Notes under the pieces: generated by a model
Databases searched by the model: none
What the model was told of the DNA's origin: nothing
Seen by the model: the letters and a program-made list of their open reading frames with translations, nothing else
Part shown: positions 1 to 64,000 of the stretch, in pieces
How positions within the stretch are numbered: the first letter of the stretch is position 1
How the letters are laid out: each line of letters opens with the position of its first letter
Assembly (NCBI GenBank): GCA_964625745.1
Contig: CAZVCJ010000004.1
Location: forward strand, 1,289-65,288
Direction: 5' to 3'
Length of the DNA: 64,000 bases
Origin: an uncultured Anaerolineae bacterium
Lineage (GTDB): Bacteria > Chloroflexota > Anaerolineae > VGOG01
Translations under genes and position numbers: made by a program

Positions 1-3
1 ATT

Positions 4-270
4 ATGCCAATTGACATGCTCGCGTTTGTGGAAAGTGGTACGGATATAATCTATCCGCCGATCGTCATACCCCCCAGAAGTGACAATGGCCCAAGCAAAA
101 CATCTATTCGCGTACAGCTTTATCACCATTTCGTTGAGCCTGAACGTCGCCACCCCAACTCCGACTGGGATATATATTTCAATTTGAACATCGTTGAAGA
201 TACCGGCGAGCAGACGGTGGTATTCTTCAATCAAAGTTGGAAAAGATTAGCGTACACCTCTGATAAATGA
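4..270 (+). CDS. hypothetical protein (may be the C-terminal part of an ORF entering from the left edge)
   Basis: 88-aa ORF in the track with no motif I recognise. Only 3 nt of upstream sequence is available. Confidence 0.3.
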   Translation: MPIDMLAFVESGTDIIYPPIVIPPRSDNGPSKTSIRVQLYHHFVEPERRHPNSDWDIYFNLNIVEDTGEQTVVFFNQSWKRLAYTSDK

Positions 271-308
271 AATAAGCGTTCTCTCAAGTCACTAATGCCA
301 CCCAACCC

Positions 309-416
309 GGCGCTGGTGTGTCCTGAAAGCTGTCAATGGTTAGCCGGTGGAAGTCCGGTCGTGGTAACCGCTGTTTGCGGAGGCGAGGCTGTCTGAAGAG
401 CCCGGTGCGAGAAAAC
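309..416 (+). repeat. copy A of a duplicated ~107-nt non-coding element (candidate structured RNA/leader)
   Basis: Sequence: ggcgctggtgtgtcctgaaagctgtc...ccggtggaagtccggtcgtggtaaccgctgtttgcggagg...ctgaagagcccggtgcgagaaaac. About 13 differences from copy B (757-863). Lies upstream of small ORF 511-753. Confidence 0.8.
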
Positions 417-510
417 TGCACGCCGGGATCTGTGCGAAGGTGGTTGGGTAACTGGCTGTCCTACCGTGATTGCCGCTGTGTGTAGCGTATCGCTAGGAGC
501 AAAGTCGAAC

Positions 511-753
511 ATGAGCTATTGGGTCTACGAAAACTGGACGGCGGAGAACAAGGCTGTCATTCATAGCGGCAGTTGTGGCAACTGTAACGAAGGCCGCGGC
601 TGCCATGAACACATTCGCGGCGACCAGAACGGCCAATGGCTTGGCCCATACAACACACTTGACGAGGCTGAAGCTGCTGCAGAAGCCACCGGGCGACCGA
701 CGCGCCGGCACCGTTGCACGGAACTGGTAATGTCAGGGGTAAGCGCGCCCTAA
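511..753 (+). CDS. small Cys/His-rich hypothetical protein (80 aa)
   Basis: The ORF track gives 466-753. I prefer the ATG at 511, preceded by AGGAG at 495-499. Motif: HSGSCGNCNEGRGCHEH. Function not recognised. Confidence 0.5.
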   Translation: MSYWVYENWTAENKAVIHSGSCGNCNEGRGCHEHIRGDQNGQWLGPYNTLDEAEAAAEATGRPTRRHRCTELVMSGVSAP

Positions 754-756
754 CAA

Positions 757-863
757 GGCGCTGTGTGTCCTGAAAGCTGTCGTCTGCTAACCGGCGGAAG
801 TCCGGTCGTGGCAACCGCTGTTTGCGGAGGTGAGGTTATCTGAAGAGTCCGGTGCGAGAAAAC
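757..863 (+). repeat. copy B of the duplicated ~107-nt non-coding element
   Basis: Same orientation as copy A. Lies upstream of antitoxin-like ORF 919-1143. Confidence 0.8.
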
Positions 864-918
864 CCTTTGGCGAGCGATAGCTGCTCAAGGAAACGCTCTA
901 CGTAACGGAGGGAGAACA

Positions 919-1143
919 ATGGCTTATGCAACTGTTGCCGATTTGACGGTGGATCAGTTCAAAGTCCTCATGCGGGAAGTCGTCATCCAGACGCTTTCAG
1001 AAGTGCTGGGCGATCCCGATGAAGGATTGGAGTTACGCGACGACATCAAAGTCAAAATGCAACAGTCACTTGCGGCTGTAAAAGCAGGCACAAGGATCAT
1101 ACCTGCTGAGGAAGTTGCGGCTAAGTTGGGGTTGATCTGGTAA
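919..1143 (+). CDS. putative type II antitoxin (74 aa)
   Basis: Small acidic ORF ending ...IPAEEVAAKLGLIW. It sits 1 nt upstream of a RelE/ParE-like reading frame, with GGAGGGAG before the ATG. Confidence 0.55.
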   Translation: MAYATVADLTVDQFKVLMREVVIQTLSEVLGDPDEGLELRDDIKVKMQQSLAAVKAGTRIIPAEEVAAKLGLIW

Positions 1144-1144
1144 G

Positions 1145-1321
1145 ATGTACAACGTTGGATTCACATCCGATGGCGACGCCGACTTGGCCCGTTTGGACAC
1201 ACCGATAGCACAGCGCGTGCTCAGGAAGTTGCGCTGGCTGGCCGAGAACTTTGACGTCATCAAACCAGAAACATTGACTGGACAATGGGGAGGCATGTTC
1301 AAGCTGAGCGTCGGTGACTAG
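1145..1321 (+). pseudogene. RelE/ParE-family toxin remnant, truncated by a premature TAG
   Basis: Translates as MYNVGFTSDGDADLARLDTPIAQRVLRKLRWLAENFDVIKPETLTGQWGGMFKLSVGD*. The stop falls where family members continue (typically ...GDYR.IY). Only 58 codons. Confidence 0.5.
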
Positions 1322-1385
1322 CAGTGTAGCATAAGGAGAGCCGTCAATGGCGGAATCTCATGTTGAGATAATCTGGACAGACTAA

Positions 1386-1619
1386 ATGGGTAAGACACGC
1401 ATGATGTACTTTGAGAAAGATGATGTATTGCATCTGGCAATTTCGGATGAACCAGAAGCAGGGAGTGTCGAACTTGGCCCCAACATCACGGTCGAGTTGA
1501 ATGACAAAGGTGAAATGATCGGCATCGAGGTTTTGGAGGCCAGCCGCTTCATTCGGGATTCGATTATGGAATCGGTGCAGGCAAGGGTGCTGCGTGTCCC
1601 TGAGTTTCAACCTGCTTGA
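1386..1619 (+). CDS. DUF2283-like small protein
   Basis: 77 aa with MYFEKDDVLHLAISDE...GEMIGIEVLEAS, the pattern typical of DUF2283. Confidence 0.6.
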   Translation: MGKTRMMYFEKDDVLHLAISDEPEAGSVELGPNITVELNDKGEMIGIEVLEASRFIRDSIMESVQARVLRVPEFQPA

Positions 1620-1663
1620 TGATTCGGGGGCACTCGTTTAGCCCGTTCTGAGATTTATAGTTA

Positions 1664-1750
1664 GGTGCAGCGTCGCACCTTTGATATAAGGGCCATGAAG
1701 CCCTTAGGCGGGAATCCTTACCAAATTCTTGTCCAGGGGCTTCTTTTGTT
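1664..1750 (+). promoter_or_regulatory. possible attenuator-like leader upstream of the GltS-like genes
   Basis: Hairpin GGTGC/GCACC at 1664-1679. Hairpin AAGGGC/GCCCTT at 1688-1705. The second is mutually exclusive with stem GAAGCCC (1697-1703)/GGGCTTC (1737-1743), which is followed by TTTTGTTTT and then the RBS. Confidence 0.25.
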
Positions 1751-1768
1751 TTGGAGGTAGTACAGGCT

Positions 1769-4330
1769 ATGATTGGCAAATACCACATCGAAACCAGACC
1801 TGCTCCCCTCTCTTCGCCTTACCCGGCGAAGTTCCGGCTCGGGGAGGAGGACGAATACGTCAAGTATGGCCACGGCGCCCTTAATCCTGGTCGGCGAGGC
1901 GGCGACCCCTTCTGGACGCCGCAGGTCATCACCCAGATATGGTACCAGGCGGAGACGGGGAGGATACCCATCTCAGGGGGCGGCTACGGCGGGGCCTTCG
2001 CCGGAGAGGGCTTCGACGGCCTATGGCTGGACATGTCGGAGATCGTGCGCCCTACCCGCGACGGCATCCACGGGAGGGAATACATCTCCACGGCCATTGA
2101 CCTGGGGAGGAAGTCTCCGATGCTGAAGTTCGATGCCGCTGGTCGGTTGGCCCTCCAACTGCCACCGCTTCTGGAGATCCCCATACCCATTCTCTTCAAT
2201 CCCCTGCCCCTGCCCACGCCGGGGCGGGGAGCCAGGCTCGCTGTGGCTAAGGCCGCCGCCCGCCTGGGCACTTTCGCCTTCGTAGATCCGGAGGAGTGGG
2301 ACGATGACCTCCTGCCCTACGCCGATTACATCGCCCCCCGCCTTTTCAATTCCCAATCTCCAACCCTTCGGCTAGACTCAGGGCAGGCCTCCAACCTCCA
2401 ACTTCCAACCCTTCGGCCAGGCTCAGGGCAGGCCTCCAATCCTTCGACTACGCTCAGGACAGGCTTCCAACTGGTAGAGCTCGATTACGAGGAGGAGACT
2501 ATCCCCCTTTGGGAGAGGATGAAGGCCCTTAGGCCGGAGGCGGTCATCTCCCTCAGGCTACCCCTGGCCCCTGGAGTGGAAAGGGAGGTCGAAAGCCTGG
2601 TGCGGGCCGGTGCCGAGGTCATCCACCTCTACGCCGACGACTATGGCCGCGAGTTGCACGGAGGCAGCCATCCCCGGCACCTCACGGAGGCTCTGCGAGC
2701 GGTGCATGACCATCTGGTGGAGCTGGGCTTGCGAGACGAGGTTACCCTGCTGGTGAGCGGAGGCATCGCCGCCGCTGAGCACGTTCCCAAGGCCATCGCC
2801 TGCGGGGCGGATGGGGTGGTTGTGGACTTCTCTCTCCTGGTCGCCCTGGGATGCGCACTGTGGGCGGATGAGCGCCATCCCTGCCCGGTGGAGGGCGGGG
2901 AAGTTGGCCCCGATTGGGGAGCCCAGCGCATCGTGAACCTCATGGCCGCCTGGCGGGACCAACTGCTGGAGGTGCTGGGGGCTATGGGGATGCGCGATGT
3001 GCGGCGCCTGCGCGGGGAGACGGGCCGGGCCATTTTCTACCCGGAGGAGGAAGAACACTTCCGTTCTCTGTTCCCCCTGAGGCGAAAGGAGACTTCCGTC
3101 ACCCAGTTGCCGCCAGACTTCCCGGAGGGGGACTTGCGGTGGACGCCGGAACTCCTCCAGGCCACTCACATCCAGGCCGAGACAGGGCGTCTCCCTGAAC
3201 TGGACATCGAGGCGCGGGTGGGATGCTCAGGTGGAGGGTTTGACTGTCTGCGGTTCGCTTTCGAGCACGAAGGTGACCAGGTGCCCTTCGAGGAGGACGA
3301 AGAGCTCGATCTTTCCCTGGAGTTGAACCGGCGGGGAGAGGGCCCTCGGCTTTACATGCCGCTTCCCTTCTACGGGGCAGGGATGTCCTTCGGCTCCATA
3401 AGCCTCAACACGATGCTTGCCAGGGCCAAGGCGGCCAGGACTCTGGGCATCTTCGTATGCACCGGCGAGGGAGGCTACCCTGATGAACTCGTCCCCTATG
3501 CCGACCACGTCATCACCCAGGTGGCCACGGGTCTCTTCGGCGTGCGGGAGGAGACCATCCAGCGGGCTCCCATCGTGGAGTTCAAGTACGCGCAAGGGGC
3601 CAAGCCGGGTTTGGGAGGCCACCTGCTCGCCAGCAAGGTAACGCTTGCCGTGGCCCACATGCGGGAGGCGGTGGCAGGGCGCAGTCTTTATTCTCCGTTC
3701 CCCTTCCACAGCGTCTACTCGGTGGAGGATCACAAGAAGCACGTGGACTGGATCAAGGCCATGAATCCCCGTGCCCTGGTATCGGTGAAGGTCTCCACTC
3801 CCACGGACGTGGACATGGTGGCAGTGGGCATCTACTATGCCGGGGCCCACATCATTCACCTGGACGGCACTTATGGCGGGACGGGAGCGGCGCCCGAGGT
3901 CAGCAAGAAAAACATCGCCATGCCCATCGAATACGCCATTCCCAAGGTGCATCACTTTTTGGTGGAGGAAGGCATCCGCGATGAGGTCGTCTTGATGGCC
4001 TCAGGAGGCATCCGCACCGCCTACGACGTGGCCAAGGCCATCGCTTTAGGGGCCGACGGCGCCGTCATCGGCACGGCTGAGCTGGTGGCCCTGGGATGCA
4101 CCCGCCTGGGAACCTGTGAGAAGGACAAGGGCTGTCCCTTTGGCATTACGACTACTGACCCGGAGCTCTCTGCCCTCATTGACTCCGATGAGGGGGCACG
4201 GCGCATCGTCAACATGTATCGTTCGTGGCGGGCCCAATTGGTGGGCATTCTCAAGGCCCTGGGACTCAGACGTATTGGGGATTTGAAGGGAAGAACGGAT
4301 TTGCTGGCGTATTTGGAGGAATATGGATAG
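1769..4330 (+). CDS. glutamate synthase-like FMN-binding (GltB domain 2) protein with a degenerate N-terminal copy plus a canonical C-terminal copy
   Basis: The ORF track gives 1751-4330. I prefer the ATG at 1769, after GGAGG. C-terminal half: GAKPGLGGHL, SPFPFHSVYSVEDH, LDGTYGGTGAAP, MASGGIRT..ALGADGAVIGTA. N-terminal half has a weaker copy (VSGGIAAAEHVPKAIACGADGVVVD). Confidence 0.85.
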   Translation: MIGKYHIETRPAPLSSPYPAKFRLGEEDEYVKYGHGALNPGRRGGDPFWTPQVITQIWYQAETGRIPISGGGYGGAFAGEGFDGLWLDMSEIVRPTRDGIHGREYISTAIDLGRKSPMLKFDAAGRLALQLPPLLEIPIPILFNPLPLPTPGRGARLAVAKAAARLGTFAFVDPEEWDDDLLPYADYIAPRLFNSQSPTLRLDSGQASNLQLPTLRPGSGQASNPSTTLRTGFQLVELDYEEETIPLWERMKALRPEAVISLRLPLAPGVEREVESLVRAGAEVIHLYADDYGRELHGGSHPRHLTEALRAVHDHLVELGLRDEVTLLVSGGIAAAEHVPKAIACGADGVVVDFSLLVALGCALWADERHPCPVEGGEVGPDWGAQRIVNLMAAWRDQLLEVLGAMGMRDVRRLRGETGRAIFYPEEEEHFRSLFPLRRKETSVTQLPPDFPEGDLRWTPELLQATHIQAETGRLPELDIEARVGCSGGGFDCLRFAFEHEGDQVPFEEDEELDLSLELNRRGEGPRLYMPLPFYGAGMSFGSISLNTMLARAKAARTLGIFVCTGEGGYPDELVPYADHVITQVATGLFGVREETIQRAPIVEFKYAQGAKPGLGGHLLASKVTLAVAHMREAVAGRSLYSPFPFHSVYSVEDHKKHVDWIKAMNPRALVSVKVSTPTDVDMVAVGIYYAGAHIIHLDGTYGGTGAAPEVSKKNIAMPIEYAIPKVHHFLVEEGIRDEVVLMASGGIRTAYDVAKAIALGADGAVIGTAELVALGCTRLGTCEKDKGCPFGITTTDPELSALIDSDEGARRIVNMYRSWRAQLVGILKALGLRRIGDLKGRTDLLAYLEEYG
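2346..2470. repeat. in-frame repeat block inside the GltS-like ORF: 3 x 'ccaacccttcgg..ctcagg.caggc.tccaa' with TCCAACC-type heptamer flanks
   Basis: Direct reading. Peptide: [40 protein letters not shown]. Confidence 0.85.
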
Positions 4331-7010
4331 ACTCTCATTTGCTCAGAAGATCATCGCCTCTCGCAGGGGCTTGATGGAAGGCATGCCTCCTCGGCTGACG
4401 CACAAGGCCGAGGCCGAGGGCGGCTGCGGGGTGGTGGGCCTGGCCTGCTCCGAGCCAGTGGCCGGGCGAACCATCCTCGCGCCTTCGGCGCAGATGCACA
4501 ACCGTGGCAACGGCAAGGGCGGAGGCATCGCCGCTGCCGGCCTCTCGCCTCAGCAGATGCGGGTCTCGCGGGAGCAGTTAGCCAATGATTACCTGATCCA
4601 GGTTGCCATTCTGGACCCGGCGGCCAGAGAGGACGTGGAACGGGAATTCATCTCCCCCTTCTTCGAGGTGCACCAGGCCTATCGTATCCCTACTTTGGAC
4701 GATTATCGCGAGGTGGAGGGGCTGGAGGTCCGCCCTCCCGACGTCTGGCGCTACTTCTGCCGCGTCAAGGAAAAGGAACTGATCCACTTCATTGAAGAGC
4801 ATGGCCTATCCGACCTCGATCCTCGCCGGGCCGAGGACGAGTTTGTCTATCAGAACACCTTCCGCCTGAACCGCCGTTTCTACGCCTCCCTGGGCGAGAA
4901 GCGGGCCTTTGTCCTCTCCCACGGCCGGGACATGATGGTCCTCAAAATTGTCGGCTACGCCGAGCAGGTGGCTCGATACTACCTGCTGGAGGATTTGGAG
5001 GCCCACGTCTGGGTTGCCCACCAGCGCTATCCCACCAAGGGGCGGGTCTGGCACCCGGGCGGGGCCCATCCCTTCATTGGCCTGGACGAGGCCCTGGTGC
5101 ACAACGGTGACTTCGCCAACTATCACGGCGTCTGCGAATACCTGAGGCAGCGCAACATCTATCCCCTCTTCCTGACCGACACCGAGGTCTCGGTGCTCCT
5201 CTTCGACCTCTGGAACCGGGTCTACGGCTATCCTCTCGAGTACATCATTGAGGCCCTGGCCCCGACCACGGAGCGGGATTTCGAGATGCTGCCTGAGGAA
5301 AAGCAGCGGGTCTACCAGGCCATCCAGACAGCCCACATCCATGGCTCCCCTGATGGTCCCTGGTTCTTCATCATCGCCAGGAGCCTGCCCCACGAGGCGA
5401 ATGGCCAAGGGTTGCCGTTGCAGCTCCTGGGGATCACCGACACTTCCATGCTCCGCCCTCAAGTGTTCGCTCTTCAGGAGGGTGCGGTGCAGATCGGTCT
5501 GATTGCTTCGGAGAAGCAGGCCATTGATGCCACCCTCAGAAGCCTGGCTGAGGACGATCCGCGCATCTGTCCCGTCGCCGACAGGTACTGGAACGCGCGA
5601 GGGGGGAGCTACACCGATGGGGGAGCCTTCGTCTTCACCGTGGAGCGCCCCCCCACCCCCCCCTGCCAGGGAGGGATGGGGGGGCGGGCCAGGTTGACCT
5701 GCACCGACAAGTTTGGCCGCGTCATCTCCACGCCGCCTGGGCAGAAACACAATAACCCTACTACCCCTTCGACTATGCTCAGGGCAGGCGTCTCCATTGC
5801 AGAGCCTCGCCTATCCCTGGAGAGGGCAGTCAGCACCCGCCTCGAAGCCGCAGAATCCCCAACTCTCTTTCGCTACATCGCAGGGAAGCCTGTCCTGAGC
5901 GAAGTCGAAGGGATGAGAACCTGGGATTACGGCACGCTGGCCTGGCTGTGCCGTCGCATGGAAAGGCTGGCCGAGGAGGGGGACAGGGAAAGAACCCTGG
6001 CCGTCGAGGTGTTGACCCTGCTCTACGACCGCCGTTACGATACCGGCGACAAGAAGCGAAGCTCGGTCGTGGCCATGCTCGAGGGGAGCATTTACGCCAT
6101 CCTCTGCGCCGTCCCGCTTTTGGGTGAGGGTCGCCCCGGTCGGTATCAGCGCCTCGATTGGGAGGGCCGGGGACAGTTGCGAGAGCCCGGAAGTACTGGG
6201 CAGATTCTGGTCATTGACGTGCGCTACTTTCCTTCCGAGGGGGAATCGAGCGCTGCCCGGCTCATCGTCGAAGCCTATCATGGGGGTTGGCGGCATTTCA
6301 TCGTCTTCGACTTCCGAGGGCAGCGGTTCTGTGCCTGCGGTCTCGGTCCTGACACAAGGGGCGTCCGCATGGACGTTTACGGCAGCGCAGGCGACTACCT
6401 GGGTTCGGGGCTGGACGGGGCGGAGGTGCATGTTCACGGCTCGGCGCAGGATCAGGTGGGGCAGATACTCAAAAGTGGCAAGCTGGTCATCCACGGCGAC
6501 GTCGGCCAGACCTTTATGTACGGGGCCAAAGGCGGGGAGGTTTACGTGCTGGGGAACGCCGCCGGCAGGCCGCTCATCAACGCCGTGGGTCGTCCCCGCG
6601 TGGTCATCAATGGCACCTGCCTCGACTACCTGGCCGAGTCCTTCATGGCTGGCGACCCCCTGAACGGCGGCGGGTTTGTCGTCCTGAACGGGATCACGTT
6701 TGACGAGAGGGGGCGGCGCGTGGAGCAGGAGACGCCCTATCCGGGCGGCAACCTCTTCTCCCTGGCCTCGGGCGGGGCTATTTATCTCAGGGATCCGCAC
6801 CGCAAGGTCGGCGAGGATCAGCTCAATGGGGGTCGTTTTGTCCCTCTCACTCCTGCCGATTGGGAGCTCATCTTGCCCTACCTGTCGGAGAACGAAAGAT
6901 TATTCGGCATCTCTGTCACCGATGACCTTCTGACCGCTGGCGGCGCTAAGCGGCGCCCTGCCGAGGTCTATCGCAAAGTCGAGGCCACCAGGCTGGCGGT
7001 GCTGATTTAA
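4323..7010 (+). CDS. glutamate synthase-like protein: class II glutamine amidotransferase domain + GXGXG (GltB C-terminal) domain
   Basis: 895 aa. GGCGVVG nucleophile region, HQRYPTKG, ALVHNGDFANY. C-terminal half: GQRFCACGLG, GSAGDYLGSGLDGAEVHVHGSAQDQVG, GDVGQTFMYGAKGGEVYVLGNAAGRP. The start overlaps the upstream stop. Confidence 0.85.
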   Translation: MDRLSFAQKIIASRRGLMEGMPPRLTHKAEAEGGCGVVGLACSEPVAGRTILAPSAQMHNRGNGKGGGIAAAGLSPQQMRVSREQLANDYLIQVAILDPAAREDVEREFISPFFEVHQAYRIPTLDDYREVEGLEVRPPDVWRYFCRVKEKELIHFIEEHGLSDLDPRRAEDEFVYQNTFRLNRRFYASLGEKRAFVLSHGRDMMVLKIVGYAEQVARYYLLEDLEAHVWVAHQRYPTKGRVWHPGGAHPFIGLDEALVHNGDFANYHGVCEYLRQRNIYPLFLTDTEVSVLLFDLWNRVYGYPLEYIIEALAPTTERDFEMLPEEKQRVYQAIQTAHIHGSPDGPWFFIIARSLPHEANGQGLPLQLLGITDTSMLRPQVFALQEGAVQIGLIASEKQAIDATLRSLAEDDPRICPVADRYWNARGGSYTDGGAFVFTVERPPTPPCQGGMGGRARLTCTDKFGRVISTPPGQKHNNPTTPSTMLRAGVSIAEPRLSLERAVSTRLEAAESPTLFRYIAGKPVLSEVEGMRTWDYGTLAWLCRRMERLAEEGDRERTLAVEVLTLLYDRRYDTGDKKRSSVVAMLEGSIYAILCAVPLLGEGRPGRYQRLDWEGRGQLREPGSTGQILVIDVRYFPSEGESSAARLIVEAYHGGWRHFIVFDFRGQRFCACGLGPDTRGVRMDVYGSAGDYLGSGLDGAEVHVHGSAQDQVGQILKSGKLVIHGDVGQTFMYGAKGGEVYVLGNAAGRPLINAVGRPRVVINGTCLDYLAESFMAGDPLNGGGFVVLNGITFDERGRRVEQETPYPGGNLFSLASGGAIYLRDPHRKVGEDQLNGGRFVPLTPADWELILPYLSENERLFGISVTDDLLTAGGAKRRPAEVYRKVEATRLAVLI
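5646..5688. repeat. C-run/G-run palindromic element in-frame in the inter-domain linker
   Basis: Sequence: cgCCCCCCCaCCCCCCCCtgccagggagggatGGGGGGGcggg. Peptide: RPPTPPCQGGMGGRA. Confidence 0.8.
5766..5914. repeat. composite repeat in-frame in the linker ('ccttcgactatgctcagggcaggc' ... 'cctgtcctgagcgaagtcgaaggg')
   Basis: Shares modules with 2441-2465, 21381-21405 and 19110-19135. Peptide: PSTMLRAGVS...IAGKPVLSEVEGM. Confidence 0.75.
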
Positions 7011-7043
7011 GCAGTTTGCCACGGCGATTCGGACATTACGCTT

Positions 7044-7144
7044 AGTGTCAACTTAAGACTTCGGAGGTTTCCGGCAGTGCCTTTGCTGGCAAAATCGCGT
7101 CTGAAAACCTCCGAAGTCTGGCTCGTTCTTTTAAAGTTGACACT
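7044..7144. repeat. ~100-nt imperfect palindrome between convergent genes (possible bidirectional terminator or REP-like element)
   Basis: Perfect 15-bp inner stem: AGACTTCGGAGGTTT (7056-7070) with AAACCTCCGAAGTCT (7105-7119). Outer stem: AGTGTCAACTTAA with TTAAAGTTGACACT. Confidence 0.7.
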
Positions 7145-7170
7145 TATGGTTACGCTTGCGCCTCCTGGCT

Positions 7171-8364
7171 TCAAACTGGGATCGTCAGGCTCTCCAGGTC
7201 GCGGGGGTAGTAGGTGATCAATTCCAGGCCGCCCTCGGTGATGACGACGGTGTCGGAGTGGCGAAAGCCGCCTAGCCCGGCGACGTAGAGGCCCGGCTCG
7301 ACGGTGAGGACCATGCCTGGCTGCAGCACGGTGTGATCGCCGCTGTCGAGAAACGGCCCCTCGTGATAGCGCAGGCCGATGGCGTGGCCGCTGTGATGCT
7401 TCCAGTAGGGCATCAGGTCGTGCGCTTCGTAATAACGCCGCACGGCGCGGTCCACCTCGCTGCATTTGACCCCCGGCCTCAGAGCCTCGAAGGCGACTTC
7501 CTGGGCGGCCTTCGTATGTTCGAAGAAACGCTGTTGCTCATCGCTGGCCGGGCCGATGATCATAGTGCGTTCCAGCTCTGAGTGGTAGCCCCATATCGCC
7601 GCGCCTGCGCCGGTGACCAGCACGTCGCCGGCCATGAAGGTGACGTTCATGGCCAGGGCGTGGGGAATGGCCGCGTGCCGCCCGATCTGGCCGCGATAGC
7701 CCGCCTCCGCGCCCTGGGAGAACATGCTCCGCGCCCGATAGAGCGGGCCCAGCGTGTCCACCAACGCCAGCGTCGCCTCCTGGCTGGCCCGCAGGCTCAC
7801 CTCCGTCTCCGTTGCGCCGACCCGCGTGTATCGTTGCAGCAGCCGATGGACCAGGTTGCCCCATTTTGCGCTCTCGCGGATGAGGGCCAGCTCGGCGGGA
7901 CTCTTGACCGCCATCTGCGCTTCCACAAAACTACTGATGCGGACCACTTCGGCGCCGGTTAGCTCAGACAGGTTCGGCCCCTGGTAACCCAGGATCCAGG
8001 GGTAGCCGTCGGTGTCGGCGCCGATGCGGCCAGCGATCCCCATGTCCTCCAGCACGCCCTTGAGAATGACCATCGGGTGTGGATGGTCGGGATACTCAGG
8101 GTAGTGATCCACCCGATCCACCACCGCCTCGGCCTGGGCGTGTTCGAGCTCCAGGCGCGGCACAAAGAGCGCGCGCTCGCCCTGGGCGTTGACGGCCAGC
8201 GCCATGGGGCGTTCCGTGGGGATGAAGGCGAAGTCGGTGAAATAGGTTACATAATAGTTGTCGAACAGGACAGCGCCCGACAGACCTTCGGCGCCGACAT
8301 ACTCGACCAGCTTTTGCGCACGCGCCTCGAATTCTTCTTTGGGAATTTGAATCGTCCGCTGCAT
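7171..8364 (-). CDS. M24 family Xaa-Pro aminopeptidase/dipeptidase
   Basis: 397 aa. Creatinase-like N-terminal domain plus metal-ligand region HHSGHAIGLRYHEGP...TVEPG. Confidence 0.9.
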   Translation of the reverse strand: MQRTIQIPKEEFEARAQKLVEYVGAEGLSGAVLFDNYYVTYFTDFAFIPTERPMALAVNAQGERALFVPRLELEHAQAEAVVDRVDHYPEYPDHPHPMVILKGVLEDMGIAGRIGADTDGYPWILGYQGPNLSELTGAEVVRISSFVEAQMAVKSPAELALIRESAKWGNLVHRLLQRYTRVGATETEVSLRASQEATLALVDTLGPLYRARSMFSQGAEAGYRGQIGRHAAIPHALAMNVTFMAGDVLVTGAGAAIWGYHSELERTMIIGPASDEQQRFFEHTKAAQEVAFEALRPGVKCSEVDRAVRRYYEAHDLMPYWKHHSGHAIGLRYHEGPFLDSGDHTVLQPGMVLTVEPGLYVAGLGGFRHSDTVVITEGGLELITYYPRDLESLTIPV

Positions 8365-8386
8365 TTCTCCTCCTTAATTTTGATGA

Positions 8387-8881
8387 TCACGCCCAGGCCC
8401 AGATCGCCCACAGCGCGATCATCGTCAACCCTATCCCAAACTGCAACACGAAAGCCCAGCCCCAGCCAATGGCCATGCCTTTGGTGACCGCCAGGGCTTT
8501 TTTGCGATCCTTGCTGGAGATGAATTCGGTCAAAAAGAGTGCGCCCAGCGCGGCAGCGATCCCGCCCAGGGGACTGAAGACGATGCTGCCCACTGTCCCC
8601 GCGACGAAGGCGATAGCGATAGAGAGCCACCTGGCACCCTCTTGGCGAGCCTTCTTGCTAATGAGCAGGTTGTCAGAGACCTCACCCAGGATCGCCAACA
8701 CAGTGATGATGACGAACAGCACTGCGCCCAACGTCCCGAAGCCAGCGACAATGCCGTAGAGCAGCGCCAGCAACCAGATGACGATAAGGCCGGGGAAAAC
8801 GGGGACGATCAGCCCGCCAAGGCTCACCAACATCCCCAGGAGTATTAGCAGGTTGAGTAGAAGCTCTAGTCCGGGATCCAT
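8387..8881 (-). CDS. DUF456 family membrane protein
   Basis: 164 aa with 4-5 hydrophobic segments and PGLIVIW..LLYG..G, typical of DUF456. Confidence 0.7.
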   Translation of the reverse strand: MDPGLELLLNLLILLGMLVSLGGLIVPVFPGLIVIWLLALLYGIVAGFGTLGAVLFVIITVLAILGEVSDNLLISKKARQEGARWLSIAIAFVAGTVGSIVFSPLGGIAAALGALFLTEFISSKDRKKALAVTKGMAIGWGWAFVLQFGIGLTMIALWAIWAWA

Positions 8882-8917
8882 TTGTCGTTGAAGTGCATCA
8901 ATCTGTGTGCGTCCGTT

Positions 8918-8997
8918 GAATCACTGACTTCACTGAAGCCTCTGAGATCACTGAGGCCCTTTCAGTGTGATCAGTGTTCTCAGTGCCTCAGTGATTC
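8918..8997. repeat. imperfect palindrome rich in CACTGA/TCAGTG words
   Basis: gaatcactga (8918-8927) pairs with tcagtgattc (8988-8997), with several internal cactga/tcagtg copies. Lies between the subtilase stop and the DUF456 start. Confidence 0.6.
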
Positions 8998-9152
8998 CGT
9001 GGTAGGCACAATTCTAGCATCGCCAGACCGATTGGTCAAAGAGAAGCCCCGATCTGGGACTGACCGCAAGATCGAGGCTGTGACATTTGCAGCTATTCCT
9101 TTTCTCAACGGTGGCCGATCTCGCTTCCTCCTCACCAGGAGCCAGAGAAGAG

Positions 9153-10961
9153 CTAATCGGAGCTATAGTTCTTGAATAGCAAAGGTAGATAGCTCGTCCA
9201 GCACTGCGTATATACAGCGGTTACGGGAATTATTAGTGGGCTGTGCTCGTAATTGGTCATTGTACTGATAACGGTGATCGTCGTGATATAAGGGCCGTAA
9301 TTTGGCAGGTTGTCTTTATCTATGGAAACCATTGCCGAAGATGGCGTGTAGCCCTCAGGGCCGCTAATGGAGAGCCAGTCATCTATCGCCGTAGCGCTCC
9401 ACGTAGCACAGTTTGTATTCGGATTGGTGATTGTCCGCAACGGGAGAACGCCGTGGTCGCAGACGCGACCCAGGTCAACGACATTGGCGGGTTCCACTTC
9501 AAGGTAGTGGGTCGTTGTCATCACAGCGGCGGCCGCATCAATGCGTCCCCAGCCGAAGTATTCATCCCAACCAGGATCGCCCAGGTCAACAGCCGTGGAC
9601 GTGATGATGCCCGTTACCTGGACGTTGGTCAAATGGGGGTTAACCGACCAGAGCAGTGCTGCCAATCCCGATACCTGGGCAGCGGCCGCATAAGTACCGA
9701 CGAGGGGTGCGGCTGGTTTACAGGAAGGTAAGATACAGACACCCCAGATTCCGACTCCAGGTGCGGCAACATCCACCTTGTCATTGTAGGTGGTCGAGTA
9801 ATTGCGGGGGTATTCATCCTGACGGCCAGTGGCAGCAACGGAGACAACGTGCTCAAGAGCTGCTGGATATTGGTAGGCATCTGGGGGAACAGGATTATTT
9901 ACTCTGGGATCGCCCGACCCGGCAACGATAAGAGCGCCCTTAGAATAAGCATAATTTACTACATTCTGCGTTGAATGGGGGTAGTTGGAGCAGGTGAGTG
10001 AGAAGCTTAGGTTTATGATCTTGGCCCCATTATCAGCAGCATAGATAATTCCCCCGTTTATGTCAGCAATAGACCCGCCACCGTACTGATCGAGCACCTT
10101 AACGGGCATGATCTCAGCCCCCCAGGAGACGCCAGCGATGAGTATCGCGTTGTTGGTCTCTGCTGCCGCGACGCTTGCCACATAGGTCCCGTGCCAAAGA
10201 TCATCCTGAGGTTCGCCGTGCCAGTTGACAAAATCCCAGCCGTGCACATCGTCTACAAAGCCATTCCCATTCCTATCGTCGTCGATCCCATTGGTCGCCT
10301 TGTCATTCCCGTTCATATCCGTGCCCGTCTCCCCAGGATTTGTCCATATCTTATCTTTCAACTCGGGGTGCTCGAGATCAACACCCGTACCAATGACAGC
10401 GATAACGACTTTCTCGCTGCCAGTGGTGATGTCCCAGGCGGCAGGGGCTCCAATTTTGGACAGGTTCCAAGGAAAATACGGATCATCGGGGATGACATCC
10501 AGAGCGCGAAGACTGTAGCCAGGCTCGATTGCGATAGGGTCTGCAATCTGAACGACGTAATTGGGCTCGGCGTACTCCACCAGAGGGTTCCGCTTTAGCT
10601 TCTCTATCTTCTCTAGCTCCCGGCCCTCGGGCACCGATAGCAGCATGATGCCAAGTTGGCCCATCTCGTTCAGGATCTCCGCCTTTTCAGCGAGAAGCAA
10701 AGACTGGACACTGGCCTTTGGAATGCCCTCCTTGAATTTGACGATGATCTCACCCGCCTTGAACTCCACCGCGCCACGCCCCCCCTCTTTCCCCCCCAAA
10801 GCTTGCCCTGAGCAAGGCTGAAGGGTTGGGGGGGATGAGGGGGGGGCTGGAGCGGTTGTCGGCGGCATTGGGTCTTCGGCGGAAGAAAGGCAGGGGAGAA
10901 GGAGAAAAAGGGCAGTCAAGAGAAGGGTTAAGATCCTTCTGGTCATTGGTATATTCTTCAT
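9153..10961 (-). CDS. secreted S8 (subtilisin) family homologue with I9 propeptide; probably non-catalytic
   Basis: Has a signal peptide, a propeptide (IIVKFKEG...) and DDDRNGNGFVDDVHGWDF. The expected catalytic motifs read AVIGTGVD (Asp->Gly), HGTYVAS (His kept), VAGSGD (Asn lost) and VGTYAAAAQVSG (Ser->Tyr). Confidence 0.85.
   Translation of the reverse strand: MKNIPMTRRILTLLLTALFLLLPCLSSAEDPMPPTTAPAPPSSPPTLQPCSGQALGGKEGGRGAVEFKAGEIIVKFKEGIPKASVQSLLLAEKAEILNEMGQLGIMLLSVPEGRELEKIEKLKRNPLVEYAEPNYVVQIADPIAIEPGYSLRALDVIPDDPYFPWNLSKIGAPAAWDITTGSEKVVIAVIGTGVDLEHPELKDKIWTNPGETGTDMNGNDKATNGIDDDRNGNGFVDDVHGWDFVNWHGEPQDDLWHGTYVASVAAAETNNAILIAGVSWGAEIMPVKVLDQYGGGSIADINGGIIYAADNGAKIINLSFSLTCSNYPHSTQNVVNYAYSKGALIVAGSGDPRVNNPVPPDAYQYPAALEHVVSVAATGRQDEYPRNYSTTYNDKVDVAAPGVGIWGVCILPSCKPAAPLVGTYAAAAQVSGLAALLWSVNPHLTNVQVTGIITSTAVDLGDPGWDEYFGWGRIDAAAAVMTTTHYLEVEPANVVDLGRVCDHGVLPLRTITNPNTNCATWSATAIDDWLSISGPEGYTPSSAMVSIDKDNLPNYGPYITTITVISTMTNYEHSPLIIPVTAVYTQCWTSYLPLLFKNYSSD
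10777..10846. repeat. full-length nested C7/G7 palindromic element, in-frame in the subtilase ORF
   Basis: Sequence: cgC7-tcttt-C7-aaagcttgccctgagcaaggctgaagggtt-G7-atga-G8. Peptide: SSPPTLQPCSGQALGGKEGGRGA. Confidence 0.85.
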
Positions 10962-11133
10962 TGGTTCTTCACCTCCGTGTAAGCAGTCGGCTAAAAGTTT
11001 CTCTTTTCCCCACCCTCGGTAGACAACAGTTTATCACAATGGAGATGTTTTGTCAAGAGGCGGTTGTTCCAGAGTGCTGCCAGTTCGGTCTGGGAAGTCA
11101 TGGAACCTTTCTTATCGCTCGGAGAGCCTGAGC

Positions 11134-12516
11134 TTACGGCGAAGGAGAATAATGCTTCATGACCAGCGGCACATATAGATAGTAAATCGAGGGGGTTTCG
11201 GTTGGCGTCGGCGTCCAGGTTGAGGTTGGGCTGGGGGTTGGTGTGCCAGTCGGCGTCGGCGTGCTAGTTTCCGTTGGTGTTACTGTTACAGTGGGTGTGG
11301 GTGTAGCAGTCGGTGTCGGTGTGTGAGTTGGCGTTGTTGTTGCAGTGGGCGTGGGTGTAGGGGTGGGAGGGGTGTACTTGCTTACCCCACCGCCATAGGT
11401 GCCGAACCAAACGTTACACTCGTTGTCTACGTCTATGGAGGTAATGATGTCACTTTCCAGCCCTGAGTTTGAAGTATTATAGCACGTCCAGTGATCTCCA
11501 TCGAATTTGCACACCCCGTACCACCAGGTGCTGATCCAAATGTTCCCCTCGCAGTCTATGGCGATAGCATTGACCCGACTGCCCGCAAGACCACTCTCTC
11601 CAGCAATGTAGGTTGTCCAGTTCACGCCATCGAATTGGCTCGCCGCGGCATTGAAGCAGTTTAGGCAATCACACCACTCATCGTATCCATCGGTACACCC
11701 TCCAAACCACTTCTCGTTGGCGCTGTCTACGGCGATGGATTGGACGTAGTTACTCGCCAGCCCTGAGTTTGAGGTGTTGTAGATTGTCCAGGTGACGCCG
11801 TCGAACTTGATCACCCCGTTATAGGTGCCGATCCACACACTGCCGGAGTTGTCTACGGCTATGGCGTTGATAGAGTCAGACTTTAACGCTCCGTTTGCCG
11901 TGTTATAGGTCGTCCAGTTCACTCCATCGAACTTGCTCACTCCGTACCCGTATCCATCGCTCAGCCTGGTGCCGAACCAAATGTTTCCCGCCTGGTCTAC
12001 GGCAATGGCGGAGACCTTGTTGAACACCAGCCCAGAGTTTGAGGTGGTATAGGTTGTCCAGGCATCGTCGCTCTTGTTGTGGGGAGTGCCGCCGTCGTCG
12101 AGCTTGCTCACCCCGCCCGTAGTGCCAAACCACTTGTTACCCTCCTGGTCTATGGCGATGGCGTTGACGCGGTTGGACACCAGATCAGAGTTTGACGTAT
12201 TGTAGGTCGTCCAGTTCTCCCCGTCGAAGACGCTGACCCCCCTGGTAGTACCGAACCACATGTTATCTCCGTCCACAGCCATGGACAAGACGTAATCATA
12301 CGCCAATCCATCGGACTGCCTGTAGGTCGTCCAGATGCCCTCGTCAGTGTGGTGAAGGTTAGCGGCTTGGGATGAAGAGGTCAGCCTGCTACGAAGAGCA
12401 GGAGGGATCCCGCGCTCAAAGGTTGTCAGAAGGGCCACCAGAAGAACAGAGGCCATCGTCAGATACAGCAATCTGGTGAGTATGGAAGTAACCCGCCTGG
12501 TTGTCAGCCTGATCAT
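11134..12516 (-). CDS. secreted two-component-regulator-propeller (Reg_prop) repeat protein with C-terminal Pro/Thr linker
   Basis: 460 aa with an N-terminal signal anchor. About 7 repeats of (W)FGT..GVSKFDG..WTTYNTSNS.L.S..V.AIA.D. PT-rich linker, then ...IYYLYVPLVMKHYSPSP. Confidence 0.8.
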   Translation of the reverse strand: MIRLTTRRVTSILTRLLYLTMASVLLVALLTTFERGIPPALRSRLTSSSQAANLHHTDEGIWTTYRQSDGLAYDYVLSMAVDGDNMWFGTTRGVSVFDGENWTTYNTSNSDLVSNRVNAIAIDQEGNKWFGTTGGVSKLDDGGTPHNKSDDAWTTYTTSNSGLVFNKVSAIAVDQAGNIWFGTRLSDGYGYGVSKFDGVNWTTYNTANGALKSDSINAIAVDNSGSVWIGTYNGVIKFDGVTWTIYNTSNSGLASNYVQSIAVDSANEKWFGGCTDGYDEWCDCLNCFNAAASQFDGVNWTTYIAGESGLAGSRVNAIAIDCEGNIWISTWWYGVCKFDGDHWTCYNTSNSGLESDIITSIDVDNECNVWFGTYGGGVSKYTPPTPTPTPTATTTPTHTPTPTATPTPTVTVTPTETSTPTPTGTPTPSPTSTWTPTPTETPSIYYLYVPLVMKHYSPSP

Positions 12517-12788
12517 AGAAATCCTCCTCGCAGCTTAATGAGCTACTCTAACGTTTACTCTGGTTACCTCTGTGCTAAAAACGCCAGCCTCAGGGCGTGC
12601 AAGGGCGCGGCCTTGGCTGGCGTCTCATCGGTTGCGGTGTTTGCTTCGTGGGCCTGAGCAGCCATCAAGGTCACCCTCGCACCCATCGGCCAAGCTTCGT
12701 TGAACCATCTCTATTGTATCACATCGGGGGCTGTTTTGCAAACTGTGGTTGACTTTCGGCCATAAGGTGGTAAAATAAGGGCAGCCAT

Positions 12789-12937
12789 CAGCCTGAAGAA
12801 CTGGTGCTGGATTGTATTCTTGCGGTTTTGTCACCTCCAGCGCCGCCTGTTCACGGCGGCGTGCAGCAAAAGCCGCACCAGCCTGAAGAACTGGTGTTGG
12901 ATGGTATTTTTGCCCAGCGCCGCCTGTTCACGGCGGT
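12789..12937. repeat. two direct copies of a ~60-70 nt element, each ending in a GC hairpin, upstream of polA
   Basis: Sequence: cagcctgaagaactggtg(c/t)tggat(t/g)gtatt...cagcgccgcctgttcacggcgg. Copies at 12789-12861 and 12879-12937. Hairpin: CGCCGCC-tgttcac-GGCGGCG. Confidence 0.8.
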
Positions 12938-12960
12938 GCGGGTAAGACAAGGAGATTCGA

Positions 12961-15735
12961 ATGTCCAAGGGAAAGGTCACTCACGCTTCCAAGCTGGTGC
13001 TCATTGATGGTCACGCTTTGGCTTACCGTGCTTACCACGCCCTGCCGAAGGAGTTAAGCACCTCCAAAGGTGAGTTGATCAACGCGGTCTTCGGCTTCAC
13101 CTCCATGCTCCTCAACGTGCTGCGCGACGAGAAGCCCGACTACATCGCCGTGGCCTTCGACGTGGGCAGGACCTTCCGCCACGAGGAGTACAAGGAGTAC
13201 AAAGCCCACCGGGCCAAGATGCCCGATGAACTGCGCACCCAGATGGCTCGCATCCAGGAGATCGTCCACGCCCTGAGCATCCCCATCATCGAGGTGGAGG
13301 GCTACGAGGCGGACGACGTGCTGGGTACCCTGGCCCAGAAGGCGGAAAAAGAGGGCTTGGAAACGCTGATCGTCACCGGCGACACCGACACCTTCCAACT
13401 GATTGACGATCACACGCGGGTGCTGACCTCCCGCCGCGCCTTCTCCGATACCGTGGTGTACGACCAGCAGGGCATCGAGGAGCGCTACGGCCTCCAGCCC
13501 CAACAGCTCATTGACTACAAGGCCCTCGTTGGAGACACCTCCGACAACATTCCCGGTGTGCGAGGCATAGGCAAGAAGACGGCCACCCAGCTCCTCCAGC
13601 GGTACGGCAGCGTGGAGGAAATCTATGCCCACCTCGACGAGGTGGGGAGCCCCCGTTTCCGCGACGCTCTGGAGCAGGGCCGCCAGAGCGCGTTTCTGAG
13701 CAAGTTCCTGGCCACCATCGTCACCGACCTATCGGTCGAGCTGGATTGGGAGGCCTGCCGGACCGCTGAGCTCGATCAGGACAAAGTGAAAGAGCTTTTC
13801 AGGGAGCTGGAGTTCCGCACCCTGCTGAATCGGCTGCCGACGACGGAACGTCATGCCCCCCCTCAACAGCTTTCCATGTTCCAGGAAGCCGAGCAGGTCA
13901 AGGAGGAGAAAGCCGCTCCTGCCAGCTATCAAATCGTGGGAGATGAAGAGGCTCTGGACAAGCTGGTGGCTCGACTGTCAAGAGCGGCGGCCATCACCCT
14001 GGACACGGAGACCACCAGCACCGACGCGATGGTCGCTGATTTAGTAGGCATCGCCCTGACGGATAGGGAGGGTGAGGGGTACTATGTACCCGTGGGACAC
14101 GGGCTGGGAGCAGGAGAGCAGCTTCCCCTCGATTACGTCCTGGAAAAGCTCAGGCCGGTGCTGGAAGATGAATCCATCGCCAAGTATGCCCACAACAGCA
14201 AATACGACCTCACTGTTCTGGTTCGTCACGGCGCGCAGGTTCAGGGCTTATCCTTCGACACCATGATCGCCGAGTGGCTGGCCGATCCAGCCAGCCGCAA
14301 CCTGGGGCTCAAGAACCTGGCCTGGGCGCGGCTGGGGGTGGAGATGCAGCCCATCACCGACCTCATCGGCAGTGGCAAGGCTCAGCTTACCATGGCCCAG
14401 GTGCCCATCGCGCAGGCAGCCAGCTATGCCGCCGCTGACGTGGATATGACCCATCGCCTGGTGAAAGTACTGGAGCCTGAGCTGAAGGAGAGGGAGCTGT
14501 GGCCCCTCTTCACCGAGGTGGAGATACCTCTGGTACCCGTCCTGGTCGAGATGGAGATGACGGGGGTGAAGCTGGACGTGGAGTACCTGGGGGAGATGTC
14601 CCGCCAGCTCCAGGGGCAACTGAGCACCCTGGAGCAGGAGATCCAGGAGACGGTGGGCTACCCCTTCAACATCAACTCCACCCAGCAGCTCAGCGACGCC
14701 TTGTTCATCAACCTGGGGCTACCGGCTAAGGGGGTGCAGAAGACCAAATCCGGCCACTATTCCACCGCTGCCAGTGTGTTGGAGACACTCAAGGGACAAC
14801 ACCCGGTCATTGACCTCATCCTGGAACAACGGGAGCTGGCCAAGCTCAAGTCCACCTACGTGGATGCCCTGCCGCAGTTGTTGAACGAGCACACGGGGAG
14901 AGTGCACACCTCTTACAACCAGACGGGGACGGTAACTGGCCGCATAAGCTCCAGCAATCCAAATCTCCAGAACATCCCCATTCGCACCGAGGTGGGGCGG
15001 GAGGTGCGGCGCGCGTTCGTAGCCGAGGAGGGAGCGCTGTTGTTGGCTGCTGACTACTCCCAGGTGGAGTTGCGCATCCTGGCCCACATCTCCCAGGACC
15101 CCGCCATGCTGGCCACCTTCGCGCGGGATGAAGACATCCACACCAGCACTGCTGCTTTTCTGTTCGATGTGCCGTTGGATCTGGTGGATCGAGAGATGCG
15201 GCGCGTGGCCAAAAGTATCAACTTTGGAATCACCTACGGCATGAGTGGCTACGGCATGGCCTGGCGGACAGGGCTTTCCCAGAAGGAGGCTGAGCGTTTC
15301 ATCCAGGAATACTTCACCAAATACTCGCGGGTCAAAGCGTACCTCGATGAGACCAAGCGCAAGGCTCGCGACCTGGGCTACGTGGAGACTCTCCTGGGCC
15401 GACGGCGCTACTTCCCTGAGTTGAGAAGTGACAGCAGGGCCCATCAAAACGTCAGGGCCTCTGCTCAGCGGATGGCCATCAATGCGCCCATTCAAGGCTC
15501 CGCGGCCGACATCATCAAAATCGCCATGATCAGGCTGCACCAGGCTCTGAAGGAGCGAGGCTTGAAGAGCGACATGACCCTCCAGGTTCACGACGAACTG
15601 GTGCTGGAGGTGCCCGAGGGCGAACTGGAGGTGGTCGCCTCCCTGGTCAAGTCCATCATGGAAGGGGCCTTCCAACTGGACGCGCCGCTGAAGGTGGACA
15701 TGAAGGTGGGCGGGAACTGGCTGGAGATGGAGTGA
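12961..15735 (+). CDS. polA: DNA polymerase I
   Basis: 924 aa. 5'-nuclease N-terminal domain (LIDGHALAYRAYHAL), 3'-5' exonuclease motif (LDTETTS), polymerase motifs (DYSQVELRILAH, QVHDELVLE). Confidence 0.97.
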   Translation: MSKGKVTHASKLVLIDGHALAYRAYHALPKELSTSKGELINAVFGFTSMLLNVLRDEKPDYIAVAFDVGRTFRHEEYKEYKAHRAKMPDELRTQMARIQEIVHALSIPIIEVEGYEADDVLGTLAQKAEKEGLETLIVTGDTDTFQLIDDHTRVLTSRRAFSDTVVYDQQGIEERYGLQPQQLIDYKALVGDTSDNIPGVRGIGKKTATQLLQRYGSVEEIYAHLDEVGSPRFRDALEQGRQSAFLSKFLATIVTDLSVELDWEACRTAELDQDKVKELFRELEFRTLLNRLPTTERHAPPQQLSMFQEAEQVKEEKAAPASYQIVGDEEALDKLVARLSRAAAITLDTETTSTDAMVADLVGIALTDREGEGYYVPVGHGLGAGEQLPLDYVLEKLRPVLEDESIAKYAHNSKYDLTVLVRHGAQVQGLSFDTMIAEWLADPASRNLGLKNLAWARLGVEMQPITDLIGSGKAQLTMAQVPIAQAASYAAADVDMTHRLVKVLEPELKERELWPLFTEVEIPLVPVLVEMEMTGVKLDVEYLGEMSRQLQGQLSTLEQEIQETVGYPFNINSTQQLSDALFINLGLPAKGVQKTKSGHYSTAASVLETLKGQHPVIDLILEQRELAKLKSTYVDALPQLLNEHTGRVHTSYNQTGTVTGRISSSNPNLQNIPIRTEVGREVRRAFVAEEGALLLAADYSQVELRILAHISQDPAMLATFARDEDIHTSTAAFLFDVPLDLVDREMRRVAKSINFGITYGMSGYGMAWRTGLSQKEAERFIQEYFTKYSRVKAYLDETKRKARDLGYVETLLGRRRYFPELRSDSRAHQNVRASAQRMAINAPIQGSAADIIKIAMIRLHQALKERGLKSDMTLQVHDELVLEVPEGELEVVASLVKSIMEGAFQLDAPLKVDMKVGGNWLEME

Positions 15736-15739
15736 AGCC

Positions 15740-17044
15740 ATGACCTACGAAGGACACTTTAAGGCCGCGCTGCCCTGCGGGGTGCGCGATCTCTTTTTGG
15801 AAAGTGCGGCTAAGCTCTCCAGGCTGATGGCCATTTGGCGTCAGCTCTTCGATAGCTGGGCCTACACGGAGATCATCCCCCCCACCTACGAACACTACGA
15901 CGTCCTGATGGCCGGCAGCGATGCCGACTTCGAGAGGAGGATCTTCCGCGTGCTGGACCGCGAGGGCAACATCCTGGCCTTGCGCCCCGACATCACCACC
16001 CAGGTGGCCCGCATCGTGGGGACGAAGCTACACGACCTGCCCCTGCCCCTCCGCTTCTACTATCTCACCAACGTCTTCCGCTTCGAGGAGCCGCAGGCGG
16101 GCCGCCAGCGGGAATTCTATCAGGCAGGGTTGGAGCTCATCGGCGCCACCGGCCCCGAAGCCGATGCCGAGATGGTCGCTATACTTATTGAAGCCCTGCA
16201 ACGGGTGGGTCTTCAGGGCTTTCAGATCAACCTGGGCCAGATGGCGTTCTTCAGGGCCATCGTGGCCGAGCTGGATCTCTCGCCCGCCCAGGTGGAGGAG
16301 CTCAAGGGAGCTATTGATCGCAAAGACGAGGTGGGCTTGAGGAAATCCCTGAGGAAGTGGAAGATAGACGATGGTCACGCGATGGCCTTGCGCGAACTAC
16401 CCAATCTCTGTGGCGGTGAGGAGGCATTGGAGCGAGCAGCCAGCCTGGCCCCCAACGTTGGTGCCTCCCAGGCCATAGAGAACCTCAGTCACATTTATGG
16501 CCTGCTAACGGCCCAGGGTCTGGCTGAGTACCTGGTCATTGATCTCGGCGAGGCGCGAGGTATGGACTATTACACAGGTATCACCGTCGAAGGCTTCAGC
16601 CCTGGCCTGGGCTTCTCCATCTGCAACGGAGGACGCTACGACGAGCTCATCGGCCTCTATGGCCGCCCACTTCCAGCGGTGGGCTTCGGTCTGGGGGTGG
16701 AACGGGTGCTACTGGCTCTGGAGGAACAGGGTGAGCAAGAAGTGCACCTGGCTCCTCACCTCCTGGTGGCTGCCAAGGCGGCCTCGATGGGCAGAGCCAT
16801 CTTGCAGCGCCTGCGCCGCCGGGGACTGAAGGTGGAAGTGGATGTGATGGCCCGAGACGAGGCTGGCTTGCTGGAGCATGCGCGAGTGCGCGGGATTGCC
16901 TGGGTCATCGTTGGCGGGGACGCAGAAAAGGCTTTGCTCGCCACAGCCGACAGCCAGCGCTGGGTGAGCTGGGAAAGTCTGTTAGAACTTCCCCCCCAGA
17001 GTTGGGGGGGACGGAGGGGGGGCGAGGAGGTTGTGCATGAGTGA
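15740..17044 (+). CDS. hisZ: ATP phosphoribosyltransferase regulatory subunit
   Basis: 434 aa. HisRS-like catalytic-core fold without an anticodon domain (RFYYLTNVFRFEEPQAGRQREFYQAGLELIG). Overlaps the hisG start. Confidence 0.88.
   Translation: MTYEGHFKAALPCGVRDLFLESAAKLSRLMAIWRQLFDSWAYTEIIPPTYEHYDVLMAGSDADFERRIFRVLDREGNILALRPDITTQVARIVGTKLHDLPLPLRFYYLTNVFRFEEPQAGRQREFYQAGLELIGATGPEADAEMVAILIEALQRVGLQGFQINLGQMAFFRAIVAELDLSPAQVEELKGAIDRKDEVGLRKSLRKWKIDDGHAMALRELPNLCGGEEALERAASLAPNVGASQAIENLSHIYGLLTAQGLAEYLVIDLGEARGMDYYTGITVEGFSPGLGFSICNGGRYDELIGLYGRPLPAVGFGLGVERVLLALEEQGEQEVHLAPHLLVAAKAASMGRAILQRLRRRGLKVEVDVMARDEAGLLEHARVRGIAWVIVGGDAEKALLATADSQRWVSWESLLELPPQSWGGRRGGEEVVHE
16991..17022. repeat. 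short form of the C7/G7 palindromic element, in-frame at the hisZ C-terminus
   Basis: Sequence: C7-agagtt-G7-acgga-G7. Peptide: LPPQSWGGRRGG. Confidence 0.85.
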
Positions 17045-17732
17045 GACCTTCTCCCTTGCTCCCCTGAGGGTAGCTTTGCCAAAAGGACGTCTCCTCCAGC
17101 CATGTCTTGAGCTCTTCCAGGACCTGGGCTGTGCCGGCCTCATGGGAATCCTCTCCTCTCGCTGCCTCCTCTGGGAGGAAACGGAACAGGGGCTCAGCTT
17201 CATGGTGATCAGGCCCGCAGACGTGCCCGTCTACGTGGAGCACGGTGCGGCTGACCTGGGGATCGTTGGTCGTGACGTATTACGCGAGGAGCAGCGGGAT
17301 GTCTACGAGCCCATGAGCCTGGGCTTCGGTCGCTGCCGGCTGGTGGTGGCCGGGCCGCCTGAGATCCGCCACGAGAACCTGCATCTGCGCCACCGGCTGC
17401 GAGTGGCCACCAAGTATCCTCGCCTGGCCCGCCAGTACTTCCTGAAACAAGGCATCTCAGCCGAGGTGGTCAGCCTCTCAGGCTCGGTGGAATTGGCCCC
17501 CCAGGTGGGCCTGGCCGATCTGGTCGTTGATATGGTGGATACGGGCCGCACCCTGCGCGAGAACAACCTGGTGGAGATTGATGAGATCATGTCCTCCGAA
17601 GCCTGCCTGATCGTGAACCGCGCCGGCCACAAGCTCAGGCTGAAGGAGATCAACCTCCTGATGAGGCGGATCGCGGACGCAACAAGTGTCATTGCGAGCC
17701 CCGCAGGGGCGAAGCAATCTCCTCCGGGCTAA
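17037..17732 (+). CDS. hisG: ATP phosphoribosyltransferase, short form
   Basis: LRVALPKGRL and VDMVDTGRTLRENNL. The ORF track starts at TTG 17031; ATG 17037 is preferred. The last ~15 codons and the stop lie inside repeat 17688-17938. Confidence 0.9.
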   Translation: MSETFSLAPLRVALPKGRLLQPCLELFQDLGCAGLMGILSSRCLLWEETEQGLSFMVIRPADVPVYVEHGAADLGIVGRDVLREEQRDVYEPMSLGFGRCRLVVAGPPEIRHENLHLRHRLRVATKYPRLARQYFLKQGISAEVVSLSGSVELAPQVGLADLVVDMVDTGRTLRENNLVEIDEIMSSEACLIVNRAGHKLRLKEINLLMRRIADATSVIASPAGAKQSPPG

Positions 17733-17938
17733 GTGAGATAGGGATTGCTTCGTCGCTCCGCTCCTACCCAGAAACTTCCCCACACCCCCGCTCTCTCCCC
17801 AAAGGGGCGAGGGGGCAAGTCCCCTCTCCCTCGCAGGGAGAGGGTTAGAGCCTGCCCTGAGTGGAGCGAAGGGGTGAGGGTGGGATGTTTTTGCCCCTAC
17901 GGATATGGCGCGATGCGCCATGGAAGACTCGCAATGAC
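17688..17938. repeat. composite MITE-like repeat filling the hisG-hisC spacer
   Basis: Terminal inverted repeat: gtcattgcgag (17688-17698) with ctcgcaatgac (17928-17938). Internal hairpin: cgaagcaatc/gattgcttcg. One 43-nt unit (ggggcgagggggcaag...cctcgcagggagagggtt) at 17804-17846. Confidence 0.75.
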
Positions 17939-17960
17939 GCAGACGGCGTGATCGTGGGAG

Positions 17961-19103
17961 ATGAACTGGATGACTGCCTTCAACGTTGAGGATTTGCTCA
18001 GACCTGACATCTACGAGATGGAAGAATACACGCCCATTGAGCCGCTCGAGGTGTTGAGCGCGCGTTTGGGCTTGCCTGCGGAGCGCATCATCAAGCTGGA
18101 CGGTAACGAGAACCCCTACGGCCCGTCACCGCGAGCCCTGGCAGCCCTGGCCGATTACCGGGGTTACCACATCTATCCGGATCCTGAGCACACCCTGCTG
18201 CGGGAGGCCATCCAGGACTACGTCGGCGTGGATAAGGCCCACATCATGTTCGGCAACGGCTCCGATGAACTCATTGACCTGGTCATGCGCCTCTTCCTGG
18301 GGTCGGGGGAGGCCATCATCAACTGCCCGCCCACCTTCGGCATGTACTCCTTCGACGCCGCTATCTGCGGGGCGCAGGTGGTACGTGTTCCTCGTCGGGC
18401 CGATTTCTCCCTCGACGTGGAAGCGATACGCCGGCAGGTTCTTGACCACCCGACCACCCGACCATCCGACCATCTGACCAAGAAGTTGTTGTTCGTGAAT
18501 TCCCCCAACAACCCCGACGGCAGCTTGACCTCGCGGGAGGATCTGTTGCAGTTGCTGGAGCTTCCCCTGGTGGTAATCATTGATGAAGCCTATGCAGAGT
18601 TCAGCGGCACCAGCCTGGTTGATCTGGTGCCTGAGCATCCCAACCTCATCGTGCTCAGGACCTTCAGCAAGTGGGCAGGGCTGGCTGGCCTGCGGATCGG
18701 ATACGGCGTCTTCCCGCTGGGCATCATCCGGCACCTGTGGAAGATCAAGCAGCCCTACAACGTCAACGTGGCCGCTCAAGCCGCAGCCCTGGCCTCACTG
18801 GAGGATCTGGAGTACCTGCAAGCTAACGTGCAGCGGATCGTGGCCGAGCGGGAGAGGCTTTGTGCCGAGTTGGGGAAGCTCGACTTCCTGCATCCTTACC
18901 CCAGTCAGAGTAATTTCATCTTGTGCCGAGTCCTGGGGCGGGATGCTCGTCAGCTCAAGCTGTCTCTGGAGAGGGAGGGGATTCTCATACGCTATTTCGG
19001 CAAGCCTGGTCTCAGGGATTGCATCCGCATCAGCGTCGGCAAACCCGATCAGACGGAAGCCTTGCTCCAAGCGCTGCGCAGACCGTCATTGCGAGGAGCG
19101 TAG
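17961..19103 (+). CDS. hisC: histidinol-phosphate aminotransferase
   Basis: 380 aa. [33 protein letters not shown] (PLP lysine). The stop lies inside the repeat starting at 19085. Confidence 0.92.
18444..18480. repeat. period-8 tandem repeat (GACCACCC x ~4.5) in-frame in hisC
   Basis: Sequence: gaccaccc gaccaccc gaccatcc gaccatct gacca. Peptide: [12 protein letters not shown]. Confidence 0.9.
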
Positions 19104-19390
19104 CGACGCTTGTCCTGAGCTTGTCGAAGGGAAGCAACCCCCTCCGTGGTGGAGATTGCTTCGCCACTCAGAAATCTCCCCTCACCCCTGCCCTCGCCCC
19201 AAGGGGGCGAGGGGGTAAGTTCCCTTTCCCTCGCAGGGAAAGGGTTGGGGCGAGGGGGCAAGTTCCCTTTCCCTCGCAGGGAAAGGGTTGGGGCGAGGGG
19301 GCAAGTTCCCTTTTCCTCGCAGGGAGAGGGTTGGGGCGAGGGGGCAAGTTCCCTCTCCCTCATAGGGAGAGGGTTAGGGTGAGGGTGAAA
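19085..19390. repeat. composite repeat filling the hisC-hisB spacer, including a 4 x 43-nt tandem array (19204-19375)
   Basis: Modules, in order: gtcattgcgag...tgtcctgagcttgtcgaaggga...gagattgcttcg, then 4 head-to-tail units (ggggcgagggggcaagttCCCTTTCCCTcgcAGGGAAAGGGtt) starting at 19204, 19247, 19290 and 19333. Each unit holds a 10-bp hairpin. Confidence 0.9.
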
Positions 19391-19414
19391 TGACACACCC
19401 ATAGGTGAGAAAAC

Positions 19415-20008
19415 ATGAACGAAAACCGCACGGCGAAGGTTCATCGTCAAACAAAAGAAACCCAGGTGGAGGTGGTGCTAAGCCTGGATGGAAGGGGCGA
19501 GTACGAGATCGAGACCGGGGTAGGCTTCCTCGATCATGCGCTCTCCCATCTGGCCCTCCACGGCCTTTTCGACCTGACGGTGCGCGCCCAGGGCGACCTG
19601 GAGGTGGACGAGCATCACACGGTGGAGGACGTGGCCATCTGCCTGGGGAAGGCCCTCGACGAGGCCCTGGGGGAGCGAGCGGGCATCGTGCGCATGGCCC
19701 ATAGTTACGTGCCCATGGATGAGGCCCTGGCTTTCGTGGCCCTCGACCTGGGGGGACGGGCTTACGCGGTGGTGAAAGCCGATTTCGCCACCCCTCGCGT
19801 CGGGGGTTTGGCCACCAGCCTCATTCCGCATTTCCTGGAGACCCTGGCCTACCACGCCCGCATGAACCTGCACGCCCGCGTCGTCTACGGCCGCGATGAC
19901 CATCACAAGGCTGAGGCTCTGTTCAAGGCGTTGGGGCGGGCGCTGGGCGTGGCGACCAGGATCGAGCCTCGCCGCGCCGATGTGCCCTCCACCAAAGGGA
20001 TTCTATAG
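19415..20008 (+). CDS. hisB: imidazoleglycerol-phosphate dehydratase
   Basis: 197 aa. [10 protein letters not shown] and [10 protein letters not shown] metal-binding motifs. Confidence 0.95.
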
Positions 20009-20044
20009 GCCTATTAACCACTAAGTCACGAAGACACAAAGGAA

Positions 20045-20443
20045 ATGCAGATGAAATATGCTCCTATCTCTGACGAAGAAGAACGTATCGCCAAAATGAT
20101 TGTAGGCTCTGCTTATGCTGTTCACAAAACCCTCGGCCCTGGCTTGCTGGAGAATGTCTATGAAGTTTGCTTCTGTCATGAATTGACCAAATGCGGTCTG
20201 TCCTTTCTCCGACAAGTTGTTGTGCCGATTGTGTACGATGGCATAACGTTCGATGAGGGGCTGCGACTGGACGTGTTGGTAGAGGATTTGGTCATTTGTG
20301 AGTTGAAAGCAGCACAGACGATGCATCCCGTTTTCCTGGCTCAGCTCTTGACCCAGTTGAAGTTGACTGGGAAGCGGCTTGGTTTTCTGATCAATTTCAA
20401 TGTGCCGCTGATCAAACATGGCATCAAGCGAGTAGTTTTGTAA
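20045..20443 (+). CDS. GxxExxY family protein (PD-(D/E)XK-like) inserted in the his cluster
   Basis: 132 aa with GPGLLENVYEVCFCHEL...DVLVEDLVICELKA. Visibly more AT-rich than its neighbours. Flanked by cacgaagacacaaag / cttcgtgtcttggtgtctttgtgg words. Confidence 0.85.
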   Translation: MQMKYAPISDEEERIAKMIVGSAYAVHKTLGPGLLENVYEVCFCHELTKCGLSFLRQVVVPIVYDGITFDEGLRLDVLVEDLVICELKAAQTMHPVFLAQLLTQLKLTGKRLGFLINFNVPLIKHGIKRVVL

Positions 20444-20502
20444 TCTTCGTGTCTTGGTGTCTTTGTGGTAGAAAGGTGTGGTAGACAGGTACGGCAGAGA
20501 AG

Positions 20503-21111
20503 ATGATCGCCATTATTGACTACGGAGTGGGGAACCTGCGTAGCGTCCAGAGGGCCTTTGAGTACGTGGGAGCTGAGGTGACAGTCACCGCCCACCGGGA
20601 GACCATCGAATCGGCGTCGGCAGTGGTGCTGCCTGGGGTGGGAGCCTTCGGCAAAGCGATGTCCAATCTGGAGCGGGCAGGGCTGACTGATGTCATCTGC
20701 CAGGTCATCGCCCAAGGGCGCCCCTTCCTGGGCATCTGCCTGGGTTTGCAGCTCCTGTTCGAGGAGAGCGATGAGATGGGCCAGCACCGGGGCCTGAGCG
20801 TCTTTGGCGGCAGCGTCAAGCGTTTCGAGGTCGGCCTCAAGGTGCCCCAGATCGGCTGGAACCAGATTCACATCCAGCGGGCCAGCCCTCTGTTGGAAGG
20901 TGTAGCCGACGGTAGCTACGCCTATTTCGTCCATTCCTACCACGTCGCTCCCGCTGATCCCGAAATCGTCCTGGCTACCACCGACTATGAGATTGACTAC
21001 GCCTCCATCATCGGCCAGGGCAGCGTCTTCGGCATCCAGTTCCATCCTGAGAAGAGCCAGGCGGTGGGGCTGAGGATTCTGCGCAATTTCACGGCGTTAG
21101 TTGGGGATTAA
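20503..21111 (+). CDS. hisH: imidazole glycerol phosphate synthase, glutamine amidotransferase subunit
   Basis: 202 aa. GVGAFG, GICLGLQLL (Cys nucleophile), HSY, QFHPEKS. Confidence 0.95.
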   Translation: MIAIIDYGVGNLRSVQRAFEYVGAEVTVTAHRETIESASAVVLPGVGAFGKAMSNLERAGLTDVICQVIAQGRPFLGICLGLQLLFEESDEMGQHRGLSVFGGSVKRFEVGLKVPQIGWNQIHIQRASPLLEGVADGSYAYFVHSYHVAPADPEIVLATTDYEIDYASIIGQGSVFGIQFHPEKSQAVGLRILRNFTALVGD

Positions 21112-21113
21112 CT

Positions 21114-21977
21114 ATGATCGTCTTTCCTGCCATTGATCTGCGTCAGGGAAAGTGTGTCCGCCTGCGTCAAGGGCGCCCCGAGGCGGAAACCGTCTTCTCT
21201 GATGATCCCGTGGCCATGGCTGAGCATTGGGTCTCCCAGGGCGCCGGGTGGCTCCACGTGGTGAACCTCGATGGTGCCTTCGGCCAGGCTTCATCGCCCC
21301 CCCTCGGTCCCCCCCAAAGTTGGGGGGGAAGTTCCAGGAATCTACGGGTGGTCGAGGAGATAATAAGCTCCAACTTCCAACCCTTCGGCTACGCTCAGGC
21401 CAGGCCTCCAACCTCCAACCTCCAAATCCAGTTCGGCGGCGGCCTGCGCACTATGGCCGACATCGAGCAGGCGTTGGAGTTGGGTCTGGACCGAGTCATT
21501 CTGGGAACGGTAGCAGTGGAAGAGCCGAGCCTGGTGGCCGAGGCTGTCCAGCGCTTTGGAGCCGAGCGAATCGTGGTAGGCATTGATGCTCGAAAGGGAA
21601 AAGTAGCCACCCACGGTTGGCGGCAGGTCTCATCCGTCGCTGCTACTGAGCTGGCTCTTCGAGTGAGGGAACTGGGTGTGGAGCGCGTCGTCTACACCGA
21701 CATCGCCCGCGACGGAATGCTCAGCGGAGTCAACGTCGAAGCCACCAGGGAGTTGGCTCAGCACACAGGGTTGAAGATCATCGCCTCAGGAGGCGTTTCC
21801 TCATTGAATGACCTGCGTCGCCTTAAGGAAGCCGAGGCGAGCGGGGTGGAGGGCGTCATCATTGGCCAGGCGCTGTACAGTGGGGCGCTGGAATTGCGGG
21901 AGGCGATAGAGATAGCGAGCGAATCGGCGAATCAGCGAGCGAGTCAGCGAATTGAGGGAGTGAGGTCAGGATGTTAG
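21114..21977 (+). CDS. hisA: ProFAR isomerase (HisA) carrying two in-frame repeat insertions
   Basis: [34 protein letters not shown]. About 25-30 extra residues lie between DGA and GGG compared with what I recall of typical HisA. Confidence 0.9.
21295..21328. repeat. short C7/G7 palindromic element in-frame in hisA (opposite orientation to the hisZ copy)
   Basis: Sequence: cgC7-tcggt-C7-aaagtt-G7. Peptide: [13 protein letters not shown]. Confidence 0.85.
21368..21430. repeat. 'ccaacccttcggctacgctcaggccaggcctccaa' module with TCCAACC heptamer flanks, in-frame in hisA
   Basis: Peptide: [22 protein letters not shown]. Same family as 2346-2470. Confidence 0.85.
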
Positions 21978-22759
21978 CTAAGCGGATCATACCCTGTTTA
22001 GATGTCAAAGACGGGCGGGTGGTCAAGGGGATCAATTTCGTCAACCTGCGGGACGCGGGAGATCCAGTGGAGCAGGCCCAGGTCTACGATGCCGAGCGAG
22101 CCGATGAGTTGGTCTTTTTGGACATCACGGCCTCCCACGAGCGGCGCGATATCACCATCGAGATGGTGCGCCACGTAGCCGACACCGTCTTCATTCCCTT
22201 CACCGTGGGCGGGGGTATTCGCACCATTGAGGACATCAGGGCCATCCTGATGGCTGGCGCCGACAAAGTCTCGATCAACACCGCGGCGGTCAAGAATCCA
22301 TCGTTGATCACCGAAGGGGCGAAACACTTCGGCAGCCAGTGCATCGTGGTGGCGATTGATGCCAAGCGAGTAGTAACAACGGACACATGGATTAAACGGA
22401 CTGGGGCTCCTCAGTGGGAGGTCTATATCAACGGTGGACGTACGCCGATGGGGCTTGATGCTGTAGAGTGGGCTAAGGAGGTGGACGAGCGAGGGGCGGG
22501 GGAGATCCTGCTCACCAGCATGGACTGCGACGGCACTCAGGAGGGCTACGATATCGAGTTGACTAGAGCCATCGCCGAGGCTGTATCCATCCCCGTCATC
22601 GCCTCAGGTGGGGCGGGCAAGCTGGAGCACTTCCACCAGGTTCTTACCGTGGGCCAGGCCGATGCTGCTCTGGTCGCTTCCCTCTTTCACTACAAGCAGT
22701 TGACCATAGCCCAGGTGAAGGAGTACCTGGCGGCGCAAGGTGTGCCAGTTAGATTGTAG
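21971..22759 (+). CDS. hisF: imidazole glycerol phosphate synthase, cyclase subunit
   Basis: 262 aa. [33 protein letters not shown]. Confidence 0.95.
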
Positions 22760-22775
22760 CCATCGGGGGTGACCA

Positions 22776-23114
22776 GTGGAATTGAAAGCAGAGATCAAAT
22801 GGGACGACCGGGGCCTGGTGCCGGCCATCGTCCAGGACGCGCAAACGGACCAGGTGCTGATGCTGGCCTACATGAACCAACTGGCCCTGGAAAAGAGCAT
22901 CTCCACGGGTGAGACCCATTTCTGGAGCCGCAGCCGGTCGGAGTTGTGGCACAAAGGCGCCACCTCTGGCCACACCCAACGCATCGTGGAAATACGCTAC
23001 GATTGCGATGCTGACACCTTGCTGCTCCGTGTCGAGCCGCGCGGCCCGGCCTGCCACACCGGCCACCAAAGTTGCTTCTATCGCTGCTTGTGGGAGAAAG
23101 AGAGCACTGCATGA
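22776..23114 (+). CDS. hisI: phosphoribosyl-AMP cyclohydrolase
   Basis: 112 aa. [35 protein letters not shown] start. Confidence 0.9.
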
Positions 23115-23127
23115 CATTGGCCTTTCC

Positions 23128-23163
23128 CCCTCCCTCCTCTTGGGTTTGGGAGAGGGAGGAGGG
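23128..23163. repeat. imperfect CCCTCC/GGAGGG palindrome in the hisI-hisE spacer
   Basis: Sequence: ccctccctcctct-tgggtttggg-agagggaggaggg. Confidence 0.6.
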
Positions 23164-23183
23164 CTGGGGGGAGGGTGAGGGCT

Positions 23184-23465
23184 ATGAGCACCATACTAGA
23201 AGACTTGTTCAACGTCATTCAGGACCGCAAAGTCAATCCCAGGGAAGGCTCCTATACCTGCCACCTTTTCGCCGCAGGGGAAAACGAGATCCTCAAGAAG
23301 ATGGGCGAGGAGGTGGTGGAAACCATCGTGGCAGCCAAGGGGGAAGACGATGAGCGATTGGTCTACGAGGTGGCCGATCTCCTCTATCATACCCTGGTGC
23401 TCCTGGCCTACCGCGACATCGAGCTGGCCGACGTGGAAGACGAACTGGCCAGGCGATTCAGGTGA
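23184..23465 (+). CDS. hisE: phosphoribosyl-ATP pyrophosphatase
   Basis: [31 protein letters not shown]. The ORF track starts at GTG 23175; ATG 23184 is preferred. Confidence 0.88.
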
Positions 23466-23502
23466 GTTTTAGTCGATTTGTATCCAGAAAGGAGAAAGCG
23501 AA

Positions 23503-25389
23503 ATGAACAATGAAGCATCGAGAAGGCTTGCTGTAGGCATCTGCTTGCTGCTGCTAACCCTGACTTCTCCCGGCAGGGGAAACGATGCAACTGCGGGTAG
23601 TGCCCATGAGGATCTGATGAGTACAGAGACAACCGCCCCGACAACAGTGGTGACTACATCTGGATCAACCGTGCAATCTCAGACGAGATCTTCCTGGTCG
23701 TGTCTCCCTCGCTACAGTGAGCCGGAAACGATCCTAACCCTGTACCGACCAACCGATCTACACCACATGGTTTCTGCCGACTTCACTGGCGATGGCTGGC
23801 CGGATGTCGTTCTAGCGAGGGCGCTTTGGCAAAGTGACGAAATCTTCGAACTGGATATCCTGCTAAACGATGGGGACGGGAACCTGGTGTTGGGAACATC
23901 CGAGATCTTCTCGGGAACGGTCCCCTCTGTGATGGATGCACGCGAATTGGTGCTGGCCGACTTCAACGGGGATGGCCGTGCTGACATATTCTTTGCCGAT
24001 GAGGGAAACGATAGCCCTCAGGGGACTGGGTATCAGAACACGCTGGTATTGTCAGCGCCTGGTGGCAAGTTGGTGGATGCTACTGACAATCTACCTCAAC
24101 AGAGTGCTTTTACGCACTCTGCCGCCGCCGCTGACATTGACGGGGATGAGGACGTTGACCTTTACGTTGGAAACCTGTGGGGATATACCCCTCAGATTCT
24201 GCTGAACGCGGGAGGCAATGCCGTGTTTACCGTGGCGACAGGGCGTCTCCCATTTCCAGTGGAAGACACTGATTACGGTGCATACACGACCAGTGAGTTT
24301 GTCGATGTTAATAACGATACCTTCCCGGACCTGATACTTGGTGACGCGGGTGATGATCTAGAAGGAGGGCCCGATTCTCTGGTGCTGTTGAACGACGGTA
24401 CCGGCCATTTCTCGATTCTGGCTAACGCAATCCCGTCGAAACCGTTTGCAGAAACGGACATAGCCCTGGACATTGACGCGGACGACATCAACGGCGATGG
24501 ATATCAGGATCTATTCATCGTTTTCACAAAGGACGATCCCTTTTACATGGGCAGGTACATCCAGATACTGATAAACAACCAAGACGGCACCTTCCGCGAC
24601 GAAACCCCTGCGCGATTGCCGCAGTCCGATAACGATGATCCCTGGATCAAGTGGGTCTATCTGCTTGACCTTGATATGGATGGGCATCTTGACATCGTGG
24701 CAACCCCGTTGGGGCCGCCAGGGCCCCTGTTTTACCTTAACAACGGGGATGGCACCTTCCGTCCACTGCCCAACGTGTTCAACATCGGAACTGACAATCT
24801 ATTCACGTTTCTTGACATTGATCAGGATGGGTTTCTTGATGTCCTCTGGTCCTGGGGCGGATGCCAACATGGGGCCTGTCCCGAGGATCATTTCCTTGTC
24901 CGTGCTCTTGGTTGTCCCGTGTTCTTGCCCCTGGTGCTCAAGAACTTCTATCCTTCGCAGCCAACGCCCACTCCCACCCAGCCGGTTGAGTCGGTGATAG
25001 TCCACCTTGCACAGGGTGACGCGTGGGTCCCAGCCGGTACCCCGATTATCCTGGCAACTCGCTGGATAGTAGACCAGCCAGGGCTCGTAGATGACTATCT
25101 GGCCTCGTTGGATCTCACGGTCACTTTGGATGGCGAGCCGCTGCCCGGCGTGATGGATTATTGGGGCGGGGTAGAGGAGTATGGAGACTTCGACGGAGAT
25201 GGAGACACCGACTACGTGTCGAACTGGGAGTATTCCGTGGGGGTGCTCAGTTCGGGAACCCACCAGGTTGAATCCGAATTCTATCTTCAGCGGCCCATCA
25301 CGGATGGATTTGATCTGGACGAGGATGGTGTCCCAGACGTGTACAGTGGCTCATGGGAGTACTTCCTGCAGATCACAGTTGGAGAATGA
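23503..25389 (+). CDS. secreted FG-GAP/VCBS repeat protein
   Basis: 628 aa with a signal peptide. Repeated ADFNGDGRADIFF / DIDGDEDVDLYVG / DINGDGYQDLF / DLDMDGHLDIV / DIDQDGFLDV. Internal PVFLPLVLKNFYPSQPTPTPT, followed by an extra ~140-aa domain. Confidence 0.8.
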   Translation: MNNEASRRLAVGICLLLLTLTSPGRGNDATAGSAHEDLMSTETTAPTTVVTTSGSTVQSQTRSSWSCLPRYSEPETILTLYRPTDLHHMVSADFTGDGWPDVVLARALWQSDEIFELDILLNDGDGNLVLGTSEIFSGTVPSVMDARELVLADFNGDGRADIFFADEGNDSPQGTGYQNTLVLSAPGGKLVDATDNLPQQSAFTHSAAAADIDGDEDVDLYVGNLWGYTPQILLNAGGNAVFTVATGRLPFPVEDTDYGAYTTSEFVDVNNDTFPDLILGDAGDDLEGGPDSLVLLNDGTGHFSILANAIPSKPFAETDIALDIDADDINGDGYQDLFIVFTKDDPFYMGRYIQILINNQDGTFRDETPARLPQSDNDDPWIKWVYLLDLDMDGHLDIVATPLGPPGPLFYLNNGDGTFRPLPNVFNIGTDNLFTFLDIDQDGFLDVLWSWGGCQHGACPEDHFLVRALGCPVFLPLVLKNFYPSQPTPTPTQPVESVIVHLAQGDAWVPAGTPIILATRWIVDQPGLVDDYLASLDLTVTLDGEPLPGVMDYWGGVEEYGDFDGDGDTDYVSNWEYSVGVLSSGTHQVESEFYLQRPITDGFDLDEDGVPDVYSGSWEYFLQITVGE

Positions 25390-25492
25390 GGGATGACGGC
25401 CAATGTCGTGCGGGACGGAACAGACCACTGGATATCAGCAATCATCGGTGCGATTTGCTGAGAATCGCGCCCCAGTCACACGAAGGAGTATC

Positions 25493-26041
25493 ATGTCAGA
25501 AGAAAACAAGGCCCTTGTTGATCGTCCCACCCAGGCGTTCAACGACGGCAACCTGGATGCCTTTGTCGGTCACATCGAAGGGGAGAGCATACGGCTGTGG
25601 TTGAACAACGGGTGCACTGTTTTCTACGACAGTGAGCAGGATATCGAAGTGGACGCCCGCCAGGTTGCGGAGGAGTCAGCGTCTTTTGGCCTGGGCTTCG
25701 GCCTTGGCTGGACCGAAACCAGCTACGAGGGTTATCAGTTCCGCATAGATCCCAATACCCAGCAATACCTGCTAGAGAAGAGAGACATGGACGGCACCTG
25801 GACCACCTTGCTCGACTGGACCTTCTCGTCGGCGATCCAGCAGGGCACGGCAAGCAACCATCTGCGCGTCGTCCGAGAAGGCGAAGACCTCAGCATGTAC
25901 GCTAACGGAACCCAGGTCGCCACGTACTACGAGCGCAGCTTCCTCGGTTCCGGGAGAGATGCCGGTGTCCGCGTCTACAGCCAGGACGCTGCCCCCGTTG
26001 ACGTCCGCTTCGACAACTTCCACGTGAGCTGTGTGCCGTAA
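25493..26041 (+). CDS. hypothetical protein
   Basis: The ORF track gives 25403-26041. ATG 25493 follows GAAGGAG. The C-terminal half is vaguely ConA/LamG-like (HLRVVREGEDLSMYANG...VRFDNFHV). Confidence 0.5.
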   Translation: MSEENKALVDRPTQAFNDGNLDAFVGHIEGESIRLWLNNGCTVFYDSEQDIEVDARQVAEESASFGLGFGLGWTETSYEGYQFRIDPNTQQYLLEKRDMDGTWTTLLDWTFSSAIQQGTASNHLRVVREGEDLSMYANGTQVATYYERSFLGSGRDAGVRVYSQDAAPVDVRFDNFHVSCVP

Positions 26042-26074
26042 TGTGGGCAGTTCAAATTCTTCTGGAGGAGCACA

Positions 26075-27649
26075 ATGAAGATCAAACGTGCATTGCTAAG
26101 TGTTTCCAACAAAGAGGGGCTGGTCGAATTCGCCCAGGGGCTGGCCGAGCTGGGCGTGGAGTTGGTCGCCACCGGTGGCACGGCCCGCGCCCTTAGAGAA
26201 GCGGAACTTGCTGTACGCCCAATAGAAGATGTCACGGGCTTTCCGGAGATCCTGGACGGGCGGGTCAAAACCCTGCACCCGGCTGTTCATGGCGGCATTC
26301 TGGCCCGCCGCGACCAGGCGCACCTGGCGGAGCTGGAGGCCCAGGGCATTGCCACCATTGATCTGGTGGCGGTCAACCTGTACCCCTTCGCCGAGACCGT
26401 TGCCAAGCCAGGGACAACGCTGGCTGAGGCCGTCGAGCAGATTGACATCGGCGGCGTGGCCCTGCTCAGGGCGGCGGCCAAGAACTTTGCCTACGTGGCC
26501 GTGGTGTCCGACCCCGCGGACTACGCCACCACCCTGGCCGAGTTGCGAGGGCAGGACGACCTCTCCCTCGCCACTCGCCAGCACCTGGCACTGAAGGCCT
26601 TCTGCCATACGGCCAGCTACGATGCGGCCATCAGCCGCTACCTGTCCACCCGTTTCGAGGAAGCAGCCTTCCCCGTCACACTGCACCTCAGCTTGACAAA
26701 GCTAGCTGACCTCCGCTACGGGGAGAATCCACACCAGCAGGCTGCTCTCTATAGCCTGGGTGCAACTGGGAGTCCTCTGGGTGGAAACCTGTTGCAGGGC
26801 AAGGTTCTGTCCTACAACAACATCCTGGACCTGGACGCCGCTTGGCGAATCGCGAGTGACTTCGCCGCCCCCACTGTGGCCATCATCAAACACGGTAATC
26901 CTTGCGGCGTGGCCAGCGACCCAAGCCTGGCCGATGCCTTCCGAGCGGCCCTGGCCAGCGACCCCGTCTCCGCTTTCGGGAGCATCATCGCCACTAATCG
27001 TCCCTTCGATGGGGAGGTGGCCCTGGCTTTGGGTGATCTGTTCGTCGAGGCCATCGCTGCCCCCGCTTTCACTTCCGAAGCGCTGGAGGTTCTGGCCGAG
27101 CGCCCCAACTGCCGCCTGCTGGAGATGTCGGACACGGAAGATTCGGCCTGGGAGATGAGGAGCGTGCAGGGCGGGATGTTGGTCCAGGAAGAGGATAGCA
27201 TCCTGAGCGGCTCGACTGAGCTCGCCGAAGTCCTGTCGAAGGGCACGATTGCTGAGGATGAAGCGGATTGGAAGGTGGTGACTGAGCGCAAACCGACGGT
27301 GGAGGAACTCGAAGCTCTGGGCTTTGCCTGGAAGGTGGCAAAGCACGTCAAGTCCAACGCCATCGTTTTGGTCCGCGGGATGGCTACGGTGGGGGTGGGG
27401 GCAGGGCAAATGAGTCGCCTGGACGCTGTGCGCCTGGCCGTGGCCAAGACTGGCCAACGGGCGCAGGGGGCGGTCCTGGCCTCCGACGCTTTCTTCCCCT
27501 TCCCCGATGGAGTGGAGGAGGCGGCCAGGGCCGGGGTAACGGCCGTCGTGCAGCCGGGGGGGTCCAGGGGCGATGCCGCCGTCATCGAGGCTGCCAACGC
27601 TCATGGCTTAACCATGCTCTTCACCGGGGTGCGGCACTTCAGACATTAG
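26075..27649 (+). CDS. purH: bifunctional AICAR transformylase / IMP cyclohydrolase
   Basis: 524 aa. ALLSVSNKEGL, GRVKTLHP, IIKHGNPCG, VVQPGGS.RD. Confidence 0.96.
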   Translation: MKIKRALLSVSNKEGLVEFAQGLAELGVELVATGGTARALREAELAVRPIEDVTGFPEILDGRVKTLHPAVHGGILARRDQAHLAELEAQGIATIDLVAVNLYPFAETVAKPGTTLAEAVEQIDIGGVALLRAAAKNFAYVAVVSDPADYATTLAELRGQDDLSLATRQHLALKAFCHTASYDAAISRYLSTRFEEAAFPVTLHLSLTKLADLRYGENPHQQAALYSLGATGSPLGGNLLQGKVLSYNNILDLDAAWRIASDFAAPTVAIIKHGNPCGVASDPSLADAFRAALASDPVSAFGSIIATNRPFDGEVALALGDLFVEAIAAPAFTSEALEVLAERPNCRLLEMSDTEDSAWEMRSVQGGMLVQEEDSILSGSTELAEVLSKGTIAEDEADWKVVTERKPTVEELEALGFAWKVAKHVKSNAIVLVRGMATVGVGAGQMSRLDAVRLAVAKTGQRAQGAVLASDAFFPFPDGVEEAARAGVTAVVQPGGSRGDAAVIEAANAHGLTMLFTGVRHFRH

Positions 27650-27707
27650 CAGATTCAGGTGCCAGGCACTTTCGGAAGTGCCTGGCACCTAAGTTGAGGG
27701 AGGGATC

Positions 27708-29015
27708 ATGAAAGTTCGTCGTCTCAGCCAGATGACCACAGATGAGATAGCCGCGTTGAAGAGGAGGTCGGGGCTGGATATTGAGTGGCTCTTGACTTCG
27801 GTAAAGCCCATCGTCGAGGACGTGAAGGCGCGGGGGGACGCCGCGCTTATCGAGTACACAGCCCGCTTCGACGGCGTGCACCTCTCCGCTGCCGACCTCA
27901 AGGTCTCCGAGGAGGAGGTCAGGCGTGCCTACGAGCAAGTTAGCCCGGAGACCCTGGATGCCTTTCGCCAGTCGGCGCGAAACGTCCGCGCGTTTCAAGA
28001 GCGTAGCATGCCTGAAGGGATGTGGCTGACGGAGATCGTCGAGGGGGTGCTGGTGGGACAGAGAGTCACGTCCATCGAGTCAGTGGGCCTGTACGTTCCC
28101 GGCGGCAAGGGAGACTACCCTTCGGTGATGCTGATGCTGGGCATTTGTGCTCAGGTCGCTGGGGTGAAGAAAGTCGTAGCCTGCACCCCTCCCACCTCCG
28201 AGGGGAGCGTCAACAGCGGGACACTGGTGGCCGCCGACCTGGCGGGCGTGACGGAGATCTACAAGCTTGGCGGGGCCCAGGCCATCGCAGCCATGGCCTT
28301 CGGCACCGAGACCGTGCCCAGGGTGGACAAGATCGTGGGGCCTGGCAGCCCCTACGTGATGGCGGCCCGGCAACTGGTGGCTGGCGTCGTGGATCTGGGA
28401 AACGTAGCGGGACCCAGCGAGGCCATCATCCTGGCCGACAGGGAGGCCGATCCCTGGAACGTGGCTTTGGACCTTCTCGTCCAGGGGGAGCACTCCAAAG
28501 ATGCCGCCTCCCTGCTGGTCACCCATAGCCAGGAACTGACTGGGCACGTCCAAGAAGCTCTGCCCGAACTGCTCGCCGATTTACCCGATGAGCGGCGGCA
28601 GATATGTGAGACCGTGCTATCCCAGTACGGTGGCGCCATCCTGACCGAATCCCTGGGCCAAAGCATCGATTTCGTCAACGACTACGCACCGGAGCACCTC
28701 CAGTTGGCCGTCCAGAACCCCCTGGCGGTGCTGTCACGGATACGCCATGCTGGTACTATCCTGTTGGGCCAGAGGACAACGTTCACCTTCGGCGACTTCT
28801 CTCTGGGGCCGACCAACGTCATCCCCACCGGCGGCTTCGCCAGGGTTCAATCCCCCGTATCCGTCCACGATTTCCTGAAGCACAACTCCGTGTGCTACGT
28901 TCTCGACCGTGCTGGGTTTGATGCCCTGGCCGAGGGCAGCGCGACCTTTGCCGAGTACGAGGGGTTTCCTGCTCATGCTATGGCTGTGAGGAGGAGGGAT
29001 GAGGCACCGAGTTAA
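27708..29015 (+). CDS. hisD: histidinol dehydrogenase
   Basis: 435 aa. VGLYVPGG, IVGPGSPYV, QGEHS.DA, NDYAPEHL. Confidence 0.95.
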   Translation: MKVRRLSQMTTDEIAALKRRSGLDIEWLLTSVKPIVEDVKARGDAALIEYTARFDGVHLSAADLKVSEEEVRRAYEQVSPETLDAFRQSARNVRAFQERSMPEGMWLTEIVEGVLVGQRVTSIESVGLYVPGGKGDYPSVMLMLGICAQVAGVKKVVACTPPTSEGSVNSGTLVAADLAGVTEIYKLGGAQAIAAMAFGTETVPRVDKIVGPGSPYVMAARQLVAGVVDLGNVAGPSEAIILADREADPWNVALDLLVQGEHSKDAASLLVTHSQELTGHVQEALPELLADLPDERRQICETVLSQYGGAILTESLGQSIDFVNDYAPEHLQLAVQNPLAVLSRIRHAGTILLGQRTTFTFGDFSLGPTNVIPTGGFARVQSPVSVHDFLKHNSVCYVLDRAGFDALAEGSATFAEYEGFPAHAMAVRRRDEAPS

Positions 29016-29048
29016 CAAGGCGACCAGGAATGAGGGTTCATTGTCTTG

Positions 29049-29077
29049 TTGCCAGGAACGTTGAAAGCTGGTATAAT
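29049..29077 (+). promoter_or_regulatory. sigma70-type promoter for hicBA
   Basis: TTGCCA (29049-29054), 17-nt spacer ending TGG (extended -10), then TATAAT (29072-29077). Confidence 0.55.
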
Positions 29078-29113
29078 GGTATTGGTTTGCAGGGCGTCTC
29101 AAAGGGAGGGGAG

Positions 29114-29356
29114 ATGAGCAAGTATAGGCTACCTTTGGTTATTGAGCCCCTGGAAGAGGGCGGGTATCTAGCTACCAGTCCTGCGTTTCCTGGGCTGTTG
29201 GTTCAGGCGGATACGGTGGAAGAGGCACTAGCCTTGGCCCCCGGCGTGGCCCGAGCTTTGATTGAGGCCATGCGGGAGAAAGGGGTGCCTTTGCCAGCGG
29301 GTTTGCAAGCGGTAGAAGCGCCGCCTTTTCGCACTGAGGTATTGGTGCTAGCATGA
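29114..29356 (+). CDS. hicB: HicB family antitoxin
   Basis: 80 aa: YRLPLVIEPLEEGGYLATSPAFPGLLVQADTVEEAL. GGGAGGGGAG RBS. Overlaps hicA by 4 nt. Confidence 0.8.
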   Translation: MSKYRLPLVIEPLEEGGYLATSPAFPGLLVQADTVEEALALAPGVARALIEAMREKGVPLPAGLQAVEAPPFRTEVLVLA

Positions 29357-29562
29357 GGTACCGCGAGTTGACCAAGAAGCTGAGGAAGCTGGATTGTGAG
29401 TTTGTGCGTCAAGCTCCTGGTTCTCACGAGATCTGGTGGAATCCAGCCAACCGTCGTTTTACTTCGATCCCTCGCCACAAGGGCAAGGATTTGCCCAAGG
29501 GGACAGTGAGAGCTATCTTGCGTCATTTGGGCATTGAGCCTGACGAATTCTGGCAGGCGTGA
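29353..29562 (+). CDS. hicA: HicA family mRNA interferase toxin
   Basis: 69 aa: MRYRELTKKLRKLDCEFVRQAPGSHEIW...IPRHKGKDLPKGTVRAILRHLGI. Confidence 0.85.
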   Translation: MRYRELTKKLRKLDCEFVRQAPGSHEIWWNPANRRFTSIPRHKGKDLPKGTVRAILRHLGIEPDEFWQA

Positions 29563-29570
29563 AGTGAGGA

Positions 29571-31244
29571 ATGTCAATGATCAAGCATGAAATCACCAAA
29601 TTGATCCAACAAGCCATCCGCAAAGCCCAAAGGGAGGGCGACCTGCCTTCTTTCACCGTACCCGAAATCCCCCTGGAGCACCCCAGGCAGACTGAACACG
29701 GCGACTACGCCACGCCCATCTGTCTGCAATTGGCCAACCTGGCCCGCATGGCTCCCATCAAGATAGCCAACATCGTCGTCAAGCATCTGCCGGAGACAGA
29801 CTACTTGGGCAAGATCGAGATTGCCCATCCTGGCTACATCAACTTCGCCCTGGGTGATGCCTGGCTGGCTCAGCAGGTGGAGGCGATCCTGGCGGCTGGC
29901 GAGGACTATGGCAACATTGACATCGGCCAGGGCAAGAAGGTGCAGGTGGAGTACGGCAGCGCCAATCCCACTGGCCCGCTGCACGTGGGCAGCGGGCGCA
30001 ACGTGGTGTTGGGCGATAGCCTGGCCAACGTGCTGGAGGCGGCTGGCTATGAAGTCCAGCGGGAGTACTACGTCAATGACGCCGGCTCGCAGATGCTACT
30101 TTTCAACGAGACCCTCTACGCCCGCTATGCTCAGGCCCTCGGCTGCGAAGGCCCTATTCCTGAAAAGGGTTATCGTGGAACTTACCTGGCCGAGTGGGGG
30201 CAAGAGATCGCCAAGGAGGAGGGCGACAAGTACTTGAACATGCCCCAGGCTGAGGCGGTGGCGGCCATCGGCAAGGTGGGGCTGGCCAAGGCGCTGGGCT
30301 GCATTGAAGGCGACGTGGAGCTATTGGGCATCCATTACGATCGCTGGTATTCGGAGCAGAGCCTCTACGACGATGGCTACTTCGCCAGGATCATGACCCT
30401 CCTCCGTCAGAGCGGGCACATCGTCGAGCGAGAGGGGGCGGTATGGTTCACGGCTACTGACCTGGGCGGGGACAAGGACGAGGTGATTGTTCGTTCCGAC
30501 GGCCAGCCGGGCTATTTCGCTTCGGACATCGCCTATCATTACAACAAGTTCGTGGCACGGGGCTTCGATTGGGTCATTGATATCTGGGGCGCGGATCATC
30601 AGGGCCACGTCCCGCGGATGAAGGCCATGATGCGCGCGCTGGGATTGGGCCCGGAGAGGCTGACCCTGCTCATCTATCAGTTGGTCACTCTCAAGCGCGG
30701 AGGCGAGGTGGTGCGCCTCTCCAGGCGCACTGGTGACATCATCACCCTGCGGGAGGTCATCGAGGACGTGGGCCCTGATGCGGTGCGCTTCTTCCTCCTG
30801 TCGCGCGCTGCGGACAGTCAGATGGACTTCGACCTGGACCTGGCCGTGGAGCAGTCGGCCGAGAACCCCGTTTACTACGTCCAGTATGGCCACGCCCGCA
30901 TCGCCAGCATCCTGCGGTACGCCAGGCAACCGATTCCCGATTTCGCAGATGGTGGCGTATCACTGTTGCGGCATCCCGCGGAATTGGCCCTCGTCCGCTA
31001 CATGCTACTGTTGCCCGAGGTGGTGGAGCAAGCAGCTGAGAACCTGGCCCCCCACTACCTGACCTACTACGCCCAGGACCTGGCCAGCGCGTTTCATTCC
31101 TTCTACAAAGAGTGCCGCGTCGTCTCCTCCGATCCCGCCGACGCCGAACTAAACAAAGCCCGTCTCAAGTTGGTCTCGGCGGCCCAGGTCGTGTTGGCCA
31201 AAACGTTGAGACTGATGGGCATGACTGCGCCGGAGAGGATGTGA
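29571..31244 (+). CDS. argS: arginine--tRNA ligase
   Basis: 557 aa. SANPTGPLHVGSGRN, GADHQGH, LSRRTGD, C-terminal DALR domain. Confidence 0.95.
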   Translation: MSMIKHEITKLIQQAIRKAQREGDLPSFTVPEIPLEHPRQTEHGDYATPICLQLANLARMAPIKIANIVVKHLPETDYLGKIEIAHPGYINFALGDAWLAQQVEAILAAGEDYGNIDIGQGKKVQVEYGSANPTGPLHVGSGRNVVLGDSLANVLEAAGYEVQREYYVNDAGSQMLLFNETLYARYAQALGCEGPIPEKGYRGTYLAEWGQEIAKEEGDKYLNMPQAEAVAAIGKVGLAKALGCIEGDVELLGIHYDRWYSEQSLYDDGYFARIMTLLRQSGHIVEREGAVWFTATDLGGDKDEVIVRSDGQPGYFASDIAYHYNKFVARGFDWVIDIWGADHQGHVPRMKAMMRALGLGPERLTLLIYQLVTLKRGGEVVRLSRRTGDIITLREVIEDVGPDAVRFFLLSRAADSQMDFDLDLAVEQSAENPVYYVQYGHARIASILRYARQPIPDFADGGVSLLRHPAELALVRYMLLLPEVVEQAAENLAPHYLTYYAQDLASAFHSFYKECRVVSSDPADAELNKARLKLVSAAQVVLAKTLRLMGMTAPERM

Positions 31245-31281
31245 GCGAAGAGTTTCGTGTTGCGAGTTCCGGGTTTCGGGT

Positions 31282-31310
31282 TTGACAACTCCAGGTCTTG
31301 GCAGTATAAT
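31282..31310 (+). promoter_or_regulatory. consensus sigma70 promoter for tRNA-Val
   Basis: TTGACA (31282-31287), 17-nt spacer, TATAAT (31305-31310). The tRNA 5' end is 11 nt downstream of the -10. Confidence 0.65.
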
Positions 31311-31320
31311 CAGAACTGAG

Positions 31321-31394
31321 GGGCGAATAGCTCAGTTGGATAGAGCGCTTCCCTTACAAGGAAGAGGTCACAGGTTCAAGTCCTGTTTCGCCCA
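31321..31394 (+). tRNA. tRNA-Val (anticodon TAC)
   Basis: Hand-folded cloverleaf. Acceptor GGGCGAA/TTCGCCC, D arm GCTC-AGTTGGATA-GAGC, anticodon arm CTTCC-CTTACAA-GGAAG, T arm ACAGG-TTCAAGT-CCTGT, discriminator A. Followed by CC-T, so no complete encoded CCA. Confidence 0.9.
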
Positions 31395-31421
31395 CCTTGA
31401 TTGATAATGACGCTCAAAACG

Positions 31422-31460
31422 AAAGGTTCTGGCGAATCGTCTGTCAGAACCTTTTGCTTT
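31422..31460. terminator. bidirectional intrinsic terminator shared by tRNA-Val and the giant ORF
   Basis: AAAGGTTCTG-13 nt-CAGAACCTTT, followed by TTTTGCTTT on + and TTTCGTTTTG on -. Confidence 0.6.
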
Positions 31461-31484
31461 GCGAAACTTTGGGGATATGGATGT

Positions 31485-34400
31485 CTAGGTCTTGCGCCTC
31501 CAGATCAGCGCAACCGCGAGGGCGGCGAGCACAACCAGCGCTGCCAACCCCAGCCACGACGCCAGCAACTCTAGCCTGTTCACCGGCACGATGATGCCGC
31601 CAACGGGCACTGGGGGCTGAGGAGGCGGCTGCCCAGGGCCCCCGGGTTCTGTGATGACGCCATTGGCGACGAGGTCGTCATCACCATCACCGCCATCGGT
31701 GATGGTGATGGTAATGACATTGTCACCATCGTTGTCACCCATGGGGATCTGGTACCAATGGTTGGCCGGATTGGCGACCGTCGGGCCATACTTCCAATAC
31801 TGGGTATCGGGGGGCATGTCGTCTGGCAGGGAGATAGTGACCTCCACTGTCCCGCCGGGAGCAAGGCCCTCGATGGTGAAGTTGAAAAAGCCGTGGAGGA
31901 AATCCAGGCTTGGGGCATCAGCAGGGGATGGATTCCCCACGCCGGCGATGAAGGAGAAGTATCCCGCGCTGGCCTGTAGGGTGAAGCTCCCCGACCCTGT
32001 GCTGGTTGGCAGATCGTTGGCTGTATCATCACAAGCGTTGCCCACACCATCTCCATCGAGGTCTTCCTGGCCAGGGTTGGCATGGTTGGGACAGTTATCG
32101 CAGGCATCGCCTGCCTCATCATCATCGGCGTCAGCCTGATCTGGGTTCGACACCAATGGGCAGTTGTCCTCATCGTCGGGAATACTGTCGCCGTCACTAT
32201 CAGACAGAGCAACCTCCACGTAGAGTGGCCCCTCCAGGCGTATGTTCCCGACCAGGTCGTGCGCTTCTAGCCAGAGAGCGTACGTGCCTCCCGTGTCGGG
32301 CCGCAGTGTGTAAACCCATTCCTCTCCGACGCGGGCCGTCAGGTCACGGTAGGAGGCTGCATCCGGCGGATCCACGCGCACGTAGACTTCGTCTACGCCA
32401 CCGCCATCGCTCACCTGGCCAGCCAGGACCAGCGTCGGCGACAACTCATACATCATGGTGATGACGACGGTGGTGGTCAGCGCCGGCGGCACCACGTCCA
32501 GTTGATAGGTCAGACTGATCGGCTCGGGCGTGCGGTTGCCCACACCGTCCAGGCCGTAGATAGAGAGCGTAACCGATAGGCCGTCTGCGCCCTCAATCAA
32601 GGGTAGTGGGTAGTTCCACCTCCCTGCTGTGGAGAGGGCTGCGCTTTGCGGCGTCAGGCTCAGGCGGCTGCGGTTGTACGTGCCTTCGTTCAGTAGTGGA
32701 TTGAGGTCGCAGATATTCAGTTGCCACATGCCCTGGGATGCCTCTCCGATGAAGGTGCTGAGCGACGAGAAGGGCTGTGCAGGCCGGTCGAAGTATGGTT
32801 CTGTCGGATCGTCCTGGATGGGCGCGTGCAGCGGCCCGCTGGCGGCGTCGTCGAGCCACACGTCGTAGTTGGCGAAGCCGTAGGTCGCGCCACTGGGAGC
32901 GATCACCAGGGCGCGCGTCCCCGACGGAGAGACCAATTCAGCCACGATCTCCTCACGAGCGGGATGGGTGGCGTTGAAGCCCAGGTCCACGTCGCCGACG
33001 ATGAAGGCATCGGCCACGGTGAAGGTTCGGGTGATCTCACCCCCACCACAGTAGGTCGTGGCGGTGATGACGTCGGTGATGATGCCGGTAATGACGATGG
33101 GCGCGGTAGGAACGTCGTCGTAGAAGTGGGCTGTGTCGGTGGGAGCCTGGGTGCTGAGCAAGGTGGCTGCTGACTCACAGACGGTTTCCTCGTCTACCTC
33201 GCGGCAGACCTGCACCACGACGCTGCTATGGGTGTCGCTGATCGGGCCGGTGAGCAACTCTCCACCCGGGCCAATGAACTGCCCGTCCACAGCGGCTCGC
33301 GCTTCGTCATCCAGCGCCACTGTCGGCGGCGTAGCATCCACCACTACGACGTGCCACGGTATCGTCCAATCGCTGACGTGGTCGTAGCCGTCGGTGGCCC
33401 TGGCCCGAAGCTCGAACTCGTCACCGTCGCTCCCGACTACATTCCATTCGCACGTCCACTGTCCATCGTGGGGCATGGCGTCGGGGCAATTGAGCACGGT
33501 GACGCCGCCCAGCGGGTCGCGCACCTCCACTTCCACCAGCGGCACGCCCGATGGGTCGGAGGCGTAACCGCGCACGGTGTTGGCACCCGGCCCGACGACC
33601 AGCTTCGGGACCTCAATGCCCACGTGCTGTGGCGGGTCAATGTCCACGGCGTGGTCGGCCCACACCCACTCCAGCGGCGGCTGCGTTGGGATGCCGGTCG
33701 TCCCGCTGAAGGGATTGCGGGCATCGAACACCAGGCCGTCCAGTATCGCCCACTGCAAAAGCTGGCGGCAAACCTCCGGCGGCAGGCCGTCCACGTTGAC
33801 ACAGCGCTCGTAGCGCCAGTTGCTCTCTACCTCCACGACCCCGCTGAAAGTCACTGTCACGGTGTCGCCGGGGGCGACGGAACCTACGTTCAGTTGCCGG
33901 TACTCCATGTAGCCTTGATCCAGGCGGCTGCCGTCCGGCAGGCTCAGGGCGGAGTAGGCCAGGACGAACGCCTGGACGTCCAGGGCCTCGCTCGTGCCCC
34001 GGTTGGAAACGCGCAAGGTGTAGCTGATGACGTCGTCCTGGCCCACTGGCGGGTGGGTGTTGTCCAGAAAGGTGAACTGCTGGCTCTTGGGGCCAGATTC
34101 CTGGAAGAGGGTCTCCCACTGCCAGAAAAGGTCGTCGCCGAACAGGGCGTAGGTGGTGCCCAGCGGCTCCACAGTAAGCTCCACGCGCAGGTCGCTATCC
34201 ACGAAACCCTGGCTGGTGGGCGGTTCCTGCAAGGCCTCGGTGTACGGGCAGAGCAGTGGCCCCAGGCTGGGCCAGCGGTAGAAATTCGGCAGCACGAAGT
34301 TGCGCTGCGTCGCCGCTTGCACCGCGGCCAGCGGATTGACGGCCAGCACGCTGTTGAGCAGGTTCCGGTCCGGCATGGCCGACCACAGGCGCAGGGCGTC

Positions 34401-37400
34401 TTCCTCGCTCGCCGCCGCCAGCAGGCCAAGAGAGTTGGTCGCCGGATTGGAGATGTCCAGCAGGTCGAACGGCAAGTACAGGTCCGTGATGCCGTTGTTC
34501 CACTGGTACTGCTCAGCCGTAAGCCAGAGGCTCAAATCCCATCCTTCGGTGACCTCGTTCCACTCCCACAGGGCGGCCGTCTCGCTATCCACCACCCACA
34601 CCAGGTAGTCGGCCTGCATGGCCATGCTCTGGAGCGCGGCGACGGTCTGGCTCTGGCGCACCTGTTCAAACTCTGGCCATTCCGACGTCACCAGCTCAGG
34701 CAGGTTACCCGGCAGGTAGATGCCGGGCGCGGGGCCGCCATAGGGATTGAGGAGCTGCGTTGCACCGCCCGACCTGGTGTCCAGGTAGATGAACAGGTCG
34801 CCTTCGACGTCCCAGTTGGCGCCGACCCAGGCCAGGCGCAAGGCGTTGGCATCCCAGGTAGCGTAGAATTCCTGGTTCTCAGAGAGGGATGCGCCGGTCG
34901 GGGCTCGGTCGGCCACGCTGCGGCTCCGTCCCATTTGCGTGCAGCCGCTGTCCATCCAGCCGTGGTAGAGGAGGCCGGTTGGCAACTGCGTGCGGATGAG
35001 GTCTGGCGTGAGGGGCGCGTCCACGTAGACCGGCCCCTCGGTCTGCTCCTGCCAGTTGCCATAGATGTCCACCGAAACGACGTGGGCGTACACCTCATGC
35101 GCTTCACTGATGACCTGAGTATAGCTGTAGGCCGTCCCTGCGGGGACATAAAGCGTCCCTTCCGTGTTCGTCGGGCTGTCGGTCCAGCCAACCCGGTAGC
35201 CCGCGACGCCGCTGCCGTCGGTAGACAGCGTCCACTCGATGACCAGTTGGTTGCCGTCGGTGATGGTCTGGCGCGGCTCAACGGGGTGGTACGCGCCCAG
35301 GGCATCGAAGTAGCCCAGCGTGATGGTGACGGCCTCGGGTGCTTGCATATCGAAGAGCAGCGTAGCAGTGGTGGCGTTGGTGTGACTGGCGAAGTCGGTA
35401 GCTCTGGCGGTGACGTCGTAATTCACACCGTCCGGATCGGCGTCATCGATGGGCCAGGTGTAGCGCCAGACGGGGCTGATGGCTTCGCCCGTCAGCGAAG
35501 CGGCGCCCCAGCCACGGTCGTCGGGGTTCACGTCCACGCGCGCTACGCCGAAGTTGTCCGCAGCGTTACCAGAGAGGACGGCCGCTCCCTGGGCAGCGCG
35601 TCGGGCCGTGGTGATGACCGTGGTGTCGAAGGTGGGTGGTGCCGGGGGCTGCAGGTCCACCGTGACCGTGATGGGGTGCGTCGTGGTCTGCACCTGGCTT
35701 ATCCAGTCGGACACTTCAGAATTGAGAGTGTAGTAGCCTTCACCCAGCGGTGTGTAGGATGTAGTCCACGTCGTTTCGGTGACTGCGCCAGGATCGGGCG
35801 AGTCGGGCCAGCCAGTATCGTAGAACGGTGCGCTGTTGACGGTGACGGTGAGGGTCTGCAGATAGTTCTCCGCGTAGGCCTGGCCTTCTACGCCGAAGGC
35901 TGCGGTCGTCGAGAACGCCGTGCCGTTGCTGGGGGTGATGACGGCCGAGTCCAGCGATAGTGGTGGTGGCGGCGTCGGCGTGGGCGTCGGGGTGGGTGTC
36001 GCTGTTGGCTCCTGGGTTGGTGTGGGCGTCGGACCCCATTCCGACGGTGGCCACGGCGTCGGTGTGGGCGGTATCGGCACGTCTATTGGATAGGTCGCCG
36101 TGGTGCAATGGTCGTAGGCATCGCAGACGTAGTGAGCCAGAAACGGAAGCGCGCCGTTGACCTGGCAGGTGGCCGTGATTCGAACCAGCCGGTTGGTGTC
36201 GGTGGTCACCTCGCTATACCAGGATGAAATCTCGTGGAAGTAGGTGCGCTGCCAGGTATCCTCAGGGCAGGGACAGCCGATGAAAGTATCCTCGTCCAGG
36301 TTCAAGTCCTCGACATAACAGGTCACCTCGGTAGGGCCAAACGGTAGGCTTAGCCATTTGAGGCCAGGCTCGGCGCGCGGAGCGGCCGTGTCTACCATCC
36401 CGTTCCAGACCGCCGCCTTGCCACCGTGATAGGGCCAGGGCTGTACGTCATGGCTCTCCAACCTGAGCTCGTAGAAGCCCTCCAGATCCGGCATCTCGTA
36501 GGTCCAGGTGGTCGTAGTGATGCCCCAGCCAGATTCAGCCAGCGTGGCGCGTCCGCTGTGGTAGTAGTACCATGACTTCCAGAGCTCGGCGACCGGCTCG
36601 AATTTCACGTACAGGATGCCGACGCCGCTGTCGACCGGTCCCGGATCGGTGATGACGCCGGTCAGGGTCACGTCGTTGCAGGCGATGGCGTCGGTGTATG
36701 GCCCCATGTATTGCAGGTCGGCTACTGGTGGGGTGTTGTCCACCTCGAACACACCGTAGACCGCTTCTGGTAAGTAGTTGCCCGCGTCGTCCCTGGCGCG
36801 CATGTAGAGGGTGTACACGCCGGTGGGGTTGGGCAGCGCATTTCCTTCGTTGTCAAAGGCAGGCAGTGCGTAGTTCAGCTCCCATTGATGGGCTGAACCG
36901 TCCCCGGCAGAGAATCTGAGGCTCGTCCAGCCACCGCCGGCCCTGACGTGCGTCTCTTCCTCCGGGCTTATCCGCCGACGATGCTGGCCTTGCAGCAGCA
37001 CGTACAGGGATCCATTGGTGCTGTCTTCTACTGTACCTTTCACCCAGACCCACCAGCGTCCCTGGCTGTCGTCCCAGGCCTTGCCGCGCACTTCGGTCAC
37101 AGTGAGCTGCGGCGGGGTGCGATCAATGAACACACCGATGCTGGAGGGATTGCCCACGTTGTCGGCAGGATCGTTGGCGCGGACGCTCAGGGTGTGCCAC
37201 CCTTCCCCCACAGCACTGGTGTCCCAATCCCAGGTCCAGGTCTCTGCGCCGTCGGCTTCCTGCCACGCTCCACCATCCACCCTGACCTCCACCTTGGTCA
37301 CGTAGGTGTTGTCCCGCGCCTCGCCGCCGATGGGCAGCGTGCCGGTTTCGCCAATGTGCTGGTCGTCGGCCAGCGAGGTGATGTCTGCGGTAGGCAGGGT

Positions 37401-40400
37401 GCCGTCCACTATGACCTCGTCTTCGACCTGCTGCTCGCTTCTGCCCAGCGGCGTGGTGGTTTCGTGCAGCGCCGTCCGGTTGATGTGCAGGTGTTCCCCG
37501 TCGTGGGTTGTGCGCGACACCAGGCACTCAGTCACCGAGTCGTCCAACGCTTTGACCTTTTGGTACAGGGTCTTGATTTCCGAGGCTGAGAGCACCCCTG
37601 GCCATACGGCGAGTTCGTCCACCAGGCCGCGGAAGTAGTTGCCCCAACGGGCCTTGCCGATGCGCAGGGGGCCGCTGCCCCAGTAGTAGCGGGCGGTGGT
37701 GTCCTGAGCCACCTGCACGCCGTCGCGGTAGATAGTGCGCTGCCCGGTCCCGAAGTCGTAGCTACAGGCCCAGTGGTGCCAGTCGGTGTCGCTGTACTGA
37801 TTCGACGTGACCAGGTAGTTGGTCGTGTCAAAGGCGCAGATGAACCGGTTGTTGCTCCAGAAGCCGATGTATAAGTCCCTGTCGGAGCCGGCGCTTCCCT
37901 GGCTGACGATGTATTCGTCTCGGTTGGTCCACTCACGTTTGGCCCAGAAGGCGATGGTGAAGGAGGACCCAGCGATCGGCACGTCGGCGCCGGTGATGAC
38001 GTCGTCAGTCCCGTCGAACTTGACCGCGTTGTAGGCTATGCCCTCCTTGCCGGCCTGAGGGCATTGCCCGGCGCTGCACTCAGCGGCGCCGTAGCCGCTG
38101 CGGGCGGCGTTGTTGAAGGTTTCGGCTCCGCTGACCTCGTCGAAGGGATAGACCACCAGCGCGCCCAGGTAGTCGTCTACGACTTCGCCTTCCGACAGGG
38201 CGCGGGGATAGATGGTCAATTCGTCGAAGTAGCCCTTGAAGAACCGCTTGTCGTCGCAACCGTAGGTGTTGCAGGGTTGGACACCCACAGCCACACCCAT
38301 GATCACAGATTGTGTGTGCAAGTTCGAGGACGACCGCTCGCCAGTGGCACGCAGTTTGCCGTCCACGTAGAGGTGCTGGCCGCCCACGCCGCCGCCGAAG
38401 GTATTAGCCACGTGGTGCCATTGGCCATCGGCGAAGTTCTTGCCCGACGAGCAGATGACCTCAGACTCCGTGGTATTCGGGTTGCCCTCGCCTAGCTTCG
38501 CGCAGAGGTTGCCGTTGAGGAGATAAATGTCGCGGTCGTGGTCATCGTAGTTGAACGCAGCAGCGTCGCCTACAGAGTAGATGCCACAAGTGTCACATTC
38601 GGCCTTGAACCAGAAGGTAATGCCGTAGGAGGAAACAGACAAGCCCACGCCCCCTGCCCTGATCCAAGCACCTTCCTCAAAGGTTGCACCACCCGTTTCA
38701 TGGTGTCCCTCGAAATACACGGCGTTGCCACGCTTGCCTTCCTTTCCAGATGGTATGTAGTCTTGCCAACAGCTAGCGTCGTGGTCAAAGCCGGAACTGT
38801 CGGCGAAAGTGCAGGCCGTATCCCCTTCTTCGTCGAAGTGGAACAGGGCAGCGATGCGCGGCTCGGCGCAGGTCACGTCCAGGAGGTAGCTTTTGCCGGG
38901 TGCCTCTGTGCGCCCCCGCTCGCCGCGCAGCTCGCCGTTCATCCCCACCCCCTGGGAGTAGACGGTGTACTGGCCGTTCAAGCTCCAGGCCACCGCCCAG
39001 CCGCCGTTCACCGGATCGTTGCTCACGGCAGCCTCCCAGCCTGCTTGATCGGAGAGGTTGCCGACGGTGAATTCGTCCGGCGTGTTTGACCCAGCCAGGA
39101 TGCGCCCGCGCAGGGAACGGTTGCTGCCGCTCCGGCTGGTGTAGATGACGAGGGTTCGGCCGCTCAGGGGATCGTAAGCGATCCGGGGACTCCATTCGCT
39201 GGCTGCGCTGGCAGAGACGGCCTCTGGTTCGGTGGCTGACTGGCCGGAGATGTAGGCGGTGTAGATATCGCTGCCCCGCTCCCACACTGCCTGATAGCGG
39301 TCGCCAACCCAGGCCAGCTTGGGAAAGCTCACATTGCTCGCGGAATCCAGCGTCAGCACCCCACCGCTCTTGTCGCCGTTGGCGAGCACGTGGCGCACCT
39401 TGATTTGCTCGTCGCCTGAGCACTCTCGCATCCAGGCTACCAGGAAGTTATCGCCATCGCTGGCCACGGTAGCGCCCCAGGCCTCACATTCTCCACCCGC
39501 AGACTCTACCTGGTGCAAACTCAGCGAGCCCCAGTTGGATGTAGCGCTCCTCCACGTAACCCAATAGGTGCCGTAGTTGTTCTTATATGAATAGACCACC
39601 AGGCACCTGCCGCTGTCGTTACAGGCGATGGCTGGCTCCGACGTTGCGCTCCAGCCTGCTTCGGCGAACACGTCAACGCCGCTGTCCGTGATGCCAGCGG
39701 GCGAGACACGGTAGCCGCGCACACGGTAGTCTTCTCGACTCACGGCAGCGTAGGCCGTGTTCCAGCCGTTGACCGATACGGCAGCCAGGCTCAACGCCTT
39801 TGGATAGCTGGTAGCGTGGCTATCGGTCTGCCAGGGGTCCCAGGCCCAGACCGACGGCGTGTGCAACTGCGACTTCACGTCGGTGGTGAGGGTCACGGTC
39901 TGGTTGCCGGTGCCCGCCGGCACGGTGAGGTCGGTGTACAGCGACTGGGACTTGTCCTTGGCGATGTCGAAGGTCATCTCCAGGGGGAAGCCCGTCAGCG
40001 GGTCGGCCTCTAGCTCGGTCGTGCCGCGCACCCAGAGGGGGCTGCCTGTCTCCACGTTGTTCTGCACGGTGGTGGTGAAGGGGAAGGTCTGCGTGGGCTT
40101 CACGACTTTGTCTGGGTCCCCCACCTCGGTGTACACCCCGATGGGGTTGGTGTTCCAGATGTAGGGGTTAAAGAGATTGTTGTTGTAGCAGTCCCGCCGC
40201 TCGCTTTCGTCATCGAGCTTGCCGCACTCGGTGTGTAGCGTGCGCTCGAAGAGGTCGTCCATTCCGTCACTATCCGCGTCGGCGTTCAAGGGATCGCTGA
40301 AAATCCTGGTTTTCTCAGGATACCTGTAGTAGAAGTCCCAGCCCTCTGTTTCCGCCGCGTCGGTGATGCCGTCGCCGTCGGTGTCGGGGCGGTTGGGATC

Positions 40401-43400
40401 GCTGCCCAGGAACGCTTCCTCCTGGTCCGAGAGGCCATCGCCGTCGGTGTCGGCGTCGCGCGGGTCGAAGACGTAGCCCCCTTCGTCAAAGCGAATGGCC
40501 GCCATCTGCAACTCCCAGGCGTCGGACAGGCCATCGCCATCGGTATCCCACCTGGTGTCATCAGGGTCGTTTCCGCCGTAGTCCTGAGCCATCAACCCGT
40601 CGCCGTCGGCGTCTTTGAACTTGAGATCCGAGGCCCACCCACTCACCTGCACGAACTCATCCAGGGTATTGGGAAAAACGTCCATCACGATGTTGCTGCC
40701 CAGGTCGGCCGGGTCCGCTTCGCCCTCCAGACCTCTGTCCACGCAGACGACGACGGGTATCGCCCAGGAAATCACCCAGAGCACTGCCCAGCACTCGACG
40801 CCGGGGAGGGCGTAGCCAGTGGAGAGGATCAGGGGGACGGTGCGGTTGATACCCGCCTCGGAGACGGTGCTGATGGCCGAGAGATCGTCGTCGAACCAGC
40901 CCTTGTAAAAAGTGCGCCCCCAGGCCTCGTAGGCATCGCTGACATGCCAGGGGTTAACCCTATTCGTGTCCCCAAGGTGGGTGGACATGGATTTCTTTTT
41001 TGTGTCCAGCTCGTATTCGAAGCTGGTGGACCGGATTTGATCTTTGTCGTACTTCCAGATATACAGGGACGTCCAGTATTCCCGGGGAAGCTCGTGAATC
41101 ACCGTGCTGGTGATGGTGGTTTTGAACTCGAACTGAGCGCCGGGCACCATGCCCCGCTCTGGGTTGACCAGCCTGGAGTCCAGCGTGCCCATTTTGACCA
41201 GGCCGTCGTCTTCTTCATCTATCGCCAGCTCGAAGGAGAAGAACGTCTTGGCCACCGCCTCGGTGACCACGCCTGTGATGGTAAATCCCGCGCCCGTCAG
41301 CCACAGGAGAACGTCCACCAGCGTCATGATACCGACGATGATGGCGCCGATGACGGTCAGGGAGAACACAGCCAGCATGATGGTCACGATGGCCGCGGCG
41401 AAGGTTTGGGCCAGCAACATGGAGAGGCCCAGTCCCCGCCTCAGGCCTTCGTTTTTGCACAGGGCGTAGATGAAAATGCCGAAGACGATGCCCAGACCGG
41501 CGATCATGCCGATCAGCCCTGCGATCCTGGACATGCCGATGAACTGTGATGAGCTCTTGAGAACCTGGGTCGTCGCACTGAGCACGCTGACGCCGCTGTA
41601 GGTCAGGGCCCTGATCATCCCCACAACCATCCGAAGGGGCGAGAGGATCAGCATGTAGCCCAGAGCTATCCCGACAATGGCATGCACCGCCATTTGGGCT
41701 TCTGTATTGGTGCCCAGATACTCCCTGGTCAGGAAATACACGCCGACGGCAAGGCCGGCCAGTACGAGCATTGCGCCAGCGGTCACTGCTCCCTTCGCTC
41801 CCAACCAGCGGCCCACATTCTTCCACTTGGCGATCAGGTTCCCGAGAGTGTGGCCGAATGGTTGTATCGCCCCCCTCGCTCCGGCTTGCGAGCTTCTGAC
41901 GATCTGGGCCAGAAACTCCAAAGCCTTTGTGGAGTAGAGGAAGTTGCGCATGATCCACATCTGGACCACGGCCACCACTGCCTTCGCTCCGAACGTAGCC
42001 ATGACAGCAGCAATGGGCCGGTCGGAAGTCTGGTACTTCTGTGTCAACAGGGTGCCGCCGCTTTGAACGGCTACGTGGACGCCAGTATATAGTGTGAGAT
42101 AGTAGATCTGGCCCACGAACACCGCGCCGGTGCGCAGATCCTCAGGGTGCTCCTCGTCCACGTACTCGTCGGCGAAGTCCTTTTCGTAGCGATTCTCTAG
42201 CTCCTCCCAGTAGTCCTCGATGGGATAGGGCTCCCAGGCGTCGTCTCGGTAGCGATACGGCGCCCAGTTCATGCCGGCCACCGTCTGCACCTCTACGTCG
42301 TCCGGCTTGAGGTCTAGCTTGAGCTGATGGTTGTCATCGGACCAAGTGATGGTGGATGCGCCGACTCGATCCTCGTCCAGGTTCAGGCTGCGGAAGCGCT
42401 CTTCCCGGGCAAAGAGCAGCGTCGGGGCGACAGGCACGTGGGGGGTGAAGTGGTCGTCCAGGATCTTCACGGCTTCGGTCATGCCGACGGTCGCCACTGC
42501 TTCGTCCATGGTGGGGTAGGTGTCGGTGACGACGCTCATGATGTTGCCCGCAGTGTCACTGATGCGCCAGGTGCTGGTAACGGAAACGCCGCTATTGGTG
42601 GTGTGATTGAAGCGGCTGTAGATCTCGGTGATAGTGATGTCCAGCTCGTCGTTGCCCCTGATGCACTCGTCATCGGTGGGGTCGTCGGGATCCTTTTCGT
42701 CCCACTCCTCGCAGTCCCGGCCGGCCAGGAAGGTGAGTTCCAGGCCCCTGGTCAGGAACATGAGGGCGGAATCGTCGTCCAGGTCATCGTCCACGTCGGG
42801 GTCCTCGTACACGATGGCGAAATCGGTGCCGTGATCCTCGCGCACGGCCAGGCCGGTTAGTTTCCATTCATCGTCGTACGTGTGGACGATCTCTGCTTCG
42901 TTTTTCTCCTCGTAGCTTGTGCAGCGGCCATCCTCGTAACGCTCGCACACGTCCACCAGTGCCTGGACAACCCACACCAGGCGCACCTGGTGGGCGTTGC
43001 CCCACTGGTCGGCCGGCTGGTACAGCATCCTGCCCGAGAAGGCCACGCGTGCGCTGCCCTTTGGCTCGGTGACCAGGACCAGCGGGACGTACACGGCCTT
43101 GTCCGTGCCATCCTCGTTCAAATCCATGATGGAGATGCCGTAAGCTTCCAGGTCGTTCTGAGGCGGCAGGTTGTTGGGCGAGCCTGTGGTCTTGATCTCC
43201 AGCATGGGTATCAACTTGACGTCGCCGTTGTCGTTGGGCGAGTGGGAGGTGCTGTGGTCCAGGTCGTAGAAGGTCTTGCCGTCGGTGTCCTGCATCTGGC
43301 CCTGGTCGTCGCCCTGCGGCCAGTCCAGCACGTTGAAGGCGTACCACAGGTGGTCGGGATCCGTCGGGCGCAGTTGGAACTCTACAAAAGTAGGCAGGTC

Positions 43401-45191
43401 TTCGGTCAGGTTATCCACCACCAACTGGAAGGGTGCATCGGCGGTGTAGGTGGTGTCGCCCTTGTAATACGGCGAGAGGTCCAGATTGTCGGGCACGTCG
43501 TCGTTGTCGTTGTCGCGGTCGAAGAGGTCGGGTGTGCCGTCGTTGTCCATGTCCGGTGGGAGAGCGCTTTCGGAGGCCCGGCCGGTGTTCCACTCGCGCC
43601 CGTCGTCAAGGCCATCCCTGTTGGTATCAAGCTCCGTGGGATCGCTGTACCACATCTTATCTTTGTAGGAGAAGCCGTTGATCTCCTCAGGATCCTCGAT
43701 GCCGTCGCTGTCGGAGTCGTCAGAGTCATCGGCGGTGCCCAGGATACATTCTTCGAAGTCGGTCAGGCCATCTTCGTCGGTGTCGCCGGTGTCATCGGGG
43801 TCACATTCGGGGGCGGAGGATTCGTTGTTGTCGTTGTTGTTGGAGGCAAGAGCAGGGAGTTGGATATTGGATATTGGGTATTGTGTATTGTGTGAGGTGT
43901 CTAGCGGGTTGAGGTTGGGATTCCAGTTGGGCTGGGTTAAGAGGGCTTCGAGGTCGCGCTGCATGTCGCTTTCCTGCTGAAGGGCTTCCTGTTCCTGGGC
44001 GCGTGTCTGCTGCTGCTCGAAGAATGCCGCCACCCGCAGGCTCTGCAACAGCGGCGAGAAAATCAGCGAGACGATCACGGTCACGGCCAACGCGATGTAC
44101 AGGCGACTGGAGCGTTTGTGGATCACAAGCATGATGGACAGAATCAGCGAGAAGACCAGTGGGATTGCAAAGCGGAGATCAGGGATTAGAGATTGGAGGT
44201 TGGAGATTGGAGACTGGAGATTGGGGGCTGCGGATCCTGACACCCCAGATCCGAAATCCGCATTCCGAAATCCGAAATCAATTGTCGCTTCGGCGCGGCT
44301 TTCCTGATCGTCCGGACCCGGTGGGAACTGGAGGCGCAGGATCTGGCGCAGAGGCAGGCCATCCGCACTGATCCACAGTTCGCCCTCGCCCGTCATCTTC
44401 ACGTAAGTCTTGGGCAGGTCCAGACTAACGCCGGGTGGCAGCTCCCCCTTCTCGGTCAGGTACTTCTCCAATTGGTCGCGCACATAAGCGGCGTAACTCC
44501 GCCCATCAACGTCAAACGTGAAACGTGAAATGTGAGGCGTGAGGCGTGAGTCCACGTTTTCACGCTTCACGTTCTTGGCCGCTGCCAGGAATGCCATGAA
44601 GTCGCCCTGGGGCGCGAAGAGGCCCGTGAAGTTGGGGATTTCCTGCCAGGCCTGCGTGTCCTGGCGGGCGTAGGCCCGGTCGCCATCCACCTTGATTTCC
44701 ACGCCGCTGCCGGGGTCCACCACGCTGCCGCCCTGCGACCACAAGGTCAGGTGCAGTTGCCGCTCGTGGAGGTCGGTTTCACCTTCCAGGTGCAGGGCTT
44801 CTTCTTTGCTCGTGCGGCCCACGTTGAGGATGGTGGGCTTGGGGATCACGGTCTGCTTGATGTCGGCCGTGAAGTGGTAGGCACCGGCCTGCTGGGCGCG
44901 CCGCCAGGCGGCCTGCACTGCGTGCTCTGGCGATGCCGCCGCAGTCACGGATGGCGCCTGGGCATACACCTGCTCGCTGGGAGCGCCCAGATCGGTGCTC
45001 TCCACAACCGATGCGAGCCGTGCCAGTGCGTCGTGAGCTCGCTCTCGGATTCGGTTTGCTCCTCCTTGCAGGGACGCGGCGATTGTGGGCAGTTCGCTGA
45101 GAACAGCCATCTGAGCGGCTAGTACCGCAACGCCAAGCACTACGGCGCACAATGCCAGAATCAGGCGATTGGGTGAGGATGGGTGCTTCAA
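31485..45191 (-). CDS. giant (4568 aa) membrane-embedded surface protein with TSP3-like Ca-binding repeats, LamG x2, Ig-like domains, a P-domain and a C-terminal TM anchor
   Basis: TTG start with GGAGG 10 nt upstream. Landmarks: N-terminal signal anchor; TM pair ~44045-44165; Asp-rich DxDxDG repeats ~43480-43830, ~40245-40612 and ~32030-32205; 5-7 TM helices ~41270-42010; two LamG/ConA-like domains ~37560-38850; PT linker ~35955-36075; proprotein-convertase P-domain-like ~32655-33040; C-terminus ...PVNRLELLASWLGLAALVVLAALAVALIWRRKT. Confidence 0.9.
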   Translation of the reverse strand: MKHPSSPNRLILALCAVVLGVAVLAAQMAVLSELPTIAASLQGGANRIRERAHDALARLASVVESTDLGAPSEQVYAQAPSVTAAASPEHAVQAAWRRAQQAGAYHFTADIKQTVIPKPTILNVGRTSKEEALHLEGETDLHERQLHLTLWSQGGSVVDPGSGVEIKVDGDRAYARQDTQAWQEIPNFTGLFAPQGDFMAFLAAAKNVKRENVDSRLTPHISRFTFDVDGRSYAAYVRDQLEKYLTEKGELPPGVSLDLPKTYVKMTGEGELWISADGLPLRQILRLQFPPGPDDQESRAEATIDFGFRNADFGSGVSGSAAPNLQSPISNLQSLIPDLRFAIPLVFSLILSIMLVIHKRSSRLYIALAVTVIVSLIFSPLLQSLRVAAFFEQQQTRAQEQEALQQESDMQRDLEALLTQPNWNPNLNPLDTSHNTQYPISNIQLPALASNNNDNNESSAPECDPDDTGDTDEDGLTDFEECILGTADDSDDSDSDGIEDPEEINGFSYKDKMWYSDPTELDTNRDGLDDGREWNTGRASESALPPDMDNDGTPDLFDRDNDNDDVPDNLDLSPYYKGDTTYTADAPFQLVVDNLTEDLPTFVEFQLRPTDPDHLWYAFNVLDWPQGDDQGQMQDTDGKTFYDLDHSTSHSPNDNGDVKLIPMLEIKTTGSPNNLPPQNDLEAYGISIMDLNEDGTDKAVYVPLVLVTEPKGSARVAFSGRMLYQPADQWGNAHQVRLVWVVQALVDVCERYEDGRCTSYEEKNEAEIVHTYDDEWKLTGLAVREDHGTDFAIVYEDPDVDDDLDDDSALMFLTRGLELTFLAGRDCEEWDEKDPDDPTDDECIRGNDELDITITEIYSRFNHTTNSGVSVTSTWRISDTAGNIMSVVTDTYPTMDEAVATVGMTEAVKILDDHFTPHVPVAPTLLFAREERFRSLNLDEDRVGASTITWSDDNHQLKLDLKPDDVEVQTVAGMNWAPYRYRDDAWEPYPIEDYWEELENRYEKDFADEYVDEEHPEDLRTGAVFVGQIYYLTLYTGVHVAVQSGGTLLTQKYQTSDRPIAAVMATFGAKAVVAVVQMWIMRNFLYSTKALEFLAQIVRSSQAGARGAIQPFGHTLGNLIAKWKNVGRWLGAKGAVTAGAMLVLAGLAVGVYFLTREYLGTNTEAQMAVHAIVGIALGYMLILSPLRMVVGMIRALTYSGVSVLSATTQVLKSSSQFIGMSRIAGLIGMIAGLGIVFGIFIYALCKNEGLRRGLGLSMLLAQTFAAAIVTIMLAVFSLTVIGAIIVGIMTLVDVLLWLTGAGFTITGVVTEAVAKTFFSFELAIDEEDDGLVKMGTLDSRLVNPERGMVPGAQFEFKTTITSTVIHELPREYWTSLYIWKYDKDQIRSTSFEYELDTKKKSMSTHLGDTNRVNPWHVSDAYEAWGRTFYKGWFDDDLSAISTVSEAGINRTVPLILSTGYALPGVECWAVLWVISWAIPVVVCVDRGLEGEADPADLGSNIVMDVFPNTLDEFVQVSGWASDLKFKDADGDGLMAQDYGGNDPDDTRWDTDGDGLSDAWELQMAAIRFDEGGYVFDPRDADTDGDGLSDQEEAFLGSDPNRPDTDGDGITDAAETEGWDFYYRYPEKTRIFSDPLNADADSDGMDDLFERTLHTECGKLDDESERRDCYNNNLFNPYIWNTNPIGVYTEVGDPDKVVKPTQTFPFTTTVQNNVETGSPLWVRGTTELEADPLTGFPLEMTFDIAKDKSQSLYTDLTVPAGTGNQTVTLTTDVKSQLHTPSVWAWDPWQTDSHATSYPKALSLAAVSVNGWNTAYAAVSREDYRVRGYRVSPAGITDSGVDVFAEAGWSATSEPAIACNDSGRCLVVYSYKNNYGTYWVTWRSATSNWGSLSLHQVESAGGECEAWGATVASDGDNFLVAWMRECSGDEQIKVRHVLANGDKSGGVLTLDSASNVSFPKLAWVGDRYQAVWERGSDIYTAYISGQSATEPEAVSASAASEWSPRIAYDPLSGRTLVIYTSRSGSNRSLRGRILAGSNTPDEFTVGNLSDQAGWEAAVSNDPVNGGWAVAWSLNGQYTVYSQGVGMNGELRGERGRTEAPGKSYLLDVTCAEPRIAALFHFDEEGDTACTFADSSGFDHDASCWQDYIPSGKEGKRGNAVYFEGHHETGGATFEEGAWIRAGGVGLSVSSYGITFWFKAECDTCGIYSVGDAAAFNYDDHDRDIYLLNGNLCAKLGEGNPNTTESEVICSSGKNFADGQWHHVANTFGGGVGGQHLYVDGKLRATGERSSSNLHTQSVIMGVAVGVQPCNTYGCDDKRFFKGYFDELTIYPRALSEGEVVDDYLGALVVYPFDEVSGAETFNNAARSGYGAAECSAGQCPQAGKEGIAYNAVKFDGTDDVITGADVPIAGSSFTIAFWAKREWTNRDEYIVSQGSAGSDRDLYIGFWSNNRFICAFDTTNYLVTSNQYSDTDWHHWACSYDFGTGQRTIYRDGVQVAQDTTARYYWGSGPLRIGKARWGNYFRGLVDELAVWPGVLSASEIKTLYQKVKALDDSVTECLVSRTTHDGEHLHINRTALHETTTPLGRSEQQVEDEVIVDGTLPTADITSLADDQHIGETGTLPIGGEARDNTYVTKVEVRVDGGAWQEADGAETWTWDWDTSAVGEGWHTLSVRANDPADNVGNPSSIGVFIDRTPPQLTVTEVRGKAWDDSQGRWWVWVKGTVEDSTNGSLYVLLQGQHRRRISPEEETHVRAGGGWTSLRFSAGDGSAHQWELNYALPAFDNEGNALPNPTGVYTLYMRARDDAGNYLPEAVYGVFEVDNTPPVADLQYMGPYTDAIACNDVTLTGVITDPGPVDSGVGILYVKFEPVAELWKSWYYYHSGRATLAESGWGITTTTWTYEMPDLEGFYELRLESHDVQPWPYHGGKAAVWNGMVDTAAPRAEPGLKWLSLPFGPTEVTCYVEDLNLDEDTFIGCPCPEDTWQRTYFHEISSWYSEVTTDTNRLVRITATCQVNGALPFLAHYVCDAYDHCTTATYPIDVPIPPTPTPWPPSEWGPTPTPTQEPTATPTPTPTPTPPPPLSLDSAVITPSNGTAFSTTAAFGVEGQAYAENYLQTLTVTVNSAPFYDTGWPDSPDPGAVTETTWTTSYTPLGEGYYTLNSEVSDWISQVQTTTHPITVTVDLQPPAPPTFDTTVITTARRAAQGAAVLSGNAADNFGVARVDVNPDDRGWGAASLTGEAISPVWRYTWPIDDADPDGVNYDVTARATDFASHTNATTATLLFDMQAPEAVTITLGYFDALGAYHPVEPRQTITDGNQLVIEWTLSTDGSGVAGYRVGWTDSPTNTEGTLYVPAGTAYSYTQVISEAHEVYAHVVSVDIYGNWQEQTEGPVYVDAPLTPDLIRTQLPTGLLYHGWMDSGCTQMGRSRSVADRAPTGASLSENQEFYATWDANALRLAWVGANWDVEGDLFIYLDTRSGGATQLLNPYGGPAPGIYLPGNLPELVTSEWPEFEQVRQSQTVAALQSMAMQADYLVWVVDSETAALWEWNEVTEGWDLSLWLTAEQYQWNNGITDLYLPFDLLDISNPATNSLGLLAAASEEDALRLWSAMPDRNLLNSVLAVNPLAAVQAATQRNFVLPNFYRWPSLGPLLCPYTEALQEPPTSQGFVDSDLRVELTVEPLGTTYALFGDDLFWQWETLFQESGPKSQQFTFLDNTHPPVGQDDVISYTLRVSNRGTSEALDVQAFVLAYSALSLPDGSRLDQGYMEYRQLNVGSVAPGDTVTVTFSGVVEVESNWRYERCVNVDGLPPEVCRQLLQWAILDGLVFDARNPFSGTTGIPTQPPLEWVWADHAVDIDPPQHVGIEVPKLVVGPGANTVRGYASDPSGVPLVEVEVRDPLGGVTVLNCPDAMPHDGQWTCEWNVVGSDGDEFELRARATDGYDHVSDWTIPWHVVVVDATPPTVALDDEARAAVDGQFIGPGGELLTGPISDTHSSVVVQVCREVDEETVCESAATLLSTQAPTDTAHFYDDVPTAPIVITGIITDVITATTYCGGGEITRTFTVADAFIVGDVDLGFNATHPAREEIVAELVSPSGTRALVIAPSGATYGFANYDVWLDDAASGPLHAPIQDDPTEPYFDRPAQPFSSLSTFIGEASQGMWQLNICDLNPLLNEGTYNRSRLSLTPQSAALSTAGRWNYPLPLIEGADGLSVTLSIYGLDGVGNRTPEPISLTYQLDVVPPALTTTVVITMMYELSPTLVLAGQVSDGGGVDEVYVRVDPPDAASYRDLTARVGEEWVYTLRPDTGGTYALWLEAHDLVGNIRLEGPLYVEVALSDSDGDSIPDDEDNCPLVSNPDQADADDDEAGDACDNCPNHANPGQEDLDGDGVGNACDDTANDLPTSTGSGSFTLQASAGYFSFIAGVGNPSPADAPSLDFLHGFFNFTIEGLAPGGTVEVTISLPDDMPPDTQYWKYGPTVANPANHWYQIPMGDNDGDNVITITITDGGDGDDDLVANGVITEPGGPGQPPPQPPVPVGGIIVPVNRLELLASWLGLAALVVLAALAVALIWRRKT
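43860..43894. repeat. period-7 array (TTGGATA type, 5 units) in-frame in the giant ORF
   Basis: Units: ttggata ttggata ttgggta ttgtgta ttgtgtg. Peptide: HNTQYPISNIQ. Confidence 0.9.
44172..44283. repeat. period-7 array of 16 units (TTGGAGA type switching to ATCCGAA type) in-frame in the giant ORF
   Basis: Units counted directly. Peptide: [33 protein letters not shown]. Confidence 0.9.
44507..44576. repeat. period-7 array (AAACGTG type, inverting to CACGTTT type) in-frame in the giant ORF
   Basis: Units: aaacgtg aaacgtg aaatgtg aggcgtg aggcgtg agtccac gttttca cgcttca cgttctt. Confidence 0.9.
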
Positions 45192-45475
45192 AAAAAGTGT
45201 GCCTCCTTCGATTCAAGGCCAACCAGCGATGGAGCATGTCACGCAGACCTGGGGAAAACGAGCAAGCGGCAACCATCAGGGTATATTGACCCTGATCTGT
45301 TGCCACCTGGGTGTTGCAGAACATCGTTCGAACGTTGAGCCAGCATCGCAGGGGGGGTATGCCATCTGGTACTCCGGTACTGCGGATGAACAAAGGGCCA
45401 TTCTGAAATTCTGTGCCAGTTTATCACAGTCGCGTCAAATGTCAAGTTTACGTATTCATTCACTCCAATGCCCCG

Positions 45476-46501
45476 TCAAGCCTCCCGCGCCACCAGCACT
45501 TTCAGCGTTCCAGGTTGGGCCGCGTGCCCGAAGGCGGCGAGCACCTCGGAGAGGGGATAGCGAGCCTGGATCAGAGGGGTAACCTCCACCAGCCCCCGCT
45601 CCAGTAGCCGCATCGCTGGAGCGAACGGCCCACAGCGCGAGCCGACCAGCGTGATCTCATCCACCACGGCCATAGTCAGATCCGCGTCGAGCGGCTTCTG
45701 TAACTTCCCCCCCAGAGCCCGCCCTGAGCAGGGTCGAAGGGTTGGGGGGGATTGAGGGGGGGCGTGGTAGGTGGATTTCAACACGATGGTGCCCCGGGGG
45801 CGGACGAGTCGCCGCGCGGCGGCGTATCCTCCCGGATGACCGGTCGCCTCGACGACGACGTCGGCCCCTCCCTGGACGGTCGCATCATCCAGCGCTGTGG
45901 GGATGCCTTGCCGCGCCACGATTTCCAGTTTCTCACGATGGTGTCCCACCACGGTCAGATGGCAGCCCGTGAGAGCCAACACCTGGGCGCAGAGCAACCC
46001 CAGCTTGCCGTCACCCACCACGATGACGCGGTCTGTGGGACGCACGTGTACCTGCTGGACGATCTCACAGGCGGCGGCCAGCGGCTCGGTGAAGACAGCG
46101 ACCTCGTCTGAGACGGCGTCGGGCACGGGATGGAGGTTGGTGATGGGCAAGGTCAAGTACTCGGCGAAAGCCCCGTCGCGGGTTCTGATGCCCAGCGTGG
46201 TACGATTGGGGCAATGGGTAGGGCGGTTGGCCCGGCAGGTGGGACAGGTGCCGCAAGCAACGTTGATCTCACCCACCACGCGGCGGCCTTCCCATGCCTT
46301 GGCCCCCGGCGCGCGCTCGACCACGCCCACGAACTCGTGGCCGGGAACGCCTCGGAACTGGTGGTATCCCTTCACCAGCTCCAGGTCGGTGTTGCACACC
46401 GCGGCCACGTTCACGCGGATGAGCGCCTCGCCTGGCGGCGGCTCTGGTGTGGGGTAGTCATTCACTAACTTCAGTTTTCCATCAAGCAGCAGTGCACGCA
46501 T
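45476..46501 (-). CDS. zinc-type medium-chain alcohol dehydrogenase/reductase family protein
   Basis: 341 aa. GHEFVG, CGTCPTCRANRPTHC, VVGDGKLG. Carries repeat 45707-45762 in-frame. Confidence 0.88.
   Translation of the reverse strand: MRALLLDGKLKLVNDYPTPEPPPGEALIRVNVAAVCNTDLELVKGYHQFRGVPGHEFVGVVERAPGAKAWEGRRVVGEINVACGTCPTCRANRPTHCPNRTTLGIRTRDGAFAEYLTLPITNLHPVPDAVSDEVAVFTEPLAAACEIVQQVHVRPTDRVIVVGDGKLGLLCAQVLALTGCHLTVVGHHREKLEIVARQGIPTALDDATVQGGADVVVEATGHPGGYAAARRLVRPRGTIVLKSTYHAPPQSPPTLRPCSGRALGGKLQKPLDADLTMAVVDEITLVGSRCGPFAPAMRLLERGLVEVTPLIQARYPLSEVLAAFGHAAQPGTLKVLVAREA
45707..45762. repeat. C7/G7 palindromic element with 'gccctgagcagggtcgaagg' core, in-frame in the dehydrogenase
   Basis: Sequence: C7-agagcccgccctgagcagggtcgaagggtt-G7-attga-G7. 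Peptide: PPQSPPTLRPCSGRALGGK. Same frame and orientation relative to its host as the subtilase copy. Confidence 0.85.
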
Positions 46502-46824
46502 GGCTGTTCCTCATCCTTCTTGTCAATTCCCCTGACCCTGGTGTGTTTCAAATGAGTTGGATAAGACGTCGTAGAAAAGTCCTTTGCTATTATATCCCAC
46601 CCAGCCGTTTTTGTCCAGCTTAACGGCTGGCCCCCAAATCAGTAGATCCAAAATCTCCAGCAGAGGCAGCTCCCATGCCGCTGGTCCGCGGGCGTGGGAG
46701 CCCGCCCTGCTCAAAACTTGGATCTACAGAGTCTACGAACGCCAACTTGTCTCTACAGACAAAGTGTGCTATACTTGGTTTGTCAGTCACTATCTCTGAG
46801 CAGGTAAACGATAGGAGACACTCT

Positions 46825-47152
46825 GTGTCCAGGTGGGCAGTCCATGACCGCTACGGCAATGAAATCTACATGACGCGGGAGCGGTGGGATTACATTCTTC
46901 CTTCGCTATCACGATGAACTCGATGGTCTCCTGGATGAGCTGCTTGACGCGCTGAGAAAGGGACGACGAAGACAAGAGCCAGCTAACCCAAGCAAGTATA
47001 AGTACTACAGACGTTGTGATGCATTGCCGCTGGAATACAACACCATCGTTGTAGTGGTCAAGTTTGCGACGCGAGTACGTCCAGATGGAACATTTGCCTC
47101 CAACAACTTTGTAATCACTGCCTGGGGCACGTATATTTGTGGTGAAGGATAG
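46825..47152 (+). pseudogene. small gene interrupted by a +1 frameshift near 46885-46915
   Basis: Frame a gives VSRWAVHDRYGNEIYMTRERWDYILPSLSR*. The next frame continues ...FLRYHDELDGLLDELLDALRKG...VVVVKFATRVRPDGTFASNNFVITAWGTYICGEG*. Confidence 0.4.
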
Positions 47153-47162
47153 GATATGTATT

Positions 47163-47582
47163 ATGAGTGAGCTTCGCTTGCATGAGACAGAACTCGTGAA
47201 CAAGGACGGGCAAAGGATATGTCTGGCCTACGAAGAGGTGGGCGATATCCTTGAAATCGTGTTCGGCGATGTCGAGGCCACCTGTGCCATCGAACTGACG
47301 GATAACATCGTACTGCGCTTTCACCGTGAACAAGGCCGCGCCGCTGGCCTCACCATCCTCGACTTCTCCATTCTTACCTCTCCAACCGAACTGGGAGTTC
47401 GCAGCTTCGCCCTCACCGGCCTGGACGACCTGCCAGAAGAGCTATGGGAGACGGTGGTGCGTATCATCACCACACCGCCCGTCAACCAGTTCCTCAAGGT
47501 CACGACCTTCTACGCTTCTCCTGCCGATCAAGTCCCCCTGACCTATGTCGAAGGCCCCAGCGAGCTGGTCATGGTGGCATAG
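47163..47582 (+). CDS. DUF2283-like protein
   Basis: ICLAYEEVGDILEIVFGD...IVLRFHREQGRAAGLTILDFS. The ORF track starts at 47139; ATG 47163 is preferred. Confidence 0.5.
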   Translation: MSELRLHETELVNKDGQRICLAYEEVGDILEIVFGDVEATCAIELTDNIVLRFHREQGRAAGLTILDFSILTSPTELGVRSFALTGLDDLPEELWETVVRIITTPPVNQFLKVTTFYASPADQVPLTYVEGPSELVMVA

Positions 47583-47661
47583 TTTGAATCCACTGAATTA
47601 TGAAAAGAGCCCTTTGTCTCTCGACATCGGGCTCTTTCGTTATCACCAACTCATCGAAGCT

Positions 47662-49113
47662 TCAGTCAGGCTTCCACCGCAACTTCGGTTGCCTGGCCGC
47701 TCTGACCTCGTCCAGCCGCGTGACGGGGGTAGTTTGGGGCGCTCCGTGCAAGATGTCGGGGTTCTCCTGGGCTTCCCTGGCGATGTTGAGCATGGCCTCG
47801 GCGAAGGCGTCCAGGGTCTCCTTGCTCTCGGTCTCGGTAGGCTCGATCATCAGGGCCTCAGGCACGATGAGGGGGAAGTAGACGGTGGGCGGGTGAAAAC
47901 CGTAGTCCATCAGCCGCTTGGCTATGTCCAGCGTGTGGACGTCGGGGGCCTGCGACAAGGGTCCCGATAGCACGAACTCGTGCATGCAGGTGCGGTCGTA
48001 GGGCAGCGGGTAAACCTTCCTGAGCCTGGCCAGGAGGTAGTTGGCGGCCAACACCGCGTCCTCGCTGACCTGCCTCAAGCCCTCGGCTCCCAGCATCCTG
48101 ATGTAGGTGTAGGCCTTGATGAACACGCCAAAGTTGCCGTAGAAGGCCTTGACCCGGCCGATGGAGGCTTCGGGCATCTCCAGGTGGTAGGTTGGATATT
48201 GGATATTGGAGATTGTAGATTGGACTGCGATTTGGCCAGGCAAGTACTTTGCCAGTCGCTCTGAGGCGCCGACGGGGCCGGAGCCGGGTCCGCCCCCGCC
48301 GTGGGGGGTGGAGAAGGTCTTGTGCAGATTGTAGTGCAGCACGTCGAAGCCCAGGTCGCCGGGCCTGGCGATGCCCAACAGGGCGTTCATGTTGGCTCCG
48401 TCGCCATACATCAGGCCGCCGCACTGGTGGACGATTTCACAGACCTCCAGCACGTTCTCCTCGAACAGGCCCAGGGTGTTGGGGTTGGTCAGCATCAGGC
48501 CGACCACCGTGTCGTCGCAGTGGGCCTTCAGTTCCTCCAGGTGCACGTTGCCCCGCTGGTCGGATTTGATCTCCACCACCTGGTAGCCGCTCATGGCGGA
48601 GGAGGCGGGGTTGGTGCCGTGAGCCGAGTCGGGTATGAGGACTTTGGTGCGCTTTGTATCACCTCGCTCCTCGTGGTAAGCTCGCATCACCAGGATACCG
48701 GTGAACTCGCCGTGGGCCCCGGCCGCGGGCTGCAGGCTCACCGCTGCGAAGCCACCGATCCCCTTCAGGTACTCCTGCAGCTCGTACATGAGCCTCAGGT
48801 TGCCCTGGACAGTGCAGTGATCCTGATAGGGATGGGTGCGGGTGAAGCCGGGGAGCTTCGCTGCCTCCTCGTTAATCTTAGGATTATATTTCATGGTACA
48901 GGAGCCCAGCGGGTAGAAGCCGGTGTCCACGGCGTGGTTGAGCTGGGAGAGGTGGACGTAGTGGCGCATCAGGTCAATCTCGCTGACCTCAGGCAGCGGG
49001 AGGTCTTTCCGCAACAGCTCTTGCGGCAGCTTGGTCGCAGGCACATCGAGTTCTGGCAGGAAAACGGCCTTCCGGCCTGGCGAGCTGATCTCGAAAATCA
49101 AATGCTCGGTCAT
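47662..49113 (-). CDS. gcvPB: glycine dehydrogenase (decarboxylating) subunit 2
   Basis: 483 aa. [16 protein letters not shown] (PLP lysine), [23 protein letters not shown]. Confidence 0.95.
48185..48226. repeat. period-7 array (TTGGATA type, ~6 units) in-frame in gcvPB
   Basis: Units: tggtagg ttggata ttggata ttggaga ttgtaga ttggact. Peptide: [13 protein letters not shown]. Confidence 0.9.
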
Positions 49114-50501
49114 GGCGTCACCTCCTCCAAAGCCTCTACCAGGCTGTCTATCTCGGTCCTGGTGTTCATCTCCGTCACGCAGAGGAGCATGTGATTCTCC
49201 AGATGGGGATAGTCACGGCCCAGGTCGTAGCCGCCGATGATGCCCCATTCCAGCAGTGCCTGGTTGATCTCGCTGGGCGGCCTGGGGCAGCGGACGACGA
49301 ACTCTTTGAAGAAGGGCTTGTCTCCCACCAGCTCGAAGCCGGGGATGGCGGCGATCTGCCTGGCAGCGTAGTGGGCCTTGTGATAGCAAAGCTCGGCCAC
49401 CTGGCGTAGCCCGCTCTTTCCCAGGGCCGCCAGGTAGGCCCCGGCCGCCAGAGCACAGAGGGCCTCGTTGGAGCAGATGTTAGAGGTGGCTCTCTCGCGA
49501 CGGATGTGTTGCTCACGAGCCGACAGGGTCAAGACGAAGCCCCGTCGTCCTTCGGTATCCACTGTCTCGCCGACCAGCCGCCCCGGCATCTTGCGCATGT
49601 ACTCCTCCCGACAGGCGAAGAGGCCCAGATACGGCCCGCCGAAGTTGAGGGGGTTGCCCAACGGCTGACCCTCTCCCACCACGATGTCGGCCCCGCATTC
49701 GCCCGGAGGGGTGAACAGGCCCAGGGAGATAGGATCCACTGCGACCACGAGAAGCGCCCCGGCCTCGTGTGCCGCATCAGCTAATCTGTTCAATCCGTTC
49801 TCAGAATCCACTGACAGCAACTGGCCAAGGAAGTCTGGCTGCTGGATGATCAAGCAGGCGGTGTCGTCATCGAGTTGGAGGTTGGAGGTTGGAGGTTGGA
49901 AGTTGGAAGTTAGAGGTTGGGAGTTGGAACTCGAAACCCCAAACCCCAAACTCGAAACTTCCAGTTCTGGGCCTGGTGTGTAGGTGCGCAGGGTGGCGCG
50001 GTACTCAGGGTGCACGGTGGGGGAGACGACGATCTTGCGCCGTTTGCCACGGGAGACGTTCACTGCCATGATTGCGGCCTCGGCCAGGCTGGTGGCTCCG
50101 TCGTAGTGGGAGGCGTTGGCTACCTCCATGCCCGTGAGGGCGCAGACCATGCTCTGGTACTCGAAGATGGCCTGCAGCGTGCCCTGGCTGATCTCAGGCT
50201 GGTAGGGGGTGTAGGCGGTGTAGAACTCCGAGCGGCCGGTGATGTGACCCACCACACTGGGCACGAAGTGGTTGTAGGCCCCCGCGCCCAGGAAGCAGGC
50301 GTGGTGGTCGAGGTCGGCGTTCTCCTCGCTCATGCTTCTCAGCTCCGCCAGGATCTCCAGCTCGGATAGGGGAGGGGGCAGCTTAAGCTCAGGATAGCGC
50401 ACACTCTCTGGCACATCCAGGAAGAGGTCAGCGACGGTCTCCACCCCAATCTCGGCCATCATCGCCGCCCGGTCGGGGTCGGTATGGGGGATGTAGGACA
50501 T
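49110..50501 (-). CDS. gcvPA: glycine dehydrogenase (decarboxylating) subunit 1
   Basis: 463 aa. [33 protein letters not shown]-like ([19 protein letters not shown]). Confidence 0.95.
49874..49964. repeat. period-7 array of 13 units (GTTGGAG x8, then CTCGAAA/CCCCAAA x5) in-frame in gcvPA
   Basis: Units counted directly. Peptide: [28 protein letters not shown]. Confidence 0.9.
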
Positions 50502-50899
50502 CAGTGGCCTCCTTCCTTTTCCTCCGCGGCCACGTGCTCTTGATATTGCTCAGGGGTCAGCAGGGCGTCCAGTTCCGAGAGATCGCTGGGGGTGAACTGG
50601 ACGAACCAGCCCTCGCCGAAGGGATCGTCGTTGACTAGCTGAGGGGAAGACAGCGCCTCATTGATCTCAGTGATCTCCCCGCTGATAGGCATATAGACGT
50701 CGGCAGCGGTTTTAGCCGATTCCACAACAGCGAAGACCTCGCCCTGGTCGAAGACGTCGCTCACCTCAGGCAGCTCCACGTAGACGACGTCGGAGAGCTG
50801 AGACTGAGCGTAGTCGGTGATGCCCGCCGTGGCCAGGTTGCCGACGACGCGCACCCATTCGTGAGTCTTCACGTAGCGGCAATTCTTATCTACTTTCAT
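50501..50899 (-). CDS. gcvH: glycine cleavage system H protein
   Basis: 132 aa. YVKTHEWV, VESAKTAADVYMPISGE (lipoyl-lysine motif). Confidence 0.95.
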   Translation of the reverse strand: MKVDKNCRYVKTHEWVRVVGNLATAGITDYAQSQLSDVVYVELPEVSDVFDQGEVFAVVESAKTAADVYMPISGEITEINEALSSPQLVNDDPFGEGWFVQFTPSDLSELDALLTPEQYQEHVAAEEKEGGH

Positions 50900-50956
50900 T
50901 TTTGCATCTCCTTTCTTTTGGTCAGATAGTCCTTGGTCGGATGGTCATTGGTCATT

Positions 50957-53900
50957 CTACTCTTCTGCCACAGGGAAGCGGGTGAGAACTGTAGCCCACT
51001 CCTGGAGGAGCATCTTGTCGCCCAAAGAGAGCTCTTCCACCGGCTTGGTGGGTGGGACTTTGTCGTGGGGGAGGGGGATGATGCCGATTTGCACTCCCTC
51101 CCGGTTGTATTTCTGGTCAACGTAGGCCAGGCCAACCTGGAACCCTTCGGTGTCCAAGGCGCAACTGGTGACGCGGCCTATGTACTTGCCTCGCTTGTCA
51201 ACCACCGGGTCTCCCAGCTTGGCCATCCTCACCCCCTTCTCGTCCATGCGGAAACGAAGCAGCTCCATGTTCCTGGTGGCTTCTTTTTCCAGCAGGGTTT
51301 TCCTGCCGATGAAGTAGGGCTTGTGGAACTTCACGTAGGAGCCAAAGCCGGCCTCGATGGGAGAGATGTTGTACGGCCCGGCCAGATCGTGTCCGTGCAG
51401 CGGCAGGCCGGCCTCGGTTCTGGTCGAGTCTCTGGCGGCCAGGCCCGCTGGCTTCAGGTCATAATCCCGGCCTTTCTCCAGCAGCAGATTCCACATCCTG
51501 GGAGCGTTGTCGGGGTGCAGGTAGAGCTCGTAGGCGATGTCCTCTCCGGTGTAGCCGGTGCGGGACACGATGAGCTCCATGCCCGCCAACTCCGTCTCGA
51601 TGAACTCGGTTCGGCTGATCCGGGCCAGCTTCTCTCGCAGCTTTTCATCTTCAGTCAAGCTCTGGAGGATGGCCAGGGAATTGGGGCCCTGGATGGCCAA
51701 GTCAACCCGCTGGTCGTCCCCTGACGCCGGATCCTTCAAGTCGCGGATGATGGCGGGACCCTCGATCTCGATGTCCGGATGCTCTCTGTCTATCAGGCAT
51801 TTGCCGGAGTTGACGGCGTTCAGCCAGGCCAGGTCTTTCTCGGCGTTGGAGGCGTTGATCACCAGCATGTAGCGGTCCGCCGCCCGGCGGTAGATGAACA
51901 CGTCATCAATCACGTTGCCATCGGGGTCGAGGAGGTAGGAGTATTGAGATTGCCCATCCCCGATCCAGCGCACGTAGTTGGACGTGACCGCGTCGAGGAA
52001 AGCGGTGGCGTGCTCGCCGGCCACCTCCACCACTCCCATGTGAGCCACGTCGAACAGCCCCGCCGTCTCCCTCACGGCTCTATGCTCCTCGCCGACGCTG
52101 GTGTACCAGACCGGCATCTCCCATCCAGCGAAGGGTATCACTTTCTTCGTTAGCTTCAGATGCTCTTCGTAGAGGACGGTTCGCTTGAGCTCGCCTTCTT
52201 CTTGCCACTGCCACTCCTCCTTCTCCACCTCGGACCTGACGCTTTCCAGGCTCTTCTGGCCGACGAAGTAGGGCTTGGAGACGTGGAACAGGGAATCGTG
52301 GCCCGCTTGATAGAGGGAGAGGCCGATCGGAGTTTCGAGTTTCGAGTTTCGAGTTTCGAGTTTCGAGATTTTAGTTTCGAGTTTCGAGATTTGAGATTTG
52401 ATATTAGGTGTTGCATCTTCGTCTAGATCCTTCACCACCACCGGCCCCTCGACCTTGCGGAAGATGTCGTCTTCGTCGAACAGGATGTACCCGTCGGCGA
52501 GGCCCCGGAACCAGGCCTTCACCCTGTCGGTGTTCTCAGGATTGGTCATCACGACGTAGTGGTCACGGCCCCATTGGTCCGGCTCCAGGCGCAGGATGGC
52601 GATGCTATCAATGAGCTGCCCCTGGGCATCCAGCAGGAAGGAACGCTGGCTCTCGCCTGGTTGCAGCCTGGACACGTCGTTGGTGGAGACCTGCTGCAGG
52701 AAGGGCGTGGCCCTCTGGCCAATCACCTCCAGCAGTCCCATGTCTGACGTTTGACGTTTCACGTTTGACGTTTCACGTTTCACGCTCGACGTTTCACGCA
52801 AGAAGTAGTAATGTGGGTAGCCAATCCCCTGTGCTGGCGTCTCCACCTCCGCTCCCCTCGCCAGCTCTTCCACCTCAAGCTTCACTTCCTCCAGGATGTC
52901 CAGATCAATCTTCCCCCTCCACAGCGGCCCTGTCAGTCCGATGTAGCTGAAAGGCTTGACGTTGACGATGAGGCGGTGGATGAACTCGGCGATCTTGTCC
53001 ATTTCCGCCCTGCCCATCCCTCGCTGGGTGAGCCAGGGCGTACCCAGGCGGATGCCGCTGGCCTCGCTGGCGTCGGCGTCGTCGGGGATAGTGTTCTTGT
53101 TGACCACGATGCCCGCCAGGTCCAGGATGCGGGCTGCGATCTCGCCCTTGAGGGGGAAGCCCTCCGGGGACTTGAGGGGATTGAGGTCAATCACCAGGAG
53201 GTGGGTGTTCGTCCCGCCGTAGGCCAGCTTCAGGCCGCGCCTCTGCAGCCCGTCGGCCAGGGCCACGCAGTTCTCCACGATCCTGTGTTGCAGGCGTTTG
53301 AACTCTTCCGTCTGAGCTATCCTGGCGGCGACGGCCATGGCTGCGAACTTGTGCACGTGAGGTCCGCCCTGCCGACCGGGGAACACGGCGTTGTCTATCA
53401 GTTCGGCCAGGTCCTCGTCGGTGGTCATGATCACCGCTCCGCGCGGGCCGAAGAAGGTTTTGTGGGTGGTGAAGGTAGTGACGTCGGCGATGCCTACGGG
53501 ATTCGGGTAGGCGCCCGCTATGGCTAATCCTGCAGTGTGGGCGATGTCGGCCATGAGGAGCGCCCCGCAGGCGTCGGCGATCTCCCGGAACTTCTCCCAG
53601 TCGGGGGCCCAGGAATAGGAGGTGAATCCGCCCACGATGATCCTGGGCCTGTGCTCCAGGGCCAGCTCCATGATCTGGTCGTAGTCCAGCTTTTCGGTGG
53701 CCCTGCTGGCGGCGTAGGAGACCACGTTGTAGCGGCGGCCGGAGATGTTGAAAGGGCTGCCGTGGGTGAGGTGTCCGCCCTGGGGGAGAGCCAATCCCAT
53801 GATGGTGTCGCCTGGATCGAGGAGAGCGCTATAGACTGACAGGTTAGCGGGCGAGCCTGAGAGGGGCTGGACGTTCACGAAAATCTGGTCGGCGCTCACC

Positions 53901-54277
53901 CTCTCGTTGGCGAAACATGCAGCCACCCGCCTTTGGGCCAGGCACTCGATGAGGTCGGCGTATTCGACGCCCTTGTAGAACCGCCTGTCGGCGTAGCGCC
54001 TGTAGTTGGCCAGCTCGTGGTCGAACTGGAGGAGCAGTTCGATCTCGTCTCGGGTCATCTGCAGGCGGGGATAGCCCTCGGCGTAGATGTTGTTGAACAC
54101 GCTCCCCAGCGCCTCGCGAACCGGCTTGGGGCAGTAGCTCTCCGAGGGAATCATAATCAGCTTCCTGGCCTGCCTCTCCTCCTCGAAGGCGATCAGGTCG
54201 GCCACATCGGGATCCACCTCGGCCAGGTCCTTGCCGAAGACGAGGTCCCAATACTCTTGGCTTTTTTCTCTCTTCAT
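50957..54277 (-). CDS. fusion ORF: serine hydroxymethyltransferase + degenerate GcvT-like module + complete aminomethyltransferase (GcvT)
   Basis: aa 1-~490 SHMT (PSESYCPKPV, GGHLTHG, TTHKTFFGPRG). aa ~512-690 GcvT-like remnant (FLQQVSTNDVS...; ...FHVSKPYFVGQKSL). aa ~695-1106 GcvT (FAGWEMPVWY, GLFDVAHMG, VSRTGYTGE, KFHKPYFIGRKTL). Confidence 0.88.
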   Translation of the reverse strand: MKREKSQEYWDLVFGKDLAEVDPDVADLIAFEEERQARKLIMIPSESYCPKPVREALGSVFNNIYAEGYPRLQMTRDEIELLLQFDHELANYRRYADRRFYKGVEYADLIECLAQRRVAACFANERVSADQIFVNVQPLSGSPANLSVYSALLDPGDTIMGLALPQGGHLTHGSPFNISGRRYNVVSYAASRATEKLDYDQIMELALEHRPRIIVGGFTSYSWAPDWEKFREIADACGALLMADIAHTAGLAIAGAYPNPVGIADVTTFTTHKTFFGPRGAVIMTTDEDLAELIDNAVFPGRQGGPHVHKFAAMAVAARIAQTEEFKRLQHRIVENCVALADGLQRRGLKLAYGGTNTHLLVIDLNPLKSPEGFPLKGEIAARILDLAGIVVNKNTIPDDADASEASGIRLGTPWLTQRGMGRAEMDKIAEFIHRLIVNVKPFSYIGLTGPLWRGKIDLDILEEVKLEVEELARGAEVETPAQGIGYPHYYFLRETSSVKRETSNVKRQTSDMGLLEVIGQRATPFLQQVSTNDVSRLQPGESQRSFLLDAQGQLIDSIAILRLEPDQWGRDHYVVMTNPENTDRVKAWFRGLADGYILFDEDDIFRKVEGPVVVKDLDEDATPNIKSQISKLETKISKLETRNSKLETPIGLSLYQAGHDSLFHVSKPYFVGQKSLESVRSEVEKEEWQWQEEGELKRTVLYEEHLKLTKKVIPFAGWEMPVWYTSVGEEHRAVRETAGLFDVAHMGVVEVAGEHATAFLDAVTSNYVRWIGDGQSQYSYLLDPDGNVIDDVFIYRRAADRYMLVINASNAEKDLAWLNAVNSGKCLIDREHPDIEIEGPAIIRDLKDPASGDDQRVDLAIQGPNSLAILQSLTEDEKLREKLARISRTEFIETELAGMELIVSRTGYTGEDIAYELYLHPDNAPRMWNLLLEKGRDYDLKPAGLAARDSTRTEAGLPLHGHDLAGPYNISPIEAGFGSYVKFHKPYFIGRKTLLEKEATRNMELLRFRMDEKGVRMAKLGDPVVDKRGKYIGRVTSCALDTEGFQVGLAYVDQKYNREGVQIGIIPLPHDKVPPTKPVEELSLGDKMLLQEWATVLTRFPVAEE
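52330..52399. repeat. period-7 array (GAGTTTC type, 10 units) in-frame inside the GcvT-like remnant
   Basis: gagtttc x4, then gagattt tagtttc gagtttc gagattt gagattt gatatta. Peptide: NIKSQISKLETKISKLETRNSKLETP. Confidence 0.9.
52747..52802. repeat. period-7 array (ACGTTTC/G type, 8 units) in-frame at the SHMT/GcvT-like junction
   Basis: Units: acgtttg acgtttc acgtttg acgtttc acgtttc acgctcg acgtttc acgcaag. Peptide: RETSSVKRETSNVKRQTSD. Confidence 0.9.
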
Positions 54278-54436
54278 TTGTCAGCACTCCTTTGTGTGTG
54301 GCTAACTTGACATTGTTAGATTCCTGATAAGACTATCTGGTCTTGGACGTGGCCGCCAAACAACACTACATCGAATTGAAAGAAACGAATTCTTTGCCCT
54401 CCATTCGCTTTGGCTCATGTGGGTTTAGATTTGATT

Positions 54437-54473
54437 GGGGCGCGGGGTAAATCCCCAGCCTGCCCCGCGCCCC
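54437..54473 (-). terminator. GC-rich hairpin downstream of the RCC1 gene (weak terminator candidate)
   Basis: GGGGCGCGGGG-15 nt-CCCCGCGCCCC. No clear U-tract. Confidence 0.3.
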
Positions 54474-54493
54474 GCACTTGTAGTTTGGGACCT

Positions 54494-54994
54494 CTACCGC
54501 AGGATCAGCGGCAGGTACAGGTAGTAGCCCCAAAGCACATTCACCGGCGTCGTGCGCTGGGTGGTCGTGCCATCCCCGAGTTGACCAGACGAGTTACGGC
54601 CCCAGCACTTGCCCCCGCCGCCGGTCAGGGCGCAGGTGTGATACCAACCCGCCGCAATCGCGGCCACACCGCTCGCCAGGCCGCTCACGTTCACGGGCGT
54701 CGTGCGCCGGGTGGTCGTGCCGTCGCCGAGTTGACCATAGGTGTTGTCGCCCCAGCACTTGACCCCGCCGCCGCTGGTGAGGGCGCAGGTGTGATACCCA
54801 CCCCCCGCAATCGCGGTGGCGTTGGCGGCGATGGCCAACGGCAGTCCGCCAAGTGGCGCGCCTAGAGGGTTTCGGCCAGGAGAAGTGGCAGCCAGGCCTG
54901 GGACCTGGGCGTGGACGCTGCCGGCCAGCAGGGTCAGCAACACCCATACACCGATCAAACTGTTCAGACGCTTGAAATGACAAATGGGTTTCAT
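54494..54994 (-). CDS. small secreted RCC1-repeat protein
   Basis: 166 aa with a signal peptide. Two repeats of [31 protein letters not shown]. Ends [11 protein letters not shown]. Confidence 0.7.
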
Positions 54995-55188
54995 TTCCTT
55001 TCCTCCTCTTTTTGAATGACCACCGTTTTTTGGAGCACCATTTGGGCTCCCCGCTATTCCTCAATTCGATCACTTGCCTAAACGTTCATACTCTCCCTCC
55101 TAATCAGTTCCACATGCCTCGGCAAATCCTCGCCCCTGGCCCAGGCTGCTTGGCTTTAGCCGGGCAGCTCCATTGCCCAATTCACATT

Positions 55189-55560
55189 CTACGACCTGAA
55201 TTCCTGCAGGAAGCGAATGGTGTTGCGTATCTCATCAGCAGGCAGGGTGTTAAGCAGATTCAGTGTGCAGCACAGCAACTCGCCAAACTGACGACCGGTT
55301 AGGTGGACGGAGACAATAATGCCGGAGTGTTCTTTCCCAGCCTCGTACCATTCACGGGCATAGCGCACAAAATCCTTGATGTTGAAGGTCAGAAAGGCCC
55401 GTCCTTCGGCGGCAGCGTAATCCAATTGTTCCTCATCGGACAAGCCCATTCTACCGACTTCCTGAACGGCCACAGCATCAAAACCCCGCCGTCGCAGAGC
55501 AGCAGCCAGTTGAGGCCCTTTGGAGACATCCTCGTCAATGAGCAAGCGAATCTTGGCCAA
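55189..55560 (-). CDS. DUF5615 family PIN-like toxin candidate
   Basis: 123 aa: RLLIDEDVSKGPQLAAALRRRGFDAVAVQEVGRMGLSDEEQL..AAAEGRAFLTFNIKDF. Confidence 0.75.
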   Translation of the reverse strand: MAKIRLLIDEDVSKGPQLAAALRRRGFDAVAVQEVGRMGLSDEEQLDYAAAEGRAFLTFNIKDFVRYAREWYEAGKEHSGIIVSVHLTGRQFGELLCCTLNLLNTLPADEIRNTIRFLQEFRS

Positions 55561-55569
55561 GGTCTTACC

Positions 55570-56163
55570 TCATGGTCTGGCTGGAAGCAACTGACCTTTT
55601 GCACCGATCTTAAGGCTATGTTTCTCCATTACACGCTCCAGGCGATTCTCCTCGATGAGCGCCTCTATCTCCTCCTGATGGTCCAGGTAAAAACTGATGG
55701 CATCAAAAACGCCAGCAGGAGGTAGGTGGGGATAGGCTTCCAGAATTTCATCGAGTGTCTCGCTGGCCTTGTAATGCAACACGATGGCGCGCACCGGCAC
55801 GCGCGTTCCCTTGATGATCGGTTCGCCACCGGCAATGCCAGGCACGCGAACAATGTAAGGATGTTCCGTGGGCCTTGTTTCTAACTCAGCTACAAGCGGG
55901 CTTGCCTTTCCCATGATGCTCGTCTCCGTATCCACTTCGCCACGCTTATACTCCGCTCTCGCTTCCCTGATACTGGCCAAGTATTCGGGGTCGGACGACT
56001 CGCTGACGGTCTCCATCAAGTTCTCGAAGTCATCAGCACTTAGCAACACAACTATGGGGAGACCATCCTTCTCAATGAGCAGGCGATCTTTGCTGCGCCA
56101 TATCTCCTCAGCCAGTCGTTCAAAATCCATCTTGGCTTGTTCAAGACCGATCATCTTTATCAT
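55570..56163 (-). CDS. antitoxin candidate: Phd/YefM-like N-terminal domain fused to DUF433
   Basis: The ORF track starts at 56238, inside a heptamer array. ATG 56163 follows GAGGAGGA. N-terminal: ...LLIEKDGLPIVVLLSADDFENLMETV. C-terminal: IAGGEPIIKGTRVPVRAIV..Y.....EILEAYPHL. Confidence 0.7.
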   Translation of the reverse strand: MIKMIGLEQAKMDFERLAEEIWRSKDRLLIEKDGLPIVVLLSADDFENLMETVSESSDPEYLASIREARAEYKRGEVDTETSIMGKASPLVAELETRPTEHPYIVRVPGIAGGEPIIKGTRVPVRAIVLHYKASETLDEILEAYPHLPPAGVFDAISFYLDHQEEIEALIEENRLERVMEKHSLKIGAKGQLLPARP

Positions 56164-56177
56164 CTCATCCTCCTCTT

Positions 56178-56261
56178 CTGGAAGTTGGAAGCTGGAAAGT
56201 GGAAATTGGAGAACCAATCTCCAATATCCAATATCCAATATCTAACCTCCAGCTTCTCAGT
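56178..56261. repeat. period-7 array of 12 units with a strand switch at ~56213 (NTGGAAR x5, then TCCAATA-type x7): a long imperfect palindrome at a gene junction
   Basis: Units: ctggaag ttggaag ctggaaa gtggaaa ttggaga accaatc tccaata tccaata tccaata tctaacc tccagct tctcagt. Followed by tcagtgtt x2, which encodes the last residues of ORF 56257-57411. Confidence 0.9.
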
Positions 56262-57411
56262 GTTTCAGTGTTTCCACATGCCTCGCCAAATCCTCCCCCC
56301 TGGCCCAGGCTGTCTCCACCAGGGCGTACAAGCCGCCGGAGACCAGGGAGTGGCCGCCCAGGACGATGGGGATGGGAGCTGCGATGGCCGCCTGGGTGAA
56401 GCGGCGCACCCAGGGGTCGCTGATTTTCTCCGGCTGGCGCAGGTCGGAGTAGAAACGGTCGGCAGCGGAGGGCCAGATTTGCCGATGGGCAAAGAGGACA
56501 CGGCTGTCCAGAAAGGCGGCCCGGCTCATCTCCGCCAGGGTAGCGAAGAATCTCTCCAGTCCCACTTCCTCCAGATAGAATCCCAACAGGGACAGAGCCT
56601 CTCCCCGCGCCTGACGGCCACTGGCGCGCATGCCCCGCTCTTCTGAGAACAGGCGCACCCGGCAGGCTGTCTCGGACTCCAGGTAAGCCCAGGTCGAGGC
56701 CGACACTCGCCCTGCCACCAGAACTTCAGCCTCACGGTCGGTGAACAACTTCAGCGCCAGCTCGATGTGAGAAGTATCTAGCTCCAGGCTGTCCAGGTAG
56801 CGTCGGGTATGGGCACCTACGCCGGGATGGGGCTTCAGAGTCATCAGGTCACTGGGGGTGTCAACGTCCAACTGAGTAGCAGCGTTGCGGGGCAGTTCCT
56901 TACACGGCAGGTCGGCCCTCTTCACCAAGCGCCAGGCGAGATCGTTGTCAAGGGTGAGGGTCAAGGACTCTATCGAATTGATGGCTTCAGCAGGGGCAAA
57001 GGCGGCGAAGTCGGTGGAGTAAAAATTGTTAGCGATGACGAGCTCGTCAGCGGAGAGGAGGGTTTCGGCGATGCGGCCCATTTCCTTGGTGGAGAGCAGG
57101 GCGCCGCTTCCCCCTCCTATGTAGAAGACTTTGTCTATGTCATTCTTGTTGATCAGTTCGTGCAACCGCCGCCCAAAGTGGAATTCCTCTCCGGGTTTCC
57201 CCAGTTCGATGTGCACTGGCTTTCCTTGTAGCTTCTCGGCCAGGGAAGCGGAATTGGTGGCCAGCACGATGGGGCCGATGGCTTCGACGGCGAGAGCCCT
57301 CTCAATGGTGTCGAGGGTGATGGCCTGGCGAGCCAGGGCCACCATCCTCTCCACCTCGCTCCTCTCGCTGGAGCCTGTCATGATCACCAGGGACACCTTC
57401 GAACCGGGCAT
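56257..57411 (-). CDS. hypothetical protein; the N-terminal half resembles a MobA/CofC-like nucleotidyltransferase fold
   Basis: 384 aa. VFYIGGGSG..., QLDVDTPSDL. The C-terminal ~190 aa is not recognised. Confidence 0.55.
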   Translation of the reverse strand: MPGSKVSLVIMTGSSERSEVERMVALARQAITLDTIERALAVEAIGPIVLATNSASLAEKLQGKPVHIELGKPGEEFHFGRRLHELINKNDIDKVFYIGGGSGALLSTKEMGRIAETLLSADELVIANNFYSTDFAAFAPAEAINSIESLTLTLDNDLAWRLVKRADLPCKELPRNAATQLDVDTPSDLMTLKPHPGVGAHTRRYLDSLELDTSHIELALKLFTDREAEVLVAGRVSASTWAYLESETACRVRLFSEERGMRASGRQARGEALSLLGFYLEEVGLERFFATLAEMSRAAFLDSRVLFAHRQIWPSAADRFYSDLRQPEKISDPWVRRFTQAAIAAPIPIVLGGHSLVSGGLYALVETAWARGEDLARHVETLKH

Positions 57412-57430
57412 ATCGAGCTCACCTAATCTT

Positions 57431-57465
57431 GGGGGATGTTGGATATTGGGTATTAGAGATTATAG
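57431..57465. repeat. intergenic period-7 array (TTGGATA type, 5 units)
   Basis: Units: gggggat gttggat attgggt attagag attatag. Confidence 0.85.
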
Positions 57466-57495
57466 ACCGCGCCCCGCTTTTTGTCAAAAGGTGAA

Positions 57496-58686
57496 CTATT
57501 GGGTTGTCTCGGTGAGAGGATGCACAGCCACGACCTGCCCGTCTTCGAGGTAGACCCTGGTCACCCGCGGCAGGATGCTGGTGGTCACTTCGTAGTTGAT
57601 GGTTTCGGCCCAGGCAGCCACTTCCTCAGCGCTGATCGCGTCGTTGCCTTGCCGCCCCAGGAGCACCACTTCGTCATCCTGCTGCACGTCGGGGATGTGG
57701 CTGGCTTTCACCACAAACTGATCCATGCAGATCCGTCCTACGATGGGGGCGCGCCGGCCATGGATGAGCACCTGCCCTCTGTTGGAGAGAAGGCGATGGT
57801 AGCCGTCGCCGTAGCCGACGGGCACCAGGGCCACGCGGGTAGGCTCGCTGGTGGTATAGGTGCAGCCGTAGCTGATGCAGGAGCCAGTGGGGAGGGTACG
57901 CACTCGGGCCACCCGGCTCTTGAGGGTCATGGCCGGGCGCAGGGGGATGGTCGGCTTCTCTTCACTTGAAGGACGCAGGCCATAGAGGGCAATGCCGCAG
58001 CGCACCATGTCCAGGTGTGTCTGCGGCAGGGTCAGAGTAGCTGCACTGTTGGCCACGTGTTTGATAGGGATGATGAAACCCGCTCCCTCTAGTTTCTTCA
58101 CCACTTCGAGGTAGGTCTGAAACTGTTGAAAGGTGTATGCCTTGTCCGCCGCGTCGGCCATGGCGAAGTGGGTGTAGATGCCCTCCAGGATGAGGCCGGG
58201 CAGTTCGGATATGGCCTGGACGAAGTCTGCCACTTCATCAGGCAGCAGCCCGAAGCGACCCAATCCCGTGTCCACCTTGACGTGGATAGGGAGCACTTTC
58301 CCTTGATGAAGAGCTGCGGCAGAGAGGGCCTGGGCCTGTTCGGGGGTATTCACGGTGGGGGTTAAATCCCAGCGGACGATGGTTTCCGCCTGGGCTGGCA
58401 GAGTGTAGCCCATGATCAAAACGGGAGCCGTGATCCCCGCTTGTCGCAACTGGACGCCCTCCAGAGTGCGATGCACCGCCAGGCGGCTGGCCCCATTATC
58501 CAGGGCCGCCTCAGCTACCGGTACCGCGCCATGGCCGTAGCCGTTGGCCTTGACCACGGCCATCAACTCTGTCTTCTCCCCAATGAGTCGCTTGAGCTCT
58601 CGTGCATTATGAGCGATGGCGTCCAGGTCTATCTCGGCCCAGGTCAGGCTGACGTTTGACGTTTCACGTTTGACGTTTACATCCAT
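57496..58686 (-). CDS. alr: alanine racemase
   Basis: 396 aa. WAEIDLDAIAHN, AVVKANGYGHG (PLP lysine), YGLRP, GYGDGY. N-terminal 12 residues are encoded by a heptamer array. Confidence 0.92.
   Translation of the reverse strand: MDVNVKRETSNVSLTWAEIDLDAIAHNARELKRLIGEKTELMAVVKANGYGHGAVPVAEAALDNGASRLAVHRTLEGVQLRQAGITAPVLIMGYTLPAQAETIVRWDLTPTVNTPEQAQALSAAALHQGKVLPIHVKVDTGLGRFGLLPDEVADFVQAISELPGLILEGIYTHFAMADAADKAYTFQQFQTYLEVVKKLEGAGFIIPIKHVANSAATLTLPQTHLDMVRCGIALYGLRPSSEEKPTIPLRPAMTLKSRVARVRTLPTGSCISYGCTYTTSEPTRVALVPVGYGDGYHRLLSNRGQVLIHGRRAPIVGRICMDQFVVKASHIPDVQQDDEVVLLGRQGNDAISAEEVAAWAETINYEVTTSILPRVTRVYLEDGQVVAVHPLTETTQ
58651..58678. repeat. period-7 array (GACGTTT x4) forming codons 3-12 of alr
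   Basis: Units: gacgttt gacgttt cacgttt gacgttt. Peptide: MDVNVKRETSNVS. Confidence 0.9.
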
Positions 58687-58689
58687 CCC

Positions 58690-60069
58690 TCACCTCTCAG
58701 AAAAGGGTTTTCGCTCCACGAACTTGCCCGCTCCCACCTGGCCCACGAACTCGTTGTCTCTGACGATGACCTTGCCGCGAGCGATAGTCATCACGGGATA
58801 GCCTCTGACCGTGACGTGTTCGTAGGAGCTGTAGTCTACATTCATGTGCAGGTTCTCTGTGGTCAGGATGCGCTCCTGGTGGGGATCGAAGATCACGATG
58901 TCAGCATCGGAGCCAACGGCGATGGCGCCCTTGCGAGGCGAAAGGCCAAACAGCCTGGCGGGAGCGGTGGACACCAATTCAACGAATCTGTTGATGGAAA
59001 AACGACCTTGGTTTACGCCGAAGTGATAGATGAGAGGCAAACGGGTCTCTATGCCCGGCGCGCCGTTGGGGATTTGGGTGAAGTCGTCCCGGCCTCGTTG
59101 CTTATGAGTGGCGAAGTTCCAGGGGCAATGATCGGTGGAGATGGTCTGTAGGGTGCCGGCAGCCAGGGCTTGCCAAAGGGGTTCCCAATTGGACTTGTCC
59201 CTGAGCGGCGGTGAGAGCACGAACTTCGCTCCCTCGAAGCCGGGCCGTTCGTACTCGTCCTCCGAGAGGATCAAGTGCTGGGTGCACACCTCGCCGTAGA
59301 CGCGCTGCCCCTGGGCCCGGTGTCTTCGTACAACCTCCAAAGACTCCCGGCAGGTCAGATGTGCCAGGTAGACGGGGCACTTCGTGAGGCGAGCCAGAGC
59401 GATGACCCGGTTGGTTGCCTCAGCTTCGGCCAGAGGAGGCCGGCTGCAGGGGTGATAGCGAGGGCCAGTCTTGCCCTCAGCCAGCAACTTCTGCTTGAGA
59501 TACTCGATCACCCAGTGGTTTTCGGCGTGTACGATGGGGAGGACACCGCAGGCAGCGGCTACGGCCATGAGGTCTAGGATCTGGTCATCATTCACCATCA
59601 GGGCCGGGTAGGTGGTGTACAGTTTGAGGCTAGTGTAGCCAGCGGCAGCCAGTTCTTTGATTTCAGCCAGGGTTTCGGGGCGAGCGTTGGTGGCCGTCAG
59701 GTGCAGGCCGTAGTCAATGGCTGTGCGTCCATCGGCCTGCGAGCGCCGCTCGGCCACTGCCTGATGTAGGCTCTGGCCTGGCTTGGGGTCAATAAAATCA
59801 ATGACTGTGGTCGTGCCCCCACAGGCGGCGGCGATAGTGCCCGTGGTGAAGTCGTCGCTGGAGGTGATGTCGCCAATGGTCATCTCCAGGTGAACGTGGA
59901 CGTCAACGCCCCCCGGCATGACGTACTTATCGGTTGCATCAATCACCTCGTCGCCCTCTAGCCTGTGCCCGATGAGAGCGATGACGCCATCCTTGATTCC
60001 GACATCGGCCTGATAGGTCTCGGTAGCGGTGACGATTGTGCCGTTTCGGATAACCAGGTCCATTTTCAT
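58690..60069 (-). CDS. dihydropyrimidinase / D-hydantoinase family cyclic amidohydrolase
   Basis: 459 aa. PGGVDVHVHL, SLKLYTTY (carboxylated-Lys context), VHAEN, STDHCP. Confidence 0.88.
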   Translation of the reverse strand: MKMDLVIRNGTIVTATETYQADVGIKDGVIALIGHRLEGDEVIDATDKYVMPGGVDVHVHLEMTIGDITSSDDFTTGTIAAACGGTTTVIDFIDPKPGQSLHQAVAERRSQADGRTAIDYGLHLTATNARPETLAEIKELAAAGYTSLKLYTTYPALMVNDDQILDLMAVAAACGVLPIVHAENHWVIEYLKQKLLAEGKTGPRYHPCSRPPLAEAEATNRVIALARLTKCPVYLAHLTCRESLEVVRRHRAQGQRVYGEVCTQHLILSEDEYERPGFEGAKFVLSPPLRDKSNWEPLWQALAAGTLQTISTDHCPWNFATHKQRGRDDFTQIPNGAPGIETRLPLIYHFGVNQGRFSINRFVELVSTAPARLFGLSPRKGAIAVGSDADIVIFDPHQERILTTENLHMNVDYSSYEHVTVRGYPVMTIARGKVIVRDNEFVGQVGAGKFVERKPFSER

Positions 60070-60092
60070 GATAGCACGGGTGCAGACCCCCG

Positions 60093-61433
60093 TTACGCAA
60101 GGTTATGCTTCTCGATGAAATCCTCCAGCACTTCGGTCAGGTTGGGCCGTCCGATTTCCTGCAGGTTATAGTAAACGCGCGTGGAGGGCTTATTGATCTT
60201 GATAAATCGCCCCAGATCAATTGGCGTGCCGATGACCACCGCATCACATTCGGTGTTGTTGATCGTGGCCTCCAGGTCTCTTAGCTGCTGCTCGCCATAC
60301 CCCATGGCCGGCAAGACAGTTCCAATCTCCGGATAAGTCTCGAAGGTTTCGGACAGCCTACCCACCGTGTACGGTCGCGGGTCAACCAAGCCTGCCGCAC
60401 CAAATCTCCGGGCGGCAACTACCCCCGCGCCGATCTTCATCTCTCCATGGGTGAGGGTCGGACCGTCTTCGACTGCCAGCACCTTCTTGCCCCTGACTAC
60501 AGCCGGATCATCTATGTCGAGGGTCGAGGCAGCATGTATGACAACCGCCTCGGGGTTCACGGCGGCGATATTCTTCCGCACGGTCTCGATACCGGCAGCA
60601 TCCGCACTGTCTACCTTGTTGATGACCACCACATCGGCAATTCTTAGAGTTACCTCGCCCGGATAATAACGCAGTTCGTGACCTGGACGATGTGGATCGA
60701 CGATTGTCACTTGCAGGTCGGGTGCGTAGAACGAAAATTCATTGTTACCACCATCCCAGAGAATCACGTCACAGCCGTCCGGGTCGTTTTCGGCCTCTCT
60801 AAGAATGGCCTCATAATCTACGCCGGCATAGACGACATTGCCGTGAACAATGTGAGGCTCATACTCTTCCATCTCCTCTATAGTGCATTTGTGCTTTTCC
60901 AGATCGGACAACTCCGCGTAACGCTGCACCTTCTGGGCGACGAGGTCACCATAAGGCATGGGGTGGCGGACGACCACGACCTTCATGCCCTTCTCCTTCA
61001 ATATCTCAGTGATCCTCCGTGAGGTTTGGCTTTTGCCGCAACCGGTTCGGACCGCCCCCACTGCAATGACCGGTTTGGAACTCCTGAGCATGGTATCCTT
61101 GGGGCCCAGTAACACAAAACTGGCGCCCGCCGCTTCCACGATGGCGCTGACGGACATGACATGCTGGTATGAAACATCGCTGTAAGCGAAGTTGCACTCG
61201 TCCACGTGCAGATCTTCAATCAGCCTGGGAAGGTCTTCTTCTGGATAAATCGGGATGCCTTCCGGATAGAGTTGGCCGGCCAATTCGGGCGGGTATCCTC
61301 GGCCCGCGATGTCCGGGATTTGGGTCGCAGTGAAAGCAACGACGTTATAGGCCTCGTTGCCGCGGTAATAGACGTTGAAGTTGTGGAAATCTCTTCCCGC
61401 GGCGCCGATGATGATCACAGTCCTCTTCGACAT
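60093..61433 (-). CDS. COG2403-like protein (cyclic 2,3-diphosphoglycerate synthetase-like / predicted P-loop NTPase)
   Basis: 446 aa. VIIIGAAGRDFHNFN, VGAVRTGCGKSQTS (P-loop). Family recognised from memory only. Confidence 0.6.
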   Translation of the reverse strand: MSKRTVIIIGAAGRDFHNFNVYYRGNEAYNVVAFTATQIPDIAGRGYPPELAGQLYPEGIPIYPEEDLPRLIEDLHVDECNFAYSDVSYQHVMSVSAIVEAAGASFVLLGPKDTMLRSSKPVIAVGAVRTGCGKSQTSRRITEILKEKGMKVVVVRHPMPYGDLVAQKVQRYAELSDLEKHKCTIEEMEEYEPHIVHGNVVYAGVDYEAILREAENDPDGCDVILWDGGNNEFSFYAPDLQVTIVDPHRPGHELRYYPGEVTLRIADVVVINKVDSADAAGIETVRKNIAAVNPEAVVIHAASTLDIDDPAVVRGKKVLAVEDGPTLTHGEMKIGAGVVAARRFGAAGLVDPRPYTVGRLSETFETYPEIGTVLPAMGYGEQQLRDLEATINNTECDAVVIGTPIDLGRFIKINKPSTRVYYNLQEIGRPNLTEVLEDFIEKHNLA

Positions 61434-61463
61434 GATCTTCCCCCTTTTTCTTTTTGAAGTTGA

Positions 61464-62465
61464 CTAGCTCCCTAGCGTTGCCACCATCACGGCTTTGATG
61501 GTGTGAACTCTATTCTCAGCTTCGTCAAAGACGATGGAGGCCGGCGACTCGAATACCTCTTCGGTCACTTCCATCGCCTCCAGTTCGAATCTCTGGTAAA
61601 TGTCTTCACCGATAACCGTTTCACGATTATGAAAGGCCGGGAGACAATGCATGAACTTGACATTAGCATTGCCGGTCTTCTCCATTGCCTGTTCGTTGAC
61701 CTGGTACGGCCTTAGCAGATTGATCCTTTCTTGCCAGACCTCCTCTGGTTCCCCCATGGAGACCCAGACGTCCGTGCACAGGAAATCGCAATCCTTGACA
61801 CCGCTGTCCAAATCATCGGTGAGGGTGATTTTCGCTCCGGTCTGCCTGGCGATCTCCTGGGCTTTGGCGACCAGCTCCGGGTGCGGCTGAACGCTCCTGG
61901 GAGCCACGGATCGAAAATCCATTCCCATTTTGGCCGCCCCCACCAACAGCGAATTGCCCATGTTGTTGCGGGCATCGCCCAGGTAGGCAAACTTGACCTG
62001 GCTGAGCGGCTTGTCGCTGTGCTCCATCATGGTCAATAAATCAGCCAGCACCTGGGTGGGATGAAACTCGTTGGTCAGGCCGTTCCACACGGGCACTCCG
62101 GCAAATTGGGCCAGTATTTCCACCCTTTCTTGCCCAAAGCCCCGGTATTCGATCCCGTCGTACATCCTGCCCAGGACCCTGGCCGTGTCTTTCATGGTCT
62201 CTTTTGTGCCCAACTGGGAGCCCGTCGGTCCCAGGTAAGTCACGTGCGCTCCCTGATCGTAGGCTGCCGTTTCAAAAGCGCAGCGTGTTCGGGTCGAGGC
62301 TTTCTCAAAAATGAGCGCTATGTTCTTTCCCCTCAATCTCGGCTGCTCAGTTCCGGCGTATTTTGCCTTCTTCAGATCCGCAGAGAGGTTGAGCAGGAAC
62401 TGGATCTCGTTGGGAGTGAAGTCCAACAGAGTCAGAAAATGTCTGTTCCTTAGATTGAAAGCCAT
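61464..62465 (-). CDS. argF: ornithine carbamoyltransferase (ArgI/ArcB-like)
   Basis: STRTR, HPTQ, DVWVSMG and HCLP motifs. Collinear with E. coli ArgI as I recall it. The ORF track starts at 62504; ATG 62465 follows GGAGGGG. Confidence 0.92.
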
Positions 62466-62659
62466 TTTTCCCCTCCAATTTGTTTGGGTATTTGATACAT
62501 TCAAAAATTTCCCTGTCAGATCTTTCGAGATGCAATCCGAGGCGTTGTTGCCTTTCGGAAAGTAAAAGATAAGCAGGGAGATTACTATCTCATAAGCGAC
62601 GAGGTTGTCAAGCAGGCATTTCTCGCTGACTGTTTCAAACAGGGAAATTCATGGTTCGA

Positions 62660-63373
62660 TCATCCTCCCAGGTAAGCTCTCTTTACCTGTGGGTTTTCGG
62701 CCAGTTCCTCGGAGCTTCCTTCCAACACCACGTTTCCAGTCTCCAACACGTAGCCCCGCTGGGCGAAGCGCAGGGCCATGCGTGCGTTCTGCTCCACGAG
62801 AAGAATGGTCGTCCCTTCCTGGTTGATGTCTTTTAGCGCATCGAACAGGCTCATCATCAGCACAGGGGCTAACCCCATGGAGGGCTCGTCCAGGAGCATC
62901 ATCTTCCTTCCGCTCATGAGGGCCCTTCCGACGGCCAGCATCTGCTGCTCCCCGCCGCTCAGGGTGCCCGCCTTCTGGGTCTCCCTTTCTGCCAGGCGTG
63001 GGAAGAGGGAGAACACCAGGTCAAGATCTTGCTCGATCTGTTGGCCATCCTTGCGCGCGAAGGTGGCCAGCTTCAGATTCTCCATGACGGTCAGGTTGCC
63101 GAAAAGGCGTCTTCCCTCAGGGACGTGGGAGATGCCGAGTTCACTGACCACCTTGTCGGCGGGGTAATGGGACAGATTATTCCCCATGTAGGTCATCTTG
63201 CTCCCTGATTCGGCGGGGACCAGACGGGAGATTGCCCGCAAGGTGGTGCTCTTGCCGGCCCCATTGGCCCCGATGATGCACACGATCTCTCCCTCATCAA
63301 CCTGGAAGCTTATGCCGTGGAGGGCTCTGATCCCCTCATAGGAAACCCTCAGATTCTCAACTGATAGCAGCAT
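62660..63373 (-). CDS. livF: branched-chain amino acid ABC transporter ATP-binding protein
   Basis: 237 aa. GANGAGKST, LSGGEQQML, LLDEPSMGLAP. Confidence 0.9.
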   Translation of the reverse strand: MLLSVENLRVSYEGIRALHGISFQVDEGEIVCIIGANGAGKSTTLRAISRLVPAESGSKMTYMGNNLSHYPADKVVSELGISHVPEGRRLFGNLTVMENLKLATFARKDGQQIEQDLDLVFSLFPRLAERETQKAGTLSGGEQQMLAVGRALMSGRKMMLLDEPSMGLAPVLMMSLFDALKDINQEGTTILLVEQNARMALRFAQRGYVLETGNVVLEGSSEELAENPQVKRAYLGG

Positions 63374-64000
63374 CAGGCTATGCCCTCCTTGCCCAGATAG
63401 GCATCAATGACCCTGGGATTGCTTCGGATTTCTTCCGGGGAGCCCTCGGCGATGACTTCTCCAAAGTCCAGGGTCTGAATGATCTCGCAGAGGTCCATGA
63501 CTACTTTCATCCTGTGCTCAATGAGGAAGATGGTCAACCCTAACTCATCTCTTACCCGCCGAATGACTTCCATCATCTCAACCAGCTCTTCCGGGTTCAT
63601 CCCTGCGGTAGGCTCGTCCAGGAGCAACAACTGGGGTTCAGAAGCCAGCGCCCTGGCTATCTCTACCCTTCTCTGGACGCCGTAGGGCAGGTTGATCACC
63701 ACCTGGTCCGCCAGGTGTCGGATCCCTACCATATCCAGAAGGTCATAGGCCATCTTTTCGCTCTTGGCTTCTTCCCTGTGGCGCTGACCTGTGCCGAAGA
63801 AGGCGCCGATCAATCCGTAGTGGATCTTCGAATAGCGGGCCAGCTTCACGTGATCCAGGACGGTCATGTGCCTCCACAGGCGTAGGGTCTGGAATGTCCG
63901 GCAGACGCCCTGGGCAGCGATCTGGTAAGGCTGAAGGCCCACCAAATTCTGACCATTAAAGATGATTTCCCCCTCAGTAGGCTGGTAGATGCCTGTGATG
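63373..64000 (-). CDS. livG: branched-chain amino acid ABC transporter ATP-binding protein (N-terminus beyond the right edge)
   Basis: The frame stays open to the window edge (...ITGIYQPTEGEIIFNGQNLVGLQPYQIA). LPYGVQRRVEIARAL, LLLLDEPTAGM. Stop overlaps the livF start. Confidence 0.9.
   Translation of the reverse strand, partial: ITGIYQPTEGEIIFNGQNLVGLQPYQIAAQGVCRTFQTLRLWRHMTVLDHVKLARYSKIHYGLIGAFFGTGQRHREEAKSEKMAYDLLDMVGIRHLADQVVINLPYGVQRRVEIARALASEPQLLLLDEPTAGMNPEELVEMMEVIRRVRDELGLTIFLIEHRMKVVMDLCEIIQTLDFGEVIAEGSPEEIRSNPRVIDAYLGKEGIA

Follow-up and report, generated by a model that had tools for sequence, protein, structure and literature searches.

The stretch that we examined, hereafter the window, comprises 64,000 nt of DNA from an uncultured Anaerolineae bacterium (Chloroflexota; VGOG01), namely positions 1,289-65,288 of the forward strand of contig CAZVCJ010000004.1 in assembly GCA_964625745.1. 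Combining TRF with a custom lag-7 self-match scan and a minimum size of 21 nt, we found 17 period-7 arrays over these 64 kb, a number for which Markov-2 shuffles give a chance level of 0.13 on average and 1 at most; each of the other periods from 4 to 12 yielded between 0 and 8 arrays in the same window. The heptamer elements are the following.

2340-2470, plus strand: composite insert in a glutamate-synthase-like ORF (1751-4330), in which NNTCCAA heptamers alternate with a 24-nt element, CCTTCGNCNANNCTCAGGNCAGGC, present three times
21368-21427, plus strand: composite insert of heptamers, the 24-nt element CCTTCGNCNANNCTCAGGNCAGGC and further heptamers, in hisA (ORF 21114-21977), inside the His_biosynth domain
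31263-31283, no strand assigned: short intergenic CGGGTTT array adjoining a tRNA gene (31321-31394)
43859-43894, minus strand: heptamer array of TATCCAA/TACCCAA variants of the NNTCCAA family, in a giant ORF of 4568 aa (31485-45191), encoding SHNTQYPISNIQL
44172-44283, minus strand: composite of an ATTTCGG/ATCCGAA and a TCTCCAA array, adjoining and partially complementary to each other, in the giant ORF; its peptide directly precedes a predicted membrane helix
44507-44576, minus strand: palindromic pair of ACGTGAA-family arrays in the giant ORF, encoding KNVKRENVDSRLTPHISRFTFDVD
48185-48226, minus strand: NNTCCAA array in gcvPB (ORF 47662-49113)
49872-49964, minus strand: palindromic element in gcvPA (ORF 49110-50501), a GAGTTTC/GGGTTTG arm and then a CCTCCAA arm
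52327-52407, minus strand: GAAACTC array in an SHMT-GcvT fusion (ORF 50957-54277), encoding PNIKSQISKLETKISKLETRNSKLETPI
52742-52802, minus strand: GAAACGT/CAAACGT array in the SHMT-GcvT fusion, encoding RETSSVKRETSNVKRQTSD
56178-56261, minus strand: intergenic palindromic pair of NNTCCAA arrays with 35-nt arms and a 5-nt loop
57431-57465, minus strand: NNTCCAA array, likely in the 5' untranslated region of a 384-aa ORF (ATG at 57411)
58649-58679, minus strand: CAAACGT/GAAACGT array forming codons 3-12 of alr (ORF 57496-58686), MDVNVKRETSNVS

Most of this material, 14 of the 17 arrays and 10 of the 13 elements, is concentrated at 43.8-58.7 kb, a region making up 23% of the window. Twelve of these 14 arrays lie within gcvPB, gcvPA, the SHMT-GcvT fusion, alr and the 4568-aa ORF, and all twelve share the reading frame of their host. 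Called genes hold 14 of the 17 window arrays in their own frame (35 of 45 when four relatives are added), and the gcv operon is array-rich in all relatives too. A preliminary description had reported at least ten arrays in four families, eight of them inside ORFs and several switching strand as palindromes. We recovered all ten of its elements at coordinates that were exact or a few bases off; the families (NNTCCAA, GAAACGT, GAAACTC and ATCCGAA, recurring at dispersed sites) match, the 7-residue periodic peptides that it quoted are present in the ORF translations, two of the ten fall between genes as it implied, and the strand switch holds for 44507-44576, 49872-49964 and 56178-56261. Three arrays (2387-2410, 21403-21427 and 31263-31283) lie beyond the range noted earlier. 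Array DNA, 715 nt in total, has a GC content of 46%, against 60% for the window and a GC3 of ~80% for the host genes, meaning that array sequence is not shaped by host codon usage.

Repeats in metagenomic sequence can cause mis-joins, and the array in alr sits at the extreme N-terminus, so that one might regard the arrays as mis-assemblies, or suppose that the true gene models stop or restart at them and are not translated through. This reading is already largely refuted, and we regard it as extremely unlikely. Four contigs from different assemblers (ENA, JGI, and Logan with two runs), from samples that are possibly not independent, match the window at 100% identity across 4.6-7.4 kb that include the arrays, and the longest array, at most 112 nt, is below read length; the arrays are therefore not the assembly artefacts whose possibility had been raised. 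Pfam domains span or flank them in one frame, the flanks being two halves of the same conserved domain, and the coding frame with its GC3 of ~0.8 continues on either side; in the giant ORF, too, the GC1/GC2/GC3 pattern keeps an unchanged frame around every array. In alr, we found no alternative in-frame start between the array and the conserved LTWAE motif. Stop avoidance points the same way: in five ACGTNAA arrays, which come from three genomes, all 7 units with T-N-A in frame have TCA there, whereas 12 of 16 out-of-frame units read TGA or TAA, which means that the stop-prone ACGTGAA family shows a G-to-C change locked to codon phase. At 52742-52802, the units with a potential in-frame TGA all read TCA or TCG, and at 44507-44576 an in-frame TGA is avoided through a 1-nt shift. 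Domain span, frame continuity, the alr start and stop avoidance support the earlier reading that in-frame arrays of a few families are read through conserved genes, and on this sequence evidence the arrays are most likely translated as part of the host enzymes. The accompanying expectation that a period-7 repeat should be strongly counter-selected in coding DNA does not hold, since by calculation ~69% of all heptamers (78% at 60% GC) contain no stop in any of the three frames. The constraint falls on changes in copy number, and all those observed are in multiples of three units.

In gcvPB, the array stands between LPGPIVVK and YHLEMP, in place of a native loop or Cys-rich knuckle; site lengths of 24, 31, 38 and 45 aa in 19 sequences follow 7-residue steps, and repeat-free relatives have an 18-aa loop or a 28-aa Cys-rich segment. 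In gcvPA, where array-site lengths are 22, 29 and 36 aa, again in 7-residue steps, the array stands in place of a native 25-aa segment, xDLxVVGDDDLTxELDDLKALLDDD, which is kept in all homologues of at most 76% identity and in four closer ones. Of the array-bearing homologues, ~60 for GcvPA and ~30 for GcvPB, every one is full-length and in frame. Both arrays fall at alignment gaps relative to the Thermus P-protein structure 1WYT, a low-confidence model renders the GcvPA array as a coil between two strands, and array types appear interspersed on an un-bootstrapped NJ tree. In the SHMT-GcvT fusion, the array at 52327-52407 occupies the spot where ~115 residues of the middle GcvT-like domain are gone, and that at 52742-52802 marks the other deletion junction; relative L087 has this domain complete, where the window has arrays in place of the lacking parts. 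One gene of relative L088 looks split only because of Ns.

Relatives L085-L088, whose flanking protein is 79-93% identical (~8-20% divergent), have arrays at the orthologous gcvPA, gcvPB, SHMT-GcvT and alr sites, the alr array being present in L088 and absent in L085. The families at these sites vary (TCTCCAA, TTGGAAG, AAACTTC, GGCAAGR, ACGTGAA), as do orientation and length, and the peptides encoded at one site are chemically unrelated (SNLQPPT, LEVGSWR, ETSNVKR, GKRQEAR). At each site, some close relatives have native sequence or lack an array. Because distant relatives keep native sequence at the array sites, the arrays are mostly replacements of native segments. Between the insertion and replacement that the preliminary description had proposed to tell apart, alignment thus favours replacement for the most part and speaks against pure insertion, repeat-free relatives having 25 aa (GcvPA), 18-28 aa (GcvPB) or large domain parts (SHMT-GcvT) at the site.

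In a metagenome scan with five NNTCCAA units as query, arrays were found on unrelated contigs. In QueG, YmdB, DnaE, TsaD and HisA they lie within the span of the Pfam domain, in SHMT-GcvT, a class-II aaRS and a GT2 protein beyond the domains that matched; the remaining arrays were mostly outside genes or upstream of the first domain.

We consider it probable that the arrays are STRR-like heptanucleotide repeats, often hairpin pairs, which are kept at permissive sites and change in 21-nt, frame-preserving steps as passengers and not as functional modules. They would grow and shrink through slipped-strand mispairing, an inverted arm being gained or lost through hairpin or template-switch events. 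In a gene-dense genome, they would survive only at tolerant places such as surface loops, interdomain linkers, decaying domains, N-termini and short intergenic spacers. Within genes, only stop-free versions and three-unit changes (21 nt, or 7 residues) would persist, so that each array yields a polar peptide with 7-residue periodicity. Once overwritten, a native segment could not be restored, and the site would remain array-occupied, as in a ratchet, while unit family, orientation and length keep turning over. The array peptides would then be passengers, neutral or slightly deleterious.

Slippage in situ does not account for the recurrence of a small set of unit families at unrelated sites and across different genomes, and since ~65% of heptamers are by calculation stop-free on both strands at the GC of the window, a coding filter alone is too weak to explain it. 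The arrays may instead be delivered by a dedicated or mobile process, with slippage only adjusting their length afterwards; this might be a tiny non-autonomous element, gene conversion among the scattered arrays, or an enzyme adding or targeting specific heptamers or hairpins. We think this rather unlikely. The few families recur at 13 window sites, at other sites in relative L010, in many metagenome contigs of 32-69% GC and in an ORF of the cyanobacterium Moorena; inverted array pairs make up most elements, and array GC is unlike that of the host. The 24-nt element is clearly dispersed (8 copies against 0.05 expected), always follows ...CAAC, is nested in or flanked by heptamers and C7/G7 palindromes, and is seen in some relatives as an 8-aa PSTKLRA(D/G) insert within GcvPA arrays. 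However, the heptamer arrays show no fixed element length, terminal repeats or target-site duplications, and the native GcvPA sequence at the array site offers plausible local seeds, CTGGAAGTT and GATTTGGAG. The clustering at 43.8-58.7 kb and in the gcv operon is not predicted by a purely neutral model, unless old arrays are inherited.

NNTCCAA arrays are skewed 14 to 3 in sense orientation towards the SNLQ-type peptide, a bias that counts against the passenger reading and implies that the product is under some selection or that the process favours one strand. That it favours polar S/N/Q/P/T peptides would suit selected functional modules, either flexible protein loops and linkers tunable in 7-residue steps, or RNA hairpins, inside the operon's genes or in the gaps separating them, setting mRNA stability, processing or translation rates. 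Strong hairpins are indeed predicted at 44507-44576 (-37 kcal/mol, z = -2.9) and at 56178-56261 (-37.9 kcal/mol, z = -4.9), the latter between the stop of the 384-aa ORF and, directly downstream, the GAGGAGG ribosome-binding site of a Phd/DUF433 gene; the array at 57431-57465 sits between a perfect TTGACA-17-TATAAT match (57487-57459) and the ATG at 57411. Tandem repeats of Borg elements, which have been argued to make useful disordered regions (PMC9879509), offer a parallel, and the same sites stay array-occupied across relatives despite sequence turnover. Nevertheless, we find selected function improbable: some close relatives do without an array at each site, many coding arrays have only one arm and are predicted to form no structure (z ~0), unrelated peptides alternate at one site, conserved native elements are replaced and not added to, and the ratchet would account for persistence without function. 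Switching of genes by gain or loss of single 7-nt units, as in contingency loci, is very unlikely. The unit is not a multiple of three and arrays occur in coding sequence and in a 5' untranslated region, which are the formal requirements of a frameshift switch, and heptanucleotide phase variation is reportedly known in Haemophilus (PMC8262952). Against it, the four assemblies are identical through all arrays, the array-bearing P-protein homologues are uniformly in frame with lengths differing by 7 residues, the hosts are housekeeping enzymes and not surface or restriction genes, the units are imperfect and hence should slip at lower rates, and the gene that looks split in L088 comes down to Ns.

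If the passenger reading is right, a "junk" repeat can take the place of surface loops and linkers in core genes, and the enzymes are still not destroyed. The window arrays resemble STRRs in being heptanucleotide simple-sequence repeats. TAACTGA heptamer arrays within ORFs have been reported before in Beggiatoaceae and cyanobacteria (PMC4679880), so the phenomenon is not unprecedented, and the novelty first claimed for it is confined to Chloroflexota and to these genes, for which our literature search found no published report of ORF-internal heptamer arrays. The kind of repeat is already known from these other groups; new here are the Chloroflexota host and the unusual density in core genes.

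With a lag-p self-match scan, the window yielded 17 arrays of period 7 that are 21 nt or longer; Markov-2 shuffles gave 0.13 on average and never more than 1, and the other periods from 4 to 12 gave 0-8 arrays each, in line with the excess of period-7 arrays anticipated in the preliminary description. Tandem Repeats Finder (TRF) gave many period-7 rows at 43.8-58.7 kb, and TRF and the lag-7 scan together located all ten heptamer elements described there, with their unit families; three more arrays lie outside that range (2387-2410, 21403-21427 and 31263-31283). The units are imperfect (TRF match 79-95%), and the elements, some of them single-armed, measure 21-112 nt and vary in length by units. 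Within these 64 kb the NNTCCAA family occupies nine sites, ACGTNAA three and GAAACTC two, the same families being found in relatives. Array GC is 46%, compared with 60% for the window, and no Rfam family overlaps any array. The strand switching noted earlier is also real: inverted-repeat search and folding gave three imperfect palindromes, each made of two opposed arrays.

44507-44576, palindrome, RNA hairpin of -37.3 kcal/mol (z -2.9)
49872-49964, palindrome, RNA hairpin of -29.4 kcal/mol (z -1.7)
56178-56261, palindrome, RNA hairpin of -37.9 kcal/mol (z -4.9)

Over 4.6-7.4 kb, the window and its arrays are matched at 100% identity by four contigs (from ENA, JGI and two Logan runs), and the longest element is 112 nt, which rules out an artefact of assembly. 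The GcvPA protein is likewise unchanged on 12 contigs.

The minus strand carries, in order, genes for an amidohydrolase, alr, a 384-aa protein of unknown function, Phd/DUF433, a fusion of SHMT and GcvT, gcvH, gcvPA, gcvPB, a zinc alcohol dehydrogenase (ADH) and a giant ORF. The genes that concern us most are the following.

57496-58686, minus strand, alr
50957-54277, minus strand, SHMT and GcvT fused in one 1106-aa protein, a fusion conserved in relatives
49110-50501, minus strand, gcvPA
47662-49113, minus strand, gcvPB
31485-45191, minus strand, giant ORF of 4568 aa

Twelve of the 14 arrays at 43.8-58.7 kb lie within ORFs and in the host frame, which agrees with the original claim of stop-free arrays in long reading frames. 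The two outlying genic arrays are in a glutamate-synthase-like ORF and in hisA, so that 14/17 arrays in the window are coding, as are 35/45 when relatives are added. Of the region's two non-coding arrays, one is a hairpin that separates a stop codon from the ribosome-binding site that follows it, and the other lies between a start codon and a perfect sigma-70 consensus (TTGACA-17-TATAAT, 12/12; 57459-57487, minus strand), which is directly upstream of this array and the 384-aa ORF. According to Pfam, the GDC-P domain of GcvPA (residues 2-457) spans its array, as does that of GcvPB, and the SHMT and GCV_T domains stand on either side of the fusion's two arrays. In alr the array makes up codons 3-12; GAGAGG precedes the ATG, and no in-frame ATG, GTG or TTG occurs between the array and the conserved LTWAEIDL motif. 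The giant ORF has GC contents of about 0.62/0.40/0.80 at codon positions 1/2/3, in the same frame in all segments between and beyond the arrays. A hydrophobic segment lies at the N-terminus of its product, which also has a second membrane helix beyond the arrays and a long acidic stretch rich in D/N; Pfam gave no match in the first 630 residues, and no homologue was found at the syntenic position in the relatives examined. The gene downstream of the ADH in L085, one of the relatives' contigs, is polA rather than a homologue of the giant ORF.

Sequence evidence for translation comes from the GAAACGT family, whose pure unit contains TGA, which repetition brings into every frame. Five coding-orientation arrays of this family were compared (SHMT-GcvT and alr of the window, gcvPB and SHMT-GcvT of L085, and alr of L088, another relative). 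The T-N-A triplet reads TCA in 7/7 units where it falls in frame, and TGA or TAA in 12/16 units where it falls out of frame. Such a pattern amounts, at the sequence level, to a 21-nt superperiod locked to codon phase, which one would not expect if the array were untranslated. An array of the same family in the giant ORF escapes the stop through a 1-nt shift. From these sequences we infer that the arrays are read as protein, with QTSDMGLLEVIGQR, ETSNVK and NSKLETPIGLSLYQAGHDSLFHVSK as predicted array-derived tryptic peptides. The notion that a period of 7 should be strongly counter-selected in coding DNA did not survive: a given strand carries no stop in about 69% of all heptamers (78% weighted for 60% GC), so that the filter is mild and a 7-nt unit is compatible with an ORF if copy number changes by threes. 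Proline is present in the array peptides SNLQPPT and ISNIQYP, in which a hydrophobic a/d pattern is missing, and a coiled-coil heptad repeat was therefore rejected, both points being judged by inspection.

Comparison with relatives suggests how the arrays came to occupy these genes. The closest named homologues, among the matches listed, are from Anaerolineae MAGs. In four relative contigs (L085-L088) with GcvPA identity of 80-88% and the same gene order, arrays occupy the corresponding positions of gcvPA, gcvPB and SHMT-GcvT, and in L088 also that of alr. These arrays differ from those of the window in unit family (TCTCCAA, TTGGAAG, AAACTTC, GGCAAGR and ACGTGAA), orientation and length, and they too are often inverted pairs; the protein flanking the arrays is 79-93% identical between the window and these relatives. 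Among the matches listed, relatives of 70% identity or less have no arrays at these sites. Two apparent disruptions at arrays were discarded: the split SHMT-GcvT of L088 is due to Ns in the scaffold rather than to a frameshift, and the cluster member P0124, suspected of being truncated at the array, is a fragment at a contig end.

Among the 120 homologues compared at the GcvPA site, a native 25-residue segment (xDLxVVGDDDLTxELDDLKALLDDD) is present in all those of 76% identity or less and in four closer ones, and about 60 closer homologues have repeat-encoded peptides of several types in its place. One series of these arrays measures 22, 29 and 36 residues, and on an unbootstrapped NJ tree the array types are intermingled. 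The GcvPB proteins of distant relatives carry a loop of 18 residues at the array site, and those of eight close relatives (P0141, P0148, P0150, P0156, P0167, P0170, P0172 and P0180) a 28-residue Cys-rich segment (EKCDCHKEREDPC), whose Cys/His-rich character is shared by the more distant P0208, P0223 and P0234; array-bearing proteins have 24, 31, 38 or 45 residues there (19 sequences), with a few other lengths. This segment, possibly a metal-binding knuckle, is dispensable in the array-bearing lineages. In some distant relatives the native segment has expanded, to as many as 76 residues, into long CxC/acidic repeats. In L087 the SHMT-GcvT protein (1240 aa; L087 5818-9540) contains, between its SHMT and GcvT parts, an additional GcvT-like domain that is complete. 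Two parts of this middle domain are missing from the window and from three relatives, and arrays or other small repeats lie exactly at both junctions. No glycine riboswitch was found upstream of the gcv operon with Rfam.

Because native stretches occupy the same columns in array-free GcvPA, GcvPB and SHMT-GcvT relatives, the arrays are replacements of dispensable native segments, with a net gain or loss of length and three-unit steps. The idea of loop insertions holds as regards position, the sites being permissive, and fails in that native segments are present where arrays are absent. Both P-protein arrays fall in gaps of the alignment with the Thermus P-protein structure, and a low-confidence AlphaFold model, lending weak support (shallow alignment, mean pLDDT 56), would place the GcvPA array as a coil between two strands.

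The arrays are accompanied by a 24-nt element, CCTTCGNCNANNCTCAGGNCAGGC, with eight copies in the window against 0.05 expected, at the following positions.

2365-2464, three copies of the 24-nt element
5766-5789, 24-nt element
5888-5911, 24-nt element
10801-10824, 24-nt element
21382-21405, 24-nt element
45717-45740, 24-nt element

Three genes contain it in frame, namely the glutamate-synthase-like gene, hisA and the one for the alcohol dehydrogenase (PTLRPCSGRA). NNTCCAA heptamers or C7/G7 palindromes flank or enclose the element, which most often follows ...CAAC; the 88 other loci compared contain no exact match. An 8-residue insert of the same kind, PSTKLRA(D/G), occurs inside the GcvPA heptamer array of some relatives. 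Relatives have other small in-frame inserts elsewhere in the same enzymes (homologues P0047/P0062, P0058/P0062 and P0028/P0037/P0051/P0063; alr of L085/L088; GcvPB P0160/P0162), among them AVSPCGLTTRG, APGPWALSPVRPKYRAQGPR, G(H/R)(V/A)LS(P/L)SKG, inserts of the PPxxGGxxG type and C/G-rich palindromes of the PPxVPPN(L/F)GGE type. These sequences suggest that several more families of very small repeats may exist in the window's clade, which tolerates several such families inside genes. Two longer tandem repeats were also seen in the window. One, of 150 nt (54536-54816, minus strand; a short ORF upstream of the operon), encodes ordinary RCC1-like protein repeats (YHTCAL...) and was rejected as a relative of the arrays; the other, of 43 nt (19204-19385; 4.2 copies, 93% match in TRF; GGGGCGAGGGGGCAAGTTCCCTTTCCCTCGCAGGGAAAGGGTT), is partly self-complementary and falls past the end of an aminotransferase ORF (17961-19103).

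Period-7 arrays were also found in other Chloroflexota loci, with ten in 21 kb of a Chloroflexia MAG (L081) and others in Roseiflexaceae (L061) and Leptolinea (L065), and were rare or absent in most other loci compared; the trait seems widespread in filamentous Chloroflexota. These loci and L034 have their own families, for example CTGAAAG, CGCACTC and CCAGTAA, and several of their arrays fall within long open frames. When metagenome contigs were scanned for five NNTCCAA units, the result was at least 80 loci of 32-69% GC with at least 83 arrays. Among the matches listed, arrays fall inside the Pfam domain span of QueG, YmdB, the DnaE PHP domain, TsaD and HisA; others fall outside matched domains, in SHMT-GcvT (after a partial GCV_T match), a glycosyltransferase linker and a class-II aminoacyl-tRNA synthetase (zinc ribbon, ahead of the core domain). 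Most remaining arrays listed are outside genes or 5' of the first domain. On this placement, in-frame heptamer arrays in core enzymes are rare but widespread, and they are the majority (35/45) in the window's clade. A synthetic SNLQ repeat peptide, used as a protein query, had two matches, and a hypothetical ORF of the cyanobacterium Moorena contains the same NLQPPTS repeat.

Slippage of an STRR-like heptanucleotide repeat (the type of repeat reported from heterocystous cyanobacteria), combined with a selection filter, is the best-supported account of the arrays. They would expand and contract by slippage, hairpin or template-switch events would produce inverted arms and orientation flips at one site, and selection would retain permissive sites, stop-free versions and 21-nt steps. 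A native segment once overwritten could only leave its site array-occupied, which would explain persistence with turnover. The low GC content of the arrays and the chemically unrelated peptides found at one site argue that they are passengers. This account does not explain why a few unit families recur at different sites and in different taxa, why arrays cluster in the gcv region or why NNTCCAA orientation is biased (14 vs 3) towards the SNLQ-type sense, and these points leave room for both a delivery or targeting mechanism that puts arrays at sites and some selection on the array product. Phase-variable contingency loci are unlikely: the unit is indeed not divisible by three and lies in coding sequence or promoter/5' UTR, but assemblies are identical and all homologues are in frame, differing by 7-residue steps rather than by frameshifts.

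We regard as a long shot the broader proposal that a dedicated sequence- or hairpin-specific process makes or maintains arrays in unrelated filamentous bacteria (heterocystous cyanobacteria, Moorena, Beggiatoaceae and filamentous Chloroflexota) and in this clade drives protein remodelling in general. If it were true, it would repeatedly have overwritten parts of core enzymes, from loops, a helix and a Cys-rich knuckle up to entire sub-domains, with peptide cassettes tunable in 7-residue steps, and would have placed hairpins in operon spacers. The locus and its relatives form a natural time series, in which the same sites of essential enzymes are found native, with arrays of various families and orientations, and with lengths exactly three units apart. 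This makes the origin of the repeats (slippage, template switching or delivery), selection filtering in coding DNA and the dispensable share of an enzyme surface testable with existing metagenomes. For annotation, low-complexity peptides of the SNLQPPT, ETSNVKR and SKLETR types in Chloroflexota proteins are repeat-derived and need masking when sequences are aligned, phylogenies built or structures predicted.

In many bacteria heptanucleotide repeats outnumber all other simple repeats with long units. The closest parallel is the STRR sequences of heterocystous cyanobacteria, which Mazel and colleagues are said to have described in 1990 and whose units STRR1-3 are CCCCAGT, TTGGTCA and CAACAGT. 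Like these, our arrays consist of 7-nt tandem units far above chance, in few to about 15 copies, with a handful of families at many dispersed sites (here within 64 kb) and filamentous hosts. The host here, however, is a member of the Chloroflexota (Anaerolineae), unit sequences differ, most elements are inverted pairs, and about 80% are coding and in frame, whereas STRRs are mainly intergenic. The small dispersed repeats of Nostoc (SDR, 21-27 nt), reportedly treated by Elhai and colleagues in 2008, are nested in tandem heptameric repeats, a likeness that applies to CCTTCGNCNANNCTCAGGNCAGGC, which also sits in other small palindromes, and not to the arrays; they belong to another phylum, and the copies here are in frame inside genes. 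Rickettsia palindromic elements (RPE), which Ogata and colleagues reportedly found in 2000 to be inserted in frame in protein-coding genes, are also selfish, hairpin-capable repeats in conserved genes, and our arrays similarly occur in frame at structurally permissive, fold-compatible sites. RPEs have a fixed length of about 100-150 nt, unlike 7-nt tandem arrays, and show no unit-step length change. Nor do our arrays resemble RPE- or MITE-like elements of defined length with terminal inverted repeats, and no target-site duplication was seen at the array junctions inspected.

TAACTGA direct repeats of marine Beggiatoaceae, some cyanobacteria and Bacteroidetes are about 85% intergenic, just upstream of start codons, with 7-nt indels between strains in intergenic copies; about ten ORF-internal arrays, in the stop-free orientation, encode LSVISYQ in mostly small hypothetical proteins and are tolerated chiefly at protein peripheries (MacGregor 2015, PMC4679880). 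As here, arrays of one heptamer family stand at many sites, and those in ORFs, a minority there, give a 7-residue repeat. Ours, by contrast, occupy the middle of conserved enzymes, at sites that are orthologous between related species and at which families turn over and lengths change in 21-nt steps. The G-quadruplex-forming GGGNATC heptamers of Xanthomonas and Nostoc are genome-wide, variable in copy number and under-represented in genes (Rehm et al. 2015, PMC4692102), whereas our units are without G-runs and are not depleted from genes. In Borg elements, tandem repeats in ORFs give amino-acid tandem repeats, the units being perfect, always divisible by three and creating disordered regions (Schoelmerich et al. 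2023, PMC9879509). Both are fast-evolving intragenic repeats adding low-complexity, probably disordered peptide, but our 7-nt units are imperfect and keep frame per three units. Read-through arrays as such therefore have a precedent, since ORF-internal arrays were known (PMC4679880), although we found no literature report of heptamer repeats in Chloroflexi/Chloroflexota or Anaerolineae. What is new is the phylum of the host, how densely housekeeping enzymes carry the arrays, the phase-locked avoidance of stops, and the replacement of native structural segments at orthologous sites, with turnover of family and orientation and with 7-residue steps.

Follow-up and report, generated by a model that had tools for sequence, protein, structure and literature searches.

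The window, that is, the whole 64,000-nucleotide stretch of DNA analysed here, contains an open reading frame (ORF) encoding 1106 aa in which the original prediction recognized a serine hydroxymethyltransferase (SHMT), a decayed copy of the T-protein of the glycine-cleavage system (aminomethyltransferase, GcvT) and a complete GcvT. This raises the question whether SHMT and T-protein are genuinely encoded by one gene, and whether the heptamer arrays within the ORF joined them. The relevant features are:

54287..54292, minus strand: Shine-Dalgarno sequence AAGGAG, 9 nt 5' of the ATG of the fusion gene (read from the sequence)
50957..54277, minus strand: fusion gene, SHMT + GcvT-like remnant + GcvT, 1106 aa (ORF list, Pfam/NCBIfam, homologues)
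52823..54277, minus strand: SHMT module, aa 1-485, with a C-terminal extension at aa ~440-485 (PF00464, NF000586, PDB, Foldseek)
53984..54067, minus strand: family-specific insertion of ~26-28 aa in the SHMT, YAEGYP/RFYKG, aa 71-98 (HMMER break, conservation)
52745..52804, minus strand: heptamer array 1, GAAACGT/CAAACGT on the coding strand, encoding SSVKRETSNVKRQTSD, aa 492-511 (Tandem Repeats Finder, pLDDT, alignment)
52418..52744, minus strand: middle module part A, aa 512-620, contiguous Met56/Asp101 sub-domain (BLASTP, profile, pLDDT, superposition)
52328..52417, minus strand: heptamer array 2, GAAACTC/AAATCTC on the coding strand, encoding approximately NIKSQISKLETKISKLETRNSKLET, aa ~621-650 (Tandem Repeats Finder, pLDDT, alignment)
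52208..52327, minus strand: middle module part B, aa 651-690, SKPYFVGQKSL helix region and EKEEWQWQEE linker (BLASTP, conservation)
50960..52207, minus strand: complete aminomethyltransferase GcvT, aa 691-1106 (TIGR00528, PF01571, residues, pLDDT ~90)

The ORF starts with ATG, and every motif quoted in the original prediction was found in it: TTHKTFFGPRG at aa 270-280, FLQQVSTNDVS at aa 526-536, FHVSKPYFVGQKSL at aa 664-677 and KFHKPYFIGRKTL at aa 983-995. The three-part architecture is borne out by Pfam and NCBIfam matches to SHMT and GcvT (in Pfam SHMT, GCV_T and, weakly, GCV_T_C), and by homology of the middle module to the protein's own GcvT. AlphaFold2 modelled the whole protein with a mean pLDDT of 80.9 and a pTM of 0.75. 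The ORF is a genuine single gene encoding an SHMT, a trimmed, apparently non-catalytic copy of T-protein and a complete T-protein; judging from the sequence, the product would be a single polypeptide with both activities. Overall, the locus is probably best explained as an ancient three-module fusion that functions as a bifunctional SHMT/T-protein and carries array-filled scars in its middle module.

The C-terminal module scores above the cut-off of the gcvT equivalog TIGR00528 (310 bits vs. 235.85), matches Pfam GCV_T (PF01571) at aa 702-979 and over a second stretch (E 5.4e-89) and GCV_T_C weakly at aa 1006-1065, and was modelled with a pLDDT of ~90. The THF-binding/catalytic residues of GcvT were taken from PMC9551070, with numbering confirmed against 1WSR; the canonical five are Met56, Asp101, Tyr197, Glu204 and Arg233. 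Equivalents of these, and of Asn117, are kept in the C-terminal GcvT of all fusions compared (105/105).

The SHMT module matches Pfam SHMT (PF00464) at aa 95-433 (E 8.5e-120) and the NCBIfam SHMT subfamily NF000586 (428 bits, cut-off 335); the best match to a PDB SHMT has an E-value of 1.5e-101, and the Foldseek TM-score, normalised by the SHMT target, is ~0.9. Among 61 homologues, neither the PLP-Lys273 motif nor any other catalytic residue checked varies, with equivalents of Tyr55, Glu57, Tyr65, Asp200, His203, His228, Lys229, Arg235 and Arg363 and the folate-contacting NKN all kept. The C-terminal extension and the GYPHY junction motif are conserved throughout the fusion family. Other features are unusual: all family members have Leu in place of the PLP-stacking His (E. 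coli His126), GSQAN has become GSPAN or GAAAN, and the HMMER alignment to PDB SHMTs is interrupted at query residues 71/98 by the 26-aa insertion, which sits in the active-site loop carrying Tyr55, Glu57 and Tyr65. This insertion is conserved in the family (M74, L89, R93, R94, Y95 and D97 are invariant), and AlphaFold2 confidence across it is low. Because of the Leu and the insertion, the kinetics or specificity of this SHMT may differ. Together with a weak NCBIfam match to fluorothreonine transaldolase, far under cut-off, these departures could also point to an aldolase/transaldolase-type or folate-independent variant; glycine cleavage would then be left uncoupled from serine synthesis in this protein. 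We consider this unlikely, as the cut-off of the curated SHMT subfamily is exceeded, the module is 38-44% identical to characterised bacterial SHMTs, the residues listed above from Tyr55 to Arg363 are all kept, as is the NKN motif, and a folate-dependent T-protein as fusion partner argues for folate chemistry.

The fusion gene was expected to head a glycine-cleavage operon, and the three remaining genes indeed come next on the same strand:

50501..50899, minus strand: gcvH, H-protein, 132 aa (PF01597 on an identical contig, ORF list)
49110..50501, minus strand: gcvPA, P-protein subunit 1, 463 aa (PF02347)
47662..49113, minus strand: gcvPB, P-protein subunit 2, 483 aa (PF02347, PF21478)

From the fusion gene onward, the genes are separated by a 57-nt gap, a 1-nt overlap and a 4-nt overlap, and no terminator-like site was found within the operon. 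Both P-protein genes also hold in-frame heptamer arrays, gcvPA at 49873-49959 and gcvPB at 48191-48218. The linkage is not a family trait, since gcvH/gcvP lie within 8 kb at only ~12 of 80 related loci.

Most likely, the fusion is a bifunctional SHMT/T-protein that would couple glycine cleavage to serine formation via 5,10-methylene-THF. It would act both as SHMT and as T-protein for the glycine-cleavage system of its own operon: the T site would form 5,10-methylene-THF from aminomethyl-lipoyl H-protein, and the adjacent SHMT would use it to turn a second glycine into serine, or the reverse (net: 2 Gly + NAD+ + H2O -> Ser + CO2 + NH3 + NADH), with THF recycled locally. Coupled production and use of 5,10-methylene-THF is a reasonable idea for such a predicted enzyme; channelling would be speculative.

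A slightly less probable alternative than a variant SHMT is that one gene gives rise to at least two proteins, through internal initiation or proteolysis at disordered array linkers that splits SHMT from T-protein. The peptides of both arrays were modelled with low confidence (pLDDT <50 at aa 492-511 for array 1, and at aa 621-627 and 642-647 for array 2) and are probably disordered and possibly protease-sensitive, and a Met directly follows array 1. An internal start at this Met512 is nevertheless unlikely: it is replaced by L, V, R or T in close relatives and has no Shine-Dalgarno sequence upstream. It aligns to the conserved Met56 position of GcvT. Likewise, neither a start codon nor a ribosome-binding site is evident where the GcvT module begins, most family members have folded sequence instead of arrays at these positions, and the pTM of the full model suggests a defined multi-module assembly.

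The middle GcvT-like module comprises about 180 aa. BLASTP aligns 111 aa of it to the protein's own GcvT (35% identity, E 6e-21), with a second segment at E 3e-05; its profile corresponds to residues 31-280 of T. maritima GcvT (1WOO), and its core (~109 aa) can be overlaid on GcvT structures with deviations of 1.5-2.3 A. Part A carries the conserved motif VKAWFRGLADGYILFDEDDIFRKVEGPVVV and has a pLDDT of 85-90, and in part B F664, K668, Y670, F671 and G673 show no or almost no variation. The segments missing from the window's module are the N-terminal ~45 aa and a central ~100 aa. In the GcvT-fold protein CtIba57, a single discontinuous domain comprises the N-terminal strand together with residues 195-248 (PMC9551070); the two missing segments are shown to represent together one discontinuous sub-domain, bearing the Tyr197, Glu204 and Arg233 positions. 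A C-terminal barrel on the middle module is absent from every family member. The term decayed copy should be qualified: the module derives by truncation from a near-complete GcvT folate-binding duplicate, and its core is conserved among close relatives almost to the level of the catalytic modules (87% and 85% identity for parts A and B, vs. 91%). Such conservation indicates purifying selection on what is left of the module.

In the window protein, the Met56 position of the middle module is M, and the other four of the five canonical THF/catalytic residues are gone. As the Asp101 equivalent is Ser558 and the equivalents of Tyr197, Glu204 and Arg233 are deleted with the sub-domain, the module is predicted to be non-catalytic. 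It is thus very improbable that it constitutes a second active aminomethyltransferase or THF-binding site, even though the core is selected, its residues equivalent to Asp100 and Asn117 hardly vary among 105 fusions, and the middle modules of the long forms have Asp or Glu at position 101 (62/62) and mostly retain Arg233 and Glu204. The full residue set occurs in only 14 of these 62, compared to all 105 C-terminal modules, and none has the barrel. The conserved core would instead serve as a structural spacer or as a docking element, with no catalytic role.

The architecture itself is widespread. We identified more than 240 clusters of full-length homologues; more than 120 homologues of 1090-1278 aa extend down to 52% identity, and an Anaerolineaceae class of ~1042 aa adds at least 120. 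At least 522 matches in species-representative genomes were confirmed by tblastn, with a single ORF containing the SHMT PLP motif at nearly all of the 80 loci kept, and the middle module alone as query retrieved 153 clusters (50% identity) at E <= 1e-10. The single-ORF SHMT-(GcvT-like)-GcvT arrangement is therefore present in hundreds of species, mostly Anaerolineae/Chloroflexota though also other phyla, most of them without arrays. The common form of ~1220 aa has a near-complete duplicate of the GcvT folate-binding region in the middle (alignments A1 and A2). This long form is ancestral, and both the fusion and the internal duplication are shown to predate the window lineage. In neighbour-joining trees, short middle modules are nested within long-form clades several times; the long P0037 is basal to the window clade in 0/200 bootstraps, and the short P0038 groups with long forms in 199/200. 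This suggests that the sub-domain was probably lost repeatedly in the family.

Tandem Repeats Finder places period-7 arrays at 52330-52405 and 52745-52798 (aa ~625-650 and 494-511), in agreement with the positions first reported. When the window protein is aligned with the long form, array 1 coincides with a gap of ~45 aa and array 2 with one of ~100 aa, so that the segments absent from the window protein are located exactly at the arrays (alignments A1 and A2). The array 1 site is hypervariable in 40 close relatives, with segments of 14, 21, 28 or 35 aa, i.e., differing by multiples of 7 aa (three heptamers); the array 2 site is occupied by different heptamer families. Identity among close relatives is 75% at array 1 and 35% at array 2. 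The short-form lineages P0048, P0058 and P0069 have lost the same segments without arrays. The arrays are in-frame fillers of two deletion scars and later than the fusion: array 1 fills the scar where the middle module lost its N-terminal segment, array 2 the one where it lost ~100 aa. They would be mobile simple repeats, tolerated in this genome where they fall in dispensable loops, and would mark, and perhaps have helped to cause, the loss of a dispensable sub-domain.

Hardly any credence remains for the proposal that glyA lost its stop codon to arrays growing in an intergenic spacer and was thereby joined to a downstream gcvT-like gene in this lineage. In its favour, the arrays coincide exactly with the junction of SHMT and middle module and with the interior of that module, and heptamer arrays are frequent in this genome, mostly within ORFs. 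The comparative data refute it: the same fused ORF occurs in hundreds of species from several phyla, the junction elsewhere reads GYPHY followed by the GcvT N-terminal segment without heptamer-coded peptide, and where array 1 lies, long-form relatives (75-78% identity) carry a GcvT-like stretch of ~45 aa. As the fusion is ancient, widespread and mostly array-free, the arrays did not create it. That a frameshift or collapsed repeat masks a stop between truly separate genes is least credible of all, for although short-read assemblies are error-prone at simple tandem repeats, the identical ORF was recovered on 14 contigs from several independent ENA assemblies, one frame is kept in 40 relatives (82-100% identity) with indels in multiples of 7 aa, and protein homology stays in frame on either side of both arrays.

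Literature and structure searches found no paper or solved structure for a covalent SHMT-T-protein fusion, and the three-module family (SHMT, barrel-less GcvT folate-binding duplicate, complete GcvT) is apparently large and uncharacterised. Its database members, such as TKJ47164.1 (Ca. Aerophobetes) and MCA1953686.1 (Anaerolinea sp.), are automatically annotated as 'glycine cleavage system aminomethyltransferase GcvT' or 'glycine hydroxymethyltransferase'. They share module order, junction motifs and the middle-module motif with the window protein, in whose sub-lineage, in contrast, the middle module is cut from ~345 to ~230 residues, heptamer-coded filler occupies both scars, and the gene has a gcvH-PA-PB linkage common to only a minority of the family.

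Like bacterial GlyA (PF00464, NF000586; E. coli 1DFO, Thermus thermophilus 2DKJ), the SHMT module has the SHMT fold and conserves the PLP-Lys of T-T-H-K-T along with the remaining catalytic residues checked; it differs in the Leu for the PLP-stacking His, the insertion after YAEGYP, a ~50-aa C-terminal extension and the covalent link to GcvT modules. Similarly, the C-terminal module resembles GcvT (TIGR00528; PDB 1WOO, 1WSR, 1VLO) in equivalog score, canonical residues and being encoded beside gcvH and gcvP. Unlike the free-standing GcvT of ~365 aa, it is preceded by a partial self-duplicate and has an extra insertion, NSGKCLIDREHPDIEIEGPAIIRDLKDPASG, with a counterpart in the middle module.

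With its GcvT fold and incomplete catalytic equipment, the middle module is reminiscent of YgfZ/Iba57 and of the folate domains of dimethylglycine oxidase (DMGO)/dehydrogenase (DMGDH) and sarcosine oxidase; a fold search with this module retrieved Iba57, YgfZ, DMGDH and SoxA behind the GcvT hits. In DMGO and SoxA there is precedent for joining a GcvT-like domain to another enzyme to capture a one-carbon unit. Here, the partners are an SHMT and a complete T-protein, and the window's remnant is without a whole sub-domain and the C-terminal barrel. In plant mitochondria, glycine decarboxylase and SHMT are functionally coupled on separate proteins; the same chemistry would apply (2 Gly to Ser + CO2 + NH3, with shared methylene-THF), carried out here by one predicted fusion. 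DHFR-TS, a bifunctional folate enzyme, embodies the same idea of a fusion keeping a folate intermediate local.

The two enzymes are encoded by one open reading frame (ORF), and Tandem Repeats Finder places its two heptamer arrays where the original prediction had put them, one at the junction between the serine hydroxymethyltransferase (SHMT) and the middle module and the other within the middle module:

50957-54277, - strand: fusion gene, 1106 aa, ATG start, AAGGAG Shine-Dalgarno sequence 9 nt before the ATG
52745-52798: array 1, period 7, encoding aa ~494-511
52330-52405: array 2, period 7, encoding aa ~625-650

The proposed three-part composition of the product (SHMT, a GcvT-like middle module and a complete aminomethyltransferase, GcvT) is borne out by Pfam and NCBIfam matches and by the homology between the middle module and GcvT; the domain search that had been suggested matched Pfam SHMT, GCV_T and, weakly, GCV_T_C. 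The gene does head a glycine-cleavage operon, as proposed, with gcvH, gcvPA and gcvPB directly downstream on the same strand (a 57-nt gap, then overlapping stop and start codons), and there are no separate glyA or gcvT genes elsewhere within the 64-kb window. A sequencing frameshift or missed stop codon at the arrays, named beforehand as evidence that would refute the proposal, is contradicted by 14 contigs from several independent ENA assemblies, which encode an identical 1106-aa product in an unchanged gene neighbourhood, and by 40 relatives (82-100% identity) in which a single frame is maintained through both arrays. Together with the 7-aa steps in array length described below, these observations rule out the ORF as an artefact.

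Upstream of the fusion gene, a stretch of 216 nt (54278-54493) contains a GC-rich hairpin, GGGGCGCGGGG...CCCCGCGCCCC (54440-54480), located directly after the upstream RCC1-repeat gene (54494-54994), which itself holds an internal 150-nt repeat (1.9 copies). A promoter/terminator scan gave no convincing promoter and no terminator-like sites in 47300-54600. No glycine riboswitch was detected at the gathering threshold in the whole window, nor at E <= 1 in 54200-54600.

The SHMT domain is recognized by Pfam at aa 95-433 (E 8.5e-120; PF00464, 400 bits against a threshold of 27) and by the NCBIfam SHMT subfamily model NF000586 (428 bits, cut-off 335). The PLP-binding lysine is K273, within TTHKT, and Y65, E67, Y101, D244, H247, R279 and R410 are invariant among 61 homologues and align with SHMTs in the PDB; we take these positions to be Tyr55, Glu57, Tyr65, Asp200, His203, Arg235 and Arg363 of the E. 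coli enzyme. The histidine that stacks on PLP (E. coli His126, in NVQPHSGSQAN) is replaced by Leu139 in the window protein (NVQPLSGSPAN; codon 53861-53863), and this leucine is invariant in 61/61 aligned fusions. A conserved 26-aa insertion after YAEGYP (53984-54067) is likewise found throughout the family. Apart from the His-to-Leu change, the SHMT module is shown, at the level of aligned residues, to carry what an active enzyme would need.

The C-terminal GcvT module is matched by Pfam GCV_T (best at aa 702-979, with one further stretch) and by the NCBIfam models TIGR00528, the gcvT equivalog (310 bits, cut-off 235.85), and NF001567 (340 bits against 300). Pfam GCV_T_C is matched weakly at aa 1006-1065 (18.9 bits, under the gathering score of 25.9); TIGR00528 aligns as far as position 341 of its 362, and aa 1004-1066 contain beta-strands predicted by AlphaFold2 (pLDDT ~87-90). 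In human GcvT, tetrahydrofolate (THF) is contacted by Met56, Asp101, Tyr197, Glu204 and Arg233, of which Asp101 is essential for catalysis (PMC9551070). We checked the human numbering against PDB 1WSR (100% sequence match) and aligned the human protein to both modules in 105 fusions. All five THF/catalytic residues, and Asn117, are kept by the C-terminal GcvT in every one of the 105, including the window protein, and the module is thereby shown to be a fully equipped putative T-protein.

The middle module (aa 512-690) is homologous to the C-terminal GcvT of the same protein (35% identity over 111 aa, E 6e-21); a further segment, around SKPYFVGQKSL, matches as well (E 3e-05). In the commonest form of the family, ~1220 aa in length, ~346 residues separate the GYPHY motif from FAGW, and the middle module of this long form aligns with residues 31-280 of T. 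maritima GcvT (stretch E 4e-23); it corresponds to the folate-binding part without the C-terminal barrel. Two segments of the long form are missing from the window protein, ~45 aa from the beginning of the module and ~100 aa from its center, and both gaps are occupied exactly by the two heptamer arrays. In CtIba57, a protein with the GcvT fold, a contiguous domain (residues 90-192) holds the equivalents of Met56 and Asp101, and the other domain is discontinuous, consisting of an N-terminal strand and residues 195-248 (PMC9551070). By homology, the contiguous sub-domain remains in the window protein together with the helices near SKPYFVGQKSL, and the discontinuous sub-domain has been lost entirely. 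When the whole protein is modelled with AlphaFold2 (mean pLDDT 80.9, pTM 0.75), the retained middle core has a pLDDT of 85-90 and the array-encoded parts (aa 492-511, 621-627 and 642-647) stay below 50. In a separate model of the region, a core of ~109 residues superposes on GcvT structures at 1.5-2.3 A.

In this core a methionine occupies the Met56 position, the Asp101 equivalent is Ser558, and the equivalents of Tyr197, Glu204 and Arg233 have been deleted with the sub-domain; a C-terminal barrel is absent from the module. Given the loss of these catalytic and THF-contacting residues, the middle module is not expected to be an active aminomethyltransferase here. Across the family the Asp101 position of the middle module is occupied by Asp 63 times, by Ser 31 times and by Glu 10 times, and the full residue set is found in only 14 of the 62 long forms. 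The earlier description of a decayed copy needs revision, as the retained core is conserved: its two parts show 87% and 85% identity in close relatives and 62% and 53% in distant ones. The catalytic modules reach 91% and 67-70%, respectively, and the arrays 75% and 35% among close relatives and 17-20% among distant ones. By these comparisons the middle module is not drifting freely. Its best-conserved element is VKAW-x-RGL-x-DGY-x-x-FD-x-x-D-x-x-x-K-x-x-GP, and the C-terminal GcvT has a matching insertion at this place (AWLNAVNSGKCLIDREHPDIEIEGPAIIRDL) that canonical GcvT lacks; its presence in both modules fits an internal duplication. The module is therefore better described as what is left of an internal GcvT duplication after the loss of one sub-domain, conserved and probably non-catalytic.

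The fusion is not confined to the window. The architecture search that had been suggested found SHMT and GCV_T in a single ORF in more than 120 full-length homologues (1090-1278 aa, down to 52% identity) with source names including Anaerolineae, Chloroflexota and Ca. Aerophobetes, and a search seeded from a Leptolinea MAG added at least 120 further clusters of ~1042 aa. Of 1.84 billion cluster representatives searched with the 179-aa middle module alone, 153 matched at E <= 1e-10 and 40 at E <= 1e-30. Among genomes representing one GTDB species each, middle-module patterns matched at least 600 stretches, and at least 522 matches were confirmed by tblastn. The 80 loci kept for comparison are mostly from Anaerolineae/Chloroflexota, with other labels including Fraserbacteria, Bipolaricaulota, Spirochaetota, Thermodesulfobacteriota, Myxococcota and Planctomycetia MAGs, and nearly all contain one ORF of ~1040-1280 aa with the SHMT PLP motif, the GYPHY junction and the GcvT motif FAGWEMP. 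The family can be recognized by a signature in a single ORF (SHMT, GYPHY, W-x5-D-x-Y-x2-F-D-x6-K-x2-G-P and a full GcvT; invariant columns in the alignments A1, A2 and A3), which is present in the window protein. The closest species-representative locus (L005) has an architecture and operon identical to those of the window.

It had been suggested that the arrays created the fusion by erasing a stop codon and spacer. The fused ORF is widespread, and the junction and middle module of the relatives consist of ordinary conserved sequence without heptamer-coded peptide; since array-free fusions are thus old and widespread, this proposal is refuted. Several cluster representatives of 600-705 aa (P0264, P0266, P0281, P0334 and P0347) carry the middle module and GcvT without SHMT. 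Most of them start partway through conserved motifs and resemble fragments; the N-termini of P0281 and P0334 are plausible, and these two might represent unfused or split forms.

A census of the neighbours of the 80 loci identified no universal operon partner. Genes for gcvH/gcvP are nearby in only ~12 of the 80; a class I/II aminotransferase lies downstream, often directly, in 19 of 45 Anaerolineaceae-type loci (L037-L081), an alpha/beta hydrolase lies upstream in ~11 of 49 cases and often precedes the Anaerolineaceae-type fusions, a 2-hydroxyacid dehydrogenase occurs in three and a formate-THF ligase in one. The aminotransferase, dehydrogenase and ligase neighbours lend only modest support to a link with serine elsewhere in the family.

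The reduction of the middle module has probably occurred more than once. In a neighbor-joining tree built from SHMT and GcvT columns only, lineages with a short middle module are nested in long-middle clades at least five times, and a deep Anaerolineaceae clade has a middle module of ~177 residues from GYPHY to FAGW in fusions of ~1042 aa. The short lineages P0048, P0058 and P0069 have lost the same segments and carry no arrays, so arrays are not required for the loss. Within the clade of the window protein, P0037 has a middle module of 323 residues in which most of the lost segments are still present and part of them is replaced by heptamer-coded pieces and another repeat-coded piece, FDWAQGR, and P0027 retains the ALFDLSDMG end of the N-terminal segment. 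P0037 was basal to the short forms in none of 200 bootstraps, while the clade itself was recovered in all 200, and P0038, a short form, clustered with long forms in all but one of the 200. These placements imply either that the sub-domain was lost repeatedly or that alleles were exchanged by recombination. An internal duplicate shrunk repeatedly to one sub-domain offers a clean example of the evolution of a pseudo-enzyme domain.

The arrays at these sites change in a regular manner. The segment encoded at site 1 (52745-52804) measures 14, 21, 28 or 35 aa in 29 of the 40 close relatives (P0001-P0040), and at site 2 (52328-52417) the lengths form the series 20/27/34 and 31/38. Copy number thus changes in steps of 7 aa, that is 21 nt or three heptamers, as would be expected if selection keeps the frame intact, and one site can hold different heptamer families among these relatives. 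Comparison of the sequences indicates a rapid turnover of the arrays under putative selection on the reading frame. In the clade of the window protein the arrays at a minimum fill the scars, and may have taken part in the deletion itself. A second type of in-frame repeat, short and GC-rich, occurs in P0009, P0025, P0027 and P0037, with peptides such as FDWAQGR, LRLSSGQAS and LRPGSGQAS.

Heptamer arrays are common in the window as a whole. Of 13 arrays detected, 11 are within ORFs, among them gcvPA, gcvPB, the N-terminus of alr and a 4568-aa ORF, so the organism evidently tolerates them in permissive loops. In addition to the two in the fusion gene, their positions are:

2387-2407, 21404-21424, 43859-43893, 44184-44218, 44508-44535, 48191-48218, 49873-49959, 58649-58676: heptamer arrays inside ORFs
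56214-56241, 57434-57454: intergenic heptamer arrays

The recurring unit families are GAAACGT, GAAACTC and CCAACCT/CCAATAT, and unrelated proteins share recurring array peptides such as VKRETSN and ISNLQPP. A literature search for heptamer arrays in Chloroflexi returned only those of cyanobacteria and Beggiatoa and other heptamers. Arrays that remain in frame at the scars and change by three units illustrate how simple repeats persist inside essential genes, and the way in which in-frame simple repeats and the loss of a domain interact at this locus is unusual.

Several other features were observed in the window:

2404-2471: 31-nt repeat, 2.2 copies (TCCAACCCTTCGACCACGCTCAGGACAGGCC), adjoining a heptamer array
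19204-19385: 43-nt tandem repeat, 4.2 copies, 93% matches (GGGGCGAGGGGGCAAGTTCCCTTTCCCTCGCAGGGAAAGGGTT), unit with an internal inverted repeat
31321-31394, + strand: tRNA gene, just past the 3' end of the 4568-aa ORF
31485-45191, - strand: giant 4568-aa ORF with TSP3_bac and Laminin_G_3 and a faint Big_3_3 (identical contig), three heptamer arrays near its N-terminal end
55189-56238, - strand: probable toxin-antitoxin pair (one protein with PhdYeFM_antitox+DUF433, one with DUF5615), with the fusion operon on one side and the alr/amidohydrolase genes on the other

5,10-methylene-THF is labile and is made and used by both SHMT and the T-protein, and physical coupling of the two has long been debated for plant mitochondria. 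From the operon and the domain composition we infer that the fusion protein would act as the T-component of the glycine-cleavage system and also as an SHMT. The T module would form methylene-THF from the aminomethyl-lipoyl H-protein, and the adjoining SHMT module would use it to turn a second glycine into serine, with local recycling of THF, for a net reaction of 2 Gly + NAD+ + H2O <-> Ser + CO2 + NH3 + NADH. In no other flux mode does one module make what the other uses, and such pairing of producer and consumer is the usual rationale for fusions of this kind. As bacterial SHMTs are dimers with shared active sites, the fusion would be expected to be dimeric and to carry two T modules. For the conserved middle core, the most plausible role is that of a structural spacer or docking element, and the array peptides are probably flexible fillers.

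A more far-reaching joint reading, which we regard as rather unlikely, would combine two ideas: that the SHMT-T family is a natural metabolon, in which a captive folate shuttles between the T site and the SHMT site with the middle core as a bridge or folate-holding element, and that in this lineage the heptamer arrays actively remodel the protein, with slippage or recombination from one array to another replacing and deleting a sub-domain that is dispensable. If true, the former would provide an experimental system for the question of methylene-THF channelling between the glycine-cleavage system and SHMT, and the latter would make simple repeats agents of domain loss instead of passive insertions. 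Returning to the inferred bifunctional enzyme, the conservation of the fusion across hundreds of uncultivated bacteria, Chloroflexota and others, makes it a direct test case for coupling. It could also be of use as a part when one-carbon pathways of glycine and serine are engineered, the reductive glycine pathway being one example.

SHMT and GcvT are each textbook enzymes, and the chemistry of the fusion is not surprising. Public databases hold it under the automatic names 'glycine cleavage system aminomethyltransferase GcvT' and 'glycine hydroxymethyltransferase'; as each names one activity only, metabolic reconstructions from MAGs may report glyA or gcvT as missing. Full-text literature searches returned no paper describing an SHMT/GcvT fusion, and a fold search with the full model returned SHMT chains only (query TM-score <=0.35), so that no solved structure covers more than one module. 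Among the matches of a fold search with the separate model of the middle region were dimethylglycine oxidase/dehydrogenase and sarcosine oxidase, in which GcvT-like domains are fused to other enzymes, and YgfZ/Iba57, known pseudo-enzymes with the GcvT fold. Next to these systems, the SHMT-GcvT fusion is apparently a conserved, widespread and uncharacterised architecture, of which the window protein, judging from its alignment with relatives, is a lineage-specific reduced version bearing heptamer arrays.
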